Source of the DNA: Octopus vulgaris | Taxonomy: Eukaryota | Length of the DNA stretch: 64,000 nucleotides | Assembly (NCBI GenBank): GCA_951406725.2 | Contig: OX597814.1 | Location: 207,018,001 to 207,082,000 of the forward strand | Direction of reading: 5' to 3' | Part shown: one piece after another, positions 1 to 64,000 of the stretch | Numbering within the stretch: the first letter of the stretch is position 1 | Layout of the letters: every line of letters starts with the position of its first letter | The notes under the pieces: generated by a model | Database searches by the model: none | What the model saw: only the letters and a program-made list of their open reading frames with translations | What the model was told of the DNA's origin: nothing | Program-made: the position numbers and the translations under genes

Positions 1-464
1 ATTTGGTATAATTCTTCTATACATTGGTCACATCTACTGCCTACCCAATATGTTTAGCTGTACTAATTATTTTCCATTCCAAAGAATAGCTGTGGTTCAT
101 ATCTTTAATTAAGCAGATTAGTTTGCCTAGGACTAATACTATTCGTGTTATTTCTATCCCGAAATGAATTTAAGTGATTGGCCAGCCTGCTCTTGAAATT
201 AAGAGAACTGACCCCCTATGTAGAAATACATCCTTCCTTTAGAAGTGAGTTTGCATCTATAGACTAGGTTCTTCATCAAACATCTTGGTCTAATGGGAAT
301 ACTTCAGTATGCCCATTGAACTCAAGATGTTTGATACTTAGTACAGCTAAACTGTATTGAGCAGGACAAAAAAGATATGAGTCATGTGTAGAAGAAATGT
401 ACTCTCTGTGCATACATTAGTATGCCATCACTAATTGTGTATAGGTTCATGTCTTGCTTCCGTT

Positions 465-848
465 TTGCACCAGTCCTGGTATTTTGAGGATGAAAGCTTT
501 AATGTGTAGCTATATGTACTGGCCAAAAATGGATAGAAAAATTGAAAATTTAGTGAAAAGCTGCAGATGATGTGCTCTAACAGCAAAATTATTTAGATGA
601 TAAAAGGTGAACCTTGGCCAAAAGTAGATGTTCCGTGGTTGAGACTACACATCGAATTCACTGGTTCCTTAAATGTTTCATACTACTTAGTGGCGGTTGT
701 TTGTGAGATTTGGTACCCTAGACACAGTAGTATCTGACAATGGAATAAAATGTGTGTGCTTTGAATTTTAAAAATTTTGTGAAGCATTCCCAGTAGAACA
801 TGTAACATACTATCCCAGATCTACTCAACTGGCAGAACGCTTTGTCAT
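465..848 (+). mobile_element. Degenerate Ty3/Gypsy LTR-retrotransposon integrase fragment
   Basis: Broken translation PGILRMKALMCSYMYWPKMD..IENLVKSCR*CAL (HHCC zinc finger), then PWLRLHIEFTGSLN and AERFV; stops and frameshifts present. Confidence 0.75.
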
Positions 849-849
849 A

Positions 850-3185
850 TCACCACAACCTGTAATGGTTTTGGGCAAGTCTAAGGCATCTGTTTGTGAT
901 ATGGGTAATGGTTTCATCCACTCTATTGCAGATGCAGCACAGCGGAGATATTTGCTCATTCCTAAAGTTGACTCTCCAGTTCGTAGCCAAAGCCTGGTCC
1001 TGCGCTGCCACTATTGTAGTCTCAGTCTCTTTTTTTTTTAAGAGTTCCTTTCATCAGCTATTTCCACTTATTTTTTCCAGCAACTTCTGCAGTGGTTACA
1101 TGGAATTGTGTAGTCCCTTCTTGCATAATTCTTCTTCTTGTCCATTTTGTATTTCTTCCTTTGCTCTCCCTTTTTTCCCTGCTCTCAATACTCCCCCGTT
1201 CCTAACTGTCACTAGCAGGGTTTCCCTGCTTTGGGTTACTTATCTCATTAATCTCTTGAGTTCGATATGCACGCAGTCTTCCACACTTATCTCTCCTCTT
1301 CCTGTATAGGCGATCAGTGGATGATGGGCTCCATGCATCATTAGGGGCTTACTTAACTTCCTGTCCATCTCTTTTAGCTCTCCCTCTGTCCACTTCAGGA
1401 TTCCAGGGCCATACCGAACTACTGCGACTGTGCACAAGTTTATTGCCGAAATTATGTTTCTAACATTCAGCTTTGAAGCCAGTACTTTTCTCACTCACCG
1501 CAGGTACTCTCTTTTTGTCTTTCCCTCCATGTCATTGTGTCTGATTCCATCTGCCTCAAGTATTCCCTTGTAATCATAGTTGGATTGAGGTTGAATTGCC
1601 TTCATCATTTTACCACTTGGTAACCATATGCCTTCTGTCCTGACAAGCTTTCCTCATCTCATCACCTTTGTAGCACATTTCGAGAGTCCAAACTCCATCT
1701 TAGTATTATTGGAGAAAATCTACACAGACCAGACTAGGCTGTCCAGTTTTGCCTCACTTTTTGTGAACAACTTCAAGTCGTCCATGAATAGTATGTGGTT
1801 CAGTTTTCCCTTAACCCTTCCCAGATTATACCCCAACTTTGTTTTCTGTAGCATTTCATTCAAGGGGATCATTTCCTGCACAAAGATCAGTGGGGACACA
1901 TTGTCCCCCTGGAAGATTCCTCTCTTGATTTTCACCTTTCCTAATACTTGATTCCCTGCTGTCAATTCCATTTTCAACCATTTCATACTGTTCCATATAA
2001 GGCTTCTCATATTCTCTGCTACTCCATACATTTCCATTGTTCTTATTATCCAGGTGTGTGGTATCATATCCTCTGCTTTGCGATAGTCGACCCATGCCAT
2101 GCTCAGATTTGTGTGTCTTCTCTTGCATTTCCTGATAATTAGATTAGCAATCAAGAGCTGATCCTTCATTTCCTGGCTCCTTTTACAGTTCCCTTTCTGT
2201 TTAATAGGTAGCAGCCCACTTTTTCCCAAGCATCTGTACAGTTAAGCAGCCAAATTACCTGACATTAGTTTCCACGTGAGCAGAAAGCATGTTATTGTTC
2301 TAAAGTTGGATGCAACATTTCCCTTTCCAGGATCCTTGGCACGTAACAATGTCTTTCCCTTTGTCTTCCAGCTGGGTACTGCACCTTCCTGCGAGCACTC
2401 ATCTAGCTGTTGCACTCTTCTTTGATGGATCCCTCTCAGCTTCTTCATCCAATAATCTGGAACCCCATCCAGTCCTGGGCTTTTCCAATTTGGGAATTTT
2501 CTTAACTGCTTTTTTATCATTTCTGTAGTTATTTTTATGTCTTTTTTGCCTTCTATATTTCTTAACCTATCTTGGATTTCATGCAGCCACTCTGCTTCAT
2601 TATTATCATCTGCAGATTGGTACCAGATCTCTCTCCAAAATGCCCTACTTTCCTCTGCTTCTGGTATCATTGTTATGTGTAATTGCCCATCCAGTTCCTG
2701 AAACAGTTACTTCTCAGATGCTTCTAACAATCTGTTCTGCTTGAATTATTTTCTTCTATCTTTCCTGTTTTGCTTTGATTGCTCCAACTCTTTGTTTCAT
2801 TTCTTCCAATATCTCATCATACAATTTATCTCTTATTCCATCTGTCCTTTCCAGCATCATTCTTATACTTTCATTCTGCAATTCCCCTCTTCTCAATCTA
2901 TCAACTTGTCCTAAATGTCTTTGTTCCTTACAAATTCCTCGACACCAGAACGGTTCTTTACATTCTGTTTGTTCTTTCCTTTTCTATCTAAGTCTATCTG
3001 CAGCAACAGTTGCTGCACCCCAAATAATCTTGTTGGTTTCAGTGATATTTCTCGTATGGAACAGCCCAACAACTGAATCTATCTTTTCAGTTTCAACTTT
3101 GAGCTTCTGTTGATCAACCTCAGATTGTGGTGGGGTACTTGGTCTTCTCTAATATATTAGCACAGTATCCTCACTATGTCTTGAT
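850..3185 (-). mobile_element. Degenerate R4/Dong-clade (RLE-type) non-LTR retrotransposon, RT region
   Basis: ORFs 2242-2670 (KSPGLDGV..YW), 1720-2229 ([24 protein letters not shown]) and 1240-1494; CCHC remnant near 870-935. Confidence 0.85.
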
Positions 3186-3224
3186 GGTTATCATTGTATT
3201 CTTACGACATAACTCTTACTTATT

Positions 3225-3560
3225 ATTATTATTATCATTATCATTATCGAGTGAGAGAGCAGTACATGCCATCAAAGTGACACTGTGGTAAAATATACGA
3301 AGCCCAGTATACCCATCGTGAGTACCCATCTGATAAGAGTACACCAGGCACAAGCATATGTACACGACATGGTGATCTCATATCAAGATAAACAGCACAT
3401 GACATTGCAGCTGGGGCCCAGTTAGAATTTTCTTCAGGTTGAGTAACCCATCCTGCTCAAAAGGTCTCTGAATAAGGGTTGTTTAAGGATGTTGAACGAT
3501 CCACCCATGTTTCCAAAGGTGAATTATCCAAACCTCCAAGAATTCCTTTCAACACACGGC

Positions 3561-3605
<45 letters not shown>
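3225..3605 (-). repeat. Truncated copy of an unclassified ~560 bp interspersed repeat flanked by (ATT)n
   Basis: Matches 3685-4010, 17954-18225 and 18347-18665. Confidence 0.7.
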
Positions 3606-3606
<1 letters not shown>

Positions 3607-3672
3607 TAGGTAGCGAACTAGCAGAATTGTTAGCAGGTCAGGCAAAATGCCTGATGGTATTCCATCGGTCTT

Positions 3673-4259
3673 TATTATTATTATTGAGTGAGAGAGCAGT
3701 TCATGCCATCAAAGTGACACTGGGGTAAAATATACGAAGCCCAATATACCCATCATGACTACCCGTCTGATAAGGCCACACCAGGCACATGCATCACAAC
3801 CATATGTACGCGACATGGTGATCTCATATCAAGGTAAACAGCACATGACATTGCAGGTGGGGCCCAGTTAGAATTTTCTTCAGGTTGAGTAGCCCATCCC
3901 ACTCAAACGGTCCCTGAATAAGGGTTGTTTAAGGATGTTGAAAGAACCACCCATGTTTCCAGAGGTGAATTATTCAAACCCCAAAGAATCCCTCTCAACA
4001 CATGGCTATGATGCTCCCCAAATACTTCTGCTCGCGATCAGAGATGCACATATCGTCAGCCACTAAGGGACATGCTCAACTGGTTAAGGTCAAACAACTG
4101 ACAAGCAAATCTATGGTATTGAGCAGAATATTTGCTGTAGCCCATCTTTTATACCAAGACAAAACAATGTACATGATAACACTTCCAATCAGTTAAGATC
4201 AGAAGCCATGAGAGCCATTGCCTGGTACTGCATCAGGGCATTTATTATTATTATTATTA

Positions 4260-4300
<41 letters not shown>
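3673..4300 (-). repeat. Unclassified SINE-like repeat embedded in (ATT)n microsatellite
   Basis: Non-coding, ATT repeats on both sides; duplicated at about 18335-18980. Confidence 0.7.
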
Positions 4301-4319
4301 TTGTTGTTGTTGTTGTTAT

Positions 4320-4545
4320 AATGTGACAAGCTTATTGAATCAGTAGCACGCCAGACAAAATGCTTAGCAACATGTCATCCATTTATGCAGTCTGAGTTCA
4401 GTCATCTGTGAATAACTTTGCCTTTCATCCTTTCAGGGTCAATAAAATGAATACTGGTCAAGCACTGACCAGTATTCATTTTGATGTGATGGACAAGCCC
4501 CCTCCTTTAAAATTTCAGGCCTTGTGCCTATAATCGAAAGGATTA
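4320..4545 (+). mobile_element. Degenerate tRNA-derived SINE with Meta-domain-like core
   Basis: GCCTTTCATCCTTTCAGGGTCAATAAAATGAATACTGG core; copy at about 19005-19230. Confidence 0.6.
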
Positions 4546-4708
4546 TTATTATTGTTGTTGTTGTTGTTGTTGTTCCCTAACACAGAGCTTTTATGTTTGG
4601 GTTGTATTTTTTGCTTTACTATTCAGCATATTAACAATCCTAAAACCATTGCTAATGGTCCAGGAGAGGCATACTAGCCCAGACTTGGCTTGGCACATAT
4701 GGTTACAC

Positions 4709-5084
4709 TTTTTTACTCTTTTACTTGTTTCACTCATTTGACCGTGGCCATGCTGGAGCACCACTTTTAGTCGAGCAAATCGACCCCGGGGCTTATTCTT
4801 TGTAAGCCTAGTACTTATTCTATCGGTCTCTTTTGCCGAACCACTAGGTTATGGGAACGTAAACACACTAGTATCAGTTGTCAAGTGATGTTGGGGGGAC
4901 AAACATACACACACACACACATATATATGACGGACTTCTTTCAGTTTCTGTCTACCAAATCCACTCACAAGGCTTTGGTTGGCCCAAGGCTATAGTAGAA
5001 GACACTTGCCCAAGGTACTATGCAGTGGGACTGAACCAGGAACCATGTGGTTCGTAAGCAAGCTACTTACCACACAGCCACTCC
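4709..5084 (-). mobile_element. tRNA-derived octopus-type SINE
   Basis: Minus-strand head GGAGTGGCTGTGTGGTAAG...GGTTCAGTCCCACTGC (A/B boxes); same family at 19395, 54946 and 62245. Confidence 0.8.
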
Positions 5085-5756
5085 TTGTTGAAGAAAAGCA
5101 AGACTTAGTAGTTCAATAGCAGCGGAAGATGAAAGATATGTCTTGTCAAGAAAAAGCATTACATTCAAGAACTCTCTTCATCCACACACTTAACTAAAAC
5201 CTAAACTGCAAGGGTGAGGTTTAATGCTCCGGCCCATATGAAAGGATTATAAACATTAGGACTTTGACTATCAGTCTCTCCACTACCACAAGTGAAAGTC
5301 CTACGACAGAGTTTTCCTGGAATACTATGAAACTCTGTTGTTACTTTTCACATCATTTCCTCTCGCAGCTGAAATTGTGTCTCTTTCAGCATGGTTAGCA
5401 TGGTTTTTAATTTTGTGGAAGAGCCGAAAGTCACATGGTGCCAAGTCAGGAGTGTAGGAGGCCTGTCAAACAAATGGTGTGTTGTTCTTGACCAGGAGAT
5501 CTTGGATTTGACTCTCTTATTGCACTGACACTCCCCACATGCACAGATCATTCATTAAAATGGAATGCATTATTTTCACAGCTTCCACAAACCAGATGTG
5601 GAACTTGCTGACAGAAAGCTACTGCAACTTTTCCATACCAACCACTCTGATGAGCACAGTCTTAGATAATCACCTAATTACCCAATATCAGGTGCAAAAC
5701 AAATTTGTAAGAATGGTTGAAATAGATTTATAATACTGAATAGTTTATGCTTAATA

Positions 5757-6010
5757 TGCCCATTCCATGGTGGGGACACTGGCAACGGGTGGTGTCAGAG
5801 CTATGCCGTCGGGAACTTCGGTTCCTGGTAGTGCCACCCAAGGCGGATTGGTCTGACACCGAGTGGTATTAGGGACACAACCCGGCAGAGGGGGCTCTGG
5901 TAAAAATCCTCGGAGTGTATGCTTCAGTAACCGGCGGCTCCTCGGCCGTTCTGTCTCTGTGTCTGCGGACAATCTGCGGCAAACAAGATGTCTCCACATG
6001 TGGAATTGTT
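5757..6010 (+). mobile_element. Probable 5' UTR fragment of an RTE/Expander-like LINE
   Basis: GC-rich GAGCTATGCCGTCGGGAAC..GTTCCTGGTAGTGCCACCCAAGGCGG resembles RTE 5' ends as I recall them; copy at about 20632-20885. Confidence 0.4.
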
Positions 6011-6801
6011 GGGGACCGCTTGTGAAATCCACATATCCCCACGAAACTTCTTCGACACAAGAAGCCGACACAACCCACCCAGAGAGAATGTCGCCACAAG
6101 TGCAAGTAAGTAATATACCCACTCTGTTGAAAAATGTACGAGTGCGTGTTTTTCTGACTTACAGACTCACGGACTGTATCATTATCCTCATCCTCATTTA
6201 ATGTCCATCATTTATTCTGGCATGGGTTACACAGTTTGACAGGATCTGGTGACCACCAGATCTGTTTTAGGCTCCACGCTCAGCTTTGGCATGGTTTCTA
6301 TGGCTGACTGGCTGGCTGGTTGCCCTTCATATTGCCAACCATTTTACAGTGTGCTTTTCTCATGGCACCAGCACTGGTGAGGTCACCAAGTATCTTGCAA
6401 AACAAAGCAAAGAATGGAAAAGGATAAAAACCCCTAATGGAATTGGGGTGGGGAAATGCCTTGTTGCCTTGGGTAGAAATTCTAAAGTTTGCCAGAGGGT
6501 CAAACATAGTTGTCTGGATATAGGGGAGACTCATGGCCTCCTTATATTTATGCAAGGGTGCATGACAGTATCTGGAGGGGAGAAAGATGGTGGTAATAGG
6601 GTTCCAGAGCACACTTTCCATAACCTAGTGGTTTATGAAAGGATATTGATAGAATAAGTATCTGGCTTTAAAATATTAATGTATTGGGTTGATTCATTTG
6701 ACTAAAAATTCTTCAACGTGGTGCCCCAGCATGGCCACATTCGAATGACTGAAACAAGTAAAAGATACACACACACACTGATATTTGTCTATTTTTTTCA
6801 G

Positions 6802-6938
6802 ACACTGCATCATCGAAAGCATCCCTTCCTGGTTCACAACAGGAACCCTCTTCTGTGGTACACAGAACTAATGTGGCATCTGGAGAAAATGCTGGCATTA
6901 AAATAAACCTAATGATTGATTCAATTTCTAATGTATCT
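6802..6938 (+). CDS. Macro-PARP (PARP14/15-like) exon A1: linker and macrodomain start
   Basis: TTTTTTTCAG| acceptor, |GTGAGT donor; 137 nt, phase 1 to 0; TASSKASLPGSQQEPSSVVHRTNVASGENAGIKINLMIDSISNVS. Confidence 0.85.
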
Positions 6939-7258
6939 GTGAGTAAATAGATTCACGTAACTTATTTATATTTAATTGTTATTTCATTTTCAAATGAGGA
7001 ATCATTACAGTTAATTAAAACATTTAATCATTACAGTTAATTAAAACATTTAATTAAAACGTTTTCTCAATCTAACTCAAACATTTTATTTCCTTCACAT
7101 CTGATATCTTGAATATATCTTTTGCTAACTTTAACAACCTCAGACTTACTACAGCCATTCTGTAGAGCCTTTCTTAACAACAATATCAACTGCAACAATG
7201 TATCTCTCTTCTCTCCATGGAATGTTCCTTAGCTGTTTATTATTAATTACTTTTGTAG

Positions 7259-7486
7259 GTTGATGTCATCGTTAACAGCAGCAATGAAGAACTCCAGCTT
7301 GACAGTGGTGCTGTCTCCAAATCTATTCTCAATGCTGCTTGTCTAGAGATACAAGATGAATGTAACCAGAAATATCCTCGAGGTATTTCTACGTCTGAAA
7401 TTGCCATCACTAAAGGATATTGCCTCAAATGTAAGAATGTATTTCATCTGGCATTACCTGAGTGGGATGAAAATTCCTCTGATTCA
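7259..7486 (+). CDS. Macro-PARP exon B1 (macrodomain core)
   Basis: TTTTGTAG| and |GTAAGT; 228 nt; VDVIVNSSNEELQLDSGAVSKSILNAACLEIQDECNQKYPRGISTSEIAITKGYCLKCKNVFHLALPEWDENSSDS, a BAL/PARP14-type macro pattern. Confidence 0.92.
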
Positions 7487-7518
7487 GTAAGTATCAATCA
7501 TATTATATTGATTTATTG

Positions 7519-7733
7519 GAAGGCAGTGAGCTGGCAGATATGTTAGGATGCTGGGCGAAATGCTTAGCAATATTTCATCTGTCTTTACATTCTGAGTTCA
7601 AATTCCACCAATGTCGACTCTGCCTTTCATCCTTTTGGGTCAATAAATTAAGTACCAGTTGTGTATTGGGGTCAATCTAATCGACTGGACCCCTCCTACA
7701 AAATTTCAGGCCTTGTGCCTAAAGTAAAAAAGG
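7519..7733 (+). mobile_element. tRNA-derived SINE (Meta-like core) with 14-bp target-site duplication
   Basis: TSD ATATTGATTTATTG at 7505-7518 and 7734-7747; empty site in cassette 3 near 37823. Confidence 0.85.
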
Positions 7734-7837
7734 ATATTGATTTATTGAAACAGTTAATAATTGAGAAGAATCTTATGCATGTTCATTATTTATATTATTA
7801 CATTTGACGGATATTTGTCCTCATCTTGTTTGTTGTT

Positions 7838-7883
7838 AACACAACGTTTCAGCTGATATACCCTCCAGCCTTCATCAGGTGTC
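7838..7883 (-). ncRNA. Minimal type I hammerhead ribozyme motif
   Basis: GACAC-CTGATGA-AGGCTG..CAGCT-GAAA-CGTT-GTGTT on the minus strand. Confidence 0.65.
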
Positions 7884-8181
7884 TTGGGGAAATTTCAAAC
7901 CTGGGTTCTCATTCCTAAGGTATTTTTCGATGTTATTATTATTATTACTATTCAGGTCACTACCTGGAATCAAACTCGGAATAAAGGGGTTAGTAGCCCG
8001 CACTCTCTATCACCATGCCGTATGCCTACAGGCATACGGCATAGTGGTTAAAGTGTGGGCTACTAATCCCTAGATTCTGAGTTCAATTCTAGACAGTGAC
8101 CTGAATAATAATAATAATAATAGTAATAATAACATTGAAAAATACCTTAGGAATGAGAACCCAGCTTCGAAATTTCCCCAA

Positions 8182-8227
8182 GACACCTGATGAAGGCTGG
8201 AGGGTATATCAGTTGAAATGTTGTGTT
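8182..8227 (+). ncRNA. Minimal type I hammerhead ribozyme motif (decayed)
   Basis: GACAC-CTGATGA-AGGCTG..CAGTT-GAAA-TGTT-GTGTT. Confidence 0.5.
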
Positions 8228-8700
8228 AGCAACAAACAAGATGAGGACAAATATCTGTCAAATGTAAATAATGTACATAATTCCTCATCTCTTAAATATA
8301 GAACTGTATCAGTTATATGACTGATAAATAAGACTATATTAAAACATATTTCTGTGTTTTACTGTCTGTATTGGTGAGTTTTTCTCTGTCATGGCACGAG
8401 CACTAGAGAGGTTGTCATGTCCTCAACAACACTAAAGACTCCTCTTGGGTCTGCATTGTCTCTCTTCATTCACCAACCATTTCACACGGTGGATGGGGTC
8501 TGTTTTATTGTAGCAGCATCATGAGTGAGGTTGCCTTGTCCCTTGCAGGACTAAAGAGTGATAGGAATGACAGATGTGTTTAGAAGTGGTAGGAGTGAGA
8601 GGAGGATATATTTATTACAACTTAATGGTTTCTTCCTGTAATAAGAAAATAATTTAATAAAATGTTCATTAACAATTACTAAACAATTATATTTTATTAG

Positions 8701-8928
8701 ATTCTGGCAAACTTGACTCAAATAATGACCATTTGTCTGGAAGAAGCTGAGAGAATGGGTGCAAAAAGCCTGGCATTTCCTATATTAGGGGCTGAAATGA
8801 AATACCCCATTGAAAAACTACCCAGAACAATGTATGAAGCAGTGAAAAACTACTCGGATCAAAAATCAAGCCAGATCAAAGATGTTTACTTTGTGGTTTT
8901 ACCTGAAGAAGACACAGAAATAGTAAAG
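8701..8928 (+). CDS. Macro-PARP exon C1 (macrodomain C-terminal half)
   Basis: TTTTATTAG| and AAG|GTTGGT; 228 nt; ILANLTQIMTICLEEAERMGAKSLAFPILGAEMKYPIEKLPRTMYEAVKNYSDQKSSQIKDVYFVVLPEEDTEIVK. Confidence 0.92.
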
Positions 8929-9239
8929 GTTGGTTGATGGATTTGTTGTTTTATGTTGATATTTTTGGAATTCATCGAAAAAAATATTCTGCAACAAAGG
9001 AAGGAAATAGAAACAAAAATATAGTACTGTGCAAAAGTCTTTGGCCACTTTAAACAATTGTAAATTTCTAGTAATTGCCAACTTATAAGTGGATTTGTCA
9101 CATTGTGTTTGTTTACAGATGAAACATTGGCCCTGTTGGAGTTAATTCCATACTTAATCATTGTATTTTGTAGTAGAAGTTCCGAATGAGAGGGGAAGAT
9201 GTGATGAGGCTTTCTGACAAATTCTCACTTATATGTTGA

Positions 9240-9470
9240 CACGTTAAAAGCACCATTCGACCGTGGCCGTTGCCAGCCTCGCCTGGCATGTAAAAAGCAC
9301 CCACTACACTCACAGAGTGGTTGGCGTTAGGAAGGGCATCCAGCTGTAGAAACATTGCCAGATCAGACTGGGCCTGGTGCAGCTTTCTGGCTTCCCAGAC
9401 CCCAGTTGAACCGTCCAACCCATGCTAGCATGGAAAGCGGATGCTAAACGATGATGATGATGATGATGAT
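9240..9470 (+). mobile_element. 3' tail of an RTE-type LINE or derived SINE with (GAT)n end
   Basis: GGTTGGCGTTAGGAAGGGCATCCAGC..(GAT)n, same as the 3' end of the RTE at 48620-49980; copy at 24179-24409. Confidence 0.8.
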
Positions 9471-10269
9471 GAATGCCACCTTAGAAAAGAGCTCGTATTG
9501 GTCACAAAACTGGTCAGAGCAGAGACATTAAAGAGAAGGAGAGCAAATGAATCCTCACACGGGACTGCACTAAGACATTCACAAAATGCTGCTTACACAG
9601 CCAATGCGAGAGCCATGGAAGCGAGGGGCAGAGTAGTAGTTGCCTGATCAGAAATGCTGCATTAACAGCTTCATTACACACAAACCTGAGTCAGTCACAG
9701 CACATTATTCTTTGTAATAGGGATGCTACATCAACTGCAGCCACGTGAGCTGCAGAGAATGAAGAACAGCATGCCATTCGATAGTCTTTCTTTTTTATAT
9801 GTATTTTCATCAATTTCAAGTCATTATATACCCATATGTTTCAAATTTTCAAAGAAAAACCAGTAATTTTCTCTGTCTTTGCAGTTGTGACATATTTCAA
9901 AAATATTTTGTACATTTTTGTGAATTTTGGTACATTTTGGTATGGAATTTTATACATTTTCCAAAAAAGCTTTGGCAGCCCAAGTTGTTAGACTAGAAAA
10001 TAAGTGTTCTTAGAATGACGAAGCATTCAAACCCTTTGCAACCCCAAGTACCTCTGCTTGTAGTAATTATAATTAGCAGTACAAAACGAGGATTAGATGT
10101 ATGCCAGGCTGGACAAACAAGAGTTGATTATCTGAACATTTTCTTTTACTTACTTCCACTTCATGAGGCAAGGATTGATGAGTTAAGAAATGGAAGAATG
10201 GTAACCCTTAACGCTCTCGAGCCATTGTACAGGACACACTGAGAGAAACAAAAGCCCATAAAACAATAG

Positions 10270-11000
10270 GAGTTAAAAGTCATCGATAAGAATGAATGAT
10301 GCAACATCAAATGGAAAAGTGTCTACATCCAGTTTAGGACACAAACAAACTTGTGTTGCAAGAGGGAAGAGATATGGCACCGTTGAGGTGAAATTTTTCT
10401 GACAGGAGAAGGCAAGGAAGCACTTCACTTTGAACCTAAAAAATGAAACCTGCTTCTGTTACCCATATACTTGGGTTAGAGAGTGGTGAAAATAAAAACT
10501 ACAGACATACCACCAGAAATAAACATCTGCTGGTTGGTGGCAGTTGTCCTTCTGGACATTGAGGGTCACACAAACATCGTACGTGTGTGGAAAGTTGGGC
10601 AAGACTTAGAGTTGTGGGTGCAAATAGATTACAAAACTTAATAAACAATTCTGGACATCATAAATTTACCACATGACACCAAACTCCAGATACCCTTTGA
10701 AGGTAGAAATCTGATGTGTCACCTATGTGGGGACACAAATCATCTAAAGGTTTTCTGCCCACAACAAATGAGAGAAGGAGACCCTCACTTCTGCCAACAC
10801 CATCACCACTACCACCACAACCACAACAGCAGATGCAAGTGACTACTATGGATATAAAAGCAACTGCAACAGGAATCACAGCAACACTGACAACAAGAAC
10901 AACAGCAACAAACAGAACAGAGAACTCACAAACGTCTACGGCTTTAATATGCCAGGGAGTAGCAAAAGCAACAGCATCAGAATTTGCCAAAACATGAACT
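10270..11000 (+). mobile_element. Degenerate gag/ORF1-like retroelement fragment with CCHC zinc knuckle
   Basis: CHLCGDTNHLKVFC (CX2CX4HX4C) at 10717-10758; copy at about 25210-25940. Confidence 0.5.
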
Positions 11001-11689
11001 TTATTCTTAGCAAAAAAAACAAAAATCTCCTCTAAACATGTCCATTCCATGTTTGTATTTGTCTGATAGGTACCGACTGGATTTATTGAAAGTGCCAGTA
11101 TGGATTTTGGATGAATCGCATCAGGTCATTCAGATCGCATCTTGACAGGATGTTCTGTAGGTCAGTAGATAAGGATAGTGTAAGTTGTCCACTTTTAAAA
11201 ATCATTGGCTACATCGACCACGAATGTATGATTTCTACAGTTGACCTAGATAGGCTTAAGAAGGCAGGAACTCAGCTACTGGGAGCTGAATGTGTCACTG
11301 TTGGCATGTCAGGCTTACAGAGACTGGATTAAAGAATTAGTTAAGCATCGACAGGGGCAATCATCGACAACACATGGTAGCTTGCACTGAAAAGACCAGT
11401 TAGAGTAAAATCAATTGCCAGTAAAGATTAGTGTTAAAAAGAAATAAAATAGAAGGGAAATTAGAAACTTAGAAAAGGCAATTAGAAAATGCATCATAAC
11501 TGACATACTGGCTGTGAGATTGGCCCCTGGGTCACTTCTTCAATGCTAAACACAAAAGTTGCATTGTCAGAGCTAAAATGCTTGCACTGAGACAAGTCAG
11601 AATGAAAATCATCCAATGGACCTCAGTGGCAGAGCTCCAATACTAGCAACAAAGCCACAATTTGGTTTTTGGTGGACCAAAATGGGTAC

Positions 11690-12356
11690 ATGGTATTCGA
11701 ACCCAAGCAGAGGTGTGTGGCATTTCAACAGCACTTCACCCAACAGTTTGGAATGAATGGCAGTCCAGAACGCAGGATGAATTTCAGTGCTTACCTTGCA
11801 GACATACCATAACTCTTGGTAAGTGGGGCATAGCCTTACAAAATGTTGATAACAGCTGCAGAAATATAGGATGTGATAATGGGTTGCATAGGTGGGGGAG
11901 GTGCAAATTGCTTGATTTGGATGGTCTGCTCTATGGTCTTTACTTTATATGCCACACTTATTTGGTGGTCTTTCAGCAGATATCTACCATGACTGGCTGA
12001 AGAATAGGAGAATTTCCAATTCTGTGAGTCGAAGAACGGTGACACTGCTAATAAAGGGCCCAAACAAGGATTCTTCATGACTACATTGCATCCCATCAAG
12101 CTCTCCCCCTACCCTATTTACCAGATTTAGCACCTGTTGACTTCCATCTATTCCCCAAATGAAGAGGCAATCAAAGGTTGCTATTTTAATACCATTGTCA
12201 TGATTCAGAGGAAACTGTTGAAAGTCCTCGATCTGCTGTGCAGTTTATTGCTGTGCAAGGTAACTATTTCAAAGAAAATGATTTTTAAAACATAGGCAAA
12301 TAAGTTATTTTTTATTGAACATGATTAGTCCGGAAAGTTTTTGATAGCACTTTGTA
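11690..12356 (+). mobile_element. Mariner transposon remnant
   Basis: Decayed xPYxPDLAPxDFHLFP motif at about 12105-12155 and a mariner-like TIR ending in TA at 12326-12356; 5' boundary uncertain; copy at about 26630-27297. Confidence 0.65.
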
Positions 12357-12879
12357 AACCAATATTGAAATAGAAGAAACATTTAAGACATGGAAATGCA
12401 TATTAGTTTTTGAATAGAGTCTACTTTCATAGAAGCACATTGCCATCTTGTGATGTCTTTAAAGAGGGACTTTAGTTCATGAAACTGGTGAAGAATATGG
12501 AAAAAATGATGGAGAGAGAAATAATCATTCTACTGTTTTTCTGAAACGATTGAATGAAGGAAACCAAGGTAGACGGTGCCTGTGAGTTGTCTAGGTTGAT
12601 TGTGTATTGGGGAGGCTTATTTCATTTTCTGCCTACCAGACCTACTCACAGAGCTTTGTTTGGCCTAAGGCTGTAGTTAAAGAGACTTTCCGAAGGTACC
12701 ATACATTGAGACAACTTAAATTAAGGCAATTAAAAGTAATAGCAACAGAAGCAGTATTAATACCAAAAGGCAATCTTTATATCCAACTAAATGTGAATGT
12801 TGTGTTAGAATACCAAATACTGCCTTATTTACCTTGAGAGGACCTCTCATATGGACACACAGTCCATAAAATTTTTTCC

Positions 12880-14110
12880 ATACAATTTAATATTTTTGGC
12901 ACTTGTATTCTTTTCCTCTCACTTGTATGCTTAGGTTCAATCACCTGCTGTGGTGTTGGTACTTGGAACGTATCATACAACCATTCCATTGACTCCTCCA
13001 ACTTCTTTGGTTCACTTTCCATGAATCTCTTTTTCAGAAGGTTCCTGTGTCTCTTTTGTATGCCTTTTCTACTTTTTACCCAATACATTATTTTTACCTA
13101 TTCATTTGGTAATTACGCCATCTTCCCAACTCTGCTTTCCATTCTTGTATGCCCTCATATACACCTTTTCACCAACTTTAAAGAGTCTTGCTATGTCTTC
13201 CCTGGCACGTTTTGTTTTCTTGCCAGGGAGCAATTTATCAAAGACTAACTTAACTTTCCTTGCAAACATCAGCTCCACTGGTGAGCTACTGGCTGGTGTA
13301 TTTGGATTTGGCGTCACACAGTACACTCTTAAAAATTGTTGTAGAGCTACCTCATTTGTAACTTCCTTATTCAACTTTCTTTGGGTTCTGTTGAAGGTGA
13401 TGACAAAGCGTTTTGCACTGTACTTTATATGTTCTACCGTGAATGTTTCACAAATTTTTTATAATCCACTAGACACAAAATGCATTCCATTGTTAGACAT
13501 TGTCTTGTCTGGGTGTAAAAAATATATCACAGTTGAGGGGGTTGGTTTTTTTTACATTTTACAGTTTCAGGCCATCTTGAGAAGCTATCAACTACCACTA
13601 AGTAGTAAGAACCATTTAAAGGACCAGCAAAATCGGCGTGCAGTCTTCACCATAGACCAATGTTTAGTTTTTATTGTTGGCAATTTTTTGTTTCATTTTG
13701 GCTTACATACCAGTGTTCCACTCTGTTTTACTGCATCAAACCTTTGACTGATCCAACTATATTTCCACACAAAGCACTTATGGGTGTATTCCATACTTTG
13801 AATAATTCCATCCACCCTGTGCCGAATAAATTAACTGAACTTTTTAACACAAATTTTGCCTTTTTTGTTTGCCTTTTTCATTTGACCTTGAAATGTTACA
13901 TTACATACAAATTCACAGAAAAAATATAATCTTTTTCCTGTTACACCATGTACTGCCTTTTTTGATTTAATTAATTTCAGCTTACCAACATATTTCCACG
14001 GTTTTTCATTTATAATGGTGATATCACTGACCATGTCCAACTGCATTTTAACTGATTTTCACCTTCATGAATTTCCTCATTGTTATATTGCCAATTTCTT
14101 CTGATGGCAT
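12880..14110 (-). mobile_element. Internally deleted Gypsy remnant (protease and integrase pieces)
   Basis: MQLDMVSDITIINE (decayed protease LDTG-like motif) and ALQQFLRVYCVTPNPNTP..SPVELMFARK (integrase C-terminus). Confidence 0.75.
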
Positions 14111-14179
14111 ACTATTTATTCTTTCTCCTTTGCTGTACCATTTTGTCATCTGCATTCTACAGTGCTTCTTTATTTGTCC

Positions 14180-16850
14180 TACTCTGTTGGACATGCACAC
14201 TGACACTGGCATGGAAGCATACTGGCTTCATTTCTTTCTACTCTACACATGTCTTCGGCTATCACAGCCCATGTTTCAATGCCATGTAGTGTAATTGTTC
14301 ACACACAAGCATTATGCAATCTGCCTTTCACTCTGAGGGAGATGCCCTTTGTTGTCAGTAGAGGTAGAAACTCTCTGAACTTTGCCCAGCGTAATCTTTT
14401 TCTCACAGCTATGCTCTTGGAGTATCCATCTTCGCTACTAACTTGGTCACCCAGGTAACAGAAGCTATCTACTACCTCTGGTATACCCCTAGTTGATGGA
14501 GCCTAAATTCTGCACACTTTCAGCGTTTATTGTACCTGTATATCTTCCACACACAAAAGCTATTTTTCCCTGTTAACCTTCCTCTGGCATTGCTGCATCT
14601 TTTATATTTCCAAAGCTTACACCAGGTCCATCTTATGGAATTTCTGCCCATGCCTTTTTTAAAGATCAAATAAGGCGATCTACCTGAAGGGATTTGTGAT
14701 TTGTTTGCCTTCCTACTTACTAGGACTTTGGTTTTTGCTAGATCAACTCTAAATCTCTTCAATTCTAAACCTTGCTTCCATACCTGAACCTTCTTTAGTT
14801 CTTGTAGTGATTCTACTATGAGAGCATAGAAGAGCTCCCAGGGAAGCCTGTCTAGAATTCCTCCGTTAATACCTGGAGGACTATGATGAACAAGCGGGGT
14901 TGAGCACCCTGAATTATTCACTGTACTCGTTACCAACCCTCACCTTACTGATAACATCCCTGTACAGGGCTTGTACAACTCTTACCAACCATTCATCTAT
15001 CCCTAGTTTCCGCATTGACCACCAGATAACGGATCAGAGAATTCTGTCAAAAGTTTTCTCCATGTCAACAAAAAGCCAGGTACAGAGGTTTATCTTTGGC
15101 TATATATTTCTCCTGCAACTGTCTTACCAGAAATATAGCATCAGTGGTGCTTCTGCCTGGCACAAAACCAAACTGCACTTCATCTAAACTAATTCCCTCC
15201 CTAAGTAGTTGGGCTACGGCCCTTTCCATGACTCATCCCCTGATCCAACTATTTGATACCTCTGTAATTATTTCTATCTAAATCATCACCTTTACCCTTG
15301 TAGCTGTTGACTATGGTGCTGCTACACCAGTCATTGAGTATGATTCCTTCATGAACTACCTGATTTACAATATGTGTGACTCAACTATAACCCACACCAC
15401 CAGATATTTTAAGCATCTCAGCAGTGATTACTGATGGGGTGGGGGCTTTCCCTGTCATCAAACCCTTAATTGCTTTATCCATCAAGGTACTGTCAATTTG
15501 GATAGACTCCCCTCCTCCCATTCATTCTCCACATTCAGCAGTCTTTCATAATAGCATTTCCATGCCTCTTTCTTTGCAGAATCATTAAACTCAAGTGCAC
15601 CATCATCGATGCACATACATTTCTCTCCTATAACATCACAATTTTATCTCACTCACTGTCTTACAATCTGAAACACATCAGTTCTTTGGTCCTCACATCA
15701 CTGAACAGAGGCAAACTTCTTTTCTGCTTCTCCCTTGGCTAGATATACCTGTCTCCTAGCTTTCTAGCTTCCCTTCAGGCAATTTAAACAGTTTCCTGCT
15801 ATCCCCACTCCTCCAGGTCTTCCAGGCCTGTTTCTTTGCTTTAATGGCCCTGTCTACTGCATCGTTCCACCACTATGTTACCCTAAGTCTGGAAGGGACT
15901 TTGCACCAGCTGCAGATTTGGTCTGTGGCACTCAGCAAGCTGTCTCACAGGAATTCCTAGTTGCCCTGTATGTCACAAGTCTGTAGCTCCTCCTCCTCCC
16001 TCTCATCAGATTTCTCAGTTTGGATGTCCCTAAATCTCTGACCATATGAGGGGTCCTTAAGCTTCCAAATTCTTCTTATCCAGATTGGTCTGCTTCTTGG
16101 CATCCTTCTGGCCTGGAGTCTAAAGACATTATTGATTAGTCTATGCTGGGGGGTACATTCTTCACCAGGGAAAGTCTTTGCATTTAAGAGCAACCATACA
16201 TCCCACTGTCTGGTCAGGATGTAATCAATCTGGTTAGCAGAAACACCTGACTGATAGGTTATCAGGTGGCTGATTGGCTTCCTGAAGTTGGTGTTGCAAG
16301 TCAGTTGGTTATTTGCATCACAGAACTTCAGTAGCCTTTTTCCATTTTCATTTCAGGAACCCATTCTATGGTTCCCATGTACACCATGGAAATTATTGGG
16401 CAGCCATCTGGCATGCCCATTTGAATCCCCCAGCCATGAAGTCGAGATCTTTGTCACTCATCTTTGAAGTAGGCTGCAGAAGAATATCACAAAAGTGGTC
16501 TATCTGAACATTTGGTAGGCCCACTTGTGGGATGTAGGCAAATATAATTGTAGCCATACAATTCTGTAAGACTAGCCTGAACTTAAGTATTCTATCACAT
16601 ATTCTAACTACCTCTATGACCTTATTCACCCATTTATTATCTAGAAGTATGCCCACCTCACTTGCCCCATCACTATTACCTTCCCAGAAGATTTTATACC
16701 CTTGCGTCTTGCCTGTGAGGAATCTGACTGATGCTCCTTTCCACCTTACCCCTTGAATGCAACATATCTCAACATGCCTCCTTTCAAGTATCTCTACAAT
16801 CTAGTTAGACCTACTTTTCAGTGTGTCTACATTGTGGGTGCCAACTCTAA
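14180..16850 (-). mobile_element. Degenerate RTE-clade LINE (APE + RT)
   Basis: APE segment GILLDNKWVNKVIEVVRICDRIL (16393-16656), QHRL motif, and RT/C-terminal pieces homologous to ORF 49319-50011. Confidence 0.85.
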
Positions 16851-17617
16851 AATTCGCACAGCTAAAACTTTTGTGTGTTTGTTAACTCCTCTTCAAGTTT
16901 CTATTAACCCCACATGAATTGGTTTATCCTGTTATAATTCTTAAAATGTTGAATTGTTTTAATGCCTATTTTGGGATACAGTATATTTAGTAAAACTAAT
17001 TAAGACACAACTATCTCTGACCACCTACCGTGTACTCTGGTACTTCACGTACTTCTCTTTACTTACAGTGACTAGGTTATTCCATTGGTCACATGGGAAG
17101 GGTATACCATTATTACTAATTCCCAACAACACTTGTACTCTGGTTTTGTTACTGAAATGTTTTTGGACATATGAGATGCAAGAAAAATAACCTCAACTTC
17201 AACATTCTTGATAGACATTTCAACAGAAAACACAAGACTCAGCAGTTTTAATCAGAATGGTGAGTGGAGAGAAGAAACAATACAACTTCAGCTACATGAA
17301 GACACCATTGCCACATGTTTAACTTCACTAACATCACATCAGTGGCCATGTAAAGTGTGGGAGTTTTTTCTGCTGCATTCACTATAATACCATATTGACA
17401 TAGGTTTCATGTCTCTCAGAAGACAGGCAGGCCATACACAGAATAGCTTTGATCTGAATGACAAAGTAATTTTCCCCTCTTGTCTGTTTCTGATTAGAAA
17501 TGAACCATTAAATATTTCAAATATTTTGTCATGCTTTTGTTATATTAAATCTCTTCTATTTGCAAAAATGAAAAAATTAAGCATAAAAATAATTCTGATT
17601 GTTTTTTGTTTTAACAG

Positions 17618-17663
17618 AAATTTCGTGAATATCTCTTAAAAACTGAAAAATTTCATTCAAAAG
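17618..17663 (+). CDS. Macro-PARP exon D1 (terminal helix of macrodomain)
   Basis: TTTTAACAG| and AAAG|GTAAAT; 46 nt, phase 0 to 1; KFREYLLKTEKFHSK + G, joining exon A2 as GAC. Confidence 0.8.
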
Positions 17664-18225
17664 GTAAATAATTTGTTCATTAATATTGAATATTATTATG
17701 ACCTCTATACCTGTGGGGTGTGCCCTGGCACCTGGCCTTCCACCATTTATTTCTCTCTTCCTTACTTTACCATCCCATCTAGGCCATGGTCCCTATCCTT
17801 TGCGAGGATACCCTGGCACCTCTCTTCCACTCCCACTCTCCCTCTCTCCCTTTGCTTTCCCTCTGGTAGGGTAACCACGTATCTCCCTCCTTCTGTCCTC
17901 TCTCTCCGTCCCTCTCTCTCACATTGGGTAACCGTGTATCTCCTCTTCAGCAATAAAATATACGAAGCCCAGTATACCCACCATGACTACCCGTCTGATA
18001 AGGGTACACCAGGCACATGCATATGTACACGACATGGTGATCTCATATCAAGATAAACAGCACATGACATTGCAGCTGGGGCCCAGTTAGAATTTTCTTC
18101 AGGTTGAGTAACCCATCCCGATCAAAAGGTCTCTGAATAAGGGTTGTTTAAGGATGTTGAACGATCCACCCATGTTTCCAAAGGTGAATTATCCAAACCT
18201 CCAAGAATTCCTTTCAACACACGGC

Positions 18226-18268
<43 letters not shown>

Positions 18269-19394
18269 TAGGTAGCGAACTAGCAGAATTGTTAGTAGGT
18301 CAGGCAAAATGCCTGATGGTATTCCATCGGTCTTTATTATTATTATTGAGTGAGAGAGCAGTTCATGCCATCAAAGTGACACTGGGGTAAAATATACGAA
18401 GCCCAATATACCCATCATGACTACCCGTCTGATAAGGCCACACCAGGCACATGCATCACAACCATATGTACGCGACATGGTGATCTCATATCAAGGTAAA
18501 CAGCACATGACATTGCAGGTGGGGCCCAGTTAGAATTTTCTTCAGGTTGAGTAGCCCATCCCACTCAAACGGTCCCTGAATAAGGGTTGTTTAAGGATGT
18601 TGAAAGAACCACCCATGTTTCCAGAGGTGAATTATTCAAACCCCAAAGAATCCCTCTCAACACATGGCTATGATGCTCCCCCACTACTTCTGCTCGCGAT
18701 CAGAGATGCACATATCGTCAGCCACTAAGGGACATGCTCAACTGGTTAAGGTCAAACAACTGACAAGCAAATCTATGGTATTGAGCAGAATATTTGCTGT
18801 AGCCCATCTTTTATACCAAGACAAAACAATGTACATGATAACACTTCCAATCAGTTAAGATCAGAAGCCATGAGAGCCATTGCCTGGTACTGCATCAGGG
18901 CATTTATTATTATTATTATTATCATTATTATTATTATTATCATTATTATTATTATTATCATTATTATTATTATTATTATTTTGTTGTTGTTGTTGTTGTT
19001 GTTATAATGTGAGAAGCTCATTGAATCAGTAGCACGCCAGACAAAATGCTTAGCAACATGTCATCCATTTATGCAGTCTGAGTTCAGTCATCTGTGAATA
19101 ACTTTGCCTTTCATCCTTTCAGGGTCAATAAAATGAATACTGGTCAAGCACTGACCAGTATTCATTTTGATGTGATGGACAAGCCCCCTCCTTTAAAATT
19201 TCAGGCCTTGTGCCTATAATCGAAAGGATTATTATTATTGTTGTTGTTGTTGTTGTGGTTCCCTAACACAGAGCTTTTATGTTTGGGTTGTATCTTTTGC
19301 TTTACTATTCAGCATATTAACAATCCCAAAACCATTGCTAATGGTCCAGGAGAGGCATACTAGCCCAGACTTGGCTTGGCACATATGGTTACAC

Positions 19395-19770
19395 TTTTTT
19401 ACTCGTTTACTTGTTTCACTCATTTGACTGTGGCCATACTGGAGCACCACCTTTAGTCGAGCAAATCGACCCCGGGGCTTATTCTTTGTAAGCCTAGTAC
19501 TTATTCTATCGGTCTCTTTTGCCGAACCACTAGGTTATGGGAACGTAAACACACTAGTATCAGTTGTCAAGTGATGTTGGGGGGACAAACATACACACAC
19601 ACACACATATATATGACGGGCTTCTTTCAGTTTCTGTCTACCAAATCCACTCACAAGGCTTTGGTTGGCCCGAGGCTATAGTAGAAGACACTTGCCCAAG
19701 GTACTATGCAGTGGGACTGAACCAGGAACCATGTGGTTCGTAAGCAAGCTACTTACCACACAGCCACTCC
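19395..19770 (-). mobile_element. tRNA-derived octopus-type SINE (duplicate of 4709-5084)
   Basis: Same sequence within the segmental duplication. Confidence 0.8.
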
Positions 19771-21647
19771 TTGTTGAAGAAAAGCAAGACTTAGTAGTTC
19801 AATAGCAGCGGAAGACGAAAGATATGTCTTGTCAAGAAAAAGCATTACATTCAAGAACTCTCTTCATCCACACACTTAACTAAAACCTAAACTGCAAGGG
19901 TGAGGTTTAATGCTCAGGCCCATATGAAAGGATTATAAACATTAGGACTTTGACTATCAGTCTCTCCACTACCACAAGTGAAAGTCCACGACAGAGTTGA
20001 GCTACTTTAACCATATGAATATAAACGTAAACAAGATGTGTTCAGAAGATGTCTGACCTTTAGACATACAGAAAACCCCTTTGTACGTTTCACAAATTTT
20101 ATTTAATCACCTTCAAAATATCCCCAGTGGGAGTTCACAATTTTCTCCCAGACCTTCTGTTGCTACTGGCAACACTTCTGGAGTGCCTTTCCTGGAATAC
20201 TATGAAACTCTGTTGTTACTTTTCACATCATTTCCTCTCGCAGCTGAAATTGTGTCTCTTTCAGCATGGTTAGCATGGTTTTTAATTTTGTGGAAGAGCC
20301 GAAAGTCACGTGGTGCCAAGTCAGGAGTGTAGGAGGCCTGTCAAACAAATGGTGTGTTGTTCTTGACCAGGAGATCTTGGATTTGACTCTCTTATTGCAC
20401 TGACACTCCCCACATGCACAGATCATTCATTAAAATGGAATGCATTATTTTCACAGCTTCCACAAACCAGATGTGGAACTTGCTGACAGAAAGCTACTGC
20501 AACTTTTCCATACCAACCACTCTGATGAGCACAGTCTTAGATAATCACCTAATTACCCAATATCAGGTGCAAAACAAATTTGTAAGAATGGTTGAAATAG
20601 ATTTATAATACTGAATAGTTTACGCTTAATATGTCCCCTCCGTGGTGGGGACACTGGCAACGGGTAGGTGTCAGAGCTATGCCGTCGGGAACTTCGGTTC
20701 CTGGTAGTGCCACCCAAGGCGGATTGGTCTGACACCGAGTGGTATTAGGGACACAACCCGGCAGACGGGGCTCTGGTAAAAATCCTCGGAGTGTATGCTT
20801 CAGTAACTGGCGGCTCCTCGGTCGTTCTGTCTCTGTGTCTGCGTACAATCTGTGGCAAACAAGATGTCTCCACATGTGGGATTGTTGGTGACCGCTTGTG
20901 AAATCCACATATCCCCACGAAACTTCTTCCATGAGTAGAAGAAGCCGACACAACCCACCCAGAGAGAATGTTGCCACAAGTACAAGTAAGTAATATACCC
21001 ACACTGTTGAAAAATGTACGAGTGCGTGTTTTTCTGACTTACAGACTCACGGACTGTATCATTATCCTCATCCTCATTTAATGTCCATCATTTATTCTGG
21101 CATGGGTTACACAGTTTGACATGATCTGATGACCACCAGATCTGTTTTAGGCTCCAAGCTCAGCTTTGGCATGGTTTCTATGGCTGGCTGGCTGGCTGGC
21201 TGGTTGCCCTTCATATTGCCAACCATTTTACAGTGTGCTTTTCTCATGGCACCAGCACTGGTGAGGTCACCAAGTATCTTGCAAAACAAAGCAAAGAATG
21301 GAAAAGGATAAAAACCCCCAATGGAATTGGGGTGGGGAAATGCCTTGATGCCTTGGGTAGAAATTCTAAAGTTTGCCAGAGGGTCAAACATAGTTGTCTG
21401 GATATAGGGGAGACTCATGGCCTCCTCATATTTATGCAAGGGTGCATGACAGTATCTGGAGGGAGAAAGATGGTGGTAATAGGGTTCCAGAGCACACTTT
21501 CCATAACCTAGTGGTTTATGAAAGGATGTTGATAGAATAAGTATCTGGCTTTAAAATATTAATGTATTGGGTTGATTCATTTGACTAAAAATTCTTCAAC
21601 GTGGTGCCCCAGCATGGCCACATTCAAATGACTGAAACAAGTAAAAA

Positions 21648-21683
<36 letters not shown>

Positions 21684-21704
21684 ATATTTGTCTATTTTTT
21701 TCAG

Positions 21705-21841
21705 ACACTGCATCATCGAAAGCATCCCTTCCTGGTTCACAACAGGAACCCTCTTCTGTGGTACACAGAACTAATGTGGCATCTGGAGAAAATGCTGGCA
21801 TTAAAATAAACCTAATGATTGATTCAATTTCTAATGTATCT
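21705..21841 (+). CDS. Macro-PARP exon A2
   Basis: Identical to A1 by eye; AG/GT sites intact. Confidence 0.85.
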
Positions 21842-22161
21842 GTGAGTAAATAGATTCACGTAACTTATTTATATTTAATTGTTATTTCATTTTCAAATGA
21901 GGAATCATTACAGTTAATTAAAACATTTAATCATTACAGTTAATTAAAACATTTAATTAAAACGTTTTCTCAATCTAACTCAAACATTTTATTTCCTTCA
22001 CATCTGATATCTTGAATATATCTTTTGCTAACTTTAACAACCTCAGACTTACTACAGCCATTCTGTAGAGCCTTTCTTAACAACAATATCAACTGCAACA
22101 ATGTATCTCTCTTCTCTCCATGGAATGTTCCTTAGCTGTTTATTATTAATTACTTTTGTAG

Positions 22162-22389
22162 GTTGATGTCATCGTTAACAGCAGCAATGAAGAACTCCAG
22201 CTTGACAGTGGTGCTGTCTCCAAATCTATTCTCAATGCTGCTTGTCTAGAGATACAAGATGAATGTAACCAGAAATATCCTCGAGGTATTTCTACGTCTG
22301 AAATTGCCATCACTAAAGGATATTGCCTCAAATGTAAGAATGTATTTCATCTGGCATTACGTTCCTGGGATAAAAATTCCTCTGATTCA
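22162..22389 (+). CDS. Macro-PARP exon B2
   Basis: As B1 except HLALRSWDKN instead of HLALPEWDEN; AG/GT intact. Confidence 0.92.
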
Positions 22390-22421
22390 GTAAGTATCAA
22401 TCATATTATATTGATTTATTG

Positions 22422-22636
22422 GAAGGCGGTGAGCTGGCAGATATGTTAGGATGCTGGGCGAAATGCTTAGCAATATTTCATCTGTCTTTACATTCTGAGT
22501 TCAAATTCCACCAATGTCGACTCTGCCTTTCATCCTTTTGGGTCAATAAATTAAGTACCAGTTGTGTATTGGGGTCAATCTAATCGACTGGACCCCTCCT
22601 ACAAAATTTCAGGCCTTGTGCCTAAAGTAAAAAAGG
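22422..22636 (+). mobile_element. tRNA-derived SINE (duplicate of 7519-7733)
   Basis: Same sequence and TSD. Confidence 0.8.
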
Positions 22637-22695
22637 ATATTGATTTATTGAAACAGTTAATAATTGAGAAGAACCTTATGCATGTCCATTATTTA

Positions 22696-23002
22696 TATTA
22701 TTACATTTGACGGATATTTGTCCTCATCTTATTTGTTGTTAACACAACGTTTCAGCTGATATACCCTCCAGCCTTCATCAGGTGTCTTGGGGAAATTTCA
22801 AACCTGGGTTCTCATTCCTAAAGTATTTTTCGAAGTTATTATTATTATTACTATTCAGGTCACTACCTGGAATCAAACTCGGAATAAAGGGGTTAGTAGC
22901 CCGCACTCTCTATCACCATGCCGTATGCCTACAGGCATACGGCATAGTGGTTAAAGTGTGGGCTGCTAATCCCTAGATTCTGAGTTCAATTCGAGACAGT
23001 GA

Positions 23003-23063
<61 letters not shown>

Positions 23064-23245
23064 AATAATAACATTGAAAAATACCTTAGGAATGAGAACC
23101 CAGCTTCGAAATTTCCCCAAGACACCTGATGAAGGCTGGAGGGTATATCAGTTGAAACGTTGTGTTAGCAACAAACAAGATGAGGACAAATATCTGTCAT
23201 ATGTAAATAATGTACATAATTCCTCATCTCTTAAATATAGAACTG
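22696..23245. mobile_element. Palindromic tRNA-head/hammerhead element (duplicate copy)
   Basis: Centre 22931-22932; hammerhead motifs at 22741-22786 (-) and 23121-23166 (+). Confidence 0.85.
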
Positions 23246-23639
23246 TATCAGTTATATGACTGATAAATAAGACTATATTAAAACATATTTCTCTGTTTTA
23301 CTCTCTGTATTGGTGAGTTTTTCTCTGTCATGGCACGAGCACTAGAGAGGTTGTCATGTCCTCAACAACACTAAAGACTCCTCTTGGGTCTGCATTGTCT
23401 CTCTTCATTCACCAACCATTTCACACGGTGGATGGGGTCTGTTTTATTGTAGCAGCATCATGAGTGAGGTTGCCTTGTCCCTTGCAGGACTAAAGAGTGA
23501 TAGGAATGACAGATGTGTTTAGAAGTGGTAGGAGTGAGAGGAGGATATATTTATTACAACTTAATGGTTTCTTCCTGTAATAAGAAAATAATTTAATAAA
23601 ATGTTCATTAACAATTACTAAACAATTATATTTTATTAG

Positions 23640-23867
23640 ATTCTGGCAAACTTGACTCAAATAATGACCATTTGTCTGGAAGAAGCTGAGAGAATGGGTG
23701 CAAAAAGCCTGGCATTTCCTATATTAGGGGCTGAAATGAAATACCCCATTGAAAAACTACCCAGAACAATGTATGAAGCAGTGAAAAACTACTCGGATCA
23801 AAAATCAAGCCAGATCAAAGATGTTTGCTTTGTGGTTTTACCTGAAGAAGACACAGAAATAGTAAAG
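23640..23867 (+). CDS. Macro-PARP exon C2
   Basis: As C1 with one Y>C change; AG/GT intact. Confidence 0.92.
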
Positions 23868-26800
23868 GTTGGTTGATGGATTTGTTGTTTTATGTTGATA
23901 TTTTTGGAATTCATCGAAAAAAATATTCTGCAACAAAGGAAGGAAATAGAAACAAAAATATAGTACTGTGCAAAAGTCTTTGGCCACTTTAAACAATTGT
24001 AAATTTCTAGTAATTGCCAACTTATAAGTGGATTTGTCACATTGTGTTTGTTTACAGATGAAACATTGGCCCTGTTGGAGTTAATTCCATACTTAATCAT
24101 TGTATTTTGTAGTAGAAGTTCCGAATGAGAGGGGAAGATGTGATGAGGCTTTCTGACAAATTCTCACTGATATGTTGGCACGTTAAAAGCACCATTCGAT
24201 CGTGGCCGTTGCCAGCCTCGCCTGGCACGTAAAAAGCACCCACTACACTCACAGAGTGGTTGGCGTTAGGAAGGGCATCCAGCTGTAGAAACATTGCCAG
24301 ATCAGACTGGGCCTGGTGCAGCTTTCTGGCTTCCCAGACCCCAGTTGAACCGTCCAACCCATGCTAGCATGGAAAGCGGATGCTAAACGATGATGATGAT
24401 GATGATGATGAATGCCACCTTAGAAAAGAGCTCGTATTGGTCACAAAACTGGTCAGAGCAGAGACATTAAAGAGAAGGAGAGCAAATGAATCCTCACACG
24501 GGACTGCACTAAGACATTCACAAAATGCTGCCTACACAGCCAATGCGAGAGCCATGGAAGCGAGGGGCAGAGTAGTAGTTGCCTGATCAGAAATGCTGCA
24601 TTAACAGCTTCATTACACACAAACCTGAGTCAGTCACAGCACATTATTCTTTGTAATAGGGATGCTACATCAACTGCAGCCACGTGAGCTGCAGAGAATG
24701 AAGAACAGCATGCCATTCGATAGTCTTTCTTTTTTATATGTATTTTCATCAATTTCAAGTCATTATATACCCATATGTTTCAAATTTCCAAAGAAAAACC
24801 AGTATTTTTCTCTGTCTTTGCAGTTGTGACATATTTCAAAAATATTTTGTACATTTTTGTGAATTTTGGTACATTTTGGTATGGAATTCTATACATTTTT
24901 CAAAAAAACTTTGGCAGCCCAAGTTGTTAGACTAGAAAATAAGTGTTCTTAGAATGACGAAGCATTCAAACCCTTTGAAAACCCAAGTACCTCTGCTTGT
25001 AGTAATTATAATTAGCAGTACAAAACGAGGATTAGATGTATGCCAGGTTGGACAAACAAGAGTTGATTATCTGAACATTTTCTTTTACTTACTTCCACTT
25101 CATGAGGCAAGGATTGATGAGTTAAGAAATGGAAGAATGGTAACCCTTAACGCTCTCGAGCCATTGTACAGGACACACTGAGAGAAACAAAAGCCCATAA
25201 AACAATAGGAGTTAAAAGTCATCGATAAGAATGAATGATGCAACATCAAATGGAAAAGTGTCTACATCCAGTTTAGGACACAAACAAACTTGTGTTGCAA
25301 GAGGGAAGAGATATGGCACCGTAGAGGTGAAATTTTTCTGACAGGAGAAGGCAAGGAAGCACTTCACTTTGAACCTAAAAAATGAAACCTGCTTCTGTTA
25401 CCCATATACTTGGGTTAGAGAGTGGTGAAAATAAAAACTACAGACATACCACCAGAAATAAACATTTGCTGGTTGGTGGCAGTTGTCCTTCTGGACATTG
25501 AGGGTCACACAAACATCGTACGTGTGTGGAAAGTTGGGCAAGACTTAGAGTTGTGGGTGCAAATAGATTACAAAACTTAATAAACAATTCTGGACATCAT
25601 AAATTTACCACATGACACCAAACTCCAGATACCCTTCGAAGGTAGAAATCTGATGTGTCACCTATGTGGGGACACAAATCATCTAAAGGTTTTCTGCCCA
25701 CAACAAATGAGAGAAGGGAGACCCTCACTTCTGCCAACACCATCACCACTACCACCACAACCACAACAGCAGATGCAAGTGACTACTATGGATATAAAAG
25801 CAACTGCAACAGGAATCACAGCAACACTGACAACAAGAACAACAGCAACAAACAGAACAGAGAACTCACAAACGTCTACGGCTTTAATATGCCAGGGAGT
25901 AGCAAAAGCAACAGCATCAGAATTTGCCAAAACATGAACTTTATTCTTAGCAAAAAAAACAAAAATCTCCTCTAAACATGTCCATTCCATGTTTGTATTT
26001 GTCTGATAGGTACCGACTGGATTTATTGAAAGTGCCAGTATGGATTTTGGATGAATCGCATCAGGTCATTCAGATCGCATCTTGACAGGATGTTCTGTAG
26101 GTCAGTAGATAAGGATAGTGTAAGTTGTCCACTTTTAAAAATCATTGGCTACATCGACCACGTATGTATGATTTCTACAGTTGACCTAGATAGGCTTAAG
26201 AAGGCAGGAACTCGGCTACTGGGAGCTGAATGTGTCACTGTTGGCATGTCAGGCTTACAGAGACTGGATTAAAGAATTAGTTAAGCATCGACAGGGGCAA
26301 TCATCGACAACACATGGTAGCTTGCACTGAAAAGACCAGTTAGAGTAAAATCAATTGCCAGTAAAGATTAGTGTTAGAAAGAAATAAAATAGAAGGGAAA
26401 TTAGAAACTTAGAAAAGGCAATTAGAAAATGCATCATAACTGACATACTGGCTGTGAGATTGGCCCCTGGGTCACTTCTTCAATGCTAAACACAAAAGTT
26501 GCATTGTCAGAGCTAAAATGCTTGCACTGAGACAAGTCAGAATGAAAATCATCCAATGGACCTCAGTGGCAGAGCTCCAATACTAGCAACAAAGCCACAA
26601 TTTGGTTTTTGGTGGACCAAAATGGGTACATGGTATTCGAACCCAAGCAGAGGTGTGTGGCATTTCAACAGCACTTCACCCAACAGTTTGGAATGAATGG
26701 CAGTCCAGAACGCAGGATGAATTTCAGTGCTTACCTTGCAGACATACCATAACTCTTGGTAAGTGGGGCATAGCCTTACAAAATGTTGATAACAGCTGCA

Positions 26801-27819
26801 GAAATATGGGATGTGATAATGGGTTGCATAGGTGGGGGAGGTGCAAATTGCTTGATTTGGATGGTCTGCTCTATGGTCTTTACTTTATATGCCACACTTA
26901 TTTGGTGGTCTTTCAGCAGATATCTACCATGACTGGCTGAAGAATAGGAGAATTTCCAATTCTGTGAGTCGAAGAACGGTGACACTGCTAATAAAGGGCC
27001 CAAACAAGGATTCTTCATGACTACATTGCATCCCATCAAGCTCTCCCCCCTACCCTATTTACCAGATTTAGCACCTGTTGACTTCCATCTATTCCCCAAA
27101 TGAAGAGGCAATCAAAGGTTGCTATTTTAATACCATTGTCATGATTCAGAGGAAACTGTTGAAAGTCCTCGATCTGCTGTGCAGTTTATTGCTGTGCAAG
27201 GTAACTATTTCAAAGAAAATGATTTTTAAAACATAGGCAAATAAGTTATTTTTTATTGAACATGATTAGTCCGGAAAGTTTTTGATAGCACTTTGTAAAC
27301 CAATATTGAAATAGAAGAAACATTTAAGACATGGAAATGCATATTAGTTTTTGAATAGAGTCTACTTTCATAGAAGCACATTGCCATCTTGTGATGTCTT
27401 TAAAGAGGGACTTTAGTTCATGAAACTGGTGAAGAATATGGAAAAAATGATGGAGAGAGAAATAATCATTCTACTGTTTTTCTGAAACGATTGAATGAAG
27501 GAAACCAAGGTAGACGGTGCCTGTGAGTTGTCTAGGTTGATTGTGTATTGGGGAGGCTTATTTCATTTTCTGCCTACCAGACCTACTCACAGAGCTTTGT
27601 TTGGCCTAAGGCTGTAGTTAAAGAGACTTTCCGAAGGTACCATACATTGAGACAACTTAAATTAAGGCAATTAAAAGTAATAGCAACAGAAGTAGTATTA
27701 ATACCAAAAGGCAATCTTTATATCCAACTAAATGTGAATGTTGTGTTAGAATACCAAATACTGCCTTATTTACCTTGAGAGGACCTCTCATATGGACACA
27801 CAGTCCATAAAATTTTTTC

Positions 27820-29065
27820 CATACAATTTAATATTTTTGGCACTTGTATTCTTTTCCTCTCACTTGTATGCTTAGGTTCAATCACCTGCTGTGGTGTTGG
27901 TACTTGGAACGTATCATACAACCATTCCATTGACTCCTCCAACTTCTTTGGTTCACTTTCCACGAATCTCTTTTTCAGAAGGTTCCTGTGTCTCTTTTGT
28001 ATGCCTTTTCTACTTTTTACCCAATACATTATTTTTACCTATTCATTTGGTAATTACGCCATCTTCCCAACTCTGCTTTCCATTCTTGTATGCCCTCATA
28101 TACACCTTTTCACCAACTTTAAAGAGTCTTGCTATGTCTTCCCTGGCACGTTTTGTTTTCTTGCCAGGGAGCAATTTATCAAAGACTAACTTAACTTTCC
28201 TTGCAAACATCAGCTCCACTGGTGAGCTACTGGCTGGTGTATTTGGATTTGGTGTCACACAGTACACTCTTAAAAATTGTTGTAGAGCTACCTCATTTGT
28301 AACTTCCTTATTCAACTTTCTTTGGGTTCTGTTGAAGGTGATGACAAAGCGTTTTGCACTGTACTTTATATGTTCTACCGTGAATGTTTCACAAATTTTT
28401 TATAATCCACTAGACACAAAATGCATTCCATTGTTAGACATTGTCTTGTCTGGGTGTAAAAAATATATCACAGTTGAGGGGGTTGGTTTTTTTTTACATT
28501 TTACAGTTTCAGGCCATCTTGAGAAGCTATCAACTACCACTAAGTAGTAAGAACCATTTAAAGAACCAGCAAAATCGGCGTGCAGTCTTCACCATAGACC
28601 AATGTTTAGTTTTTATTGTCGGCAATTTTTTGTTTCATTTTGGCTTACATACCAGTGTTCCACTCTGTTTTACTGCAGTTTTTTGTTTCAGTCCCTCAGC
28701 CACATTCAAACCTTTGACTGATCCAACTATATTTCCACACAAAGCACTTATGGGTGTATTCCATACTTTGAATAATTCCATCCACCCTGTGCCGAATAAA
28801 TTAACTGAACTTTTTAACACAAATTTTGCCTTTTTCATTTGACCTTGAAATGTTACATTACATACAAATTCACAGAAAAAATATAATCTTTTTCCTGTTA
28901 CACCATGTACTGCCTTTTTTGATTTAATTAATTTCAGCTTACCAACATATTTCCACGGTTTTTCATTTATAATGGTGATATCACTGACCATGTCCAACTG
29001 CATTTTAACTGATTTTCACCTTCATGAATTTCCTCATTGTTATATTGCCAATTTCTTCTGATGGC
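27820..29065 (-). mobile_element. Gypsy remnant (duplicate of 12880-14110)
   Basis: ORFs 28043-28315 and 28635-29003. Confidence 0.75.
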
Positions 29066-29136
29066 ATACTATTTATTCTTTCTCCTTTGCTGTACCATTT
29101 TGTCATCTGCATTCTACAGTGCTTCTTTATTTGTCC

Positions 29137-31808
29137 TACTCTGTTGGACATGCACACTGACACTGGCATGGAAGCATACTGGCTTCATTTCTTTCTACTC
29201 TACACATGTCTTCGGCTATCACAGCCCATGTTTCAATGCCATGTAGTGTAATTGTTCACACACAAGCATTATGCAATCTGCCTTTCACTCTGAGGGAGAT
29301 GCCCTTTGTTGTCATAAGAGGTAGAAACTCTCTGAACTTTGCCCAGCGTAATCTTATTCTCACAGCTATGCTCTTGGAGTATCCATCTTCGCTACTAACT
29401 TGGTCACCCAGGTAACAGAAGCTATCTACTACCTCTGGTATACCCCTAGTTGATGGAGCCTAAATTCTGCACACTTTCAGCGTTTATTGTACCTGTACAT
29501 CTTCCACACACAAAACCTATTTTTCCCTGTTAACCTTCCTCTGGCATTGCTGCATCTTTTATATTTCCAAAGCTTACACCAGGTCCATCTTATGGAATTT
29601 CTGCCCATGCCTTTTTTAAAGATCAAATAAGGCGATCTACCTGAAGGGATTTGTGATTTGTTTGCCTTCCTACTTACTAGGACTTTGGTTTTTGCTAGAT
29701 CAACTCTAAATCTCTTCAATTCTAAACCTTGCTTCCATACCTGAACCTTCTTTAGTTCTTGTAGTGATTCTACTATGAGAGCATAGAAGAGCTCCCAGGG
29801 GAAGCCTGTCTAGAATTCCTCCGTTAATACCTGGAGGACTATGATGAACAAGCGGGGTTGAGCACCCTGAATTATTCACTGTACTCGTTACCAACCCTCA
29901 CCTTACTGATAACATCCCTGTACAGGGCTTGTACAACTCTTACCAACCATTCATCTATCCCTAGTTTCCGCATTGACCACCAGATAACGGATCAGAGAAT
30001 TCTGTCAAAAGCTTTCTCCATGTCAACAAAAAGCCAGGTACAGAGGTTTATCTTTGGCTATATATTTCTCCTGCAACTGTCTTACCAGAAATATAGCATC
30101 AGTGGTGCTTCTGCCTGGCACAAAACCAAACTGCACTTCATCTAAACTAATTCCCTCCCTAAGTAGTTGGGCTACGGCCCTTTCCATGACTCATCCCCTG
30201 ATCCAACTATTTGATACCTCTGTAATTATTTCTATCTAAATCATCACCTTTACCCTTGTAGCTGTTGACTATGGTGCTGCTACACCAGTCATTGAGTATG
30301 ATTCCTTCATGAACTACCTGATTTACAATACGTGTAACTCAACTATAACCCACACCACCAGATATTTTAAGCATCTCAGCAGTGATTCCTGATGGGGTGG
30401 GGGCTTTCCCTGTCATCAAACCCTTAATTGCTTTATCCATCAAGGTACTGTCAATTTGGATAGACTCCCCTCCTCCCATTCATTCTCCACATTCAGCAGT
30501 CTTTCATAATAGCATTTCCATGCCTCTTTCTTTGCAGAATCATTAAACTCAAGTGCACCATCATCGATGCACATACATTTCTCTCCTATAACATCACAAT
30601 TTTATCTCACTCACTGTCTTACAATCTGAAACACATCAGTTCTTTGGTCCTCACATCACTGAACAGAGGCAAACTTCTTTTCTGCTTCTCCCTTGGCTAG
30701 ATATACCTGTCTCCTAGCTTCCTAGCTTCCCTTCAGGCAATTTAAACAGTTTCCTGCTATCCCCACTCCTCCAGGTCTTCCAGGCCTGTTTCTTTGCTTT
30801 AATGGCCCTGTCTACTGCATCGTTCCACCACTATGTTACCCTAAGTCTGGAAGGGACTTTGCACCAGCTGCAGATTTGGTCTGTGGCACTCAGCAAGCTG
30901 TCCCACAAGAATTCCTAGTTGCCCTGTATGTTACAAGTCTGTAGCTCCTCCTCCTCCCTCTCATCAGATTTCTCAGTTTGGATGTCCCTAAATCTCTGAC
31001 CATATGAGGGGTCCTTAAGCTTCCAAATTCTTCTTATCCAGATTGGTCTGCTTCTTGGCATCCTTCTGGCCTGGAGTCTAAAGACATTATTGATTAGTCT
31101 ATGCTGGGGGGTACATTCTTCACCAGGGAAAGTCTTTGCATTTAAGAGCAACCATACATCCCACTGTCTGGTCAGGATGTAATCAATCTGGTTAGCAGAA
31201 ACACCTGACTGATAGGTTATCAGGTAGCTGATTGGCTTCCTGAAGTTGGTGTTGCAAATCAGTTGGTTATTTGCATCACAGAACTTCAGTAGCCTTTTTC
31301 CATTTTCATTTCAGGAACCCATTCTATGGTTCCCATGTACACCATGGAAATTATTGGGCAGCCATCTGGCATGCCCATTTGAATCCCCCAGCCATGAAGG
31401 CGAGATCTTTGTCACTCATCTTTGAAGTAGCCTGCAGAAGAATATCATAAAAGTGGTCCATCTGAACATTTGGTAGGCCCACTTGTGGGATGTAGGCAAA
31501 TATAATTGTAGCCATACAATTCTGTAAGACTAGCCTGAACTTAAGTATTCTATCACATATTCTAACTACCTCTATGACCTTATTCACCCATTTATTATCT
31601 AGAAGTATGCCCACCTCACTTGCCCCATCACTGTTACCTTCCCAGAAGATTTTATACCCTTGAGTCTTGCCTGTGAGGAATCTGACTGAAGCTCCTTTCC
31701 ACCTTACCCCTTGAATGCAACATATCTCAACATGCCTCCTTTCAAGTATCTCTACAATCTAGTTAGACCTACTTTTCAGTGTACCTACATTGTGGGTGCC
31801 AACTCTAA
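29137..31808 (-). mobile_element. Degenerate RTE-clade LINE (duplicate of 14180-16850)
   Basis: ORFs 31351-31614, 30915-31151 and 29477-29894. Confidence 0.85.
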
Positions 31809-32576
31809 AATTCGCACAGCTAAAACTTTTGTGTGTATGTTAACTCCTCTTCAAGTTTCTATTAACCCCACATGAATTGGTTTATCCTGTTATAATTCTT
31901 AAAATGTTGAATTGTTTTAATGCCTATTTTGGGATACAGTATATTTAGTAAAACTAATTAAGACACAACTATCTCTGACCACCTACCGTGTACTCTGGTA
32001 CTTCACGTACTTCTCTTTACTTACAGTGACTAGGTTATTCCATTGGTCACATGGGAAGGGTATACCATTATTACTAATTCCCAACAACACTTGTACTCTG
32101 GTTTTGTTACTGAAATGTTTTTGGACATATGAGATGCAAGAAAAATAACCTCAACTTCAACATTCTTGATAGACATTTCAACAGAAAACACAAGACTCAG
32201 CAGTTTTAATCAGAATGGTGAGTGGAGAGAAGAAACAATACAACTTCAGCTACATGAAGACACCATTGCCACATGTTTAACTTCACTAACATCACATCAG
32301 TGGCCATGTAAAGTGTGGGAGTTTTTTCTGCTGCATTCACTATAATACCATATTGACATAGGTTTCATGTCTCTCAGAAGACAGGCAGGCCATACACAGA
32401 ATAGCTTTGATCTGAATGACAAAGTAATTTTCCCCTCTTGTTTGTTACTGATTAGAAATGAACCATTAAATATTTCAAATATTTTGTCATGCTTTTGTTA
32501 TATTAAATCTCTTCTATTTGCAAAAATGAAAAAATTAAGCATAAAAATAATTCTGATTGTTTTTTTGTTTTAACAG

Positions 32577-32622
32577 AAATTTCGTGAATATCTCTTAAAA
32601 ACTGAAAAATTTCATTCAAAAG
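32577..32622 (+). CDS. Macro-PARP exon D2
   Basis: Identical to D1; AG/GT intact. Confidence 0.8.
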
Positions 32623-33019
32623 GTAAATAATTTGTTCATTAATATTGAATATTATTATGACCTCTATACCTGTGGGATGTGCCCTGGCACCTGGCCTTCC
32701 ACTATTTATTTCTCGCTTCCTTACTTTACCATCCCATCTAGGCCATGGTCCCTATCCTTTGTGAGGATACCCTGGCACCTCTCTTCCACTCCCACTCTCC
32801 CTCTCTCCCTTTGCTTTCCCTCTGGTAGGGTAACCACATATCTCCCTCCTTCTGTCTTCTCTCTCACATTGGGTAACCGTGTATCTCCTCTTCAGCAGCA
32901 TGCCTGTTTCTGCTCTCATTCTTAACCATACACCCTCTCTCTCACTCTCCTTCCCTTGCTCTTCCCTCTAACTAGGTAACCATTCATCTCATTTACACCA
33001 GAACATCTGTTCCTACCTT

Positions 33020-33240
33020 CTTTCATGTTATCTCTCACTCCCTCTCCCCCTTTCTTCTCTCACTCTCCCTTTCTTCTCTCTCTCTCCCTTCTTCTCTCTC
33101 TCTCCCTTTCTTCTCTCTCTCTCCCTTTCTTCTCTTCCCTTCTCTCTCTCCCTTCTCCTCTCTCACCCCTTCTTCTCTTTCTCTCTCACTTTCTCTCCTT
33201 TTCTTCAATTCCCCTCTCTCTCTCTCTCTCTCTCTGTAAC
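33020..33240. repeat. CT-rich low-complexity tract
   Basis: Imperfect (CT)n/(CTT)n. Confidence 0.9.
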
Positions 33241-33339
33241 CATGTATCTCCTCTACAGCAAGACATCTGTTTCTGTCTCTCTCCAACCATTCATCATCTG
33301 GCACAAGCTCCCCTCCTCCAGTGCTGCCTCTCCTTTGTC

Positions 33340-33615
33340 TTGCAAGGTTACTTGGTTACCCTGCTGGTGCCACTTAAAAAGCACCCAGTCTATGCTGTGA
33401 AGTGGTTGCTATTTGGAAGGGCATCCAGCTGTAAAAATCTTGCCAAAACTGACCTCACCTGTGATTGTGCCATGTAAAAAGCACTGCTAAGTGGTTGGTG
33501 TTAGGAAGGGCATCCAGCTGTAAGAATCCAACCAAGACAATTACAGAAGTCTGGTGCAGGCTTCTGTAAAACCATCCAACTCATGCTAGCATGGAATGAG
33601 GATGTTAAATTATGA
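33340..33615 (+). mobile_element. Degenerate RTE 3' tail repeat
   Basis: Two GGAAGGGCATCCAGCTGTAA units and a decayed GAT tail. Confidence 0.65.
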
Positions 33616-33755
33616 TGGCAATGGCAGAAAGCAACCAGATGGCCTTACCCTGTGTCCCTGGGTAAGAGGTAGGTGTCTCTCTATGTTGTCTGCAATACTG
33701 AATATTCTCAAACATTCAGTTATCCATGTGTGTAGAATCATATCATAGGCTTTCT

Positions 33756-34903
33756 GCATCTGTTCAGTTTGGCGTACAAATTTTTTAATTTTTGAAACTT
33801 TGTATACTGGTAGAATTTCTCAGGCAGAACAGTTTACTTTAAACATTTTTGACAAAATTTCATATTTTAGAAGTTATTTCAGGTTAAAGTTGTTGTATTT
33901 GGGTAATTTTAACCAATCAACGATGTGTATTCAGTTGACGAAAGCTACTGCTGTTTGCGATAGTAATCGAAGAGGAACAACTTACGGGTCATCTCTACTA
34001 AATGTCACCACTCTGTTCTATTCATATGTCGAGCGAAGACAATGTCACCTTTATCCTTTATTCCTTCCTAGTCAGCACCATGCATTCCTTACTCTTTCCC
34101 TCCCTACTGGCAGACAGCCACTTCTACACTATCAACTAGCAACCAGTGAGTGAACTTGTCTCTACCACTACAATTACCGTATTTCTGGTGTATAAGTCAC
34201 TATTTTTTACCTGGAAAATTTAGAGTGCCCTTTATGGAAAAGTGCACCTAATATGTGTACTTTTATAAGTTTCAGGAGGAAAATAATTTGTGTATGGAGA
34301 TTGACTGATTCTGCTGAATTTTTCAAGGAAAGATTGGTTGGTGAACAATGTGAAAGACTACGGCTTCAGTACATTGGTGCCTGGAAGAAAACACAGCATA
34401 TTTATTTTGTTTTACCTTCATGTTTTTATAATGTTATTTTTAATCTAATAGAGACTTTCATATTGATGAAAAGTGTTTGTTGATGATTATAGTAAGATAA
34501 AATCATAACAATAATAATATATCTCATAGTGTCGATCAGTGTTACTCCGATGCAAGAACCTAAAACAAAAAAAAATGTGTATAATATGCAACATGGACAG
34601 TAAACAATAAATAAAATAGTGCAGAGTGGCAACATTTAGTAGAAATTACCTGGAAGTTGTTCCTCTTCAATTACTATCGCAAACAGCAGTAGCTTTCTTC
34701 AACTGAATACATGTTTTTGATTGGTTAGAGTTACCCAAATGCAACAACTTTAACATGAAATAACTTCTAAAATACGAAATTTTGTCAAAAATGTTTAAAG
34801 TAAACCATATTCTGCATGAGAAATTTCACCAGTATACAAAATTTCAAACTGTTTAGTTAAAAAAAAATTAATAAAAAATCTGTGAGCCAGATTGAACAGA
34901 TCT
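33756..34903. mobile_element. Non-autonomous foldback DNA transposon (MULE-like) with ~270-290 bp TIRs
   Basis: 33756-34022 is the imperfect reverse complement of 34614-34903; direct repeat GGCTTTCT on both flanks (33748-33755, 34904-34911). Confidence 0.8.
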
Positions 34904-35004
34904 GGCTTTCTTATTATCTATCCATGCTATTGTTAAATTTTTCTTTCTAGATTTTACTTTATTTAGAACTGAATTATCTGTATATAATAGATCATGTGCT
35001 TCTC

Positions 35005-36125
35005 TAGCATTCTTCCTGCAACAATTCACTGCTACCATCATTCTTCCAGTCCTTCCAAGCCTGTTTCTTTTCCCTAATGGCCCTTTTAACTACATTGTTC
35101 CACCACTAAATTACCTTGGGTCGAGAGGGGACTTTGCACCATCCACAGATCTGTTTCGTGGTCCTCAACATGTTGTCCTGTTGGAACCTCCAGTTGTCTT
35201 CAACATCATGTGATGCTATGTCCCCTTCTATTTTGTCAAAAGCTTTGACTAATATGTCTCTAAATCTCTATCCATTCACAAGATCCTTAAGCTTCCAGAC
35301 CCTTCTTGTCCATGCTGGTCATCCATTTAGCCCTGATCCTGAAGTCACTAACTACTAATCTATGTTGTGAGGTACATTCTTGACATGGGAACATTTTGGC
35401 ATTTATAGGTAGCCATCTTTCCCATTTCCTGGTGAGGGTGTAATCATTTTGACTAGTGTGTCCACCAGATCAGTAGGTGAATAGATGACTGGCAGGTTTC
35501 CTGAAGTTATCATTACAAACCAGAAGATCATTTGCATCGTAGAACTCCAGCAGCCTGGTTCCCTCCTCATTACAGGAACCAAAACCGTAGCATCAGTGTA
35601 TGCCATGGAAGCCCCTTGCATGTTGTCCAACTTGTCCATTGAAGTTGCCAGCCACAAAGAGAAGGTCCCTGTTGTTCATCCACAAGGTAATCTGCAAGAG
35701 GAAGGGTGTCATAAAATTAGTCTTTCTGTTCATCTGGTAGCCCTGGCTGAGGAGCATAAGCTGAGATAATGGTTGCTAATCCATGTTGCAGCACTAATCT
35801 AATCCTAAGTATTCTATCGCAGACTCTGACTACCTCGATTACCTTATCAACCCATTTCTCTGCAAGAAGTATACCCACGCCCCCGACCCCATGTGTGTTC
35901 CCTACCCAGAAAATCTTACACCTATGTTCTTTGCCTGTGAGGAACCTAGCAGAACCTCCTCTCCACCTTACTTCTTGGATGCAGCACAAATCTACATGTC
36001 TCTACTCGAGCATTTCATGAATCTCACCAGACCTATCTGTCAGTGTGCCAACTCTATGGATGTGGGAGGTGTGGGCCTGAGAAACCTTGGGATGGGGGAC
36101 AGCAATATCATATACCTGAAAAGAA
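35005..36125 (-). mobile_element. RTE-clade LINE, 5' part (APE endonuclease)
   Basis: ORF 35717-35989 CCIQEVRWRG..GVGILLAEKWVDKVIEVVRVCDRIL..ISAYAPQ. Confidence 0.85.
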
Positions 36126-36799
36126 AGCTCACATTTGGTTGAACTCATAAACATACATTAGCCTTCACCCTTCATACACTACACCATCATTTTATGTGCT
36201 ACATAATTACTACATTACATAGGAGATAAACCCTAAGTAGGGACGGGAGAGCATTAAGCCTTTGGAAATGTTCAGGGGAAAGACATCCGATAGAGGTCTG
36301 AGAATAAAGACTTCTGTGAAACAGCAAACACTCTGGCTGCTGGTGTGGAATAATAATAATAATAATAATAATGAGATAGAATTGGACATTTGCATTCTTA
36401 ACTAGAGCTATAAGCAACAGTTTTCAGTCAGCCAAACTATGACAAAATTAAATGAATGAATGGCTGAATGGCAATAATAAATGAGTGTAAGAGAAAGGGA
36501 GAGCTGGATTGAGCATAGGGATCTTAAGTTTTTTTCTCGAAACATACAGCTTGGAAGACTATGCTGACATACATAATGAAATAATAAAGTAATCATAATT
36601 TGCACTGTAAAAACAGGTTTTAGATGTGTGCTAGGTTGGAAATCAAAGTTGCTCGGCAAGAGAGATCAATACTACGAGAGATCAGTACTAGTCTTACAAA
36701 GAGTAAGTCCTGTAGCTGATTTGTTCAACTAGATGTGGTGTTCTAGCATGGCTTCAGTGAGATGACTGAAACAAATAAAAGAATATAGATACATGTATA

Positions 36800-37105
36800 A
36801 AAAGCACCATTCGAGTGTGGTCGATGCTACTACCAACTGACTGGCTCACGTGCCAGTGACACATAAAAAGTACTATTCTAGCATGGTCAGTGCCAGTGCT
36901 GCCTGATTGACCCACATGCCAGTGGCACACAAAATGCGCCCACAACACTCACGGAGTGGTTGGTGTTAGGAAGGGCATCCAGCTGTAAAAACCTTGCCAG
37001 ATCAGATTGGAACCTGGTACAGCCTCCTGGCTTGCCAGTCCTCAGTGAAACCATCCAACCCATGCCCGCATGGAAAGCAGGCATTAAACAATTATCATCA
37101 TGATG
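36800..37105 (+). mobile_element. RTE 3' tail repeat
   Basis: Same family as 9240-9470. Confidence 0.7.
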
Positions 37106-37158
37106 ATATGTATACATAACATACAACATACACCTTGATATTTGTTTATTTTTTTCAG

Positions 37159-37295
37159 ACACTGCATCACCAAACCCATCCCTTCCTGGTCCACAACAGA
37201 AAGCAGCCCCTATGACACCCAGAACTAATGTGGCTTCCGGAGAAAATGCTGGCATTGAAATAAACCTAATGACTGATTCAATTTCTAATGCATCT
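37159..37295 (+). CDS. Macro-PARP exon A3
   Basis: 137 nt, AG/GTGAGT; TASPNPSLPGPQQKAAPMTPRTNVASGENAGIEINLMTDSISNAS. Confidence 0.85.
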
Positions 37296-37576
37296 GTGAG
37301 TAAATAGATTCACTTAACATATTTGTATTTAATTGTTATTTCATTTCCAAATGAGGAATCATTACAGTTAATTAAAACATTTTCTCAATCAAACTCAAAC
37401 ATTTTATTTCCTTCACATCTGATATCCTGAGTATATCTTTTGCGAACTTTAACAACCTCAAACTTACTACAGCCATTCTGTAGAGCCTTTCTTAACAACA
37501 ATATCAACTGCAACAATGTATCTCTCTTCTCTCCGCGGAATGTTCCTTAGTTGTTTACCATTAATTACTTTTGTAG

Positions 37577-37804
37577 GTTGATGTCATCATTAACAGCACC
37601 AATAAAATCCTCCAGCTTAATGATGGTTCTATCTCCAAATTTATTCTCAATGCTGCTGGTCCACAGATACAAGATGAATGTAGCCAGAAATATCCTCAAG
37701 GTATTTCTACATCAGAAATTGCCATCACTAAAGGATATAACCTCGAATGTAAGAATGTATTTCATCTGGCATTACCTCCCTGGGATGAAAATTCCTCTGA
37801 TTTA
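37577..37804 (+). CDS. Macro-PARP exon B3
   Basis: 228 nt, AG/GTAAGT; VDVIINSTNKILQLNDGSISKFILNAAGPQIQDECSQKYPQGISTSEIAITKGYNLECKNVFHLALPPWDENSSDL. Confidence 0.92.
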
Positions 37805-38403
37805 GTAAGTATCAATCATATGATATTGATTTATTGAAACAGTTAATGTTTGAAGAGAACCTTATGCATGTTGTGTGAGAATCATAAAGCAAATGTCAGC
37901 ATCCTGTTTAATATTTGTTCTTCCAAGTTATCGTTGGAAGGAAGCAGAAGATATCGATGAACAGGACACTTTTATATATAAATAGAAGGAAAAAAGCCTC
38001 ATGGCCTAACAACAGTTATGTGACTGATAAATAAGACTATATTAAAACATATTTCTCTGTTTTACTCTCTGTATTGGTGAGTTTTTCTCTGTCATGGCAT
38101 GAGCACTAGAGAGGTTGTCATGTCCTCAACAACACTAAAGACTCCTCTTGGGTCTGCATTCTCTCTCTTCCTTCACCAATCATTTTACACGGTGGATGGG
38201 GGTCTGACTTATTGTAGCAGCAACATGAGTGAGGTTGCCTTGTCCCTTGCAGGACTAAAGAGTGATAGGAATGACAGTTGTGTTTAGAAGTGGTAGGTGT
38301 GAGAGGAGGATATATTTATTACAACTTAATGGTTTCTTCCTGTAATAAGAAAATAATTTAATAAAATGTTCATTATCAATTACTAAACAATTATTTTTTT
38401 TAG

Positions 38404-38631
38404 ATTCTGGCAAACTTGACTCAAATAATAACCACTTGTCTGGAAAATGCTGAGAGAATGGGAGCAAAGAGCCTTGCATTTCCTATAATAGGATCTGGAG
38501 TACTGAAGTACCCCATTGAAAAACTACCTAGAACTATGTATGAAGCAGTGAAAAGCTACTCAAATCTAAATTCAAGCCAGATCAAAGTTGTAAACTTCGT
38601 TGTTTTTCCTCCAGACAAAGAAATAGCAAAG
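38404..38631 (+). CDS. Macro-PARP exon C3
   Basis: 228 nt, AG/GTTGGT; ..CLENAERMGAKSLAFPIIGSGVLKYP..VNFVVFPPDKEIAK, with canonical SLAFPxIGxG motif. Confidence 0.92.
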
Positions 38632-39464
38632 GTTGGTTGATGTATTTGTTGTTTGTTGTTTGATGTTGATATTCTTGGAATTTACCAAAAACCAATATTC
38701 CGCAATAAAGAAAAGAAAATAGAAATGACCCTCATAATAATTTACTGCCCTTGTTCCATACTTTCATGGGTGCAACATTTTGACTGGCTCCAATGAGCCA
38801 CAAGGGTTTATTGAACCCCAGTGTCTGCTTTGGCATGGTTTCTATGGCTGGATGCCATTCCTAATGCCAACCACTTCACAGCATGTCCTGGGTACCTTTC
38901 TTCATGTTACCTTTAATGCTGTTCATTATATTTTGTTGTGCTTTATCCTTTCATTATACCATTTCCCATCACCAAATTCTTGCTTCTGAAATATTCCATT
39001 GTAACATTTGAAGCTAAGAATGTTTTGTTTGTTGTTGTTGTTGTTGTATCCAAAACCAACTCTACAAGAATTGCTAACACTGAAGGTCTTCTTTGCAGTT
39101 TGGCTGCTGATCTTATTGTTCTTATTTAACCCCGAGTCGGTTCTGATTCAGCAGATTTGAAGTCAGTGATGTCTGTCTTCCTTTCACTCTTTTCTTCCTC
39201 TTCTTCCAAGCTGCCACAATCAAGACACATTTCACAATTCCACACCAATAATCTCTGTCTGCACCCCCTTACTCTGCTTCTTGTTCTGTGTCTTTTCCAA
39301 GAATATCAATGTAACTGAGTGGAACTCAACCTCCTGTCGGAGTGTGGAAATCTCCAAAATATAAAATCTGATCTGGTCAAGAGTTCAACAAAGTAGCAGG
39401 GGTCAGCAAACCCTATTCTGTGTTTGAGCATCGATAGCAGAGATGGGTGGAATATCAACTTCAT

Positions 39465-39845
39465 CATTGTTTAACATCTGTTGTCCATGCTGGATTGGGT
39501 TGGATAGTTTGACTGGGCTGGCATGCTGGAAGGCTGTACCAGGTTTCAGTCTGATTTGGCATGCTTTTTTACGACTTGATGCCCTTCCTAATGCCAACCA
39601 CTCTGAGAGTATAATGGGGTTTTTATGTGCCACTAGCGTGGGTGCTGTTTGCATGGCACTGGGTTGGGTTTATGTCCCATTGGTATGGGTGCAAATTTGC
39701 ATGAAACTGGTATCTGCCACAGCTGCAATTTTCCTTGGCTTGATGGGTCTTTTTCTCAAGCAAGACATAATACCAAAAGTCTTGGTCATTACCTCTATCA
39801 GGCCCAACACTCAAAAGGAACTCAGCTGTTTTGCCTCCAGGAAGC
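39465..39845 (-). mobile_element. RTE 3' tail repeat
   Basis: GATGCCCTTCCTAATGCCAACCAC family motif. Confidence 0.65.
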
Positions 39846-39879
39846 CCAATAACTTACTGCTTTCTTCATAGAGAAGCAT

Positions 39880-40950
39880 TGATGGCAAAAACATTAGGAG
39901 ACTAATTAAGCAAAGTTTTTAATCAAGATTTTGAGATTGTAAATTTTATAAAAACAAGACTAGTAAAGTGATGTTTATTCAAGCAGTTTTGTATTGATGT
40001 GGATTCACAAAACAGACACCTGCTTTTGCACAGAGAGGTGGCTTTCAAAAGGGAAAGCACTTGATCGTGTATATGAGTTACAAGAGCTACTCAAGTTTTT
40101 GAAGAAATGGAACAAAACCACTTTTGTGAGCTCCTTCGATGTAAATGTTGGATTAGCAGATTAGTGTATTTGGCTAATATATTTCAGCACCTCAGTATTT
40201 TGAATACTAGCATGCAAGGAAATGAAGAAAACATTTTGATATCTACTGATAAAATGAAAGCATTTCAGAAAAAAACTACTTATCTGGAAGAAAAGTGCTA
40301 CTAAGGGTAATCTGGAAATGTTTCCTTTGATAAGTAGAACTTGCATAAATGACATCTTTCCTTTAATACTTGAAAATTTCACAAATTTGGAAGATAAATT
40401 AAATTATTATTTTCCATCACTTAACACTGAACAATATGCTTGGATTTGAAATCCATTCATTGAAATTTCAGATGATGCTAGTTTAACATTAACCAAAGAA
40501 GATTAGCAGTTATATCCACCAATGGTGGATTGAAGATTAAATATAAAGAATCTAGTCTTGAAAAATTTTGGATTTCAATCAGAGAAGAATACCAGTCAAT
40601 ATCCTGAAAAGCTTTAGCCATTTTACTGCAATTTTCAACATCATATTTATTCGAATTAGGATTTTCCATTCTCACCAACATCAAGTGCAAAAAGAGAACA
40701 AATCTTCAGTCTATTGACAAGGAAAAGAGAGTTTGTTTATCATACATACGTCCCAACATTGAAGAAATTGCTAAGACATGCTAGGCTTATTCTTCACAAT
40801 AGTGCAAAACAGATGAGGAATAATGGTAGATACCCTTGTTTTCAGTTATTTCTTTTGCATTATACTTCTTAGTATTTTGTGTGTAGTGTGCCCACAATTT
40901 TTTGTAAGGCTTCAAGTGTGCCACGGCTTCTAAAAGTTTAATAACCACTG
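39880..40950 (+). mobile_element. hAT (Buster/Charlie-like) transposase remnant with right end
   Basis: LVYLANIFQHLSILNTSMQG; dimerisation region FWISIREEY..ILLQFSTSYLFELGFS; terminus ..AACCACTG (reverse complement CAGTGG). Confidence 0.85.
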
Positions 40951-41376
40951 GCTTATATATTTTTGCATATAATTCTTTTATTATTATTATTATTATGGTT
41001 GTTATGTATGATATCATTTCATCCTGGTTTTAGCACTTCAGCATGGCACAACTTGAGATTTTAAAACTAGTTTATATAAAGTTATTTCAAAACTAAAGTT
41101 AAAGATGATCAATTTTTTGTCTTCTAATAATAATGGAAAAAAGAAGGGAAATAGAGGGACAGGGAGAAATAAAGAGAGAAAAACCCTCTTATTTCATTTT
41201 GAAATACATTGCATTTATTTTTTTCCTTTATTTATACATAGCTCTAATATTAATTTGCCTTGTATACTAGTCCTTTATATAGTGACATTTCTCGTCCTTT
41301 CTACAGGCAAAATAGAAACCCTTGTCTTTTTTCCAGGCGCAGATTTGGAATTTCTGGCTGCATTTTCTTTTTGCTT

Positions 41377-41567
41377 TGCAGCTGGACTGGCACCTGTGCA
41401 GGTGGCATGTAAAAAATGCCATTTGAGCATGGCTGTTGCCAGTACCGCCTAACTGGCCCTCGTGCCGGTGGCACGTAAAAGCATCCAGCTGTAGAAACTC
41501 TGCCAGATCAGATTGGAGCCTGGTGCAGCCATCTGGTCCGCCAGTCCTCAGTCAAATCATCCAACCC
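41377..41567 (+). repeat. RTE-tail fragment, left arm of an inverted pair
   Basis: Near-identical reverse complement of 42058-42249. Confidence 0.8.
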
Positions 41568-41875
41568 TGCTTTCAGTTGTGTTTGTTTGTCTGTGGACAA
41601 GATATCACGAGAATCGCTGAATGGATCCGGATAAAACTTTCAGGGATGTTTGGCACCATGGCTAGCACAAACTAATCTGGTACCAGACAAGGATTCTGGA
41701 TTATGTTTTCCTCTTTTTTTTTTACTTAATTTTTGAAAGCGAAGGGTCCATTTTTAGTATTTTCGTTTGTGAGAGCAGTCGAGTTTATTTCAGATATTCT
41801 CATTTCAAAAATCATCTCTGACTAATCGTTCAGAGGACATTGGTGTTGCCTTGGCACTCTCTGATTGCTTTTGTT
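41568..41875 (+). mobile_element. Possible Helentron-associated (DINE-1/HINE-like) non-autonomous element
   Basis: TTCAGTTGTGTTTGTTTGTCTG..GGATAAAACTTTCAGGGATG..CCTTGGC..CTCTCTGA pattern; family assignment from memory only. Confidence 0.35.
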
Positions 41876-42014
41876 TTTATTTCATCTCACCATGATATTT
41901 TTTTAATGTTTATGCATCAGATCTCTTCATGGATGTGTAGATAGATATATATGGATGTGTAGATTGACTTTATATATTCACTCTCTGTATATATATATGC
42001 ATATGCGTATGTAT

Positions 42015-42420
42015 ATCATCATCATCATCGTTTAACGTCTGCTTTCCATGCTGGCATGGGTTGGACAATTTGACTGAGGACTGGCGGACCAGATGGCTGC
42101 ACCAGGCTCCAATCTGATCTGGCAGAGTTCCTACAGCTGGATGCTTTAACGTGCCACCGGCACGAGGTGCCAGTTAGGCGGTACTGGCAACGGCCATGCT
42201 CAAATGGCATTTTTTACATGCCACCTGCACAGGTGCCAGTCCAGCTGCACTGGCAACAACCTCACTTGAATATTTTTTCAGGTGCCACTGGCACAAGTGC
42301 CAATAAGGCAGTGCTGGTAATGATCATGCTTGAATGGTGCTTTTCACGTGCCACCAGCACAGGAGCCAGTCAGCTGCCCTGGCAATGATCATGCTCAGAA
42401 GGTGCTCTTAGTGCTCCACT
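42015..42420 (-). mobile_element. RTE 3' tail with (GAT)n end
   Basis: (CAT)n at 42017 followed by the family motif and sub-repeats. Confidence 0.75.
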
Positions 42421-42769
42421 AGTACCCCAGTTGAACCGTCCAACCCATGCTAGCATGGAAAGCGGACGTTAAATGATGATGATGATGATGATAGAATACT
42501 TAAGTTCAGGCTAGTTTTGCAGAATTGTATAGCTACAATTATATTTGCCTACACATCACAAGTGGGCCTACCAAATGTACAGAAGGACCACTTTTATGAT
42601 ATTCTTCTGCAGGCTACTTCAAAGATGAGTTACAAAGATCTCGCCTTAGTAAACATAGTACCAGTTACGCAATGGGGTCAATGTAATCGACTTAATCCCT
42701 TTGTGTGTCCTTGTTTGTCCCCTCTATGTTTTGCCCCTTGTGGGTAGTAAAGAAATATATATATATAGC

Positions 42770-43680
42770 AGAGTATTGTAGATCGCTTGAAGCGTTGTGT
42801 ATTGTTTATGAAATATAAAGTGTCTTGAATGGCGCAACAATGCAGAGTGGACTATAATAACTAATTATAATTTAATTATCCATAGTCTGATATAATATTT
42901 TGGAATACAAAAATTCTTTCTTCCGATATCGCTAGAAATTGATCTGATCAAGTCACTACTATAATCGGTTCTCCAATGGTTACTGAATTTTTTTTTCGGA
43001 AGTGTCTCTGCAGTGATCTCATGAAGCTCCTTCTGGAGTTCCTCATGGGAAGTGCATGAGGACGGCTATGTCTCAAGTGTGTTGGCATATCCGCAGCGGT
43101 GCTTCTAAGTTATGTATTATACATGCAATCATGAGCATGTTACCAGAAATGCACTTACTTGCATCCAGATGTAGCTAAATAATATATTCTTTGCTAATTT
43201 CCAGCCTGTTGTTAATTTGGGGTGCTAGTCTTTCTTTGAAAATAGCTTCCTTAATTCTTAAATTACCCAAATTTCTTTCATTGGCCTCAGTTGTGACTGT
43301 TATGCTTTTGCCGGTATTCCGGCATCTGTCTAGATGTTTTCTGAAAAAGGAGGCTCTCGTGTTCAGATGTTCTTTGATGTGGACGTGTAACAGTCTTGTT
43401 GTGCTACCCACATAGAACTTGTTGCATCTGTTGCATTGTATTCTATACACAACATTTAGCCATTGGCATAAATCTGTGTCATGGACGGGGCAGTTAGCTA
43501 GTGTGCATTGATTGCTGTCCATTGCTCATTTCTTTGCAAGGTGTCCTCTCAGAGAGGGGCCGGAGTGGGCTAGCTGTATGTCTAATCCTTCTCTTCTTAT
43601 GGTTCTTCAGGTGGCTGTAGTTATCCTCTCACTGTAGTTATCCAGTTGAAAATTCTGGGCATCCTGTTAGCAAATGAAGT
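42770..43680 (-). mobile_element. Penelope-like element, GIY-YIG endonuclease region
   Basis: ORF 43175-43522 NVVYRIQCNRCNKFYVGSTTRLLHVHIKEH..LRIKEAIF. Confidence 0.85.
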
Positions 43681-43769
43681 GCGTAATGGTGATTAAATAA
43701 TATCAATAAATATTCCAAATGTCTGTTTTGTTATATATATGTGTAAAGTAATGTAAAGTCTTGTGTAAA

Positions 43770-44083
43770 AAGGGTAAAGACCCCCCCATCCTTCGGTCAT
43801 GAATGACCATGGATTGCACCTAGAAAGCTTCCCTCCAAAGCAGAAGTCTAGGCAAGGTTGTTTTGTGGGAGAGCAGCCAGTCGCCTATGCATACCAGTTT
43901 CTCTTTTCCATACCATGCCCAAGAGAAAAGACTGATACAGGTTGGCACCAGTGATGCTGCAACTCATTTCTACTGCTAAGTGACTGGAACAATGTGAAAT
44001 AAAGTGTCTTTCTCAAGAACACAACACAGGAATCAAACTCGCTACCTTATGATTGTGTGTCTGATGCTGTAACCACTGAGCCA
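43770..44083 (-). mobile_element. tRNA-derived SINE
   Basis: Minus-strand GGCTCAGTGGTTAC..GAGTTTGATTCC head and GTGTTCTTGAGAAAGACACTTTA core shared with 62700-63030. Confidence 0.7.
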
Positions 44084-45529
44084 GGTGTACAACCAAAATT
44101 GTCCACATTTTAGAGTCAGCTTTAAACCTTTGTATCTCAGGAATGCTTAAAGATAACTTAATGAAACTATCAGAGGTTTTTCCAATGCTATTGGACTCTA
44201 CTTTGAGTAAGAAAAATGTTAATTACTCACAAAACTTACCAGAAGTATCGTTATGAAGTTGATTATGGACGAAAATGACATTTTCATGAATAATTAACCA
44301 TAGCTTTGAATGGAGATCTCATAAAGGATTGGAATAAATTTTAAATGGAAGCTTAAAATTTTATTTCAAAGTGCCTGAGAAAATTCTAACCAAAATTCTA
44401 TCTTTTAGGCATCAAGAGTTTCTCCTCTTTTGGCAATGCCTTCCTCAACCCACTTCCTGACCATACCACAAGCTTTCTTAATGAATTCTTCATCAATGTC
44501 TTCCTCCTACGTCCTACATCATAGGGTTTTTGAGGGTTTGAAGGTTACTGTGGGGCTTCTCACAAGCTTTTCTAACCAGTTCATTCTAGATACTGAAGTC
44601 TAAAGGGTTAAAATCAGGTGATGAAAGGGGTCAAGTGTTCCTATCCCCAAAATTTTTGTACCATTGCATTTGTGTGAAAAGGAGCTTCATCTTGCTGGAA
44701 TGTAAATTTGAAGTCCTTAATGATTTGGGGTTTCCCTTGTTTCTTGCTTCTTGATTCACAAAGAATCCAGGTCTTTACATCTTTCAAAACCTGAACATAA
44801 CAAACTCCTATCAGTCTCTCAGCCTTATCAAACATGATCAGTTGCATCTTCTTACCATCAAAGGCTGTACAGGCGAAAATCATCACCTTGGCAGAGCTTG
44901 TGCACCTGAAAATGACTCCAGGATTGTTTCACTTTGTTCAAGATCCTCTCCAACCTTCTAACATTTTGTTCTGGAGTAACAAGATACCTCATAGGTCTCA
45001 CATGCGATTTCATTTTCAAGTCCCTTATCACTGCTCTTTAAACTGTCATAGCTGAAACTCCTCTCTCATATGCTAAGCATCTTTTGGATTGAGTTGGATC
45101 TGTTCTGATTGATCTCTTCAGCTCCAGATTGAAATGATGAGCCCTCTTGTGGATATGACCTCCAGATCCAGTTTTTTCCTTCCACTATCCCCACTTTCTC
45201 AAACTTATTAACAATTCTCTTGATGGCTCTTGAATGGACATTGAAGATAGAAGCCAGAGAATGAATGTTGGTACCATTACTTAAGAGCTGGATGATCTTA
45301 GCCCTTTCAACATTGATCAGTAAGGAAGACATGGTGAGGTTGGCAGAAACGATTTCAGCCTGTTCTAGCTAAGTATCTCAATGGATATTTCACTGATTCT
45401 TACAAAAACTTGTGTCAATATGGCCAGACATCTTATTTGGAAAACATGGGAAATTGCAAATCGATTAGTTTATTGGTTTGGGGAAGTTTTAAGAATTTGC
45501 GAGTGTAACAGTTTTGCTGATACACCCTG
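44082..45529 (-). mobile_element. Tc1/mariner-superfamily transposon (maT-like), degenerate
   Basis: HTH-like ORF 45066-45332; FQQDEAPFHT and SPDFNPLDFSI catalytic motifs; terminal CACCCTG-TA at 45523-45531 with a decayed partner at 44082. Confidence 0.8.
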
Positions 45530-46018
45530 TATATAGACTATTGTGAATGTCTTGTATTTATATACTCTACTTTGTATGCGTAGATGGATGTAAGCAAGCT
45601 GTATATAAACTGAGCGTCATATAAACACTTTCTGTATACAATATGTGTTGGGGACAGGAAAAGATTGTTTGGCTGGACCCGTTCCTTTTCTTCTTTCTCC
45701 TTTTATCTATACCCACAGTGTTGGGTACACATCTGCAGATATACTCTGTAGGACAGTATATATAGCATTGAAGTAAAGCACTGTTGACATACCAGTAATT
45801 CACTGAGATTTACTCAAAGCCAGTCTGTTTCAACAGAAATGTTCTTCCTTTGTTTTAATCAGTTTTGAAAATAATGAAGAATTAAGTAAAATCGGTTTGT
45901 CGTTATTAAGCTGGTGTTTGGACACAACATGGAATCTTGACTAATTTTTTACTGTTACATAGAAAATCAATTATGTCTTTGATTGAGTGATGATAAATTA
46001 TTTGTTTGTTTCTAACAG

Positions 46019-46069
46019 AAATTTAATGAATATTTCCAAGAAATTCTGGCAAATGGTTCTGCTGCATAA
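46019..46069 (+). CDS. Macro-PARP exon D3, ending in TAA
   Basis: TTTCTAACAG| acceptor homologous to D1/D2; KFNEYFQEILANGSAA*; donor CAG|GTAAAT retained at 46073/46074. Confidence 0.7.
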   Translation, partial: KFNEYFQEILANGSAA

Positions 46070-46159
46070 TCAGGTAAATTGTTTTTTTTTTACTTTTGTT
46101 GAATATTATTTGGGAAGAAATTAGTGCCATTTGTCAGCAGTTTTGATTTTATAATGTTG

Positions 46160-46445
46160 ACCAACAGAGGGACCACTATTCGAATTGACAGTACCTCGGT
46201 AGATAAAGCAATTAAGGGTATGAAGATAGGGAAAGCCCCCGGCCCATCAGGAATCACTACTGGGATGCTTAAAATATTTGACAGTGTAGGCTATAGTCTA
46301 GTCACTTGTATAGTCAACAAGGTGATACATGAAGGAGTCATACCTAAAGACTGCTGTAGCAGCACCATAGTCAACTGCTACAAAGGTAAAGGTGATGCAT
46401 TAAATAGGAATAATTACAGAGGTATCAAATTGTTGGGTCAGGTAT
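46160..46445 (+). mobile_element. RTE RT fragment
   Basis: KAPGPSGIT..YKGKGDALNRNNYRGIKLL. Confidence 0.8.
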
Positions 46446-46879
46446 AGATCATTCTAAGTCTTTTCATCTCTCCAAATATTTTTCCAAAAGTTTTTAACTT
46501 CTTCCGTGGGAGTGAGGTCTTCAACAGTTATTTTCTCCTCTGTAGAATGTTTTCAGCTTGGATGTGAACAGCTTATTTTGCTTGTAAAACTTGTTTCTCT
46601 TCTCAAATCTTCATATTCATTGAGCTTTTGCTTGGAATTTTTGTTGCAGTGTTTCTTTGACGGAAAGCGGTTCTCTTGGCAAGAATTTACGTTTCCTTTC
46701 ATTTTTCTTCCTTTTTTTTTTTAGTATTATTTTTTACTTTTAATCTGCATGTTTGTTACAATCACTTGCCAAGACACACCCAGTTTTCTGGGGCAAGTAA
46801 AGGATAAGAGATGTTACAGTATGATTGAAATCTTGGGGAGAAGTGACAAGGGCGGGTTCCAAAATAACTTCATTTAAAT

Positions 46880-47074
46880 GGATAGGGTTTATCTAAGGAT
46901 GTGGGCAGTACTTGTCACCACATTCTTTTGGATTTCTCTGAGACACAGTTCTGGAATCTTATTGAGATGTCTTTTAGGGCACCTACAATAACAGGAACAG
47001 TTCTCGCTTTAAGATGCCACATCTTTTGTATTTCAATTTTCAGGTCTTTATATTTGCTTAATTTATCAAATTCC

Positions 47075-47075
<1 letters not shown>
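46880..47075 (-). mobile_element. R4/Dong-like 3' fragment
   Basis: Minus-strand KLSKYKDLKIEIQKMWHLKARTVPVIVGAL. Confidence 0.7.
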
Positions 47076-47079
<4 letters not shown>

Positions 47080-47137
<58 letters not shown>

Positions 47138-48255
47138 TAGTTTTATTTTTATAGCGTGCTTTCACTTCACTTCACTACCGAGCGCAGCTCTGTGTGCCTT
47201 GGGTATGTGCTGTGATTTGTTGTGATGCTCTGATGGTTATTGTATGGAAAGTGTTCTGCGTAGGATGTGTGCAGTGCCTAGTAGTGCAATTTTCTGTATG
47301 TTATATGTGTTTGTAAGTCCTGGTGTTTTTGTTATGTATTTGTCTGAATATTTTTTTATCATGCCTAATGCACCTACTATGATAGGAATTGTTTCTGTTT
47401 TCAGGTTCCACATTCTAGTTACCTCTATTTCCAGGTCTTTGTATTTTGAGAGTTTCTCCATTTCTTTTAGAGACACGTTGTCATCTGCCGGTATTGATAC
47501 ATCAATTAGAAAGCATTTTTTTCTTCATGATCTCTGACAACTATATCTGGTCTGTTGGCCTTAATTTCTCTATCTGTGTGTATCGGCATATCCCAGAGTA
47601 TGGTTGCTTTCTCGTTTTCTGTGACCTTTTCTGGTGTGTGCCTATACCATCTTTTTTCTGTTGTTATTCCATAATGTTGGCATAGCTTCCAATGTATGTA
47701 GGTTCCAACTCTGTCATGTCTGTGAATATATTCCTTCTTAGCCAGGACTGGGCAGCTAGAGATAATATGATTTATTGTTTCTTGTCCATCTCCACATATT
47801 CTGCAGTTACTTGTAATATTTCTTTTCATTACATGTTTTTGGTAATTTCTGGTGGGGAGGCTTTGGTCTTGTGCTGCAATTAAAAATCCCTCTGTTTCTG
47901 CTTTGAGTCCTGAGCTTCTCAACCATTGCTGGGATTTTTCTTTGTCTATTTCTTTTGCGTTTAGTTTAGTGCAGTATTTACCATGAAGGGGCTTTTCTTG
48001 CCATTGTTTTATCATGGCTCGTTGCTGTTCTATTTTTAGTTTGGATTTCATTTGTTTTATAGCTTTTGTTGTTTCTTCGTCATCTTCTTCTTCTTCTTTG
48101 TGTTTATTAGATGGTATGATTTCTTGTTTGTGTTTGTCAGCTTCCTTAAATACTGAGAACAGTTTTTTGTTTTGCTCGTGTTTTGCTGCTATCTGGATCA
48201 GTTTTCCTTCCTTCTGAAGTAGGTATTATTATTATTATCATTATCATTATTATTA

Positions 48256-48296
<41 letters not shown>

Positions 48297-48297
48297 G
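47080..48297 (-). mobile_element. 5'-truncated R4/Dong-clade element with REL endonuclease, flanked by (TAA)n
   Basis: CRICGDGQETINHIISSC, RHD, RPDIVVRD and KLSKYKDL motifs in ORFs 47506-48051 and 47237-47476; one frameshift. Confidence 0.92.
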
Positions 48298-48617
48298 CTT
48301 TCATGGAAATTTGAAGCTCCGTAAGTTGAAATACTGTTTGTAATCTTTTTGGCCTTCTAAGGCCCAGTTGTTTTCATTTTATTCTTACTATTACATTTCT
48401 GAGATTGTCTGGACTGCACAGATAGTAATTTTGTGTAGAAACCGCTCCTGTTTATAATGATGATAATATTAATGGCATTTTGTAACTTAATATAATGAAC
48501 TCTTGACTTTGTATGTGTGCCTTTGAATATAGATATGTGTATGTTTGTATATTGTAATATTCTAATATATTGTTTTGACCAACTGTAACCTTGAATATAG
48601 AACATATGTATGTATAT

Positions 48618-49980
48618 TCATCATCATCATCATCATCATTGTTTAACGTCCGTTCTCCGTGCTAGCATGGGTTGGACGGTTTGACCGGGGATCTGGGAAG
48701 CCAGAAGGCTGCACCAGGCTCCGGTCTTATCTGGCAACGTTTCTACAGCTGGATGCCCTTCCTAACGCCAACCACTCCGTGAGTGTAGTGGGTGCTTTTT
48801 ACATGCCACCTGCACTGGTGCCAGGCGAGGCTGGCATCGGCCACGGTCAGATTGGTGCATTTTATGGAAGCCAGTCGAGGCGGCACTGGCTTCGGCTACG
48901 ATTCGGATGGTGCTTTTTACATGCCACCGACACGGAAGCCAGTCGAGGCGGCGCTGGCATCGTCCACAATTCGGATGGTGCATTTTATGGAAGCCAGTCG
49001 AGGCGGCACTGGCTTCGGCTATGATTCGGATGGTGCTTTTTATGTGCCACCGGCACGGAAGCCAGGTGAGGCGGCGCTGGCATCGGCCACAATTCGGATA
49101 GTGCTTTTTATGTACCTCCAGTCGCAGGGCCCTGGCATCTGCCGGGTGCTAGTCATAGGATTGGTTCGATTTCGATTTCCACTTGCCCCAACAGGTCTTC
49201 GCAAGCAAGGGGGGTTGCCATAGGTGCCTGTCGTCGGATGAGGTTCGATATCGACTTCGCTTGCCTCAACAGGTCTTTGTGTGTCCAAGGGGGAAAGGCA
49301 TGCATAAGTGGGCTGGACTCACTTGTCCTGCCTGGTCTTCTCACGCACAGTATATTCCCAAAGGTCTCGGTCGCCGGTCATTTCCTCAGTGAGACCCAAG
49401 GTTCGAAGGTCATGCTTCACTACCTCGTCCCAGGTTTTCCTGGGTCTACCTCTTCCACGGGTTCCCTCAACTGCTAGGGATTGGCACTTTTTCACACACC
49501 TATCTTCATCTATTCTCGCCACATGACCATACCAGCGCAATCGTCTCTCTTGCACACCACAACTGATGCTTCTTAGGTCCAACATTTCTCTCAGGGTACT
49601 AACGCTCTGTTGAGTATGCATGCTGACATTACACATCCATTGGAGCATACTGGCTTCATTCCTCGCGAGCTTACGCATGTCCTCAGCAGTCACGGCCCAT
49701 GTTTCACTGCCATGTAGCATAGCTGTTCGTACACATGCATCATACAGTCTACCTTTTACTCTGAGCAAGAGGCCTTTAGTCACCAGCAGAGGTAAGAGCT
49801 CCCTAAACTTTGCCCAGGCTATTCTTACTCTAGCAGTTACACTTTCAATGCACCCACCCCCACTACTGACTTGGTCACCTAGATAACGGAAGCTATCTAC
49901 TACTTCTAGTTTTTTCCCCTGGAAAGTGACGGAAGTTGTTTTCTGCAGATTTTCAGAGATTATTGCTCCTGAGCATCTGC
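48618..49980 (-). mobile_element. 5'-truncated RTE-clade LINE with tandem sub-repeats in the 3' UTR and (GAT)n tail
   Basis: ORF 49319-50011 FRYLGD..RRLRWYGHVAR..RGRGRPRKTW; 50-60 nt repeats at 48790-49110. Confidence 0.92.
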
Positions 49981-50105
49981 CGTATATAGGAGTATGGGTA
50001 TATGCACTCATATGTATGTGTATATTATATATTATGGGTAGGTACCCACTCTTGTATGGGTGTACCTCCTCTGATATTCATATTTAGTTTAGTTTGTACT
50101 TTATA

Positions 50106-50232
50106 ATCTCTGAAGAGGCCTTGGGATATTTTTGTAAGTGTCTCATTTATAACCACATATTAACTTATCACACCTGGCTAATATGAGCATAATGAGATAC
50201 CCATATCTGCATGGCTGAAACAGCTGTAAGAT
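50106..50232 (+). ncRNA. Type I hammerhead ribozyme motif with extended stem II
   Basis: ATCT-CTGAAGA-GGCC..(~90 nt)..GGCT-GAAA-CAGCTG-TA-AGAT. Confidence 0.65.
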
Positions 50233-50264
50233 GTAGTTTATATTTATATTATATTTATTTATTT

Positions 50265-50300
<36 letters not shown>

Positions 50301-50301
<1 letters not shown>

Positions 50302-51831
50302 CTCATATATATATACATACATATTCTTTACGCATTCTAATAACGAGTTACAGATTTTGACGTATGGGGTATCAAAAGATTCAGTACTATTTCGGCTACG
50401 AATTTAACTTAATTTCCATTCACATATTTGCATTTCAAAAATTTAACATAATCTTTTCCATAAATCAACTATTGTAAACATTTTATACGATGACGTCACA
50501 TTTTCTATATGTGTGTGTGTACCTTAAAAGACATCAATCATCACGACATACACCGTCACTCACTCACTCTATGTCTTTCTCATGAGCGTACGTCCTTAGG
50601 TGCAACCCTGCGTAGATCCATGAGCGTCCGTCGTTAGGTGCAACCCTTCGTAGATCCATGAGCGTCCGTCGTTAGACACGCACACACACACACACATCCA
50701 TTTCATATAGACGTACATACAACTTTCAATTTCTTTCTGTTCTTTTCGCTTTCTCTTCTGATTTCTGCTCTCATCAAATAAGATTATTACGGATACAATT
50801 GCTTACGAAAATAAGGATTAATGTATAATTTCTTTCTATTTTCATAATATTTTGTTTATAATATTGGAAAAAATATGCCACCAAAGAAAAGACGTAATCT
50901 ATCCAGAAACAAGTATAAAGCAAGGAGGATTGTAGAAAACCGAAGGCGAGAGTCTGAAGAAACTAGATGAGATTTTCTCAACATCAGCAAATGCATGTTG
51001 CAGCACTTAATGCTGGATCATTAAATTAATGATTAGACAGAAGTTCAATAGAATAGCTCTCGGAAACAGGCTACAAACAAATTTGTTCTTTATAACTCCT
51101 GAAGCTGTTTTCAGATATGATCCATCCCATTCTTATAAAAATAATAACTCTGTCCAAATTGGTGTGCTAAACACAAATTGTCTTTTCTGTAGAGCTTTAA
51201 AATTTTCAAATGAAACAAATGGTATGTGCTGCTCAGGTTGTCAGGTAACATTGCCAGCACTATACCAGCTCCTTCTCAACCTCTTATGGATCTTCTAGAA
51301 GGCATTTCCATCCAGTCAAAGGATTTTCTGAACAATATCAGGCAATAAACTCTACATTTCAAATGACATCGTTTGGTGCATCTAAGAAGATAGATAAACA
51401 TGAATTTACAACGAGTTCAAAGTTCAAGGGCAAGTCTATCACCTCATTGGTTCCCTGGTACCCACAAATGAACAACCACAGTTCCTCCAAATTTACTTTA
51501 TAAGTGACGTAGGACAACAAACCCGAAGGAGGTGTCAACATTTCAGGTGATGGGTCGTGTTAGACACATCGCCGACCACTGTAAAAGAGAGTATATCCAC
51601 TGACAGCTTTTCAGTGCATTCCAAAGTCACATAACTCCCACAGGGTAGGGCCTGAAATACTCCAAACGGACGCATAGCATGTTGCTTAGTCGAATTAACC
51701 CATTATTTACTCCACAAATGTTTTGTTGTCAATGCTGCACTTTCCCATATCACCTGTTTCAACATAACTGTAATATATTATATACAAACTATGCCATTTT
51801 AATCATGAGTAAAGCCGGGTATCTCTGGTAG
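50301..51831 (+). mobile_element. Internally deleted Helitron
   Basis: FRYDP..IG..CLFCRALKF..GMCC and FQMTSFGA..FKVQGQVYHLIGSL..PQFLQIYF N-terminal Helitron motifs; 3' GAGTAAAGCCGGGTATCTCTGGTAG|T end. Confidence 0.85.
50581..50675. repeat. 38-bp tandem repeat (~2.5 units) inside the Helitron
   Basis: CATGAGCGTCCGTCGTTAGGTGCAACCCTTCGTAGATC units. Confidence 0.8.
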
Positions 51832-51916
51832 TATATATATACACACACACACACACATATATATATATGTATATAAAAACTTACTTGGAGAAGAGAAACG
51901 ACGCGTGCGTTCGGTC

Positions 51917-53022
51917 ATATAATAACAATATAATAAATAAATAAAATATATGCATATATACATACATATATGTGCATACTTACATCTACTTGTATATATA
52001 CAAGCATATATATATATATATATATGAGTACAGGACACCACAAATAAACATAGAACACAACGAGAAACGAAAATATAAAATCAAACAAGGAAACAGACTT
52101 TTTTTAACAACGAAAAAACAGAGTACAGGACAAACAATACAAGGAAAATTCCCTTTCATCAGCTGCCCATGGTTCGACTCAATGCGTGTTTCGAAGGTAA
52201 GGGCAGAACACGGCCAGGCTGAAGCAGTCCTTCCTGCAAAAGGAATTAAATAAAATTCTTTTGCAGAGGGGTAAACAAGTGACAAGAACAGGACGTAAAA
52301 GCAATACAAATGAAGAAAAAACAGTTCAAATAAGGAATAACAGGACAGGGAACCAACAAAACGGGCTATTTTAGGCCTAGACAGTGGAAAAATTAGTTAA
52401 AACGCATGTGAAAAATCGGCTTGCGAAAGACAGGGAGGTCGATCTATGCTTGTTGAAGGCATGGAGCTGAAAGAAACTTTTTAGTAGCGCTCTAGTCAAC
52501 GAACCAGAGAGAGGAGGAGGAGGAGAGAGAGAGAGGGGGAGGAAGAAACCAGAAAGGGTGAAAAATAAGAAGGAGAGAGACAAGTAGAGAGGAAGACAGA
52601 CAGGCAGGGAGGAAAGGTCAAGTAAAGAATTAAGAGTGCGCGTCATAATTATTCAAATAAAAACTTACTTGGAGGTCCTGTTCTTGTCACTTGTTTACCC
52701 CTCTGCAAAAGAATTTTATTTAATTCCTTTTTCCGGAAGGACTGCTTCAGCCTGGCCGTGTTCTGCCCTTACCTTCGAAACACGCATTGAGTCGAACCAT
52801 GGGCAGCTGATGAAAGGGAATTTTTCTTGTATTGTTTGTCCTGTACTCTGTTTTTCGTTGTTAAAAAAAGTCCGTTTCCTTGTTTGATTTTATATTTTCG
52901 TTTCTCGTTGTGTTCTACGTTTATTTGTGGTGTCCTGTACTTGTATATATACATGTAGATGTAAGTATGTACATATATGTATGTATATATGCATATATTT
53001 TATTTATTTATTATATTGTTAT
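51917..53022. repeat. Long inverted repeat (~350-380 bp arms, ~380 bp spacer)
   Basis: 51917-52294 is the near-identical reverse complement of 52675-53022. Confidence 0.9.
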
Positions 53023-53391
53023 ATATATATATATATATATATGATGTCCTGTTATTGTTATTTTATTATTATCATTGTTTCTACGTATTATTATTATTAT
53101 TATTATTGTTTTTACGTATCATTTTTGTATTATTCGTGTAAAATCGTCCGTTTTTACGTCCTTGTTTTGTATACATTCGAAGCTTTCTTCCAAGGAATCT
53201 AATGCGCTTAGCTTAGTTTTTCCTTAGGGCTGGCCAGATTGGAGCAATCTCAAGATTAATCAGCCGAAATTGCGAGGATGATCCGGTTCTTGACTGACAA
53301 TTGAAGGCTTCGAATGTCTCGTCCGTGTTTTTTGTTTCGTCTCCTAAATGTTTTGCGTTCTTGTCCCAGTTTGTATTTTTACACACATACA

Positions 53392-53440
<49 letters not shown>

Positions 53441-53660
53441 GCAGATTGTGGTGGTGTTGTTTTTTTTTTTTTGTCCAGACCAGTCGTTCTAGTTGGGTGC
53501 TTATAGCTTGTATGCTGGTGTAGAGTTTTGATAGTTGGGTATTTAGTTGTTTTTACGTATTTCTTCACTTATTCTTTCTTTTTTCCTTTAGCATTGCTTT
53601 TGGAATGAATACAACAGCAGCAGGAGCAGAAGCAGTATACTACTACCTTTACTACTAGAA

Positions 53661-53691
<31 letters not shown>

Positions 53692-54129
53692 GTTAGTTAA
53701 AATATGTGTGTGATGTATTTTAACATCTAAAGGCAAATTCATTGCAATTACCGTGGAGAAAAAGAAAATTTGTCGCTTATGGTAAAAGGTGTAAAAACAC
53801 CATATCTGCTCAATGTCTGCTTCCCTTAGCAGACTGCCAAGCGTGTTTCTGGCTCCTTAGACTTCCTCAGTAGGAGACACCAAGGAGAGGCAACTCTGGA
53901 TAAATTCCCAAGTCGTAGCTTCATCTTCAAATAGTGACCAATTGCGCTTACGCACCACCTGGGCAGAATAAATACAGTAGTATTGACGCTTATACCTTTA
54001 GCTATAAGTAGGGATTTCTCTCTATTCGTAACCGCAGTGAATTTTCCTTCAGAAGTCAAAATATGTTCCAGACATATTTTTATGAACGTAAAGTTTGCCT
54101 TTTCCTCATCATTGCTTAACGTTGATTCT

Positions 54130-54346
54130 TCAATAGAAATATATTTCTTTACTATCCACAAGGGGCTAAAAACAGAGGGGACAAACAAGGACAGACAAAC
54201 GGATTAAGTCGATTACATCGACTCCAGTGTGTAACTGGTACTTAATTTATCGACCTCGGCGTAATATGAACTCGGAACGTAACGGCAGACGAAATACGGC
54301 TATGCATTTCGCCCGGCGTGCTAACGGTTCTGCCAGCTCGCCGCCT
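54130..54346 (-). mobile_element. tRNA-derived SINE
   Basis: Minus-strand head GGCGGCGAGCTGGCAGAACCGTTAGCACGCCGGGCGAAATGC. Confidence 0.8.
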
Positions 54347-54539
54347 TTTAAAAATATTGTGCCTCATAGAGGTCAGCTGTCCTGCTGATGTGAATATCTC
54401 TTTAAAAACCAGAGAGAAATAATAACTATGGACAACTGCTTGGAAACCACCAGATTTTATATCTGGATTACAAATTTACACCAAGAATAATTGGCGCACG
54501 TGACTACCAAACAAATCCTAGGATGCAACTGAACAACCA

Positions 54540-54605
54540 TAAACCGGAAGTCACGTACTCTCGACCCTTTCCTGTCGACCGGCGACTGGGCTATTTATAA
54601 TGTCT
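54540..54605 (+). promoter_or_regulatory. Candidate Pol II promoter (ETS-like, E-box/CRE-like and TATA-like motifs)
   Basis: CCGGAAGT at 54544, TCACGT at 54551 and TATTTATAA at 54592 in locally CpG-rich non-repeat DNA. Confidence 0.4.
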
Positions 54606-54809
54606 GGCTTCTACCACTTTTTTTTTGCCGAGAGGGGTGTGCAGTTTCACTCTACAACAAAACATCAGTCAGAAAGAGTAGTGGCCCCCATTCAACAATT
54701 AAATATTTTATGTTGATAAAGTAGATCCCACCGAGATCAGAAGATTTACTGCCGAATATATTATGTATTTTATAGTTAAGGTATTCACTGCAAGATACAT
54801 TAAATATTT

Positions 54810-55101
54810 CAAGTTTTGGCACAAGGCCAGCAACGAGAGGAGTTTAATCGATTACACGTTGATTATGGGTGACTGGTACTTTATTTCACTGACCCCAAAA
54901 GGATGAAATGCAAAGTCATCCTCAGCATCATTTGAACTCAGAACGTGAGTGGCTGTGTGGTAAGAAGCTTGCTTACCAACCACACGGTTCCGGGTCCAGG
55001 CCCACTGCGTGGCACTTTGTGCAAGTGTCTTCTGCTATGGCCTGGGGCCGACTAAACCCTTCTGAGTGGATTTGCTAGATGGAAACTGAAAGAAGCCCGT
55101 C

Positions 55102-55102
<1 letters not shown>
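54810..55102. mobile_element. Two abutting SINE fragments (minus-strand Meta-like, plus-strand octopus-type head)
   Basis: GAGTGGCTGTGTGGTAAGAAGCTTGC..GAAAGAAGCCCGTCG from 54946. Confidence 0.7.
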
Positions 55103-55141
<39 letters not shown>

Positions 55142-55232
55142 TGGCTTGGCTTCGCGAAAAAATCTCAGGAAGGCTGTCCACGTCACGTGCATGCACGCTC
55201 ATGACTGACAAGTATCCAATTCCGTCTGAATC

Positions 55233-55670
55233 TTTATTATTATTGTTATTGTCTTTGCTCAGCTTCTAACGCTGGAGACATGCTACGGTGTCAGCTACTC
55301 ACTACCAGTAAACTAAGGTAACACCCCCTTATTTTTCGAGTACCATCCGGAGTATTCGAGCGGTTCTAAGCAGTGCTGTTTTTTGCAAGTGCTCCGCCCT
55401 TATTGCAGCCCCTATTTGTTCCATGTACTTCTCAAGATTTTTACTCTCTGTTCAATTATTGGTACTACTACCACCTTTTTCAGCGCTCACAACTGCTTAA
55501 CCTCCCAAGCTAACCCGTCATATCTATCGACTTTTCTTTCTTCTTTATAGCATACCTTGTTGTCAGCTGGGCAAGCTATATCTATGATCCAGCAACGTCT
55601 GATTTCTTTCTCAACGCTTTTCGTTTGCTTTCTTTCTCAATGAACACTATTATTATTATTATTATTATTA
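55233..55670 (-). mobile_element. R4/Dong-like 3' end between ATT repeats
   Basis: Minus-strand ..LQKTALLRTARILRMVLEK* C-terminus. Confidence 0.7.
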
Positions 55671-55808
55671 TATTTGAAAAAGGATTGACGTAACTCTTCT
55701 CAAAGGTAAACAGTCAAGGCGAAGAGCGCGATTCGATAGTAAGATATTTTATTAGTTGAACGATATTTCAAGAACATGGTTTCAGACACTGATTGATCGT
55801 GTCTTATC

Positions 55809-55809
<1 letters not shown>

Positions 55810-55860
<51 letters not shown>

Positions 55861-56100
55861 GTAACAACAACAACAATAATAATAATAAAATTATTGTATA
55901 CAGTACTCAGGTGCACCACAACTTGTCAAAAGTGCGTATAACGAATATGCAGTAATGTACAAATGTCTGGAAAGTGAACAGTGTATGACTCAGATACATG
56001 CTTGTGTGTGTATGGAGGGGAGAAAATCAGGTGTAGTGATGGCCAATCTCAAGAAGCATGGAAGTTTTGAATGATGCAGTGCTCCGACAACTAACAACTG
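55810..56100 (-). mobile_element. CR1-like LINE 3' end with microsatellite tail
   Basis: Matches 57980-58200. Confidence 0.7.
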
Positions 56101-56379
56101 AACGATATTTCAACAGTACATCTGTCTTTGTCAAGTTCAAAATAAGAGGTGAAAAAAATTCAAAATTACAGAAATTTAAACGTAAAGTATGAACGAGAGC
56201 AACCAGCGTCCACACGGTGATGGAATAACATCATCAGTTTTTAAGTTACGATTTTATAACAGGTGAAAAGAAAAAGACAGAAAAAAAACAGAAAAAAGAA
56301 GACGACAGAAAAAAGGAAAGAAAAGGAAAGAAAGAAGAATATCTAATCAAACAGTTTTGTATGAATTTGATGATATTCC

Positions 56380-56640
56380 CCTGTCATTTTATTCATTCCT
56401 CCAGGGCGTGATGTTAATAACCCACAAACATATTTCTCCTCATGCATTTTGAGAAGTGAAAGTGAAGCAGATTCAGAATATTTTCTGAGAATATGCACTT
56501 TCAAGTCTTCTTCATAATTGCAGCGAAATGTTCGGCAAATTCTGTCGAACTACTGTTATTGTGCCTGACGTCGAATCTGTGCCCATTAAACCTTTTGTTT
56601 AATTGTTCGAGATGACATTTATTTATTCGAAAATAAATGT
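56380..56640 (-). mobile_element. Penelope-like GIY-YIG remnant
   Basis: QLNKRFNGHRFDV..FAEHF. Confidence 0.5.
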
Positions 56641-57236
56641 CATCTACATTCGTAATATACTTTCCTGTAATTAGTGATATCATTTATCATTACCCAATTA
56701 ATATAGTAGAAATAATATTGACGGTTTTCAATCAAGACAATAACAATTGCTACAGTCATGACCCAAATTGCAAGAACATGGTTTCAGACGCAGATTGATC
56801 ATGTCTTATCTAAGACCGTTTTATTTGGAACCGTGTGCAAGTAGATTTAACAGAGTAGCAATGAGTTTGATCATTGCTACTAATTAAGTCTCAGTGATAA
56901 AAAGGAAGTCTGCAAAGCAACACATGCACTGGTGAATGTACGCTTTCAAATGAGGCTATTCATAACTCAGACTTACAATCTCACAAGTCACTAAGAACTT
57001 AGTCACGACTATACTTAACTGAGTAGTACTTAGCACAAACCACAGCGAACAGGTAGACGAGACAGGAACTCTATATGCATCACGCTTGAGATCACTCACT
57101 CCCACTAGGCTGGCGTGACTGACCAGGAAATGTTGCCTTTATAGCCATGCTGCTTGAAGTTTATTTTCATTAGGTTCATAGAAAAATGTTTCCAATTTCT
57201 GGGAGTGACATCACTGAACACAGTTATTTTCCCTCT

Positions 57237-57279
<43 letters not shown>

Positions 57280-57418
57280 TGTAAATTTATGCATAAAAAC
57301 TATAGGCAAAAAAAATCAAAGTCTTAAAAAATATATATTACCATTTACATCAAGGGCAGCAGAAGGCCGCAGGTTCCCCATCCCTGGCCTATACCACCTT
57401 TTTTCTGTTGTTATTCCA

Positions 57419-57483
<65 letters not shown>

Positions 57484-57949
57484 CGCCAATCTATCATATA
57501 TCCGAGAAACACACTCTAAAACTAAGGGTAGTAATGTATCTATATGTAGTTAAGTCTATGTCTGGTCATAAAGTGACCAATGGTTTCGCATCCACGAAGG
57601 GCTTAGCTCCGTAAACGTCTCATCAGATTCTGTAGCCGAAGACGAAAGTGAAGTTTTATTTGTAATGTGCAAAAAAGAAAGAAAGAAAGAAAGGAAGGAA
57701 GAAAAATATTCGATTTAATGAAAAACACGTGAACATAAAGGCAATAATTTTAAAGCCGAAAAAATACTTTGAGCTGTTGAGAAACGTAATTTGGTAAATT
57801 CAAAATTAAAATTTTGGAACATATTTCTTTCCTTTTTTTTGCGTAAAAGAAGACCAGTTTTCAATGCCTCATTGAGATAATGAAGAATGCAGGACTGCTA
57901 TGATGGCAAAGAATCTTTACTCTAAAATAATGAAGTTTACAAGTGACAA

Positions 57950-58490
57950 TATATAATAATAATAATAAATAATACATAATGAAATTATTGTATACAGTGC
58001 TCAGGTGCACCACAACTTGTCAAAAGTGTGTATAAAGCATCTGCAGTAATGTACAAATGTCTAGGAAGTGAACAGTGTATGAGTCAGATACATGCTTGTG
58101 TGTGTATGGAGGGGAGAAAATCAGGTGTAGTGTTGGCGAATCTCAGGAAGCATGGAAGTTTTGAAGGATGCAGTGCTCCGACAACTAACAACTGATGCCG
58201 GCAGTTTGTTCCATGCTTCAGCAACTCTTAGTGTGAAAAAATGTTTCCGAAAGTCATGGAAGGAGCTGTGCTGTTTTCTGACTTTATAAACATGTTAGAC
58301 AGGTGGGGTTTGAAAAGGTGCTCAGAGTTATTGTTTGGAAGATGGTTAATAATTTTATGGGTGTCTGCCGAGTCAGCTGCTAGACGTCGGGGTTTCAATG
58401 TATCCATGCCCAGGGAAGTAAGGCATTCAGAATATGGCAAATGCCTGATGGAGGGTATTCTCTTGGTTGCACGTCGCTGAACGGCTTCCA
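57950..58490 (-). mobile_element. CR1-clade LINE 3' fragment
   Basis: PYSECLTSLGMDTLKPRRLAAD and FFTLRVAEAWNKLP. Confidence 0.8.
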
Positions 58491-58496
58491 GACGAT

Positions 58497-59330
58497 ATGT
58501 TTGTGCGTGTGTCTGTAAATGCTTATGCCCGCGTGTGTGTGAATGTTTGTATGTACGTGAATGAGTGTGTGTGAGTGTGAATGTTTGTGCGTGTGTGTGT
58601 GTGTGTGAATGTTTGTGTGTGTGTGTGTGTGCGTGCGTGTGTGTATGCGTGTTTATGCATTATGTGTGCGCGTGTGTGTTAGTGCTTGTGTGTGTGCAAG
58701 AGTTTGTATGTATGTGGGTGAGTGGGTGGGTGTGAGTGTTTGTATGCATGTGTGTGTATGTAGGTGCTTGTGCATGTGTATGTGAGTGTTTGTATGTATG
58801 TGCGTGTGTGTGTGTTTGTATGTGTGCGTGAGTGTGTGTTTGCGTGTGTGTGTGTTTGTGCATGTATGTGTGCACATGTGAGTGTTAGTGCTTGTGTGTG
58901 TGAATGTTTGTATGTGTGTGTGTGAGTGTGTATGTTTGTGTGTGCATGTCTGTGTACGTGTTTGTTCATGTGTGTGCGCGTGTGTTTGTGAGTGTCTGAT
59001 GTATAGGTGCAACCTGCGTAGATCCATGTGGGTTAAAATTCTGATACGGTAGACATCCAGAGAAAAAAGTTGCTGTATGTGTGAGTTTTTGCGTGTGCGC
59101 GTGTGTGTAAATATGTGAGTGTGTGTGCATGTGTGTGTGAGTATTTGTATATATATATGTGTATGAACATGTGTGGGTGTGTGTGTGAGTTTGTGTGAGT
59201 GTTTGTGTGGGCGTGTGTGTGTGTAAGTTTGTGAGTGTGTGTTTGTGTGTGCATGGGTGTGTGTATTTGTGTGTTCGTGTGTGTGTACGTGTGTGCACGA
59301 GTGCATGTGCGTGTGTACCTTTATATTTGC
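58497..59330. repeat. Degenerate (TG)n low-complexity tract
   Basis: Direct inspection. Confidence 0.95.
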
Positions 59331-59437
59331 AAGTGGTCATTCGAAGGTCACTGCTCCATCATTCGTTGAAAGAAAGAATTTGAACTAAAGATTTATAAAA
59401 CTTGTTTCTTTTAATGTGATTCTTTATCTCTATAGAT

Positions 59438-59457
59438 TCACACACACATACACACAC

Positions 59458-59522
<65 letters not shown>
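59438..59522. repeat. (CA)n microsatellite
   Basis: Direct inspection. Confidence 0.95.
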
Positions 59523-59524
<2 letters not shown>

Positions 59525-59941
59525 TACATATATATATACATACATTTTCAGGAATCGTTATTGATGCCTGTATTGGGACTGATGTCCCTAAATAGAAAAA
59601 TCTCTAGCGACATTTTGGGGTTTGTAGCAAACTGTTATTGTTTGAATTGAATAAACTGATGTTTATAATGAATATTTTCCGGAATTTCTTGCAATTAAAA
59701 GTTTCTCAGAACCCATTTAATGGTAAATGAAGAATGAATACAACAAAAATCAATGGAGAAATGGAAACAACAAAACAAGATTTCCTGGGATATATCGACC
59801 AAAATATTTATGTATATTAATTAATTTACATTTTACTTTAAATAAATATTCTCCATTTCAAAAACTTACAAAATGAAGAAAATACATTATTCTTCATTAA
59901 TTTGACTTGTTCAATCTTTCTTTATTTACAGATAACCAAAT

Positions 59942-62165
59942 ATGGCTGCCATGCAGACGATAACAGCAGCGACCAGTTCTCTTATTCTTTCAGTCATTCT
60001 TATTGTCACACTGACATCACTAAACATCGATGCGAAGGAACTCGACAATGATTGTGAAATTCAAATTTCTCCCAATGTCAGTGAGATTTTATTTCGTTTA
60101 GTAAAATTAGAAAAAAAGATTTTCAATTTTGCAGTTCATTTATCTGATAAAAAATTTGATAACCTACTAAACCTTATACCTTTGGATTATTTTGCAAATG
60201 CGAGACATTTTACCTGGATTCCAGATGAACCAGATGGTTTAATAGCATATAAAAAGTTTTTCTATGATTTCTCAATTCACTCTTTTAATTTGTTAGATGT
60301 CTACATTGCTAATCCAAGGATTGATATCAATATACACTGTAGAAAACAAAATATCCAGAGACACGATTTAATATATTTGATTTTCGAGGAACTGAAAAAA
60401 ATCTTATTTATCGCTAAATTGCATAAAGGAAAATCTGGATACATGTGTTTTTATATAAATTTGTCTTATGATATGAAGAAGAACAACCCTAGCACCCTTG
60501 AAGCTTACAGAAGAATTGGTATAAACCGAGAGATACTGAAGAACTATTGCTGTGAGATCTATAAAAATAGAACCTATGTTTATCATCCCAAATCTATTTG
60601 TTCGGGGAAAATCATTGAAAATGCTATGTTTGTCAATTTTGAGAACATCGTTGGAGCCATTTTGTGGGCTATATTACCAGTAATTATTAGCTTTGTATCA
60701 AAAGCTAAATTACCTTCATATTCCCGTCAACTCAGTCTGCGACTGTTTGCTCAAGATGAATTCTTATTTACAACTAAAAACACATTGCCACACGAATCAG
60801 AGTGGATCAATGAAAGCAATAATATTTACACATTCTCTCATTTTCTGTCTTGGTTGTTTTGCTTTCACCATTCCACTATCTTAGCCTCAAGGCTGAGAAG
60901 ATTCCTTTGTATTCTATTCTCTCTTTCAGTAATTTTCCTGGATCTTTTGATGCATTACTTCTTTTTGTATGAAACGATAGAAATACTTTTCCAAGATGGT
61001 ATACCATTGGGACATCGCGCCTTAATATTAGGAATCCCAGAAAGTTATGAGAATACTGATGGCTTTTTTGGGGGTCCGTTTGCATGCTTAATCAGTTACG
61101 TATCTTTCAACTTTATCCTCTTCGTTCTTCCCAGTCGTTTAAGTGAGACTATCGCTTATAATACATTACATCAAAGATCCACTTGCACGTTTCTCATTCA
61201 AAATAAGAGATTATTAGAGAAGTATGGCAGTTTAAATGTTTCTACTCTACAGGATTATGATCTACTCTATGCAGTAATGAAAGCTAATATTTCTACTGCT
61301 TTAAACCCAAATTTCTGGATTTTAATAATTTATTCTTGGATTAATCGTATAAAGAAAACTTGGTTTTATTACGAAAAGAAAAATATTTTCTGCCAATTCA
61401 TATTACTTTGGTTTTTCGTTGCCATTACAATTCTATTTGTTGTATTTTCTATCTGCGAATTATTTCTGTGTCTCCTTTATTACGGAATCCCAACTGTTTA
61501 TTTGATATTAACTTTACCAGCAAGTTATTTTAGAGTTTATATTTTTCCCCCTGTATTTGAATCCTAACTATATTTTCAAGATTATTTCTGTAATTCTAAC
61601 TATTCTATCATTGCCGTTTTATCTATTATGGGGACTTTATTCAGTCTATATATTTCTTACAAGTTTTCAAGCCCTTTGCAACTATGTATTTTCAATAGGT
61701 ATTGCAGTTCTTGCTAAGCCTGGTACTATTGGTGATATATGGTTTGCTGTTATGTTTTTTGTCTATGGTACTGCAGTTATAAAAGCTATTCAGAAACAAT
61801 ATGACTCTATACTTGTTCAGTCTAGAAATTTAACCAAAACTATTCGCCCGAATTTAGTTCAGTCAAAATACGGAGAGGAATTCATAAATGCCAAACTGTT
61901 CAAGACGATTGTTAACCATCATTTTCCATTGAGATACGAGATTGGTAAATCCATCATAAAACTGTTTCTAATCGTATCTTTCTTCTTTGCTTGCAACAAC
62001 GTAATAAATCGAAATGACTTGGCCTTATCAGCATTCACAAGGATTACTTTGATATTGATGACGTCTACCATCCCTCAATTATTGTCAATAATCAATGCTA
62101 ACATTCATCTTGACAGTTCCCTTTTAGATAAAATTATTGAAACAATTAATGTGTTTAAAGAATGA
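59942..62165 (+). CDS. Uncharacterised multi-pass membrane protein (~740 aa if one base is removed at 61542-61551); frameshifted as given
   Basis: 541-aa ORF 59942-61567 overlaps 202-aa ORF 61557-62165 in the +1 frame; acceptor TTTATTTACAG| at 59931; N-terminal hydrophobic signal, Cys-containing ectodomain, many hydrophobic helices; AATAAA at 62166 and 62197. Confidence 0.85.
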
Positions 62166-62244
62166 AATAAATAACGAAGGATTTTTTTAATTAATCAATA
62201 AAAAATAAATAAATAATATTTTACTATTATTCTTTTTTTTTTTT

Positions 62245-62620
62245 TATTTGTTTCAGTCATTTGATTGCGGCCGTGCTTGAGCACCGCCTCTTAGACAAAG
62301 AAATCGACTTTGGGACTTATTCTTTGTAAGCCTGGTACTTCTTCTGTCTGTCTCTTTTACCGAACCACTAAGTAACGGGGACGTAAACACGCCAACATAG
62401 GTTACCAGGCCATAGTGGTGAGGGGACAAACAGAAACACATAAATATATACATATTCATATACGACAGGTTTCTTTCAGTTTCCGTCTACCAAATCCACT
62501 CATAAGGCTTTAGTCGGCCCGAGGCTACAGTAGAAGACACTTGCCCTAAGTGCGACACAGTGGGACTGAACCCGGAATTATGCGCACCGTTGGGAAGAAA
62601 GCTTCTTACCACACAGCCAA
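62245..62620 (-). mobile_element. tRNA-derived octopus-type SINE
   Basis: Same family as 4709-5084. Confidence 0.8.
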
Positions 62621-62699
62621 ACCTAGAAATTATTTCATCTTTTTTAAATACATTGTAAAATTTTAATAAAGCCGATGTCCATTGATATATATATATCTC

Positions 62700-63030
62700 T
62701 TTTTACTTTTACTCCGCCGGTTACGACGACGAGGGTCCCAGCTGATACGATCAACGGAACAGCTTGCTCGTGAAATTAACGTGCAAATGGCTGAGCATTC
62801 CACAGACACGTGTACCCTTAACGTAGTTCTCGGGGATAATCAGCATGACACAGAGAGTGACAAGGCTGACCCTTTGAAATACAAGTACAGCTCATTTTTG
62901 CCAGCTGAGTGGACTGGAGCAACATGAAATAAAGTGTCTTGCTCAAGGACACAACGCGTCGCCAGGAATCGAACTCACAACCTTACGATCATGAGCCGAA
63001 TGCCCTAACCACTAAGCCACGCGCCCTCAC
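62700..63030 (-). mobile_element. tRNA-derived SINE, well preserved
   Basis: Minus-strand GGCGCGTGGCTTAGTGGTTAGGGC..GAGTTCGATTCC head followed by a non-tRNA body. Confidence 0.8.
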
Positions 63031-63149
63031 TTATATATATATACAGAAACACAAAAAGCTTGACTGAAATATATGTAAAGTGTTACACATACCCAGCATC
63101 ATAAACATGTACATGCATATGTATGATACATATACATGCGTAAATATAC

Positions 63150-63217
<68 letters not shown>

Positions 63218-63464
63218 ATGTATACGACGCCATTCACCACAAGATATGTTCTCAGATCAAACTCAACACAAAAGTGTAGTTTGATCTGAGAACATATGTA
63301 TGTATGTATGCTTTCACGGCGCCGTTTTTACAATCCTTCTTTTTTAATATGCTAACCACTGGTCTTAATTGATAAATATCAATAATTAATTATATATATA
63401 TATATATATGTACATATGTATGTATGTAGCTTTCACGGCGCCGTTTTACAATCAGAGCTTATGT

Positions 63465-63662
63465 CGATCACCGTGCAATGACTAGGAAAATAGTCTAATA
63501 AAGGGGCATCTAAGCCCTCGACAGAAAAAAGAAGGCTTTCCTATCTGCGTGGGGGTCGAACCCATATCCCTACTCCCATGCCAATAGGAAAACCTTTTTT
63601 TCTGTCGAGAGCTTATATGTCCCTTTATTAGACTATTTTCCTTAGTCACTGCACGGTGATCG
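63465..63662. repeat. Inverted repeat with ~80 bp arms
   Basis: CGATCACCGTGCAATGACTAGGAAAATAGTCTAATAAAGG.. pairs with ..CCTTTATTAGACTATTTTCCTTAGTCACTGCACGGTGATCG. Confidence 0.85.
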
Positions 63663-63674
63663 TCATCGTCAATA

Positions 63675-63940
<266 letters not shown>

Positions 63941-64000
63941 AATATGTGGGAACAGGATGTCACGGAATGTAAACATAACAAACGAAATACGAATACATGG

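Follow-up and report, generated by a model that had tools for sequence, protein, structure and literature searches.

The window, i.e., the whole 64,000-nucleotide stretch of Octopus vulgaris DNA analysed here, raises the question of what protein its tandem array of macrodomain exons encodes and how the array arose. The initial annotation described three A(137)-B(228)-C(228)-D cassettes entered and left in phase 1, the first two of 639 nt, and the exon coordinates, splice ends and reading frame agree with this description. The spliced array comprises 12 exons with AG/GT ends (positions are those of the window, except for the first coding exon):

G000:C1:206,999,141-182, first coding exon
6802..6938, + strand, exon A1, 137 nt; linker and first two strands; phase 1 entry
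7259..7486, + strand, exon B1, 228 nt; loop 1 and helix 1; fast-evolving exon
8701..8928, + strand, exon C1, 228 nt; short loop-2 subtype
17618..17663, + strand, exon D1, 46 nt; last helix; phase 1 exit
21705..21841, + strand, exon A2, 137 nt; identical to A1
22162..22389, + strand, exon B2, 228 nt
23640..23867, + strand, exon C2, 228 nt; short loop-2 subtype
32577..32622, + strand, exon D2, 46 nt; identical to D1
37159..37295, + strand, exon A3, 137 nt
37577..37804, + strand, exon B3, 228 nt
38404..38631, + strand, exon C3, 228 nt; canonical G-x-G loop 2
46019..46073, + strand, exon D3, 55 nt; in-frame TAA 4 nt ahead of the phase-1 donor

Every cassette is in phase 1 at entry and exit, which confirms the proposed frame symmetry of the module. 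Cassettes 1 and 2 (639 nt each) differ at 6 of 639 positions and cassette 3 is 648 nt long; the shared length of C1, C2 and C3 (228 nt) masks two offsetting codon indels. After splicing, 639 open codons are followed by TAA in D3, and the predicted product of the gene, which consists of the three cassettes preceded by a short first exon, has 644 residues. Phase-1 boundaries are common to the first coding exon, the macrodomain 1 (MD1) block, the cassettes and the first ART exon, so that cassettes could be gained, lost or skipped in frame. A search for further cassettes of this gene 5′ of the window, where their presence had been thought worth checking, found none, and no RRM, KH or MD1 exons were found between the first coding exon and A1.

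Pfam Macro matches and the fold agree that the units are macrodomains. Exons B and C each match Pfam Macro separately, and the profile check suggested for the spliced product is borne out by the public model P0051, which spans A1 to C3 and contains three Macro (PF01661) stretches (E-value 1e-53, 180.7 bits, above the curated cut-off). By sequence, the best single-domain PDB match is macrodomain 2 (MD2) of human PARP14 (PDB identifier 3q71) with an E-value of 3e-25, followed by MD3 (3e-12) and MD1 (1.5e-10). A model of the O. sinensis orthologue from an alignment-based AlphaFold2 run (pLDDT 87.8) has an RMSD of 1.6 Å to 3q71 over 187 columns. The tested cassettes score 163-189 bits with the MD2 profile as against 117-133 bits for MD1/MD3, and in the tree all 17 octopod cassette domains examined group in a single clade within MD2. 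Tree and profile scores thus rule out an MD1-MD2-MD3 series, and since all three macrodomains are MD2-type, the array does not have the ancient three-macrodomain layout of PARP14, in line with the initial annotation. An MD3 query of the genome returned only cassette exons (best E-value 0.011) and one weak, stop-ridden match.

Splicing of the exons was examined in four runs of contigs from four studies, which are RNA-type by guess and may derive from paralogs. The A-B joint (6938>7259) and the C-D joint (8926>17616) occur in all four runs and the B-C joint in two of the four. A D-to-A joint, as sought in RNA for the D1-A2 junction, is also present in these RNA-type contigs, but it is not specific to D1-A2; we rejected it as proof of that junction since a D-A3 join is 93-94% alike and a paralogous join agrees at 21/24 plus 50/50 nt.

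The duplicated DNA at the locus extends well beyond the exons:

3289..17953, + strand, genomic repeat unit 1; contains cassette 1 and portions of intron 1 and of the next intron (self-BLAST, alignment)
17954..32897, + strand, genomic repeat unit 2 (alignment; contigs have loose ends at 17954)
24223..47147, + strand, 23-kb block, 98.3-98.7% identical to G000:C1:9,394,315-9,417,152, ~198 Mb away

The units of the tandem repeat (14.7-14.9 kb) differ by 134 substitutions in 14,633 aligned bases (0.92%), and their junction (17953/17954) is gapless, free of microhomology and enters a dispersed repeat. B1 carries five changes relative to B2 inside 12 nt, and these match two paralogs at C1:5.44-5.47 Mb. 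The near identity of cassettes 1 and 2 would fit the recent duplication that had been proposed for them, but an older local split from cassette 3 is not the whole picture, as cassettes 1/2 and 3 represent two family-wide subtypes moved by long-range duplication. It is unlikely that the duplication behind cassettes 1 and 2 is false, i.e., two alleles placed in tandem in what is truly a two-cassette gene, and the family-level accordion would stand even so. The distance between the units does lie within the heterozygosity reported for the species (>1.1%; PMC6472339), the O. sinensis model carries two cassettes, and other near-identical cassette pairs occur at 7.56/8.53 and 7.59/8.56 Mb. However, the window contains no N gaps, unique DNA is bluntly joined at the junction to the interior of a dispersed repeat, and a clearly separate paralog 198 Mb away is about equally close (0.76-0.94%), which indicates that duplications this young really occur here.

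The array is not a lone one but belongs to one of ~20 such genes. The genome holds 51 B, 51 C, 17 ART and 19 MD1 exons, the ART exons having been found with a family exon as query after being missed by a Pfam PARP genome scan, and the 51 cassettes are distributed at 1-7 per gene. Neighbouring genes of the cluster retain RRM, KH, MD1 and ART. Copy number differs by lineage, as had been claimed, with three cassettes here versus two in the O. sinensis model and seven versus five in a neighbouring gene. The entire expansion could be thought an assembly artefact, a reading we rejected because the units of the seven-cassette neighbour are 94-98% identical, beyond allelic distance, and the same family is present in O. 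sinensis. The two subtypes, exemplified by cassettes 1/2 and cassette 3, run through the whole family, and its exon trees are mosaic: B, C and intron trees, built from short stretches only, share 0, 0 and 1 well-supported splits.

The subtypes differ in the ADP-ribose pocket. All 50 of 50 B exons carry the loop-1 Gly, aligned to that of human MD2, which we take to be G1044, and a Ser here aligns to a human MD2 position that is presumably an adenine contact. The G-x-G of loop 2 contacts phosphate. Cassette 3 keeps this motif, whereas in cassettes 1 and 2 the loop is one residue shorter and lacks the second Gly. This short form is found in 16 of 30 internal cassettes and in 0/20 last cassettes, and is absent in 34/34 non-octopus second macrodomains. 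The proposed role as an ADP-ribose reader is therefore doubtful for the duplicated cassettes 1 and 2, with their shortened phosphate-binding loop, and judging from the sequence these two may perhaps not read ADP-ribose. Hydrolase activity of the MD1 type is recognised by Asn/Ser and Gly flanking loop 1 and a hydrophobic-aromatic pair in loop 2 (PMC10221186); the cassettes keep the Asn in 48/50 but depart from this signature in having Ser/Ala at the next loop-1 position and no loop-2 aromatic.

Exon B evolves fast, with strong positive selection at individual sites. Comparison of M2a with M1a gives 2dlnL of 143 with omega ~5 at 27% of sites, and loop 1 occurs in 35 distinct versions among 50 copies; the mean pairwise dN/dS is 1.19 (95% interval 0.75-2.0). 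The ART and MD1 exons also have elevated omega (1.1-1.4, with smaller LRTs of 13 and 18), and fast evolution is thus not limited to the cassette. We consider it very unlikely that cassette number drifts neutrally in a repeat prone to recombination and that the selection signal reflects gene conversion, a reading with which the mosaic trees and the mean dN/dS intervals that include 1 would be compatible. Null simulations with recombination (n=13) gave 0-8.4 each versus 100.9 for the real 32-sequence set, exon B diverges more than the intron (dN 0.118 versus a distance of 0.056), and loop 1 is hypervariable while almost no variation is seen at 30% of the sites in exon B.

What the gene can encode depends on D3, in which TAA occupies a position that encodes Ser in the D exons of paralogs. 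The initial annotation's account of the frame omitted this stop, and the frame ends ahead of the ART exons. The same stop is present at two other O. vulgaris loci (three in all) and in O. sinensis P0013, and the O. sinensis RefSeq model terminates there. Three ART exons (G000:C1:207,171,994-207,176,390) have open reading frames, retain the residues of the His-Tyr-Ile motif and are entered in phase 1. An unrelated gene is present in three or more copies within the 108 kb that separate the stop from these exons, and no other family exons were found in between. No usable Atlas match was obtained for the nested downstream gene.

As the stop sits upstream of further exons, the mRNA may be degraded, and the gene could be a young processed-out relic, namely a segmental duplicate that yields no protein owing to nonsense-mediated decay. 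The stop is premature compared with the paralogs, D3 retains a good donor ahead of intact ART exons, the 2.4 kb 3′ of D3 contain no AATAAA and only two ATTAAA, and MD1 and RRM/KH are absent. We nevertheless regard such a relic as unlikely, given that all 12 exons and their splice sites are intact, that the identical stop recurs in three loci and a second species with a RefSeq model ending there, and that a clear lesion is seen in only 5/51 cassettes. While the stop blocks ART in the same frame, the phase of D1 and D2 could reach the distant ART exons; were either spliced to ART, a macro-ART enzyme would also be made and D3 would switch between reader-only and writer isoforms. The intact, phase-1 ART exons and the interval free of other family exons would suit such splicing, D is joined directly to ART in the paralogs P0012 and P0002, and RefSeq isoforms of one paralog in O. 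sinensis skip cassettes. The 108-kb gap with its unrelated genes speaks against it, as does the lack of any protein joining this cassette type to ART among the 50 + 27 matches listed, and we judge the switch to be quite improbable. RNA editing, known from cephalopod biology, could conceivably allow read-through of the D3 stop.

The reading that we favour, and consider reasonably probable, is that of a truncated octopus PARP14-like member in which a phase-1 MD2 module has been repeatedly copied, and which likely encodes the three-macrodomain protein without writer or eraser, a predicted binding-only innate-immune sensor or decoy. The gene shares the MD2 fold and sequence class with PARP14 (ARTD8/BAL2), and its cluster neighbours keep RRM, KH, MD1 and ART; unlike PARP14, octopus genes combine MD1 with 1-7 recent MD2 copies, MD3 was not found, and the present gene is MD2-only. 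Turnover of PARP14 genes has been documented (PMC4038475, PMC4245714, PMC10221186): new genes arise by partial duplication, the hydrolase MD1 is lost, macrodomains are under positive selection and paralogs lie in clusters (six in a sponge, four in lancelet and eight in a microbat). PARP15 and partial PARP14 duplicates were likewise born through partial duplication and lost the hydrolase MD1, but in octopus a single genome contains 51 cassettes as well as 17 or more loci that bear ART, domain number varies within genes, and PARP15 keeps MD2, MD3 and ART. Internal MD2 duplication recurs in other invertebrates: PARP14/15-like models from Babylonia, Batillaria, Haliotis, Saccostrea, Patiria and Glandiceps contain tandem MD2-class copies that group together in the tree, though the proteins seen as representatives carry 2-4 copies each, and the short loop-2 subtype is octopus-only here. 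Among public models, CAI9716701.1 (O. vulgaris hypothetical protein) is the same gene with A1-C3 joined but has other first and last exons, the last entering the nested downstream gene, and XP_029635758.1 (O. sinensis PARP14-like X2) is the same gene with two cassettes and the same C-terminus; the labels of both leave the repeat, the stop and the family unmentioned.

The family likely gains and loses modules as an immune sensor repertoire, its immune role being predicted by homology to vertebrate macroPARPs. Exchange between clusters, by unequal crossing-over and by gene conversion, would shift cassettes and exons, and diversifying selection would act on loop 1 and the surface round the pocket. 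The last cassette, with its canonical loop 2, would bind mono-ADP-ribosylated targets, and the internal short-loop cassettes would have little or no affinity for ADP-ribose and offer variable protein-binding surfaces. As a far more speculative extension, octopus MD2 might form a combinatorial immune receptor repertoire, with conversion and alternative splicing reshuffling ~50 phase-1 cassettes whose loop-1 surfaces are hypervariable; internal pocket-altered copies would then be decoys for pathogen proteins, a canonical reader would always lie beside the transferase, and stop-truncated genes would supply free decoys or dominant regulators. The position rule, with the altered loop inside and the canonical loop last, is open to direct testing. 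To our knowledge, it has yet to be established for human PARP14 MD2 how loop 1 and loop 2 govern target choice, and these ~50 close macrodomains are a natural panel on which to address the question. Few diversified gene families are, as far as we know, on record for cephalopod immunity, and the macroPARP family described here, in which 51 fast-evolving MD2 modules accompany no fewer than 17 transferase loci and MD3 has apparently been lost, is a concrete candidate.

All 12 cassette exons proposed in the initial annotation were found in the window with canonical ends throughout, and the 639 nt and phase-1 entry and exit claimed for cassettes 1 and 2 were borne out. Cassette 3 measures 648 nt and contains a TAA inside exon D3, so that the spliced frame of the cassettes ends after 639 residues. 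The first coding exon lies 19 kb before the start of the window; it supplies 4 residues, its end is in phase 1, and between it and A1 there is no other exon of the family. The predicted product has 644 residues. The gene is real and already annotated in outline, and its exons are up to 95-100% identical to O. vulgaris and O. sinensis proteins that carry the names hypothetical or PARP14-like. The public O. vulgaris model (P0051, CAI9716701.1) already joins A1 to C3 and differs at its ends, and the O. sinensis PARP14-like X2 model (P0013, XP_029635758.1) has two cassettes and a C-terminus exactly at the D3 stop. Introns of the window hold broken retroelement fragments (1240-2983, 12825-14058, 15957-16800 and 47237-50077), which we take from their ORF translations to be LINE-like and LTR-like. 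The window also harbors an intronless gene (59942-62165, + strand) that a frameshift near 61.5 kb interrupts. It belongs to a hydrophobic family that is specific to octopods and has no Pfam match (O. sinensis member 740 aa, 98%); further copies, at G000:C1:207.088-207.112 Mb, lie between D3 and the ADP-ribosyltransferase (ART) exons, and UniRef names two O. bimaculoides members STRA6-like.

A profile search found three Pfam Macro stretches in P0051, in agreement with the macrodomains first claimed. The best single-domain solved relative is the second macrodomain (MD2) of human PARP14, and the AlphaFold2 model of P0013 (67-sequence alignment; pLDDT 87.8, pTM 0.54), which has two macro folds and a low-confidence linker between them, superposes on it (PDB identifier 3q71) at 1.6 Å. 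Separate profiles for macrodomain positions one to three (MD1-MD3) were made from 54 of the 62 ART proteins that carry three macrodomains, leaving out eight that were internal duplicates or the closest relative; each of the three window domains has its top score with the MD2 profile. In a FastTree tree of 172 domains, drawn from 34 of these 62 proteins, nine octopod and 13 multi-macro proteins, the octopod cassette domains (17/17, including Argonauta) form one clade with support 1.0 among the MD2 domains; the first macrodomains of octopus fall in MD1, and the deep supports are moderate. By profiles and tree, the array is thus no MD1-MD2-MD3 series, as expected if it is independent of the ancient three-macro layout. 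An MD3 query of the genome, for which the best candidates were scored, matched nothing beyond cassette exons, none better than E 0.011, and a single weak hit with stops; judged from sequence, MD3 appears to be lost from O. vulgaris.

Genome searches over 2.8 Gb accepted 51 of 59 B candidates, 51 of 54 C candidates and all 17 ART candidates as exons, plus 19 MD1 exons among 48 that were scored; they are situated at 5.3-9.5, 206.1-207.2 and 215.8-216.6 Mb of contig C1 and also on contig C29. From exon order we infer gene limits that give about 20 cassette-bearing genes of 1-7 cassettes apiece, with a clear lesion in 5 of the 51 cassettes. The D and linker exons share phase 1 with the MD1-block end and the first ART exon. 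One neighbor is organized as follows:

G000:C1:206,575,017-206,771,764, seven-cassette neighbor gene: RRM, KH, MD1, seven cassettes, ART

This neighbor (206.57-206.77 Mb) has units 94-98% alike and a single gap of 100 N. The probable counterpart in O. sinensis, whose RefSeq isoforms skip cassettes, has five cassettes against seven, and the orthologue of the window gene two against three; the count thus varies between related species, in keeping with the initial annotation. In the neighbor, the seventh A exon has 138 nt (a frameshift), an additional degenerate A-like exon is present in five units, and a minisatellite with an 88-bp period, about 4 kb long, lies in two introns. A full-length PARP14-like gene, P0009 (G000:C1:206,805,349-206,950,194, - strand), has a head-to-head arrangement with the window gene and a tail-to-tail one with the seven-cassette gene. 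Several MD1 exons at 216.28-216.61 and 206.076 Mb of C1 have no adjoining cassette, and from these MD1 may have been tandemly duplicated too. Two near-identical two-cassette genes 1 Mb apart (C1:7.56-7.60 and 8.53-8.57 Mb) are either recent duplicates or an uncollapsed haplotype. Two nearly identical cassettes in P0022, an Argonauta model, both with canonical loop 2 of the ADP-ribose pocket, reflect either independent duplication or homogenization in another octopod.

Contigs of four runs that are guessed to be RNA, taken from four studies, join A to B, C to D and D back to A in 4/4 runs and B to C in 2/4, and as such show that cassette-to-cassette splicing occurs in the family. The D1-A2 junction put forward earlier is matched by this D-to-A joint in every run but is not singled out by it, because D-A3 and a paralogous join also fit the 93% limit.

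The window gene and a four-cassette gene at C1:9.32-9.42 Mb have first exons and an intron 93-97% alike and a common 23-kb 3' block at 98.3-98.7% identity. The D3 stop is also found at C1:9,416,023 and C29:31,775,367, the paralogous D exons having a Ser codon there, and 108 kb beyond D3 the same strand has three intact ART exons. In the C1:9.32-9.42 Mb paralog, the stop-bearing D exon (9,416,023) is followed 51 kb on by a second, open D exon (9,467,313) and then by linker, WWE-region and ART exons, and a choice of short versus full isoforms is possible. The tandem units around cassettes 1 and 2 (window 3289..17953 and 17954..32897) differ by 134 substitutions over 14,633 bases and 18 indels, with neither gap nor microhomology at their junction. 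We consider it unlikely that this repeat is a false duplication, for which there is room since the distance lies within the heterozygosity reported for the species in PMC6472339; however, a distant paralog of the window gene is about as close as the units are to each other. Five B1/B2 differences are clustered in 12 nt, and B1 agrees there with two paralogs at 5.4 Mb, a pattern suggestive of a short gene-conversion tract.

The loop-1 Gly is present in 50/50 cassettes, and the hydrolase signature, as defined in PMC10221186, is incomplete in them. A short loop 2 (minus one residue, second Gly absent) occurs in 16/50 cassettes, all internal, whereas last cassettes are canonical in 20/20 (Fisher p 3e-5; copies not independent). 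The O. sinensis ART models, isoforms counted, are canonical at the last position in 19 cases and short in 1, and inside are canonical in 5 and short in 21; G-x-G is kept in 34/34 non-octopus second macrodomains. From the role of loop 2 in macrodomain structures, the short form is predicted to weaken ADP-ribose binding. The window gene reads short, short, canonical, so the proposed ADP-ribose reader fits the retained loop-1 Gly and the canonical loop of cassette 3, but less so cassettes 1 and 2, which lack the second Gly.

Custom codon-model code was applied to exons B (49 unique of 50) and C (45 unique of 49). M2a versus M1a gave 2dlnL of 143 for exon B, with omega about 5 at 27% of sites and 16 sites above 0.95, five of these in loop 1, and 24.9 for exon C. 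Null simulations (n=13; positive selection absent, 3-6 blocks on conflicting trees) reached 0-8.4 versus 100.9 in the real 32-sequence exon B set. Mean dN of exon B is twice the adjacent intron distance, and its mean dN/dS is 1.19 with an interval that includes 1. For the ART and MD1 exons, omega is 1.1-1.4 (LRT 13 and 18).

In human PARP14, MD1 erases, MD2/MD3 read and ART writes (PMC10499325), metazoans ancestrally have the three-macro layout (PMC10221186), macroPARPs show positive selection and gene turnover (PMC4038475), clusters exist in sponge and lancelet (PMC4245714), and skin mucus proteomics of octopus lists a PARP14-like protein, the locus not given (PMC11431876). The text examined of PMC13224862, also on macroPARP clusters, mentions neither octopus nor molluscs, and our search of main texts, including a minority of subscription papers, found no account of an octopus macroPARP expansion. 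Internal MD2 duplication recurs, as in octopus, in models from snails, abalone, oyster, sea star and acorn worm, which makes the octopus case less novel; new to specialists would be the size of the family, an MD3 that appears lost, selection at loop 1 and the confinement of the short loop to internal cassettes. Phase-1 modules, as observed here, would let unequal crossing-over, conversion and exon skipping alter MD2 number with the frame intact. The window gene probably encodes a protein of three macrodomains that has neither writer nor eraser; it is predicted to serve as a sensor or decoy by binding modified proteins or proteins of pathogens, and by homology an immune role is predicted. Taken as a whole, a phase-1 MD2 accordion together with such a sensor or decoy protein is, in our judgment, a fairly probable reading.

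Follow-up and report, generated by a model that had tools for sequence, protein, structure and literature searches.

The intronic insertion near the start of the 64,000-nt stretch of Octopus vulgaris DNA analysed here (the window) raises the question of what kind of element would join a tRNA-like promoter to a hammerhead ribozyme and lay down two such units head to head. The original prediction answered with a non-coding hybrid of SINE and retrozyme, possibly mobilized by Penelope. Our results leave almost no doubt that the insertion is a pair of Penelope pseudo-LTRs (pLTRs), and each arm is the pLTR of an autonomous Penelope/Poseidon-type element. The reading that we favor is that of head-to-head Penelope/Poseidon ends whose tRNA-derived head is probably the polymerase III promoter of the element RNA. 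The copy at hand is a decayed intronic passenger of an ordinary kind, and the interest lies in the promoter of the family and not in this single locus.

Two element ends in a host intron

The insertion spans positions 7783..8309, where it replaces ~141 bp of intron, and consists of two 5'-truncated Penelope-like element ends set head to head. The element that had been predicted at 7793..8306 is there, with its left end at 7783 and its right end at 8309. The right arm (8024..8309, forward strand) is a pLTR that runs from the putative RNA start, a G at -6 when the first nucleotide of the head is taken as +1, through the tail, and the left arm (7783..8027, reverse strand) is an inverted pLTR without the tail. 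The two meet at a center of symmetry at 8023..8034, a 5-bp stem with a 2-nt loop at -7..+5 that may have served as the site of fold-back priming. That the arms are truly inverted is clear from two stretches, one of 155 nt that is 94% complementary and one of 71 nt (85%), and the fold of 7783-8309 has 227 predicted pairs, in keeping with the long double-stranded RNA that had been envisaged.

Read outward, each arm presents the predicted order of A box, B box, (AAT)n and minimal type I hammerhead, the last in the sequence GACAC-CTGATGA-stem II-GAAA-short stem III-GTGTT. On the forward strand of the right arm, the tRNA-derived head (8030..8104, best match tRNA-Arg(TCG), stems partly broken) contains an A box at 8037..8047 with two changes from the family consensus and a B box at 8080..8090, and it is followed by an (AAT)n microsatellite (8105..8133) that varies in length between copies. 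Further along are the first ATG of the element frame (8153..8155), which opens an 835-codon ORF in full-length tandem copies, a hammerhead (8182..8227) with decayed stems II and III and a predicted cut after 8222 (GUU), and the Penelope 'tail' (8276..8309), which corresponds to the first ~30 nt of the element body and is present in the right arm only. The left arm carries, on the reverse strand, a degraded A box (8010..8020), a B box (7966..7976) and a hammerhead (7838..7883). Its palindromic stem III is intact, as predicted for both arms; that of the right arm no longer is. The first pair of hammerhead stem II is G.U, not G-C, in both arms. A T-to-C change at the first A-box position is also common to both (8020, 8037) and recurs in a few other loci, which fits either one shared template for the two arms or a minor subfamily.

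The site is intronic, as RNA reads, from a related organism or from paralogues, are spliced at 6938-7259 and across 7487-8700. The host exon 5' of the intron (7259..7486, forward strand), delimited by splice joints, encodes a macrodomain (Pfam Macro, E 1.4e-9), and the 3' exon lies at 8701..8937 on the same strand. The macrodomain-gene cassette is duplicated in tandem (5313-17952 versus 20188-32897, 98% identity), and there is an older, third, partial copy (6762-9013 versus 37118-38725). Where the element sits in the other cassettes, cassette 3 has 140-141 bp of sequence (37872..38012) that is missing from cassettes 1 and 2, which bears out the claim of a discrete insertion replacing ~140 bp. 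At this locus, to which the comparison with the empty site of cassette 3 was confined, no target-site duplication was seen. The same insertion, with a longer AAT run, is found in cassette 2 (22686..23248) and at two paralogous loci elsewhere in the genome, and it is therefore older than those duplications. A second, unrelated, high-copy SINE-like insertion lies in the same intron at 7500-7733 and is likewise missing from cassette 3.

The parent element and its copies

A search with the ORF end followed by upstream walking yielded a monomer consensus of 2,661 nt with a single 851-codon open frame, which opens immediately behind the head and reads through the hammerhead; counted from its first ATG, which lies in the pLTR, it has 835 codons. 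N-terminal peptides of four related proteins (P0007, P0087, P0101 and P0029) also match a hammerhead read in frame. The family ORF has an RVT_1 domain (Pfam, E 5.6e-10), and its protein has 81 longer homologues and shares 40% identity with an Anolis protein of 836 aa, the N-terminus of which agrees with the PAc layout as published. A Pfam match to GIY-YIG was obtained for one of 13 aligned relatives only and not for the family's own fragment; we take the family to encode this endonuclease on the strength of homology over 97-100% of the C-terminal fragment and an endonuclease motif. With the endonuclease part assigned by homology, the family thus appears to have the single ORF with RT and, at the C-terminus, a GIY-YIG endonuclease that characterizes Penelope/Poseidon elements, and a further trait of this group, given in a passage of PMC8557442, was recognized by eye in the translation of the 851-codon frame.

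In long copies, the head lies ~30 nt 3' of the stop codon of the RT-endonuclease ORF. Thirty loci were selected by the ORF end, and by hand count, 27 of these have head sequence directly behind it or, after deletions, pLTR sequence within ~250 nt. Full-length copies are partial tandems of the form pLTR-tail-ORF-pLTR, and 8 of 30 long copies run from the body into the upstream pLTR. The tail, which was to be compared with Penelope pLTRs of the same genome, proved to be the start of the element body, and the 3' ends of copies cluster near +250 and +280. The suspected Penelope link holds, in that the arms equal the terminal repeat of an element with an RT-endonuclease ORF. No second Penelope family was encountered in the same genome, as 30 of 30 loci belong to this one, and there were no relatives among 29 candidate viral contigs. 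The copies are old, with a median identity to the consensus of 93% and a best of 95% over 85 alignments, and no intact ORF was seen among the genomic loci examined. In the 2.8-Gb assembly, a 32-nt stretch of the hammerhead has 3,609 exact matches and is kept in 15 of 107 arms not selected by it, which puts this dispersed repeat at roughly 26,000 arms. Other repeats often interrupt the (AAT)n of the pLTR (as in L032, L035, L052 and L057), and by gapped local alignment, 19 of 84 arms have their 5' end within it; it may be a target for AT-preferring endonucleases, the element's own included.

The notion of an independent non-coding SINE or retrozyme, built of a tRNA head and a Penelope tail, mobilized in trans and having the palindrome as its unit, has to be weighed against this background. 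Most copies are indeed head-to-tail units of 250-290 nt, SINE-like elements of Schistosoma join a Pol III promoter to a hammerhead (passages of PMC6765202), and animal retrozymes are described as pLTR-derived in the available part of a preprint (bioRxiv 10.64898/2026.07.22.740005). The autonomous element, however, has the same head behind its stop codon, and nothing diagnostic separates the 58 short arms from the 39 long ones, which differ at p<0.01 at 1 of 224 positions, a CpG site with the same majority base in both. With a single consensus for short and long copies, a SINE master of its own is lacking. Nor were head-to-tail arrays seen in 83 mapped loci (the first matches to the hammerhead pattern listed on contig 1), in which arms are single or inverted, and inverted arms are joined at many other truncation points at many other loci, which argues against the palindrome as the mobile unit. 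This proposal is thus largely refuted, and we regard it as highly improbable.

The hammerhead core and stems I and II are present in the family by sequence, in a layout like that of the minimal hammerheads of Penelope-like elements (PLEs), which have a short helix I, an unpaired base before helix II and a palindromic helix III (passages of PMC4209133), so that the minimal type I hammerhead that had been proposed appears to be a sound assignment and the ribozyme probably not different in itself from those of other PLEs. The same layout was found in 9 of 80 comparator loci, 2 of these with a GUU site. The 46-nt hammerhead monomers are predicted to fold no more stably than shuffled sequences (z -0.4 and -1.1). 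Rfam gave no match to a hammerhead or a tRNA in the window or in nine loci, and the window likewise contains no tRNA by ARAGORN; decayed heads and minimal hammerheads fall short of what these models recognize. The hammerhead of PAc is reported, in the part of PMC11167929 consulted, to cleave only with protein. Pairs of minimal hammerheads on opposite strands 100-700 bp apart have been ascribed to truncated PLEs (PMC4209133, same passages), and a portion of PMC8557442 reports for Penelope that copies form partial tandems, carry a tail on one side and include an inverted truncated copy. The palindromic layout, the one-sided tail and the minimal hammerhead are hence features already known for Penelope.

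The tRNA-derived head and the start of the element RNA

The usual products of polymerase III are short non-coding RNAs, its promoters are a mark of non-coding SINEs, and where a Penelope promoter has been mapped it is of polymerase II type. The unusual part of this coding element is the tRNA-derived head with its A and B boxes just after the stop codon. The head, which is 73 nt long and forms the first part of the pLTR, agrees with a tRNA-Arg(TCG) gene from this genome at ~49 of its 73 positions (z 11.5), with the isotype Arg provisional given a tRNA set of 40 calls and only 10 labels. The family consensus fits the SINE promoter motifs given in part of PMC8969392 at 11 of 11 positions for the A box (TGGCNNAGTGG) and, 33 nt further on, at 10 of 11 for the B box (GGTTCGANNCC), so that the tRNA-like head of the original prediction is well founded. 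In the consensus, the boxes are intact and the tRNA stems partly broken. The tRNA likeness score of the family head is 21, against a maximum of 13 for shuffled sequences; eight comparator spacers upstream of a hammerhead scored 9-12, within their shuffles, and a regular expression for the two boxes matched behind none of 37 comparator ORFs (7 with <150 nt of flank). A free-standing SINE was considered as donor of the head and found to be unsupported, since only 1 of 30 loci picked by the head had no Penelope sequence nearby. In the consensus, the stretch immediately upstream of the head can in part pair with it (-18..+17), which may be the trace of an old fold-back that joined head and element. 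No description of a tRNA-headed pLTR was found in open-access text; Repbase, Dfam, subscription papers and supplements, which lay outside the search, may hold one.

If the head acts as a promoter, then copies that run to the end of the RNA should stop near it, and the 5' ends of genomic copies do so. Ends were placed by ungapped extension in loci of the hammerhead-pattern sample (83) or the head-pattern sample; gapped local alignment over-extended into the flanks. For 100 arms with an alignable head, 42 ends fall at -8..-1 with the mode at -7/-6, 2 at -9..-29, 16 at +1..+5 (8 of them at +1) and 29 at +6..+20, and the remaining 11 arms are long and continue into the ORF. When one arm per locus was counted in the hammerhead sample, 21 of the 31 loci reaching -1 stopped within 8 nt, 1 stopped in the next 21 nt and 9 went on into the ORF; this count left out 28 of the 83 loci, in which no head core was aligned, and the long class becomes 12-13 if the three long copies among these are included. 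Run-off at the 5' end of an RNA would be expected to leave a sharp upstream edge with shorter ends trailing behind it. There are 25 arms that end at -8..-5, and 15 of them go on into the reverse complement of the head, with the same junction as in the window. As the T at -7 is also supplied by such a fold-back, G-6, which lies 13 nt ahead of the A box, is the likely start. Three chimeric copies (L361, L362 and L392) have a head-started unit joined to a body fragment at -6, -5 and -2, respectively, consistent with template switching at the RNA start. Among six copies with head, tail and body in one piece, three begin at -8, -2 and +4, and the other three run through from an upstream ORF; RNAs starting further upstream, multimers or circles must therefore also have served as templates. 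No start peak was seen at the head in RNA-seq data (three raw runs of a related label and two contig sets), where reads are about equal on both strands, and an excess of A>G/T>C in these reads is not taken as editing, being expected from CpG decay in the reference copy.

The second line of evidence concerns termination. Polymerase III stops at runs of at least four T (T4). The sense strand of the consensus has no TTTT in 2,661 nt, for which the probability is 0.0056 by base shuffle, 0.030 by synonymous codon shuffle and 0.0016 under a third-base null. The comparators, taken from 80 loci in metagenome contigs, 43 of which were left out as having no intact 300-codon frame, are distant from the family (28-46% identity) and do not include its relatives at 51-67%; these 37 intact Penelope ORFs contain 161 T4 runs versus 160.6 expected (6.9 expected at the family's length), and all 10 ORFs >1,700 nt (two of them near-duplicates) have 3-14 each. 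Phe codons favor TTC over TTT by 14:6, and other two-fold codons end in T in 54% of cases (P 0.027). Ten decayed genomic copies have 0-4 T4 each at scattered places. The test rests on a consensus of copies ~5% diverged, and the intact frame means that building the consensus did not shorten any T runs within the ORF. Part of the gap may reflect general composition; GGGG is also missing, where codon shuffling gives an expectation of ~1, and there are few TTT (13 versus 18-22).

Two other explanations of these data deserve consideration. The start at -6 could belong to an internal promoter of polymerase II type, with the head a captured relic lying over that promoter or turned into it. Passages of PMC2377424 describe the promoter of Drosophila virilis Penelope as LINE-like, internal to the pLTR and TATA-less, with a downstream promoter element, and such a promoter would account for the edge of 5' ends equally well and supply a capped mRNA. 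It leaves unexplained, however, why A and B boxes are intact at canonical spacing amid broken tRNA stems, why the A box begins 13 nt after the start (10-15 nt in SINEs according to part of PMC8969392) and why there is no T4 over 2,661 nt, and we hold it to be unlikely. It is quite unlikely, in our view, that the head is no promoter at all and that the template was host read-through RNA, with the pile-up of ends produced by nucleolytic processing of the tRNA-like part or by RT stalling and fold-back at the hairpin around the head and the T4 gap due to chance. A 14-bp hairpin of -13.4 kcal/mol, the third most stable of the 44-nt windows scanned, does span -18..+17 and may add to the pile-up, 29 of the 100 arms do end at +6..+20 and 8 at +1, copies that read through the head exist, and G4 is missing as well as T4. 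Stalling, however, predicts ends at the 3' foot of the stem, whereas the mode at -7/-6 lies beyond the loop and just 2 of the 100 arms end in the next 21 nt upstream. In addition, the comparator ORFs are not T4-poor, and there is no pile-up at the strongest hairpin elsewhere in the element (449-492), around which 3 of 21 long copies stop in 56 nt versus 10 of 18 in the next 160 nt. Transcription by polymerase III from about -6 seems to us probable, with indirect support from the 5' ends and the lack of T4.

A possible life cycle and its bearing on related repeats

How far such a transcript would reach, and what would become of it, can be laid out with decreasing confidence. In the partial tandem, a layout that is itself observed, the first pLTR places a head upstream of the ORF. 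The start of polymerase III would lie near G-6, with the A box 13 nt further on, and given a sense strand free of T4, the enzyme could read the whole 2.66-kb unit; the odds that it supplied the full-length template are about even. It is a more tentative suggestion that this full-length RNA was translated as well, and equally so that the family represents an autonomous coding retrotransposon running on polymerase III, one that captured a tRNA promoter, purged T4, had its uncapped RNA both copied and translated and shed SINE-like stubs.

In PAc, reverse transcription is primed internally at two sites just inside the ORF (part of PMC11167929). By analogy, the RT-endonuclease would nick AT-rich DNA and prime internally at the pLTR/ORF junction, with two priming sites giving ends with or without the tail. 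An RNA from -6 of the upstream pLTR would contain two such junctions, one 250-290 nt into the transcript and one at the opposite end. The first of these, when primed, would yield a cDNA of 250-290 nt that runs off at the RNA start, giving rise to the abundant SINE-like copies, and priming at the later junction would yield copies continuing into the ORF. The free cDNA end could then fold back on the 5-bp stem at -7..+5 and be extended into a palindrome, with the loss of ~141 bp of target at this locus. For PAc, the same part of PMC11167929 describes a requirement for the ORF's first 172 nt in the RNA and none for hammerhead cleavage. If this ORF requirement holds for the family, solo stubs without the needed sequence would be dead ends, which fits the absence of a separate subfamily.

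Measured against known systems, as far as the sources consulted in part describe them, the family shares with Anolis PAc (PMC11167929) and D. virilis Penelope (PMC2377424) the single ORF with RT and C-terminal endonuclease, the partial-tandem pLTR, an optional tail of 30-40 bp, an ORF start upstream of the hammerhead cut site and a promoter expected in the pLTR, and with Penelope (PMC8557442) the inverted 5'-truncated copies at the 5' end. It differs from PAc and D. virilis Penelope in a pLTR that starts with a tRNA-derived A/B-box head and (AAT)n and in a sense strand without T4; the term 'tRNA' has no match in the text searched of PMC2377424 and PMC4209133. The Sm-alpha and Sj-alpha SINE-like elements of Schistosoma likewise have a polymerase III promoter followed by a hammerhead, and an upstream copy drives the downstream one, but they are non-coding tandem repeats, whereas promoter and hammerhead here are the terminal repeat of a protein-coding element (passages of PMC6765202). 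Animal non-LTR retrozymes (PMC7229834; bioRxiv 10.64898/2026.07.22.740005, both in excerpt) are also short pLTR-related units with a type I hammerhead, but they are defined as tandem arrays, whereas copies of this family lie scattered, singly or as inverted arms, and correspond to the end of the autonomous element itself; neither 'tRNA' nor 'Pol III' occurs in the searched part of the preprint. TRNA-derived SINEs, as characterized in part of PMC8969392, resemble the family in canonical A/B spacing, in an A box 10-15 nt from the 5' end and in its many copies of 250-290 nt, unlike which it has no separate master, no target-site duplication at 7783-8309 and Penelope rather than LINE machinery. 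Penelope and tRNA SINEs both appear in passages of a cephalopod repeat survey (PMC8967140), which draw no link between them, and a term search of the available text of a bivalve SINE paper (PMC11481361) found no mention of Penelope.

If the polymerase III reading is true, a coding retroelement can adopt the polymerase III route for its full-length RNA, and the question arises of how an uncapped RNA gets translated. In other systems, self-cleavage can induce cap-independent translation (PMC13725137). The family also suggests a possible route from Penelope pLTRs to repeats that combine promoter and hammerhead, and a coding element run by polymerase III, if real, would be a direct intermediate between Penelope elements and repeats of the Sm-alpha type. 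More generally, genomic 5' ends offer a means of locating where the RNA of an extinct element began, and tens of thousands of arms, many of them inverted and some intronic, are a potential source of double-stranded RNA. The window contains two other inverted repeat pairs, at 41377-42249 (192 bp, 97%) and 51917-53028 (379 bp, 91%), as well as decayed ORF fragments of LINE type at 1720-2706, 14520-16800, 47506-48225 and 49319-50077. On its forward strand, an open frame of 543 codons (59936-61567), which has hydrophobic stretches and matches nothing in Pfam, is overlapped by a frame of 217 codons (61512-62165), and the two are possibly one intronless membrane-protein gene with a frameshift.
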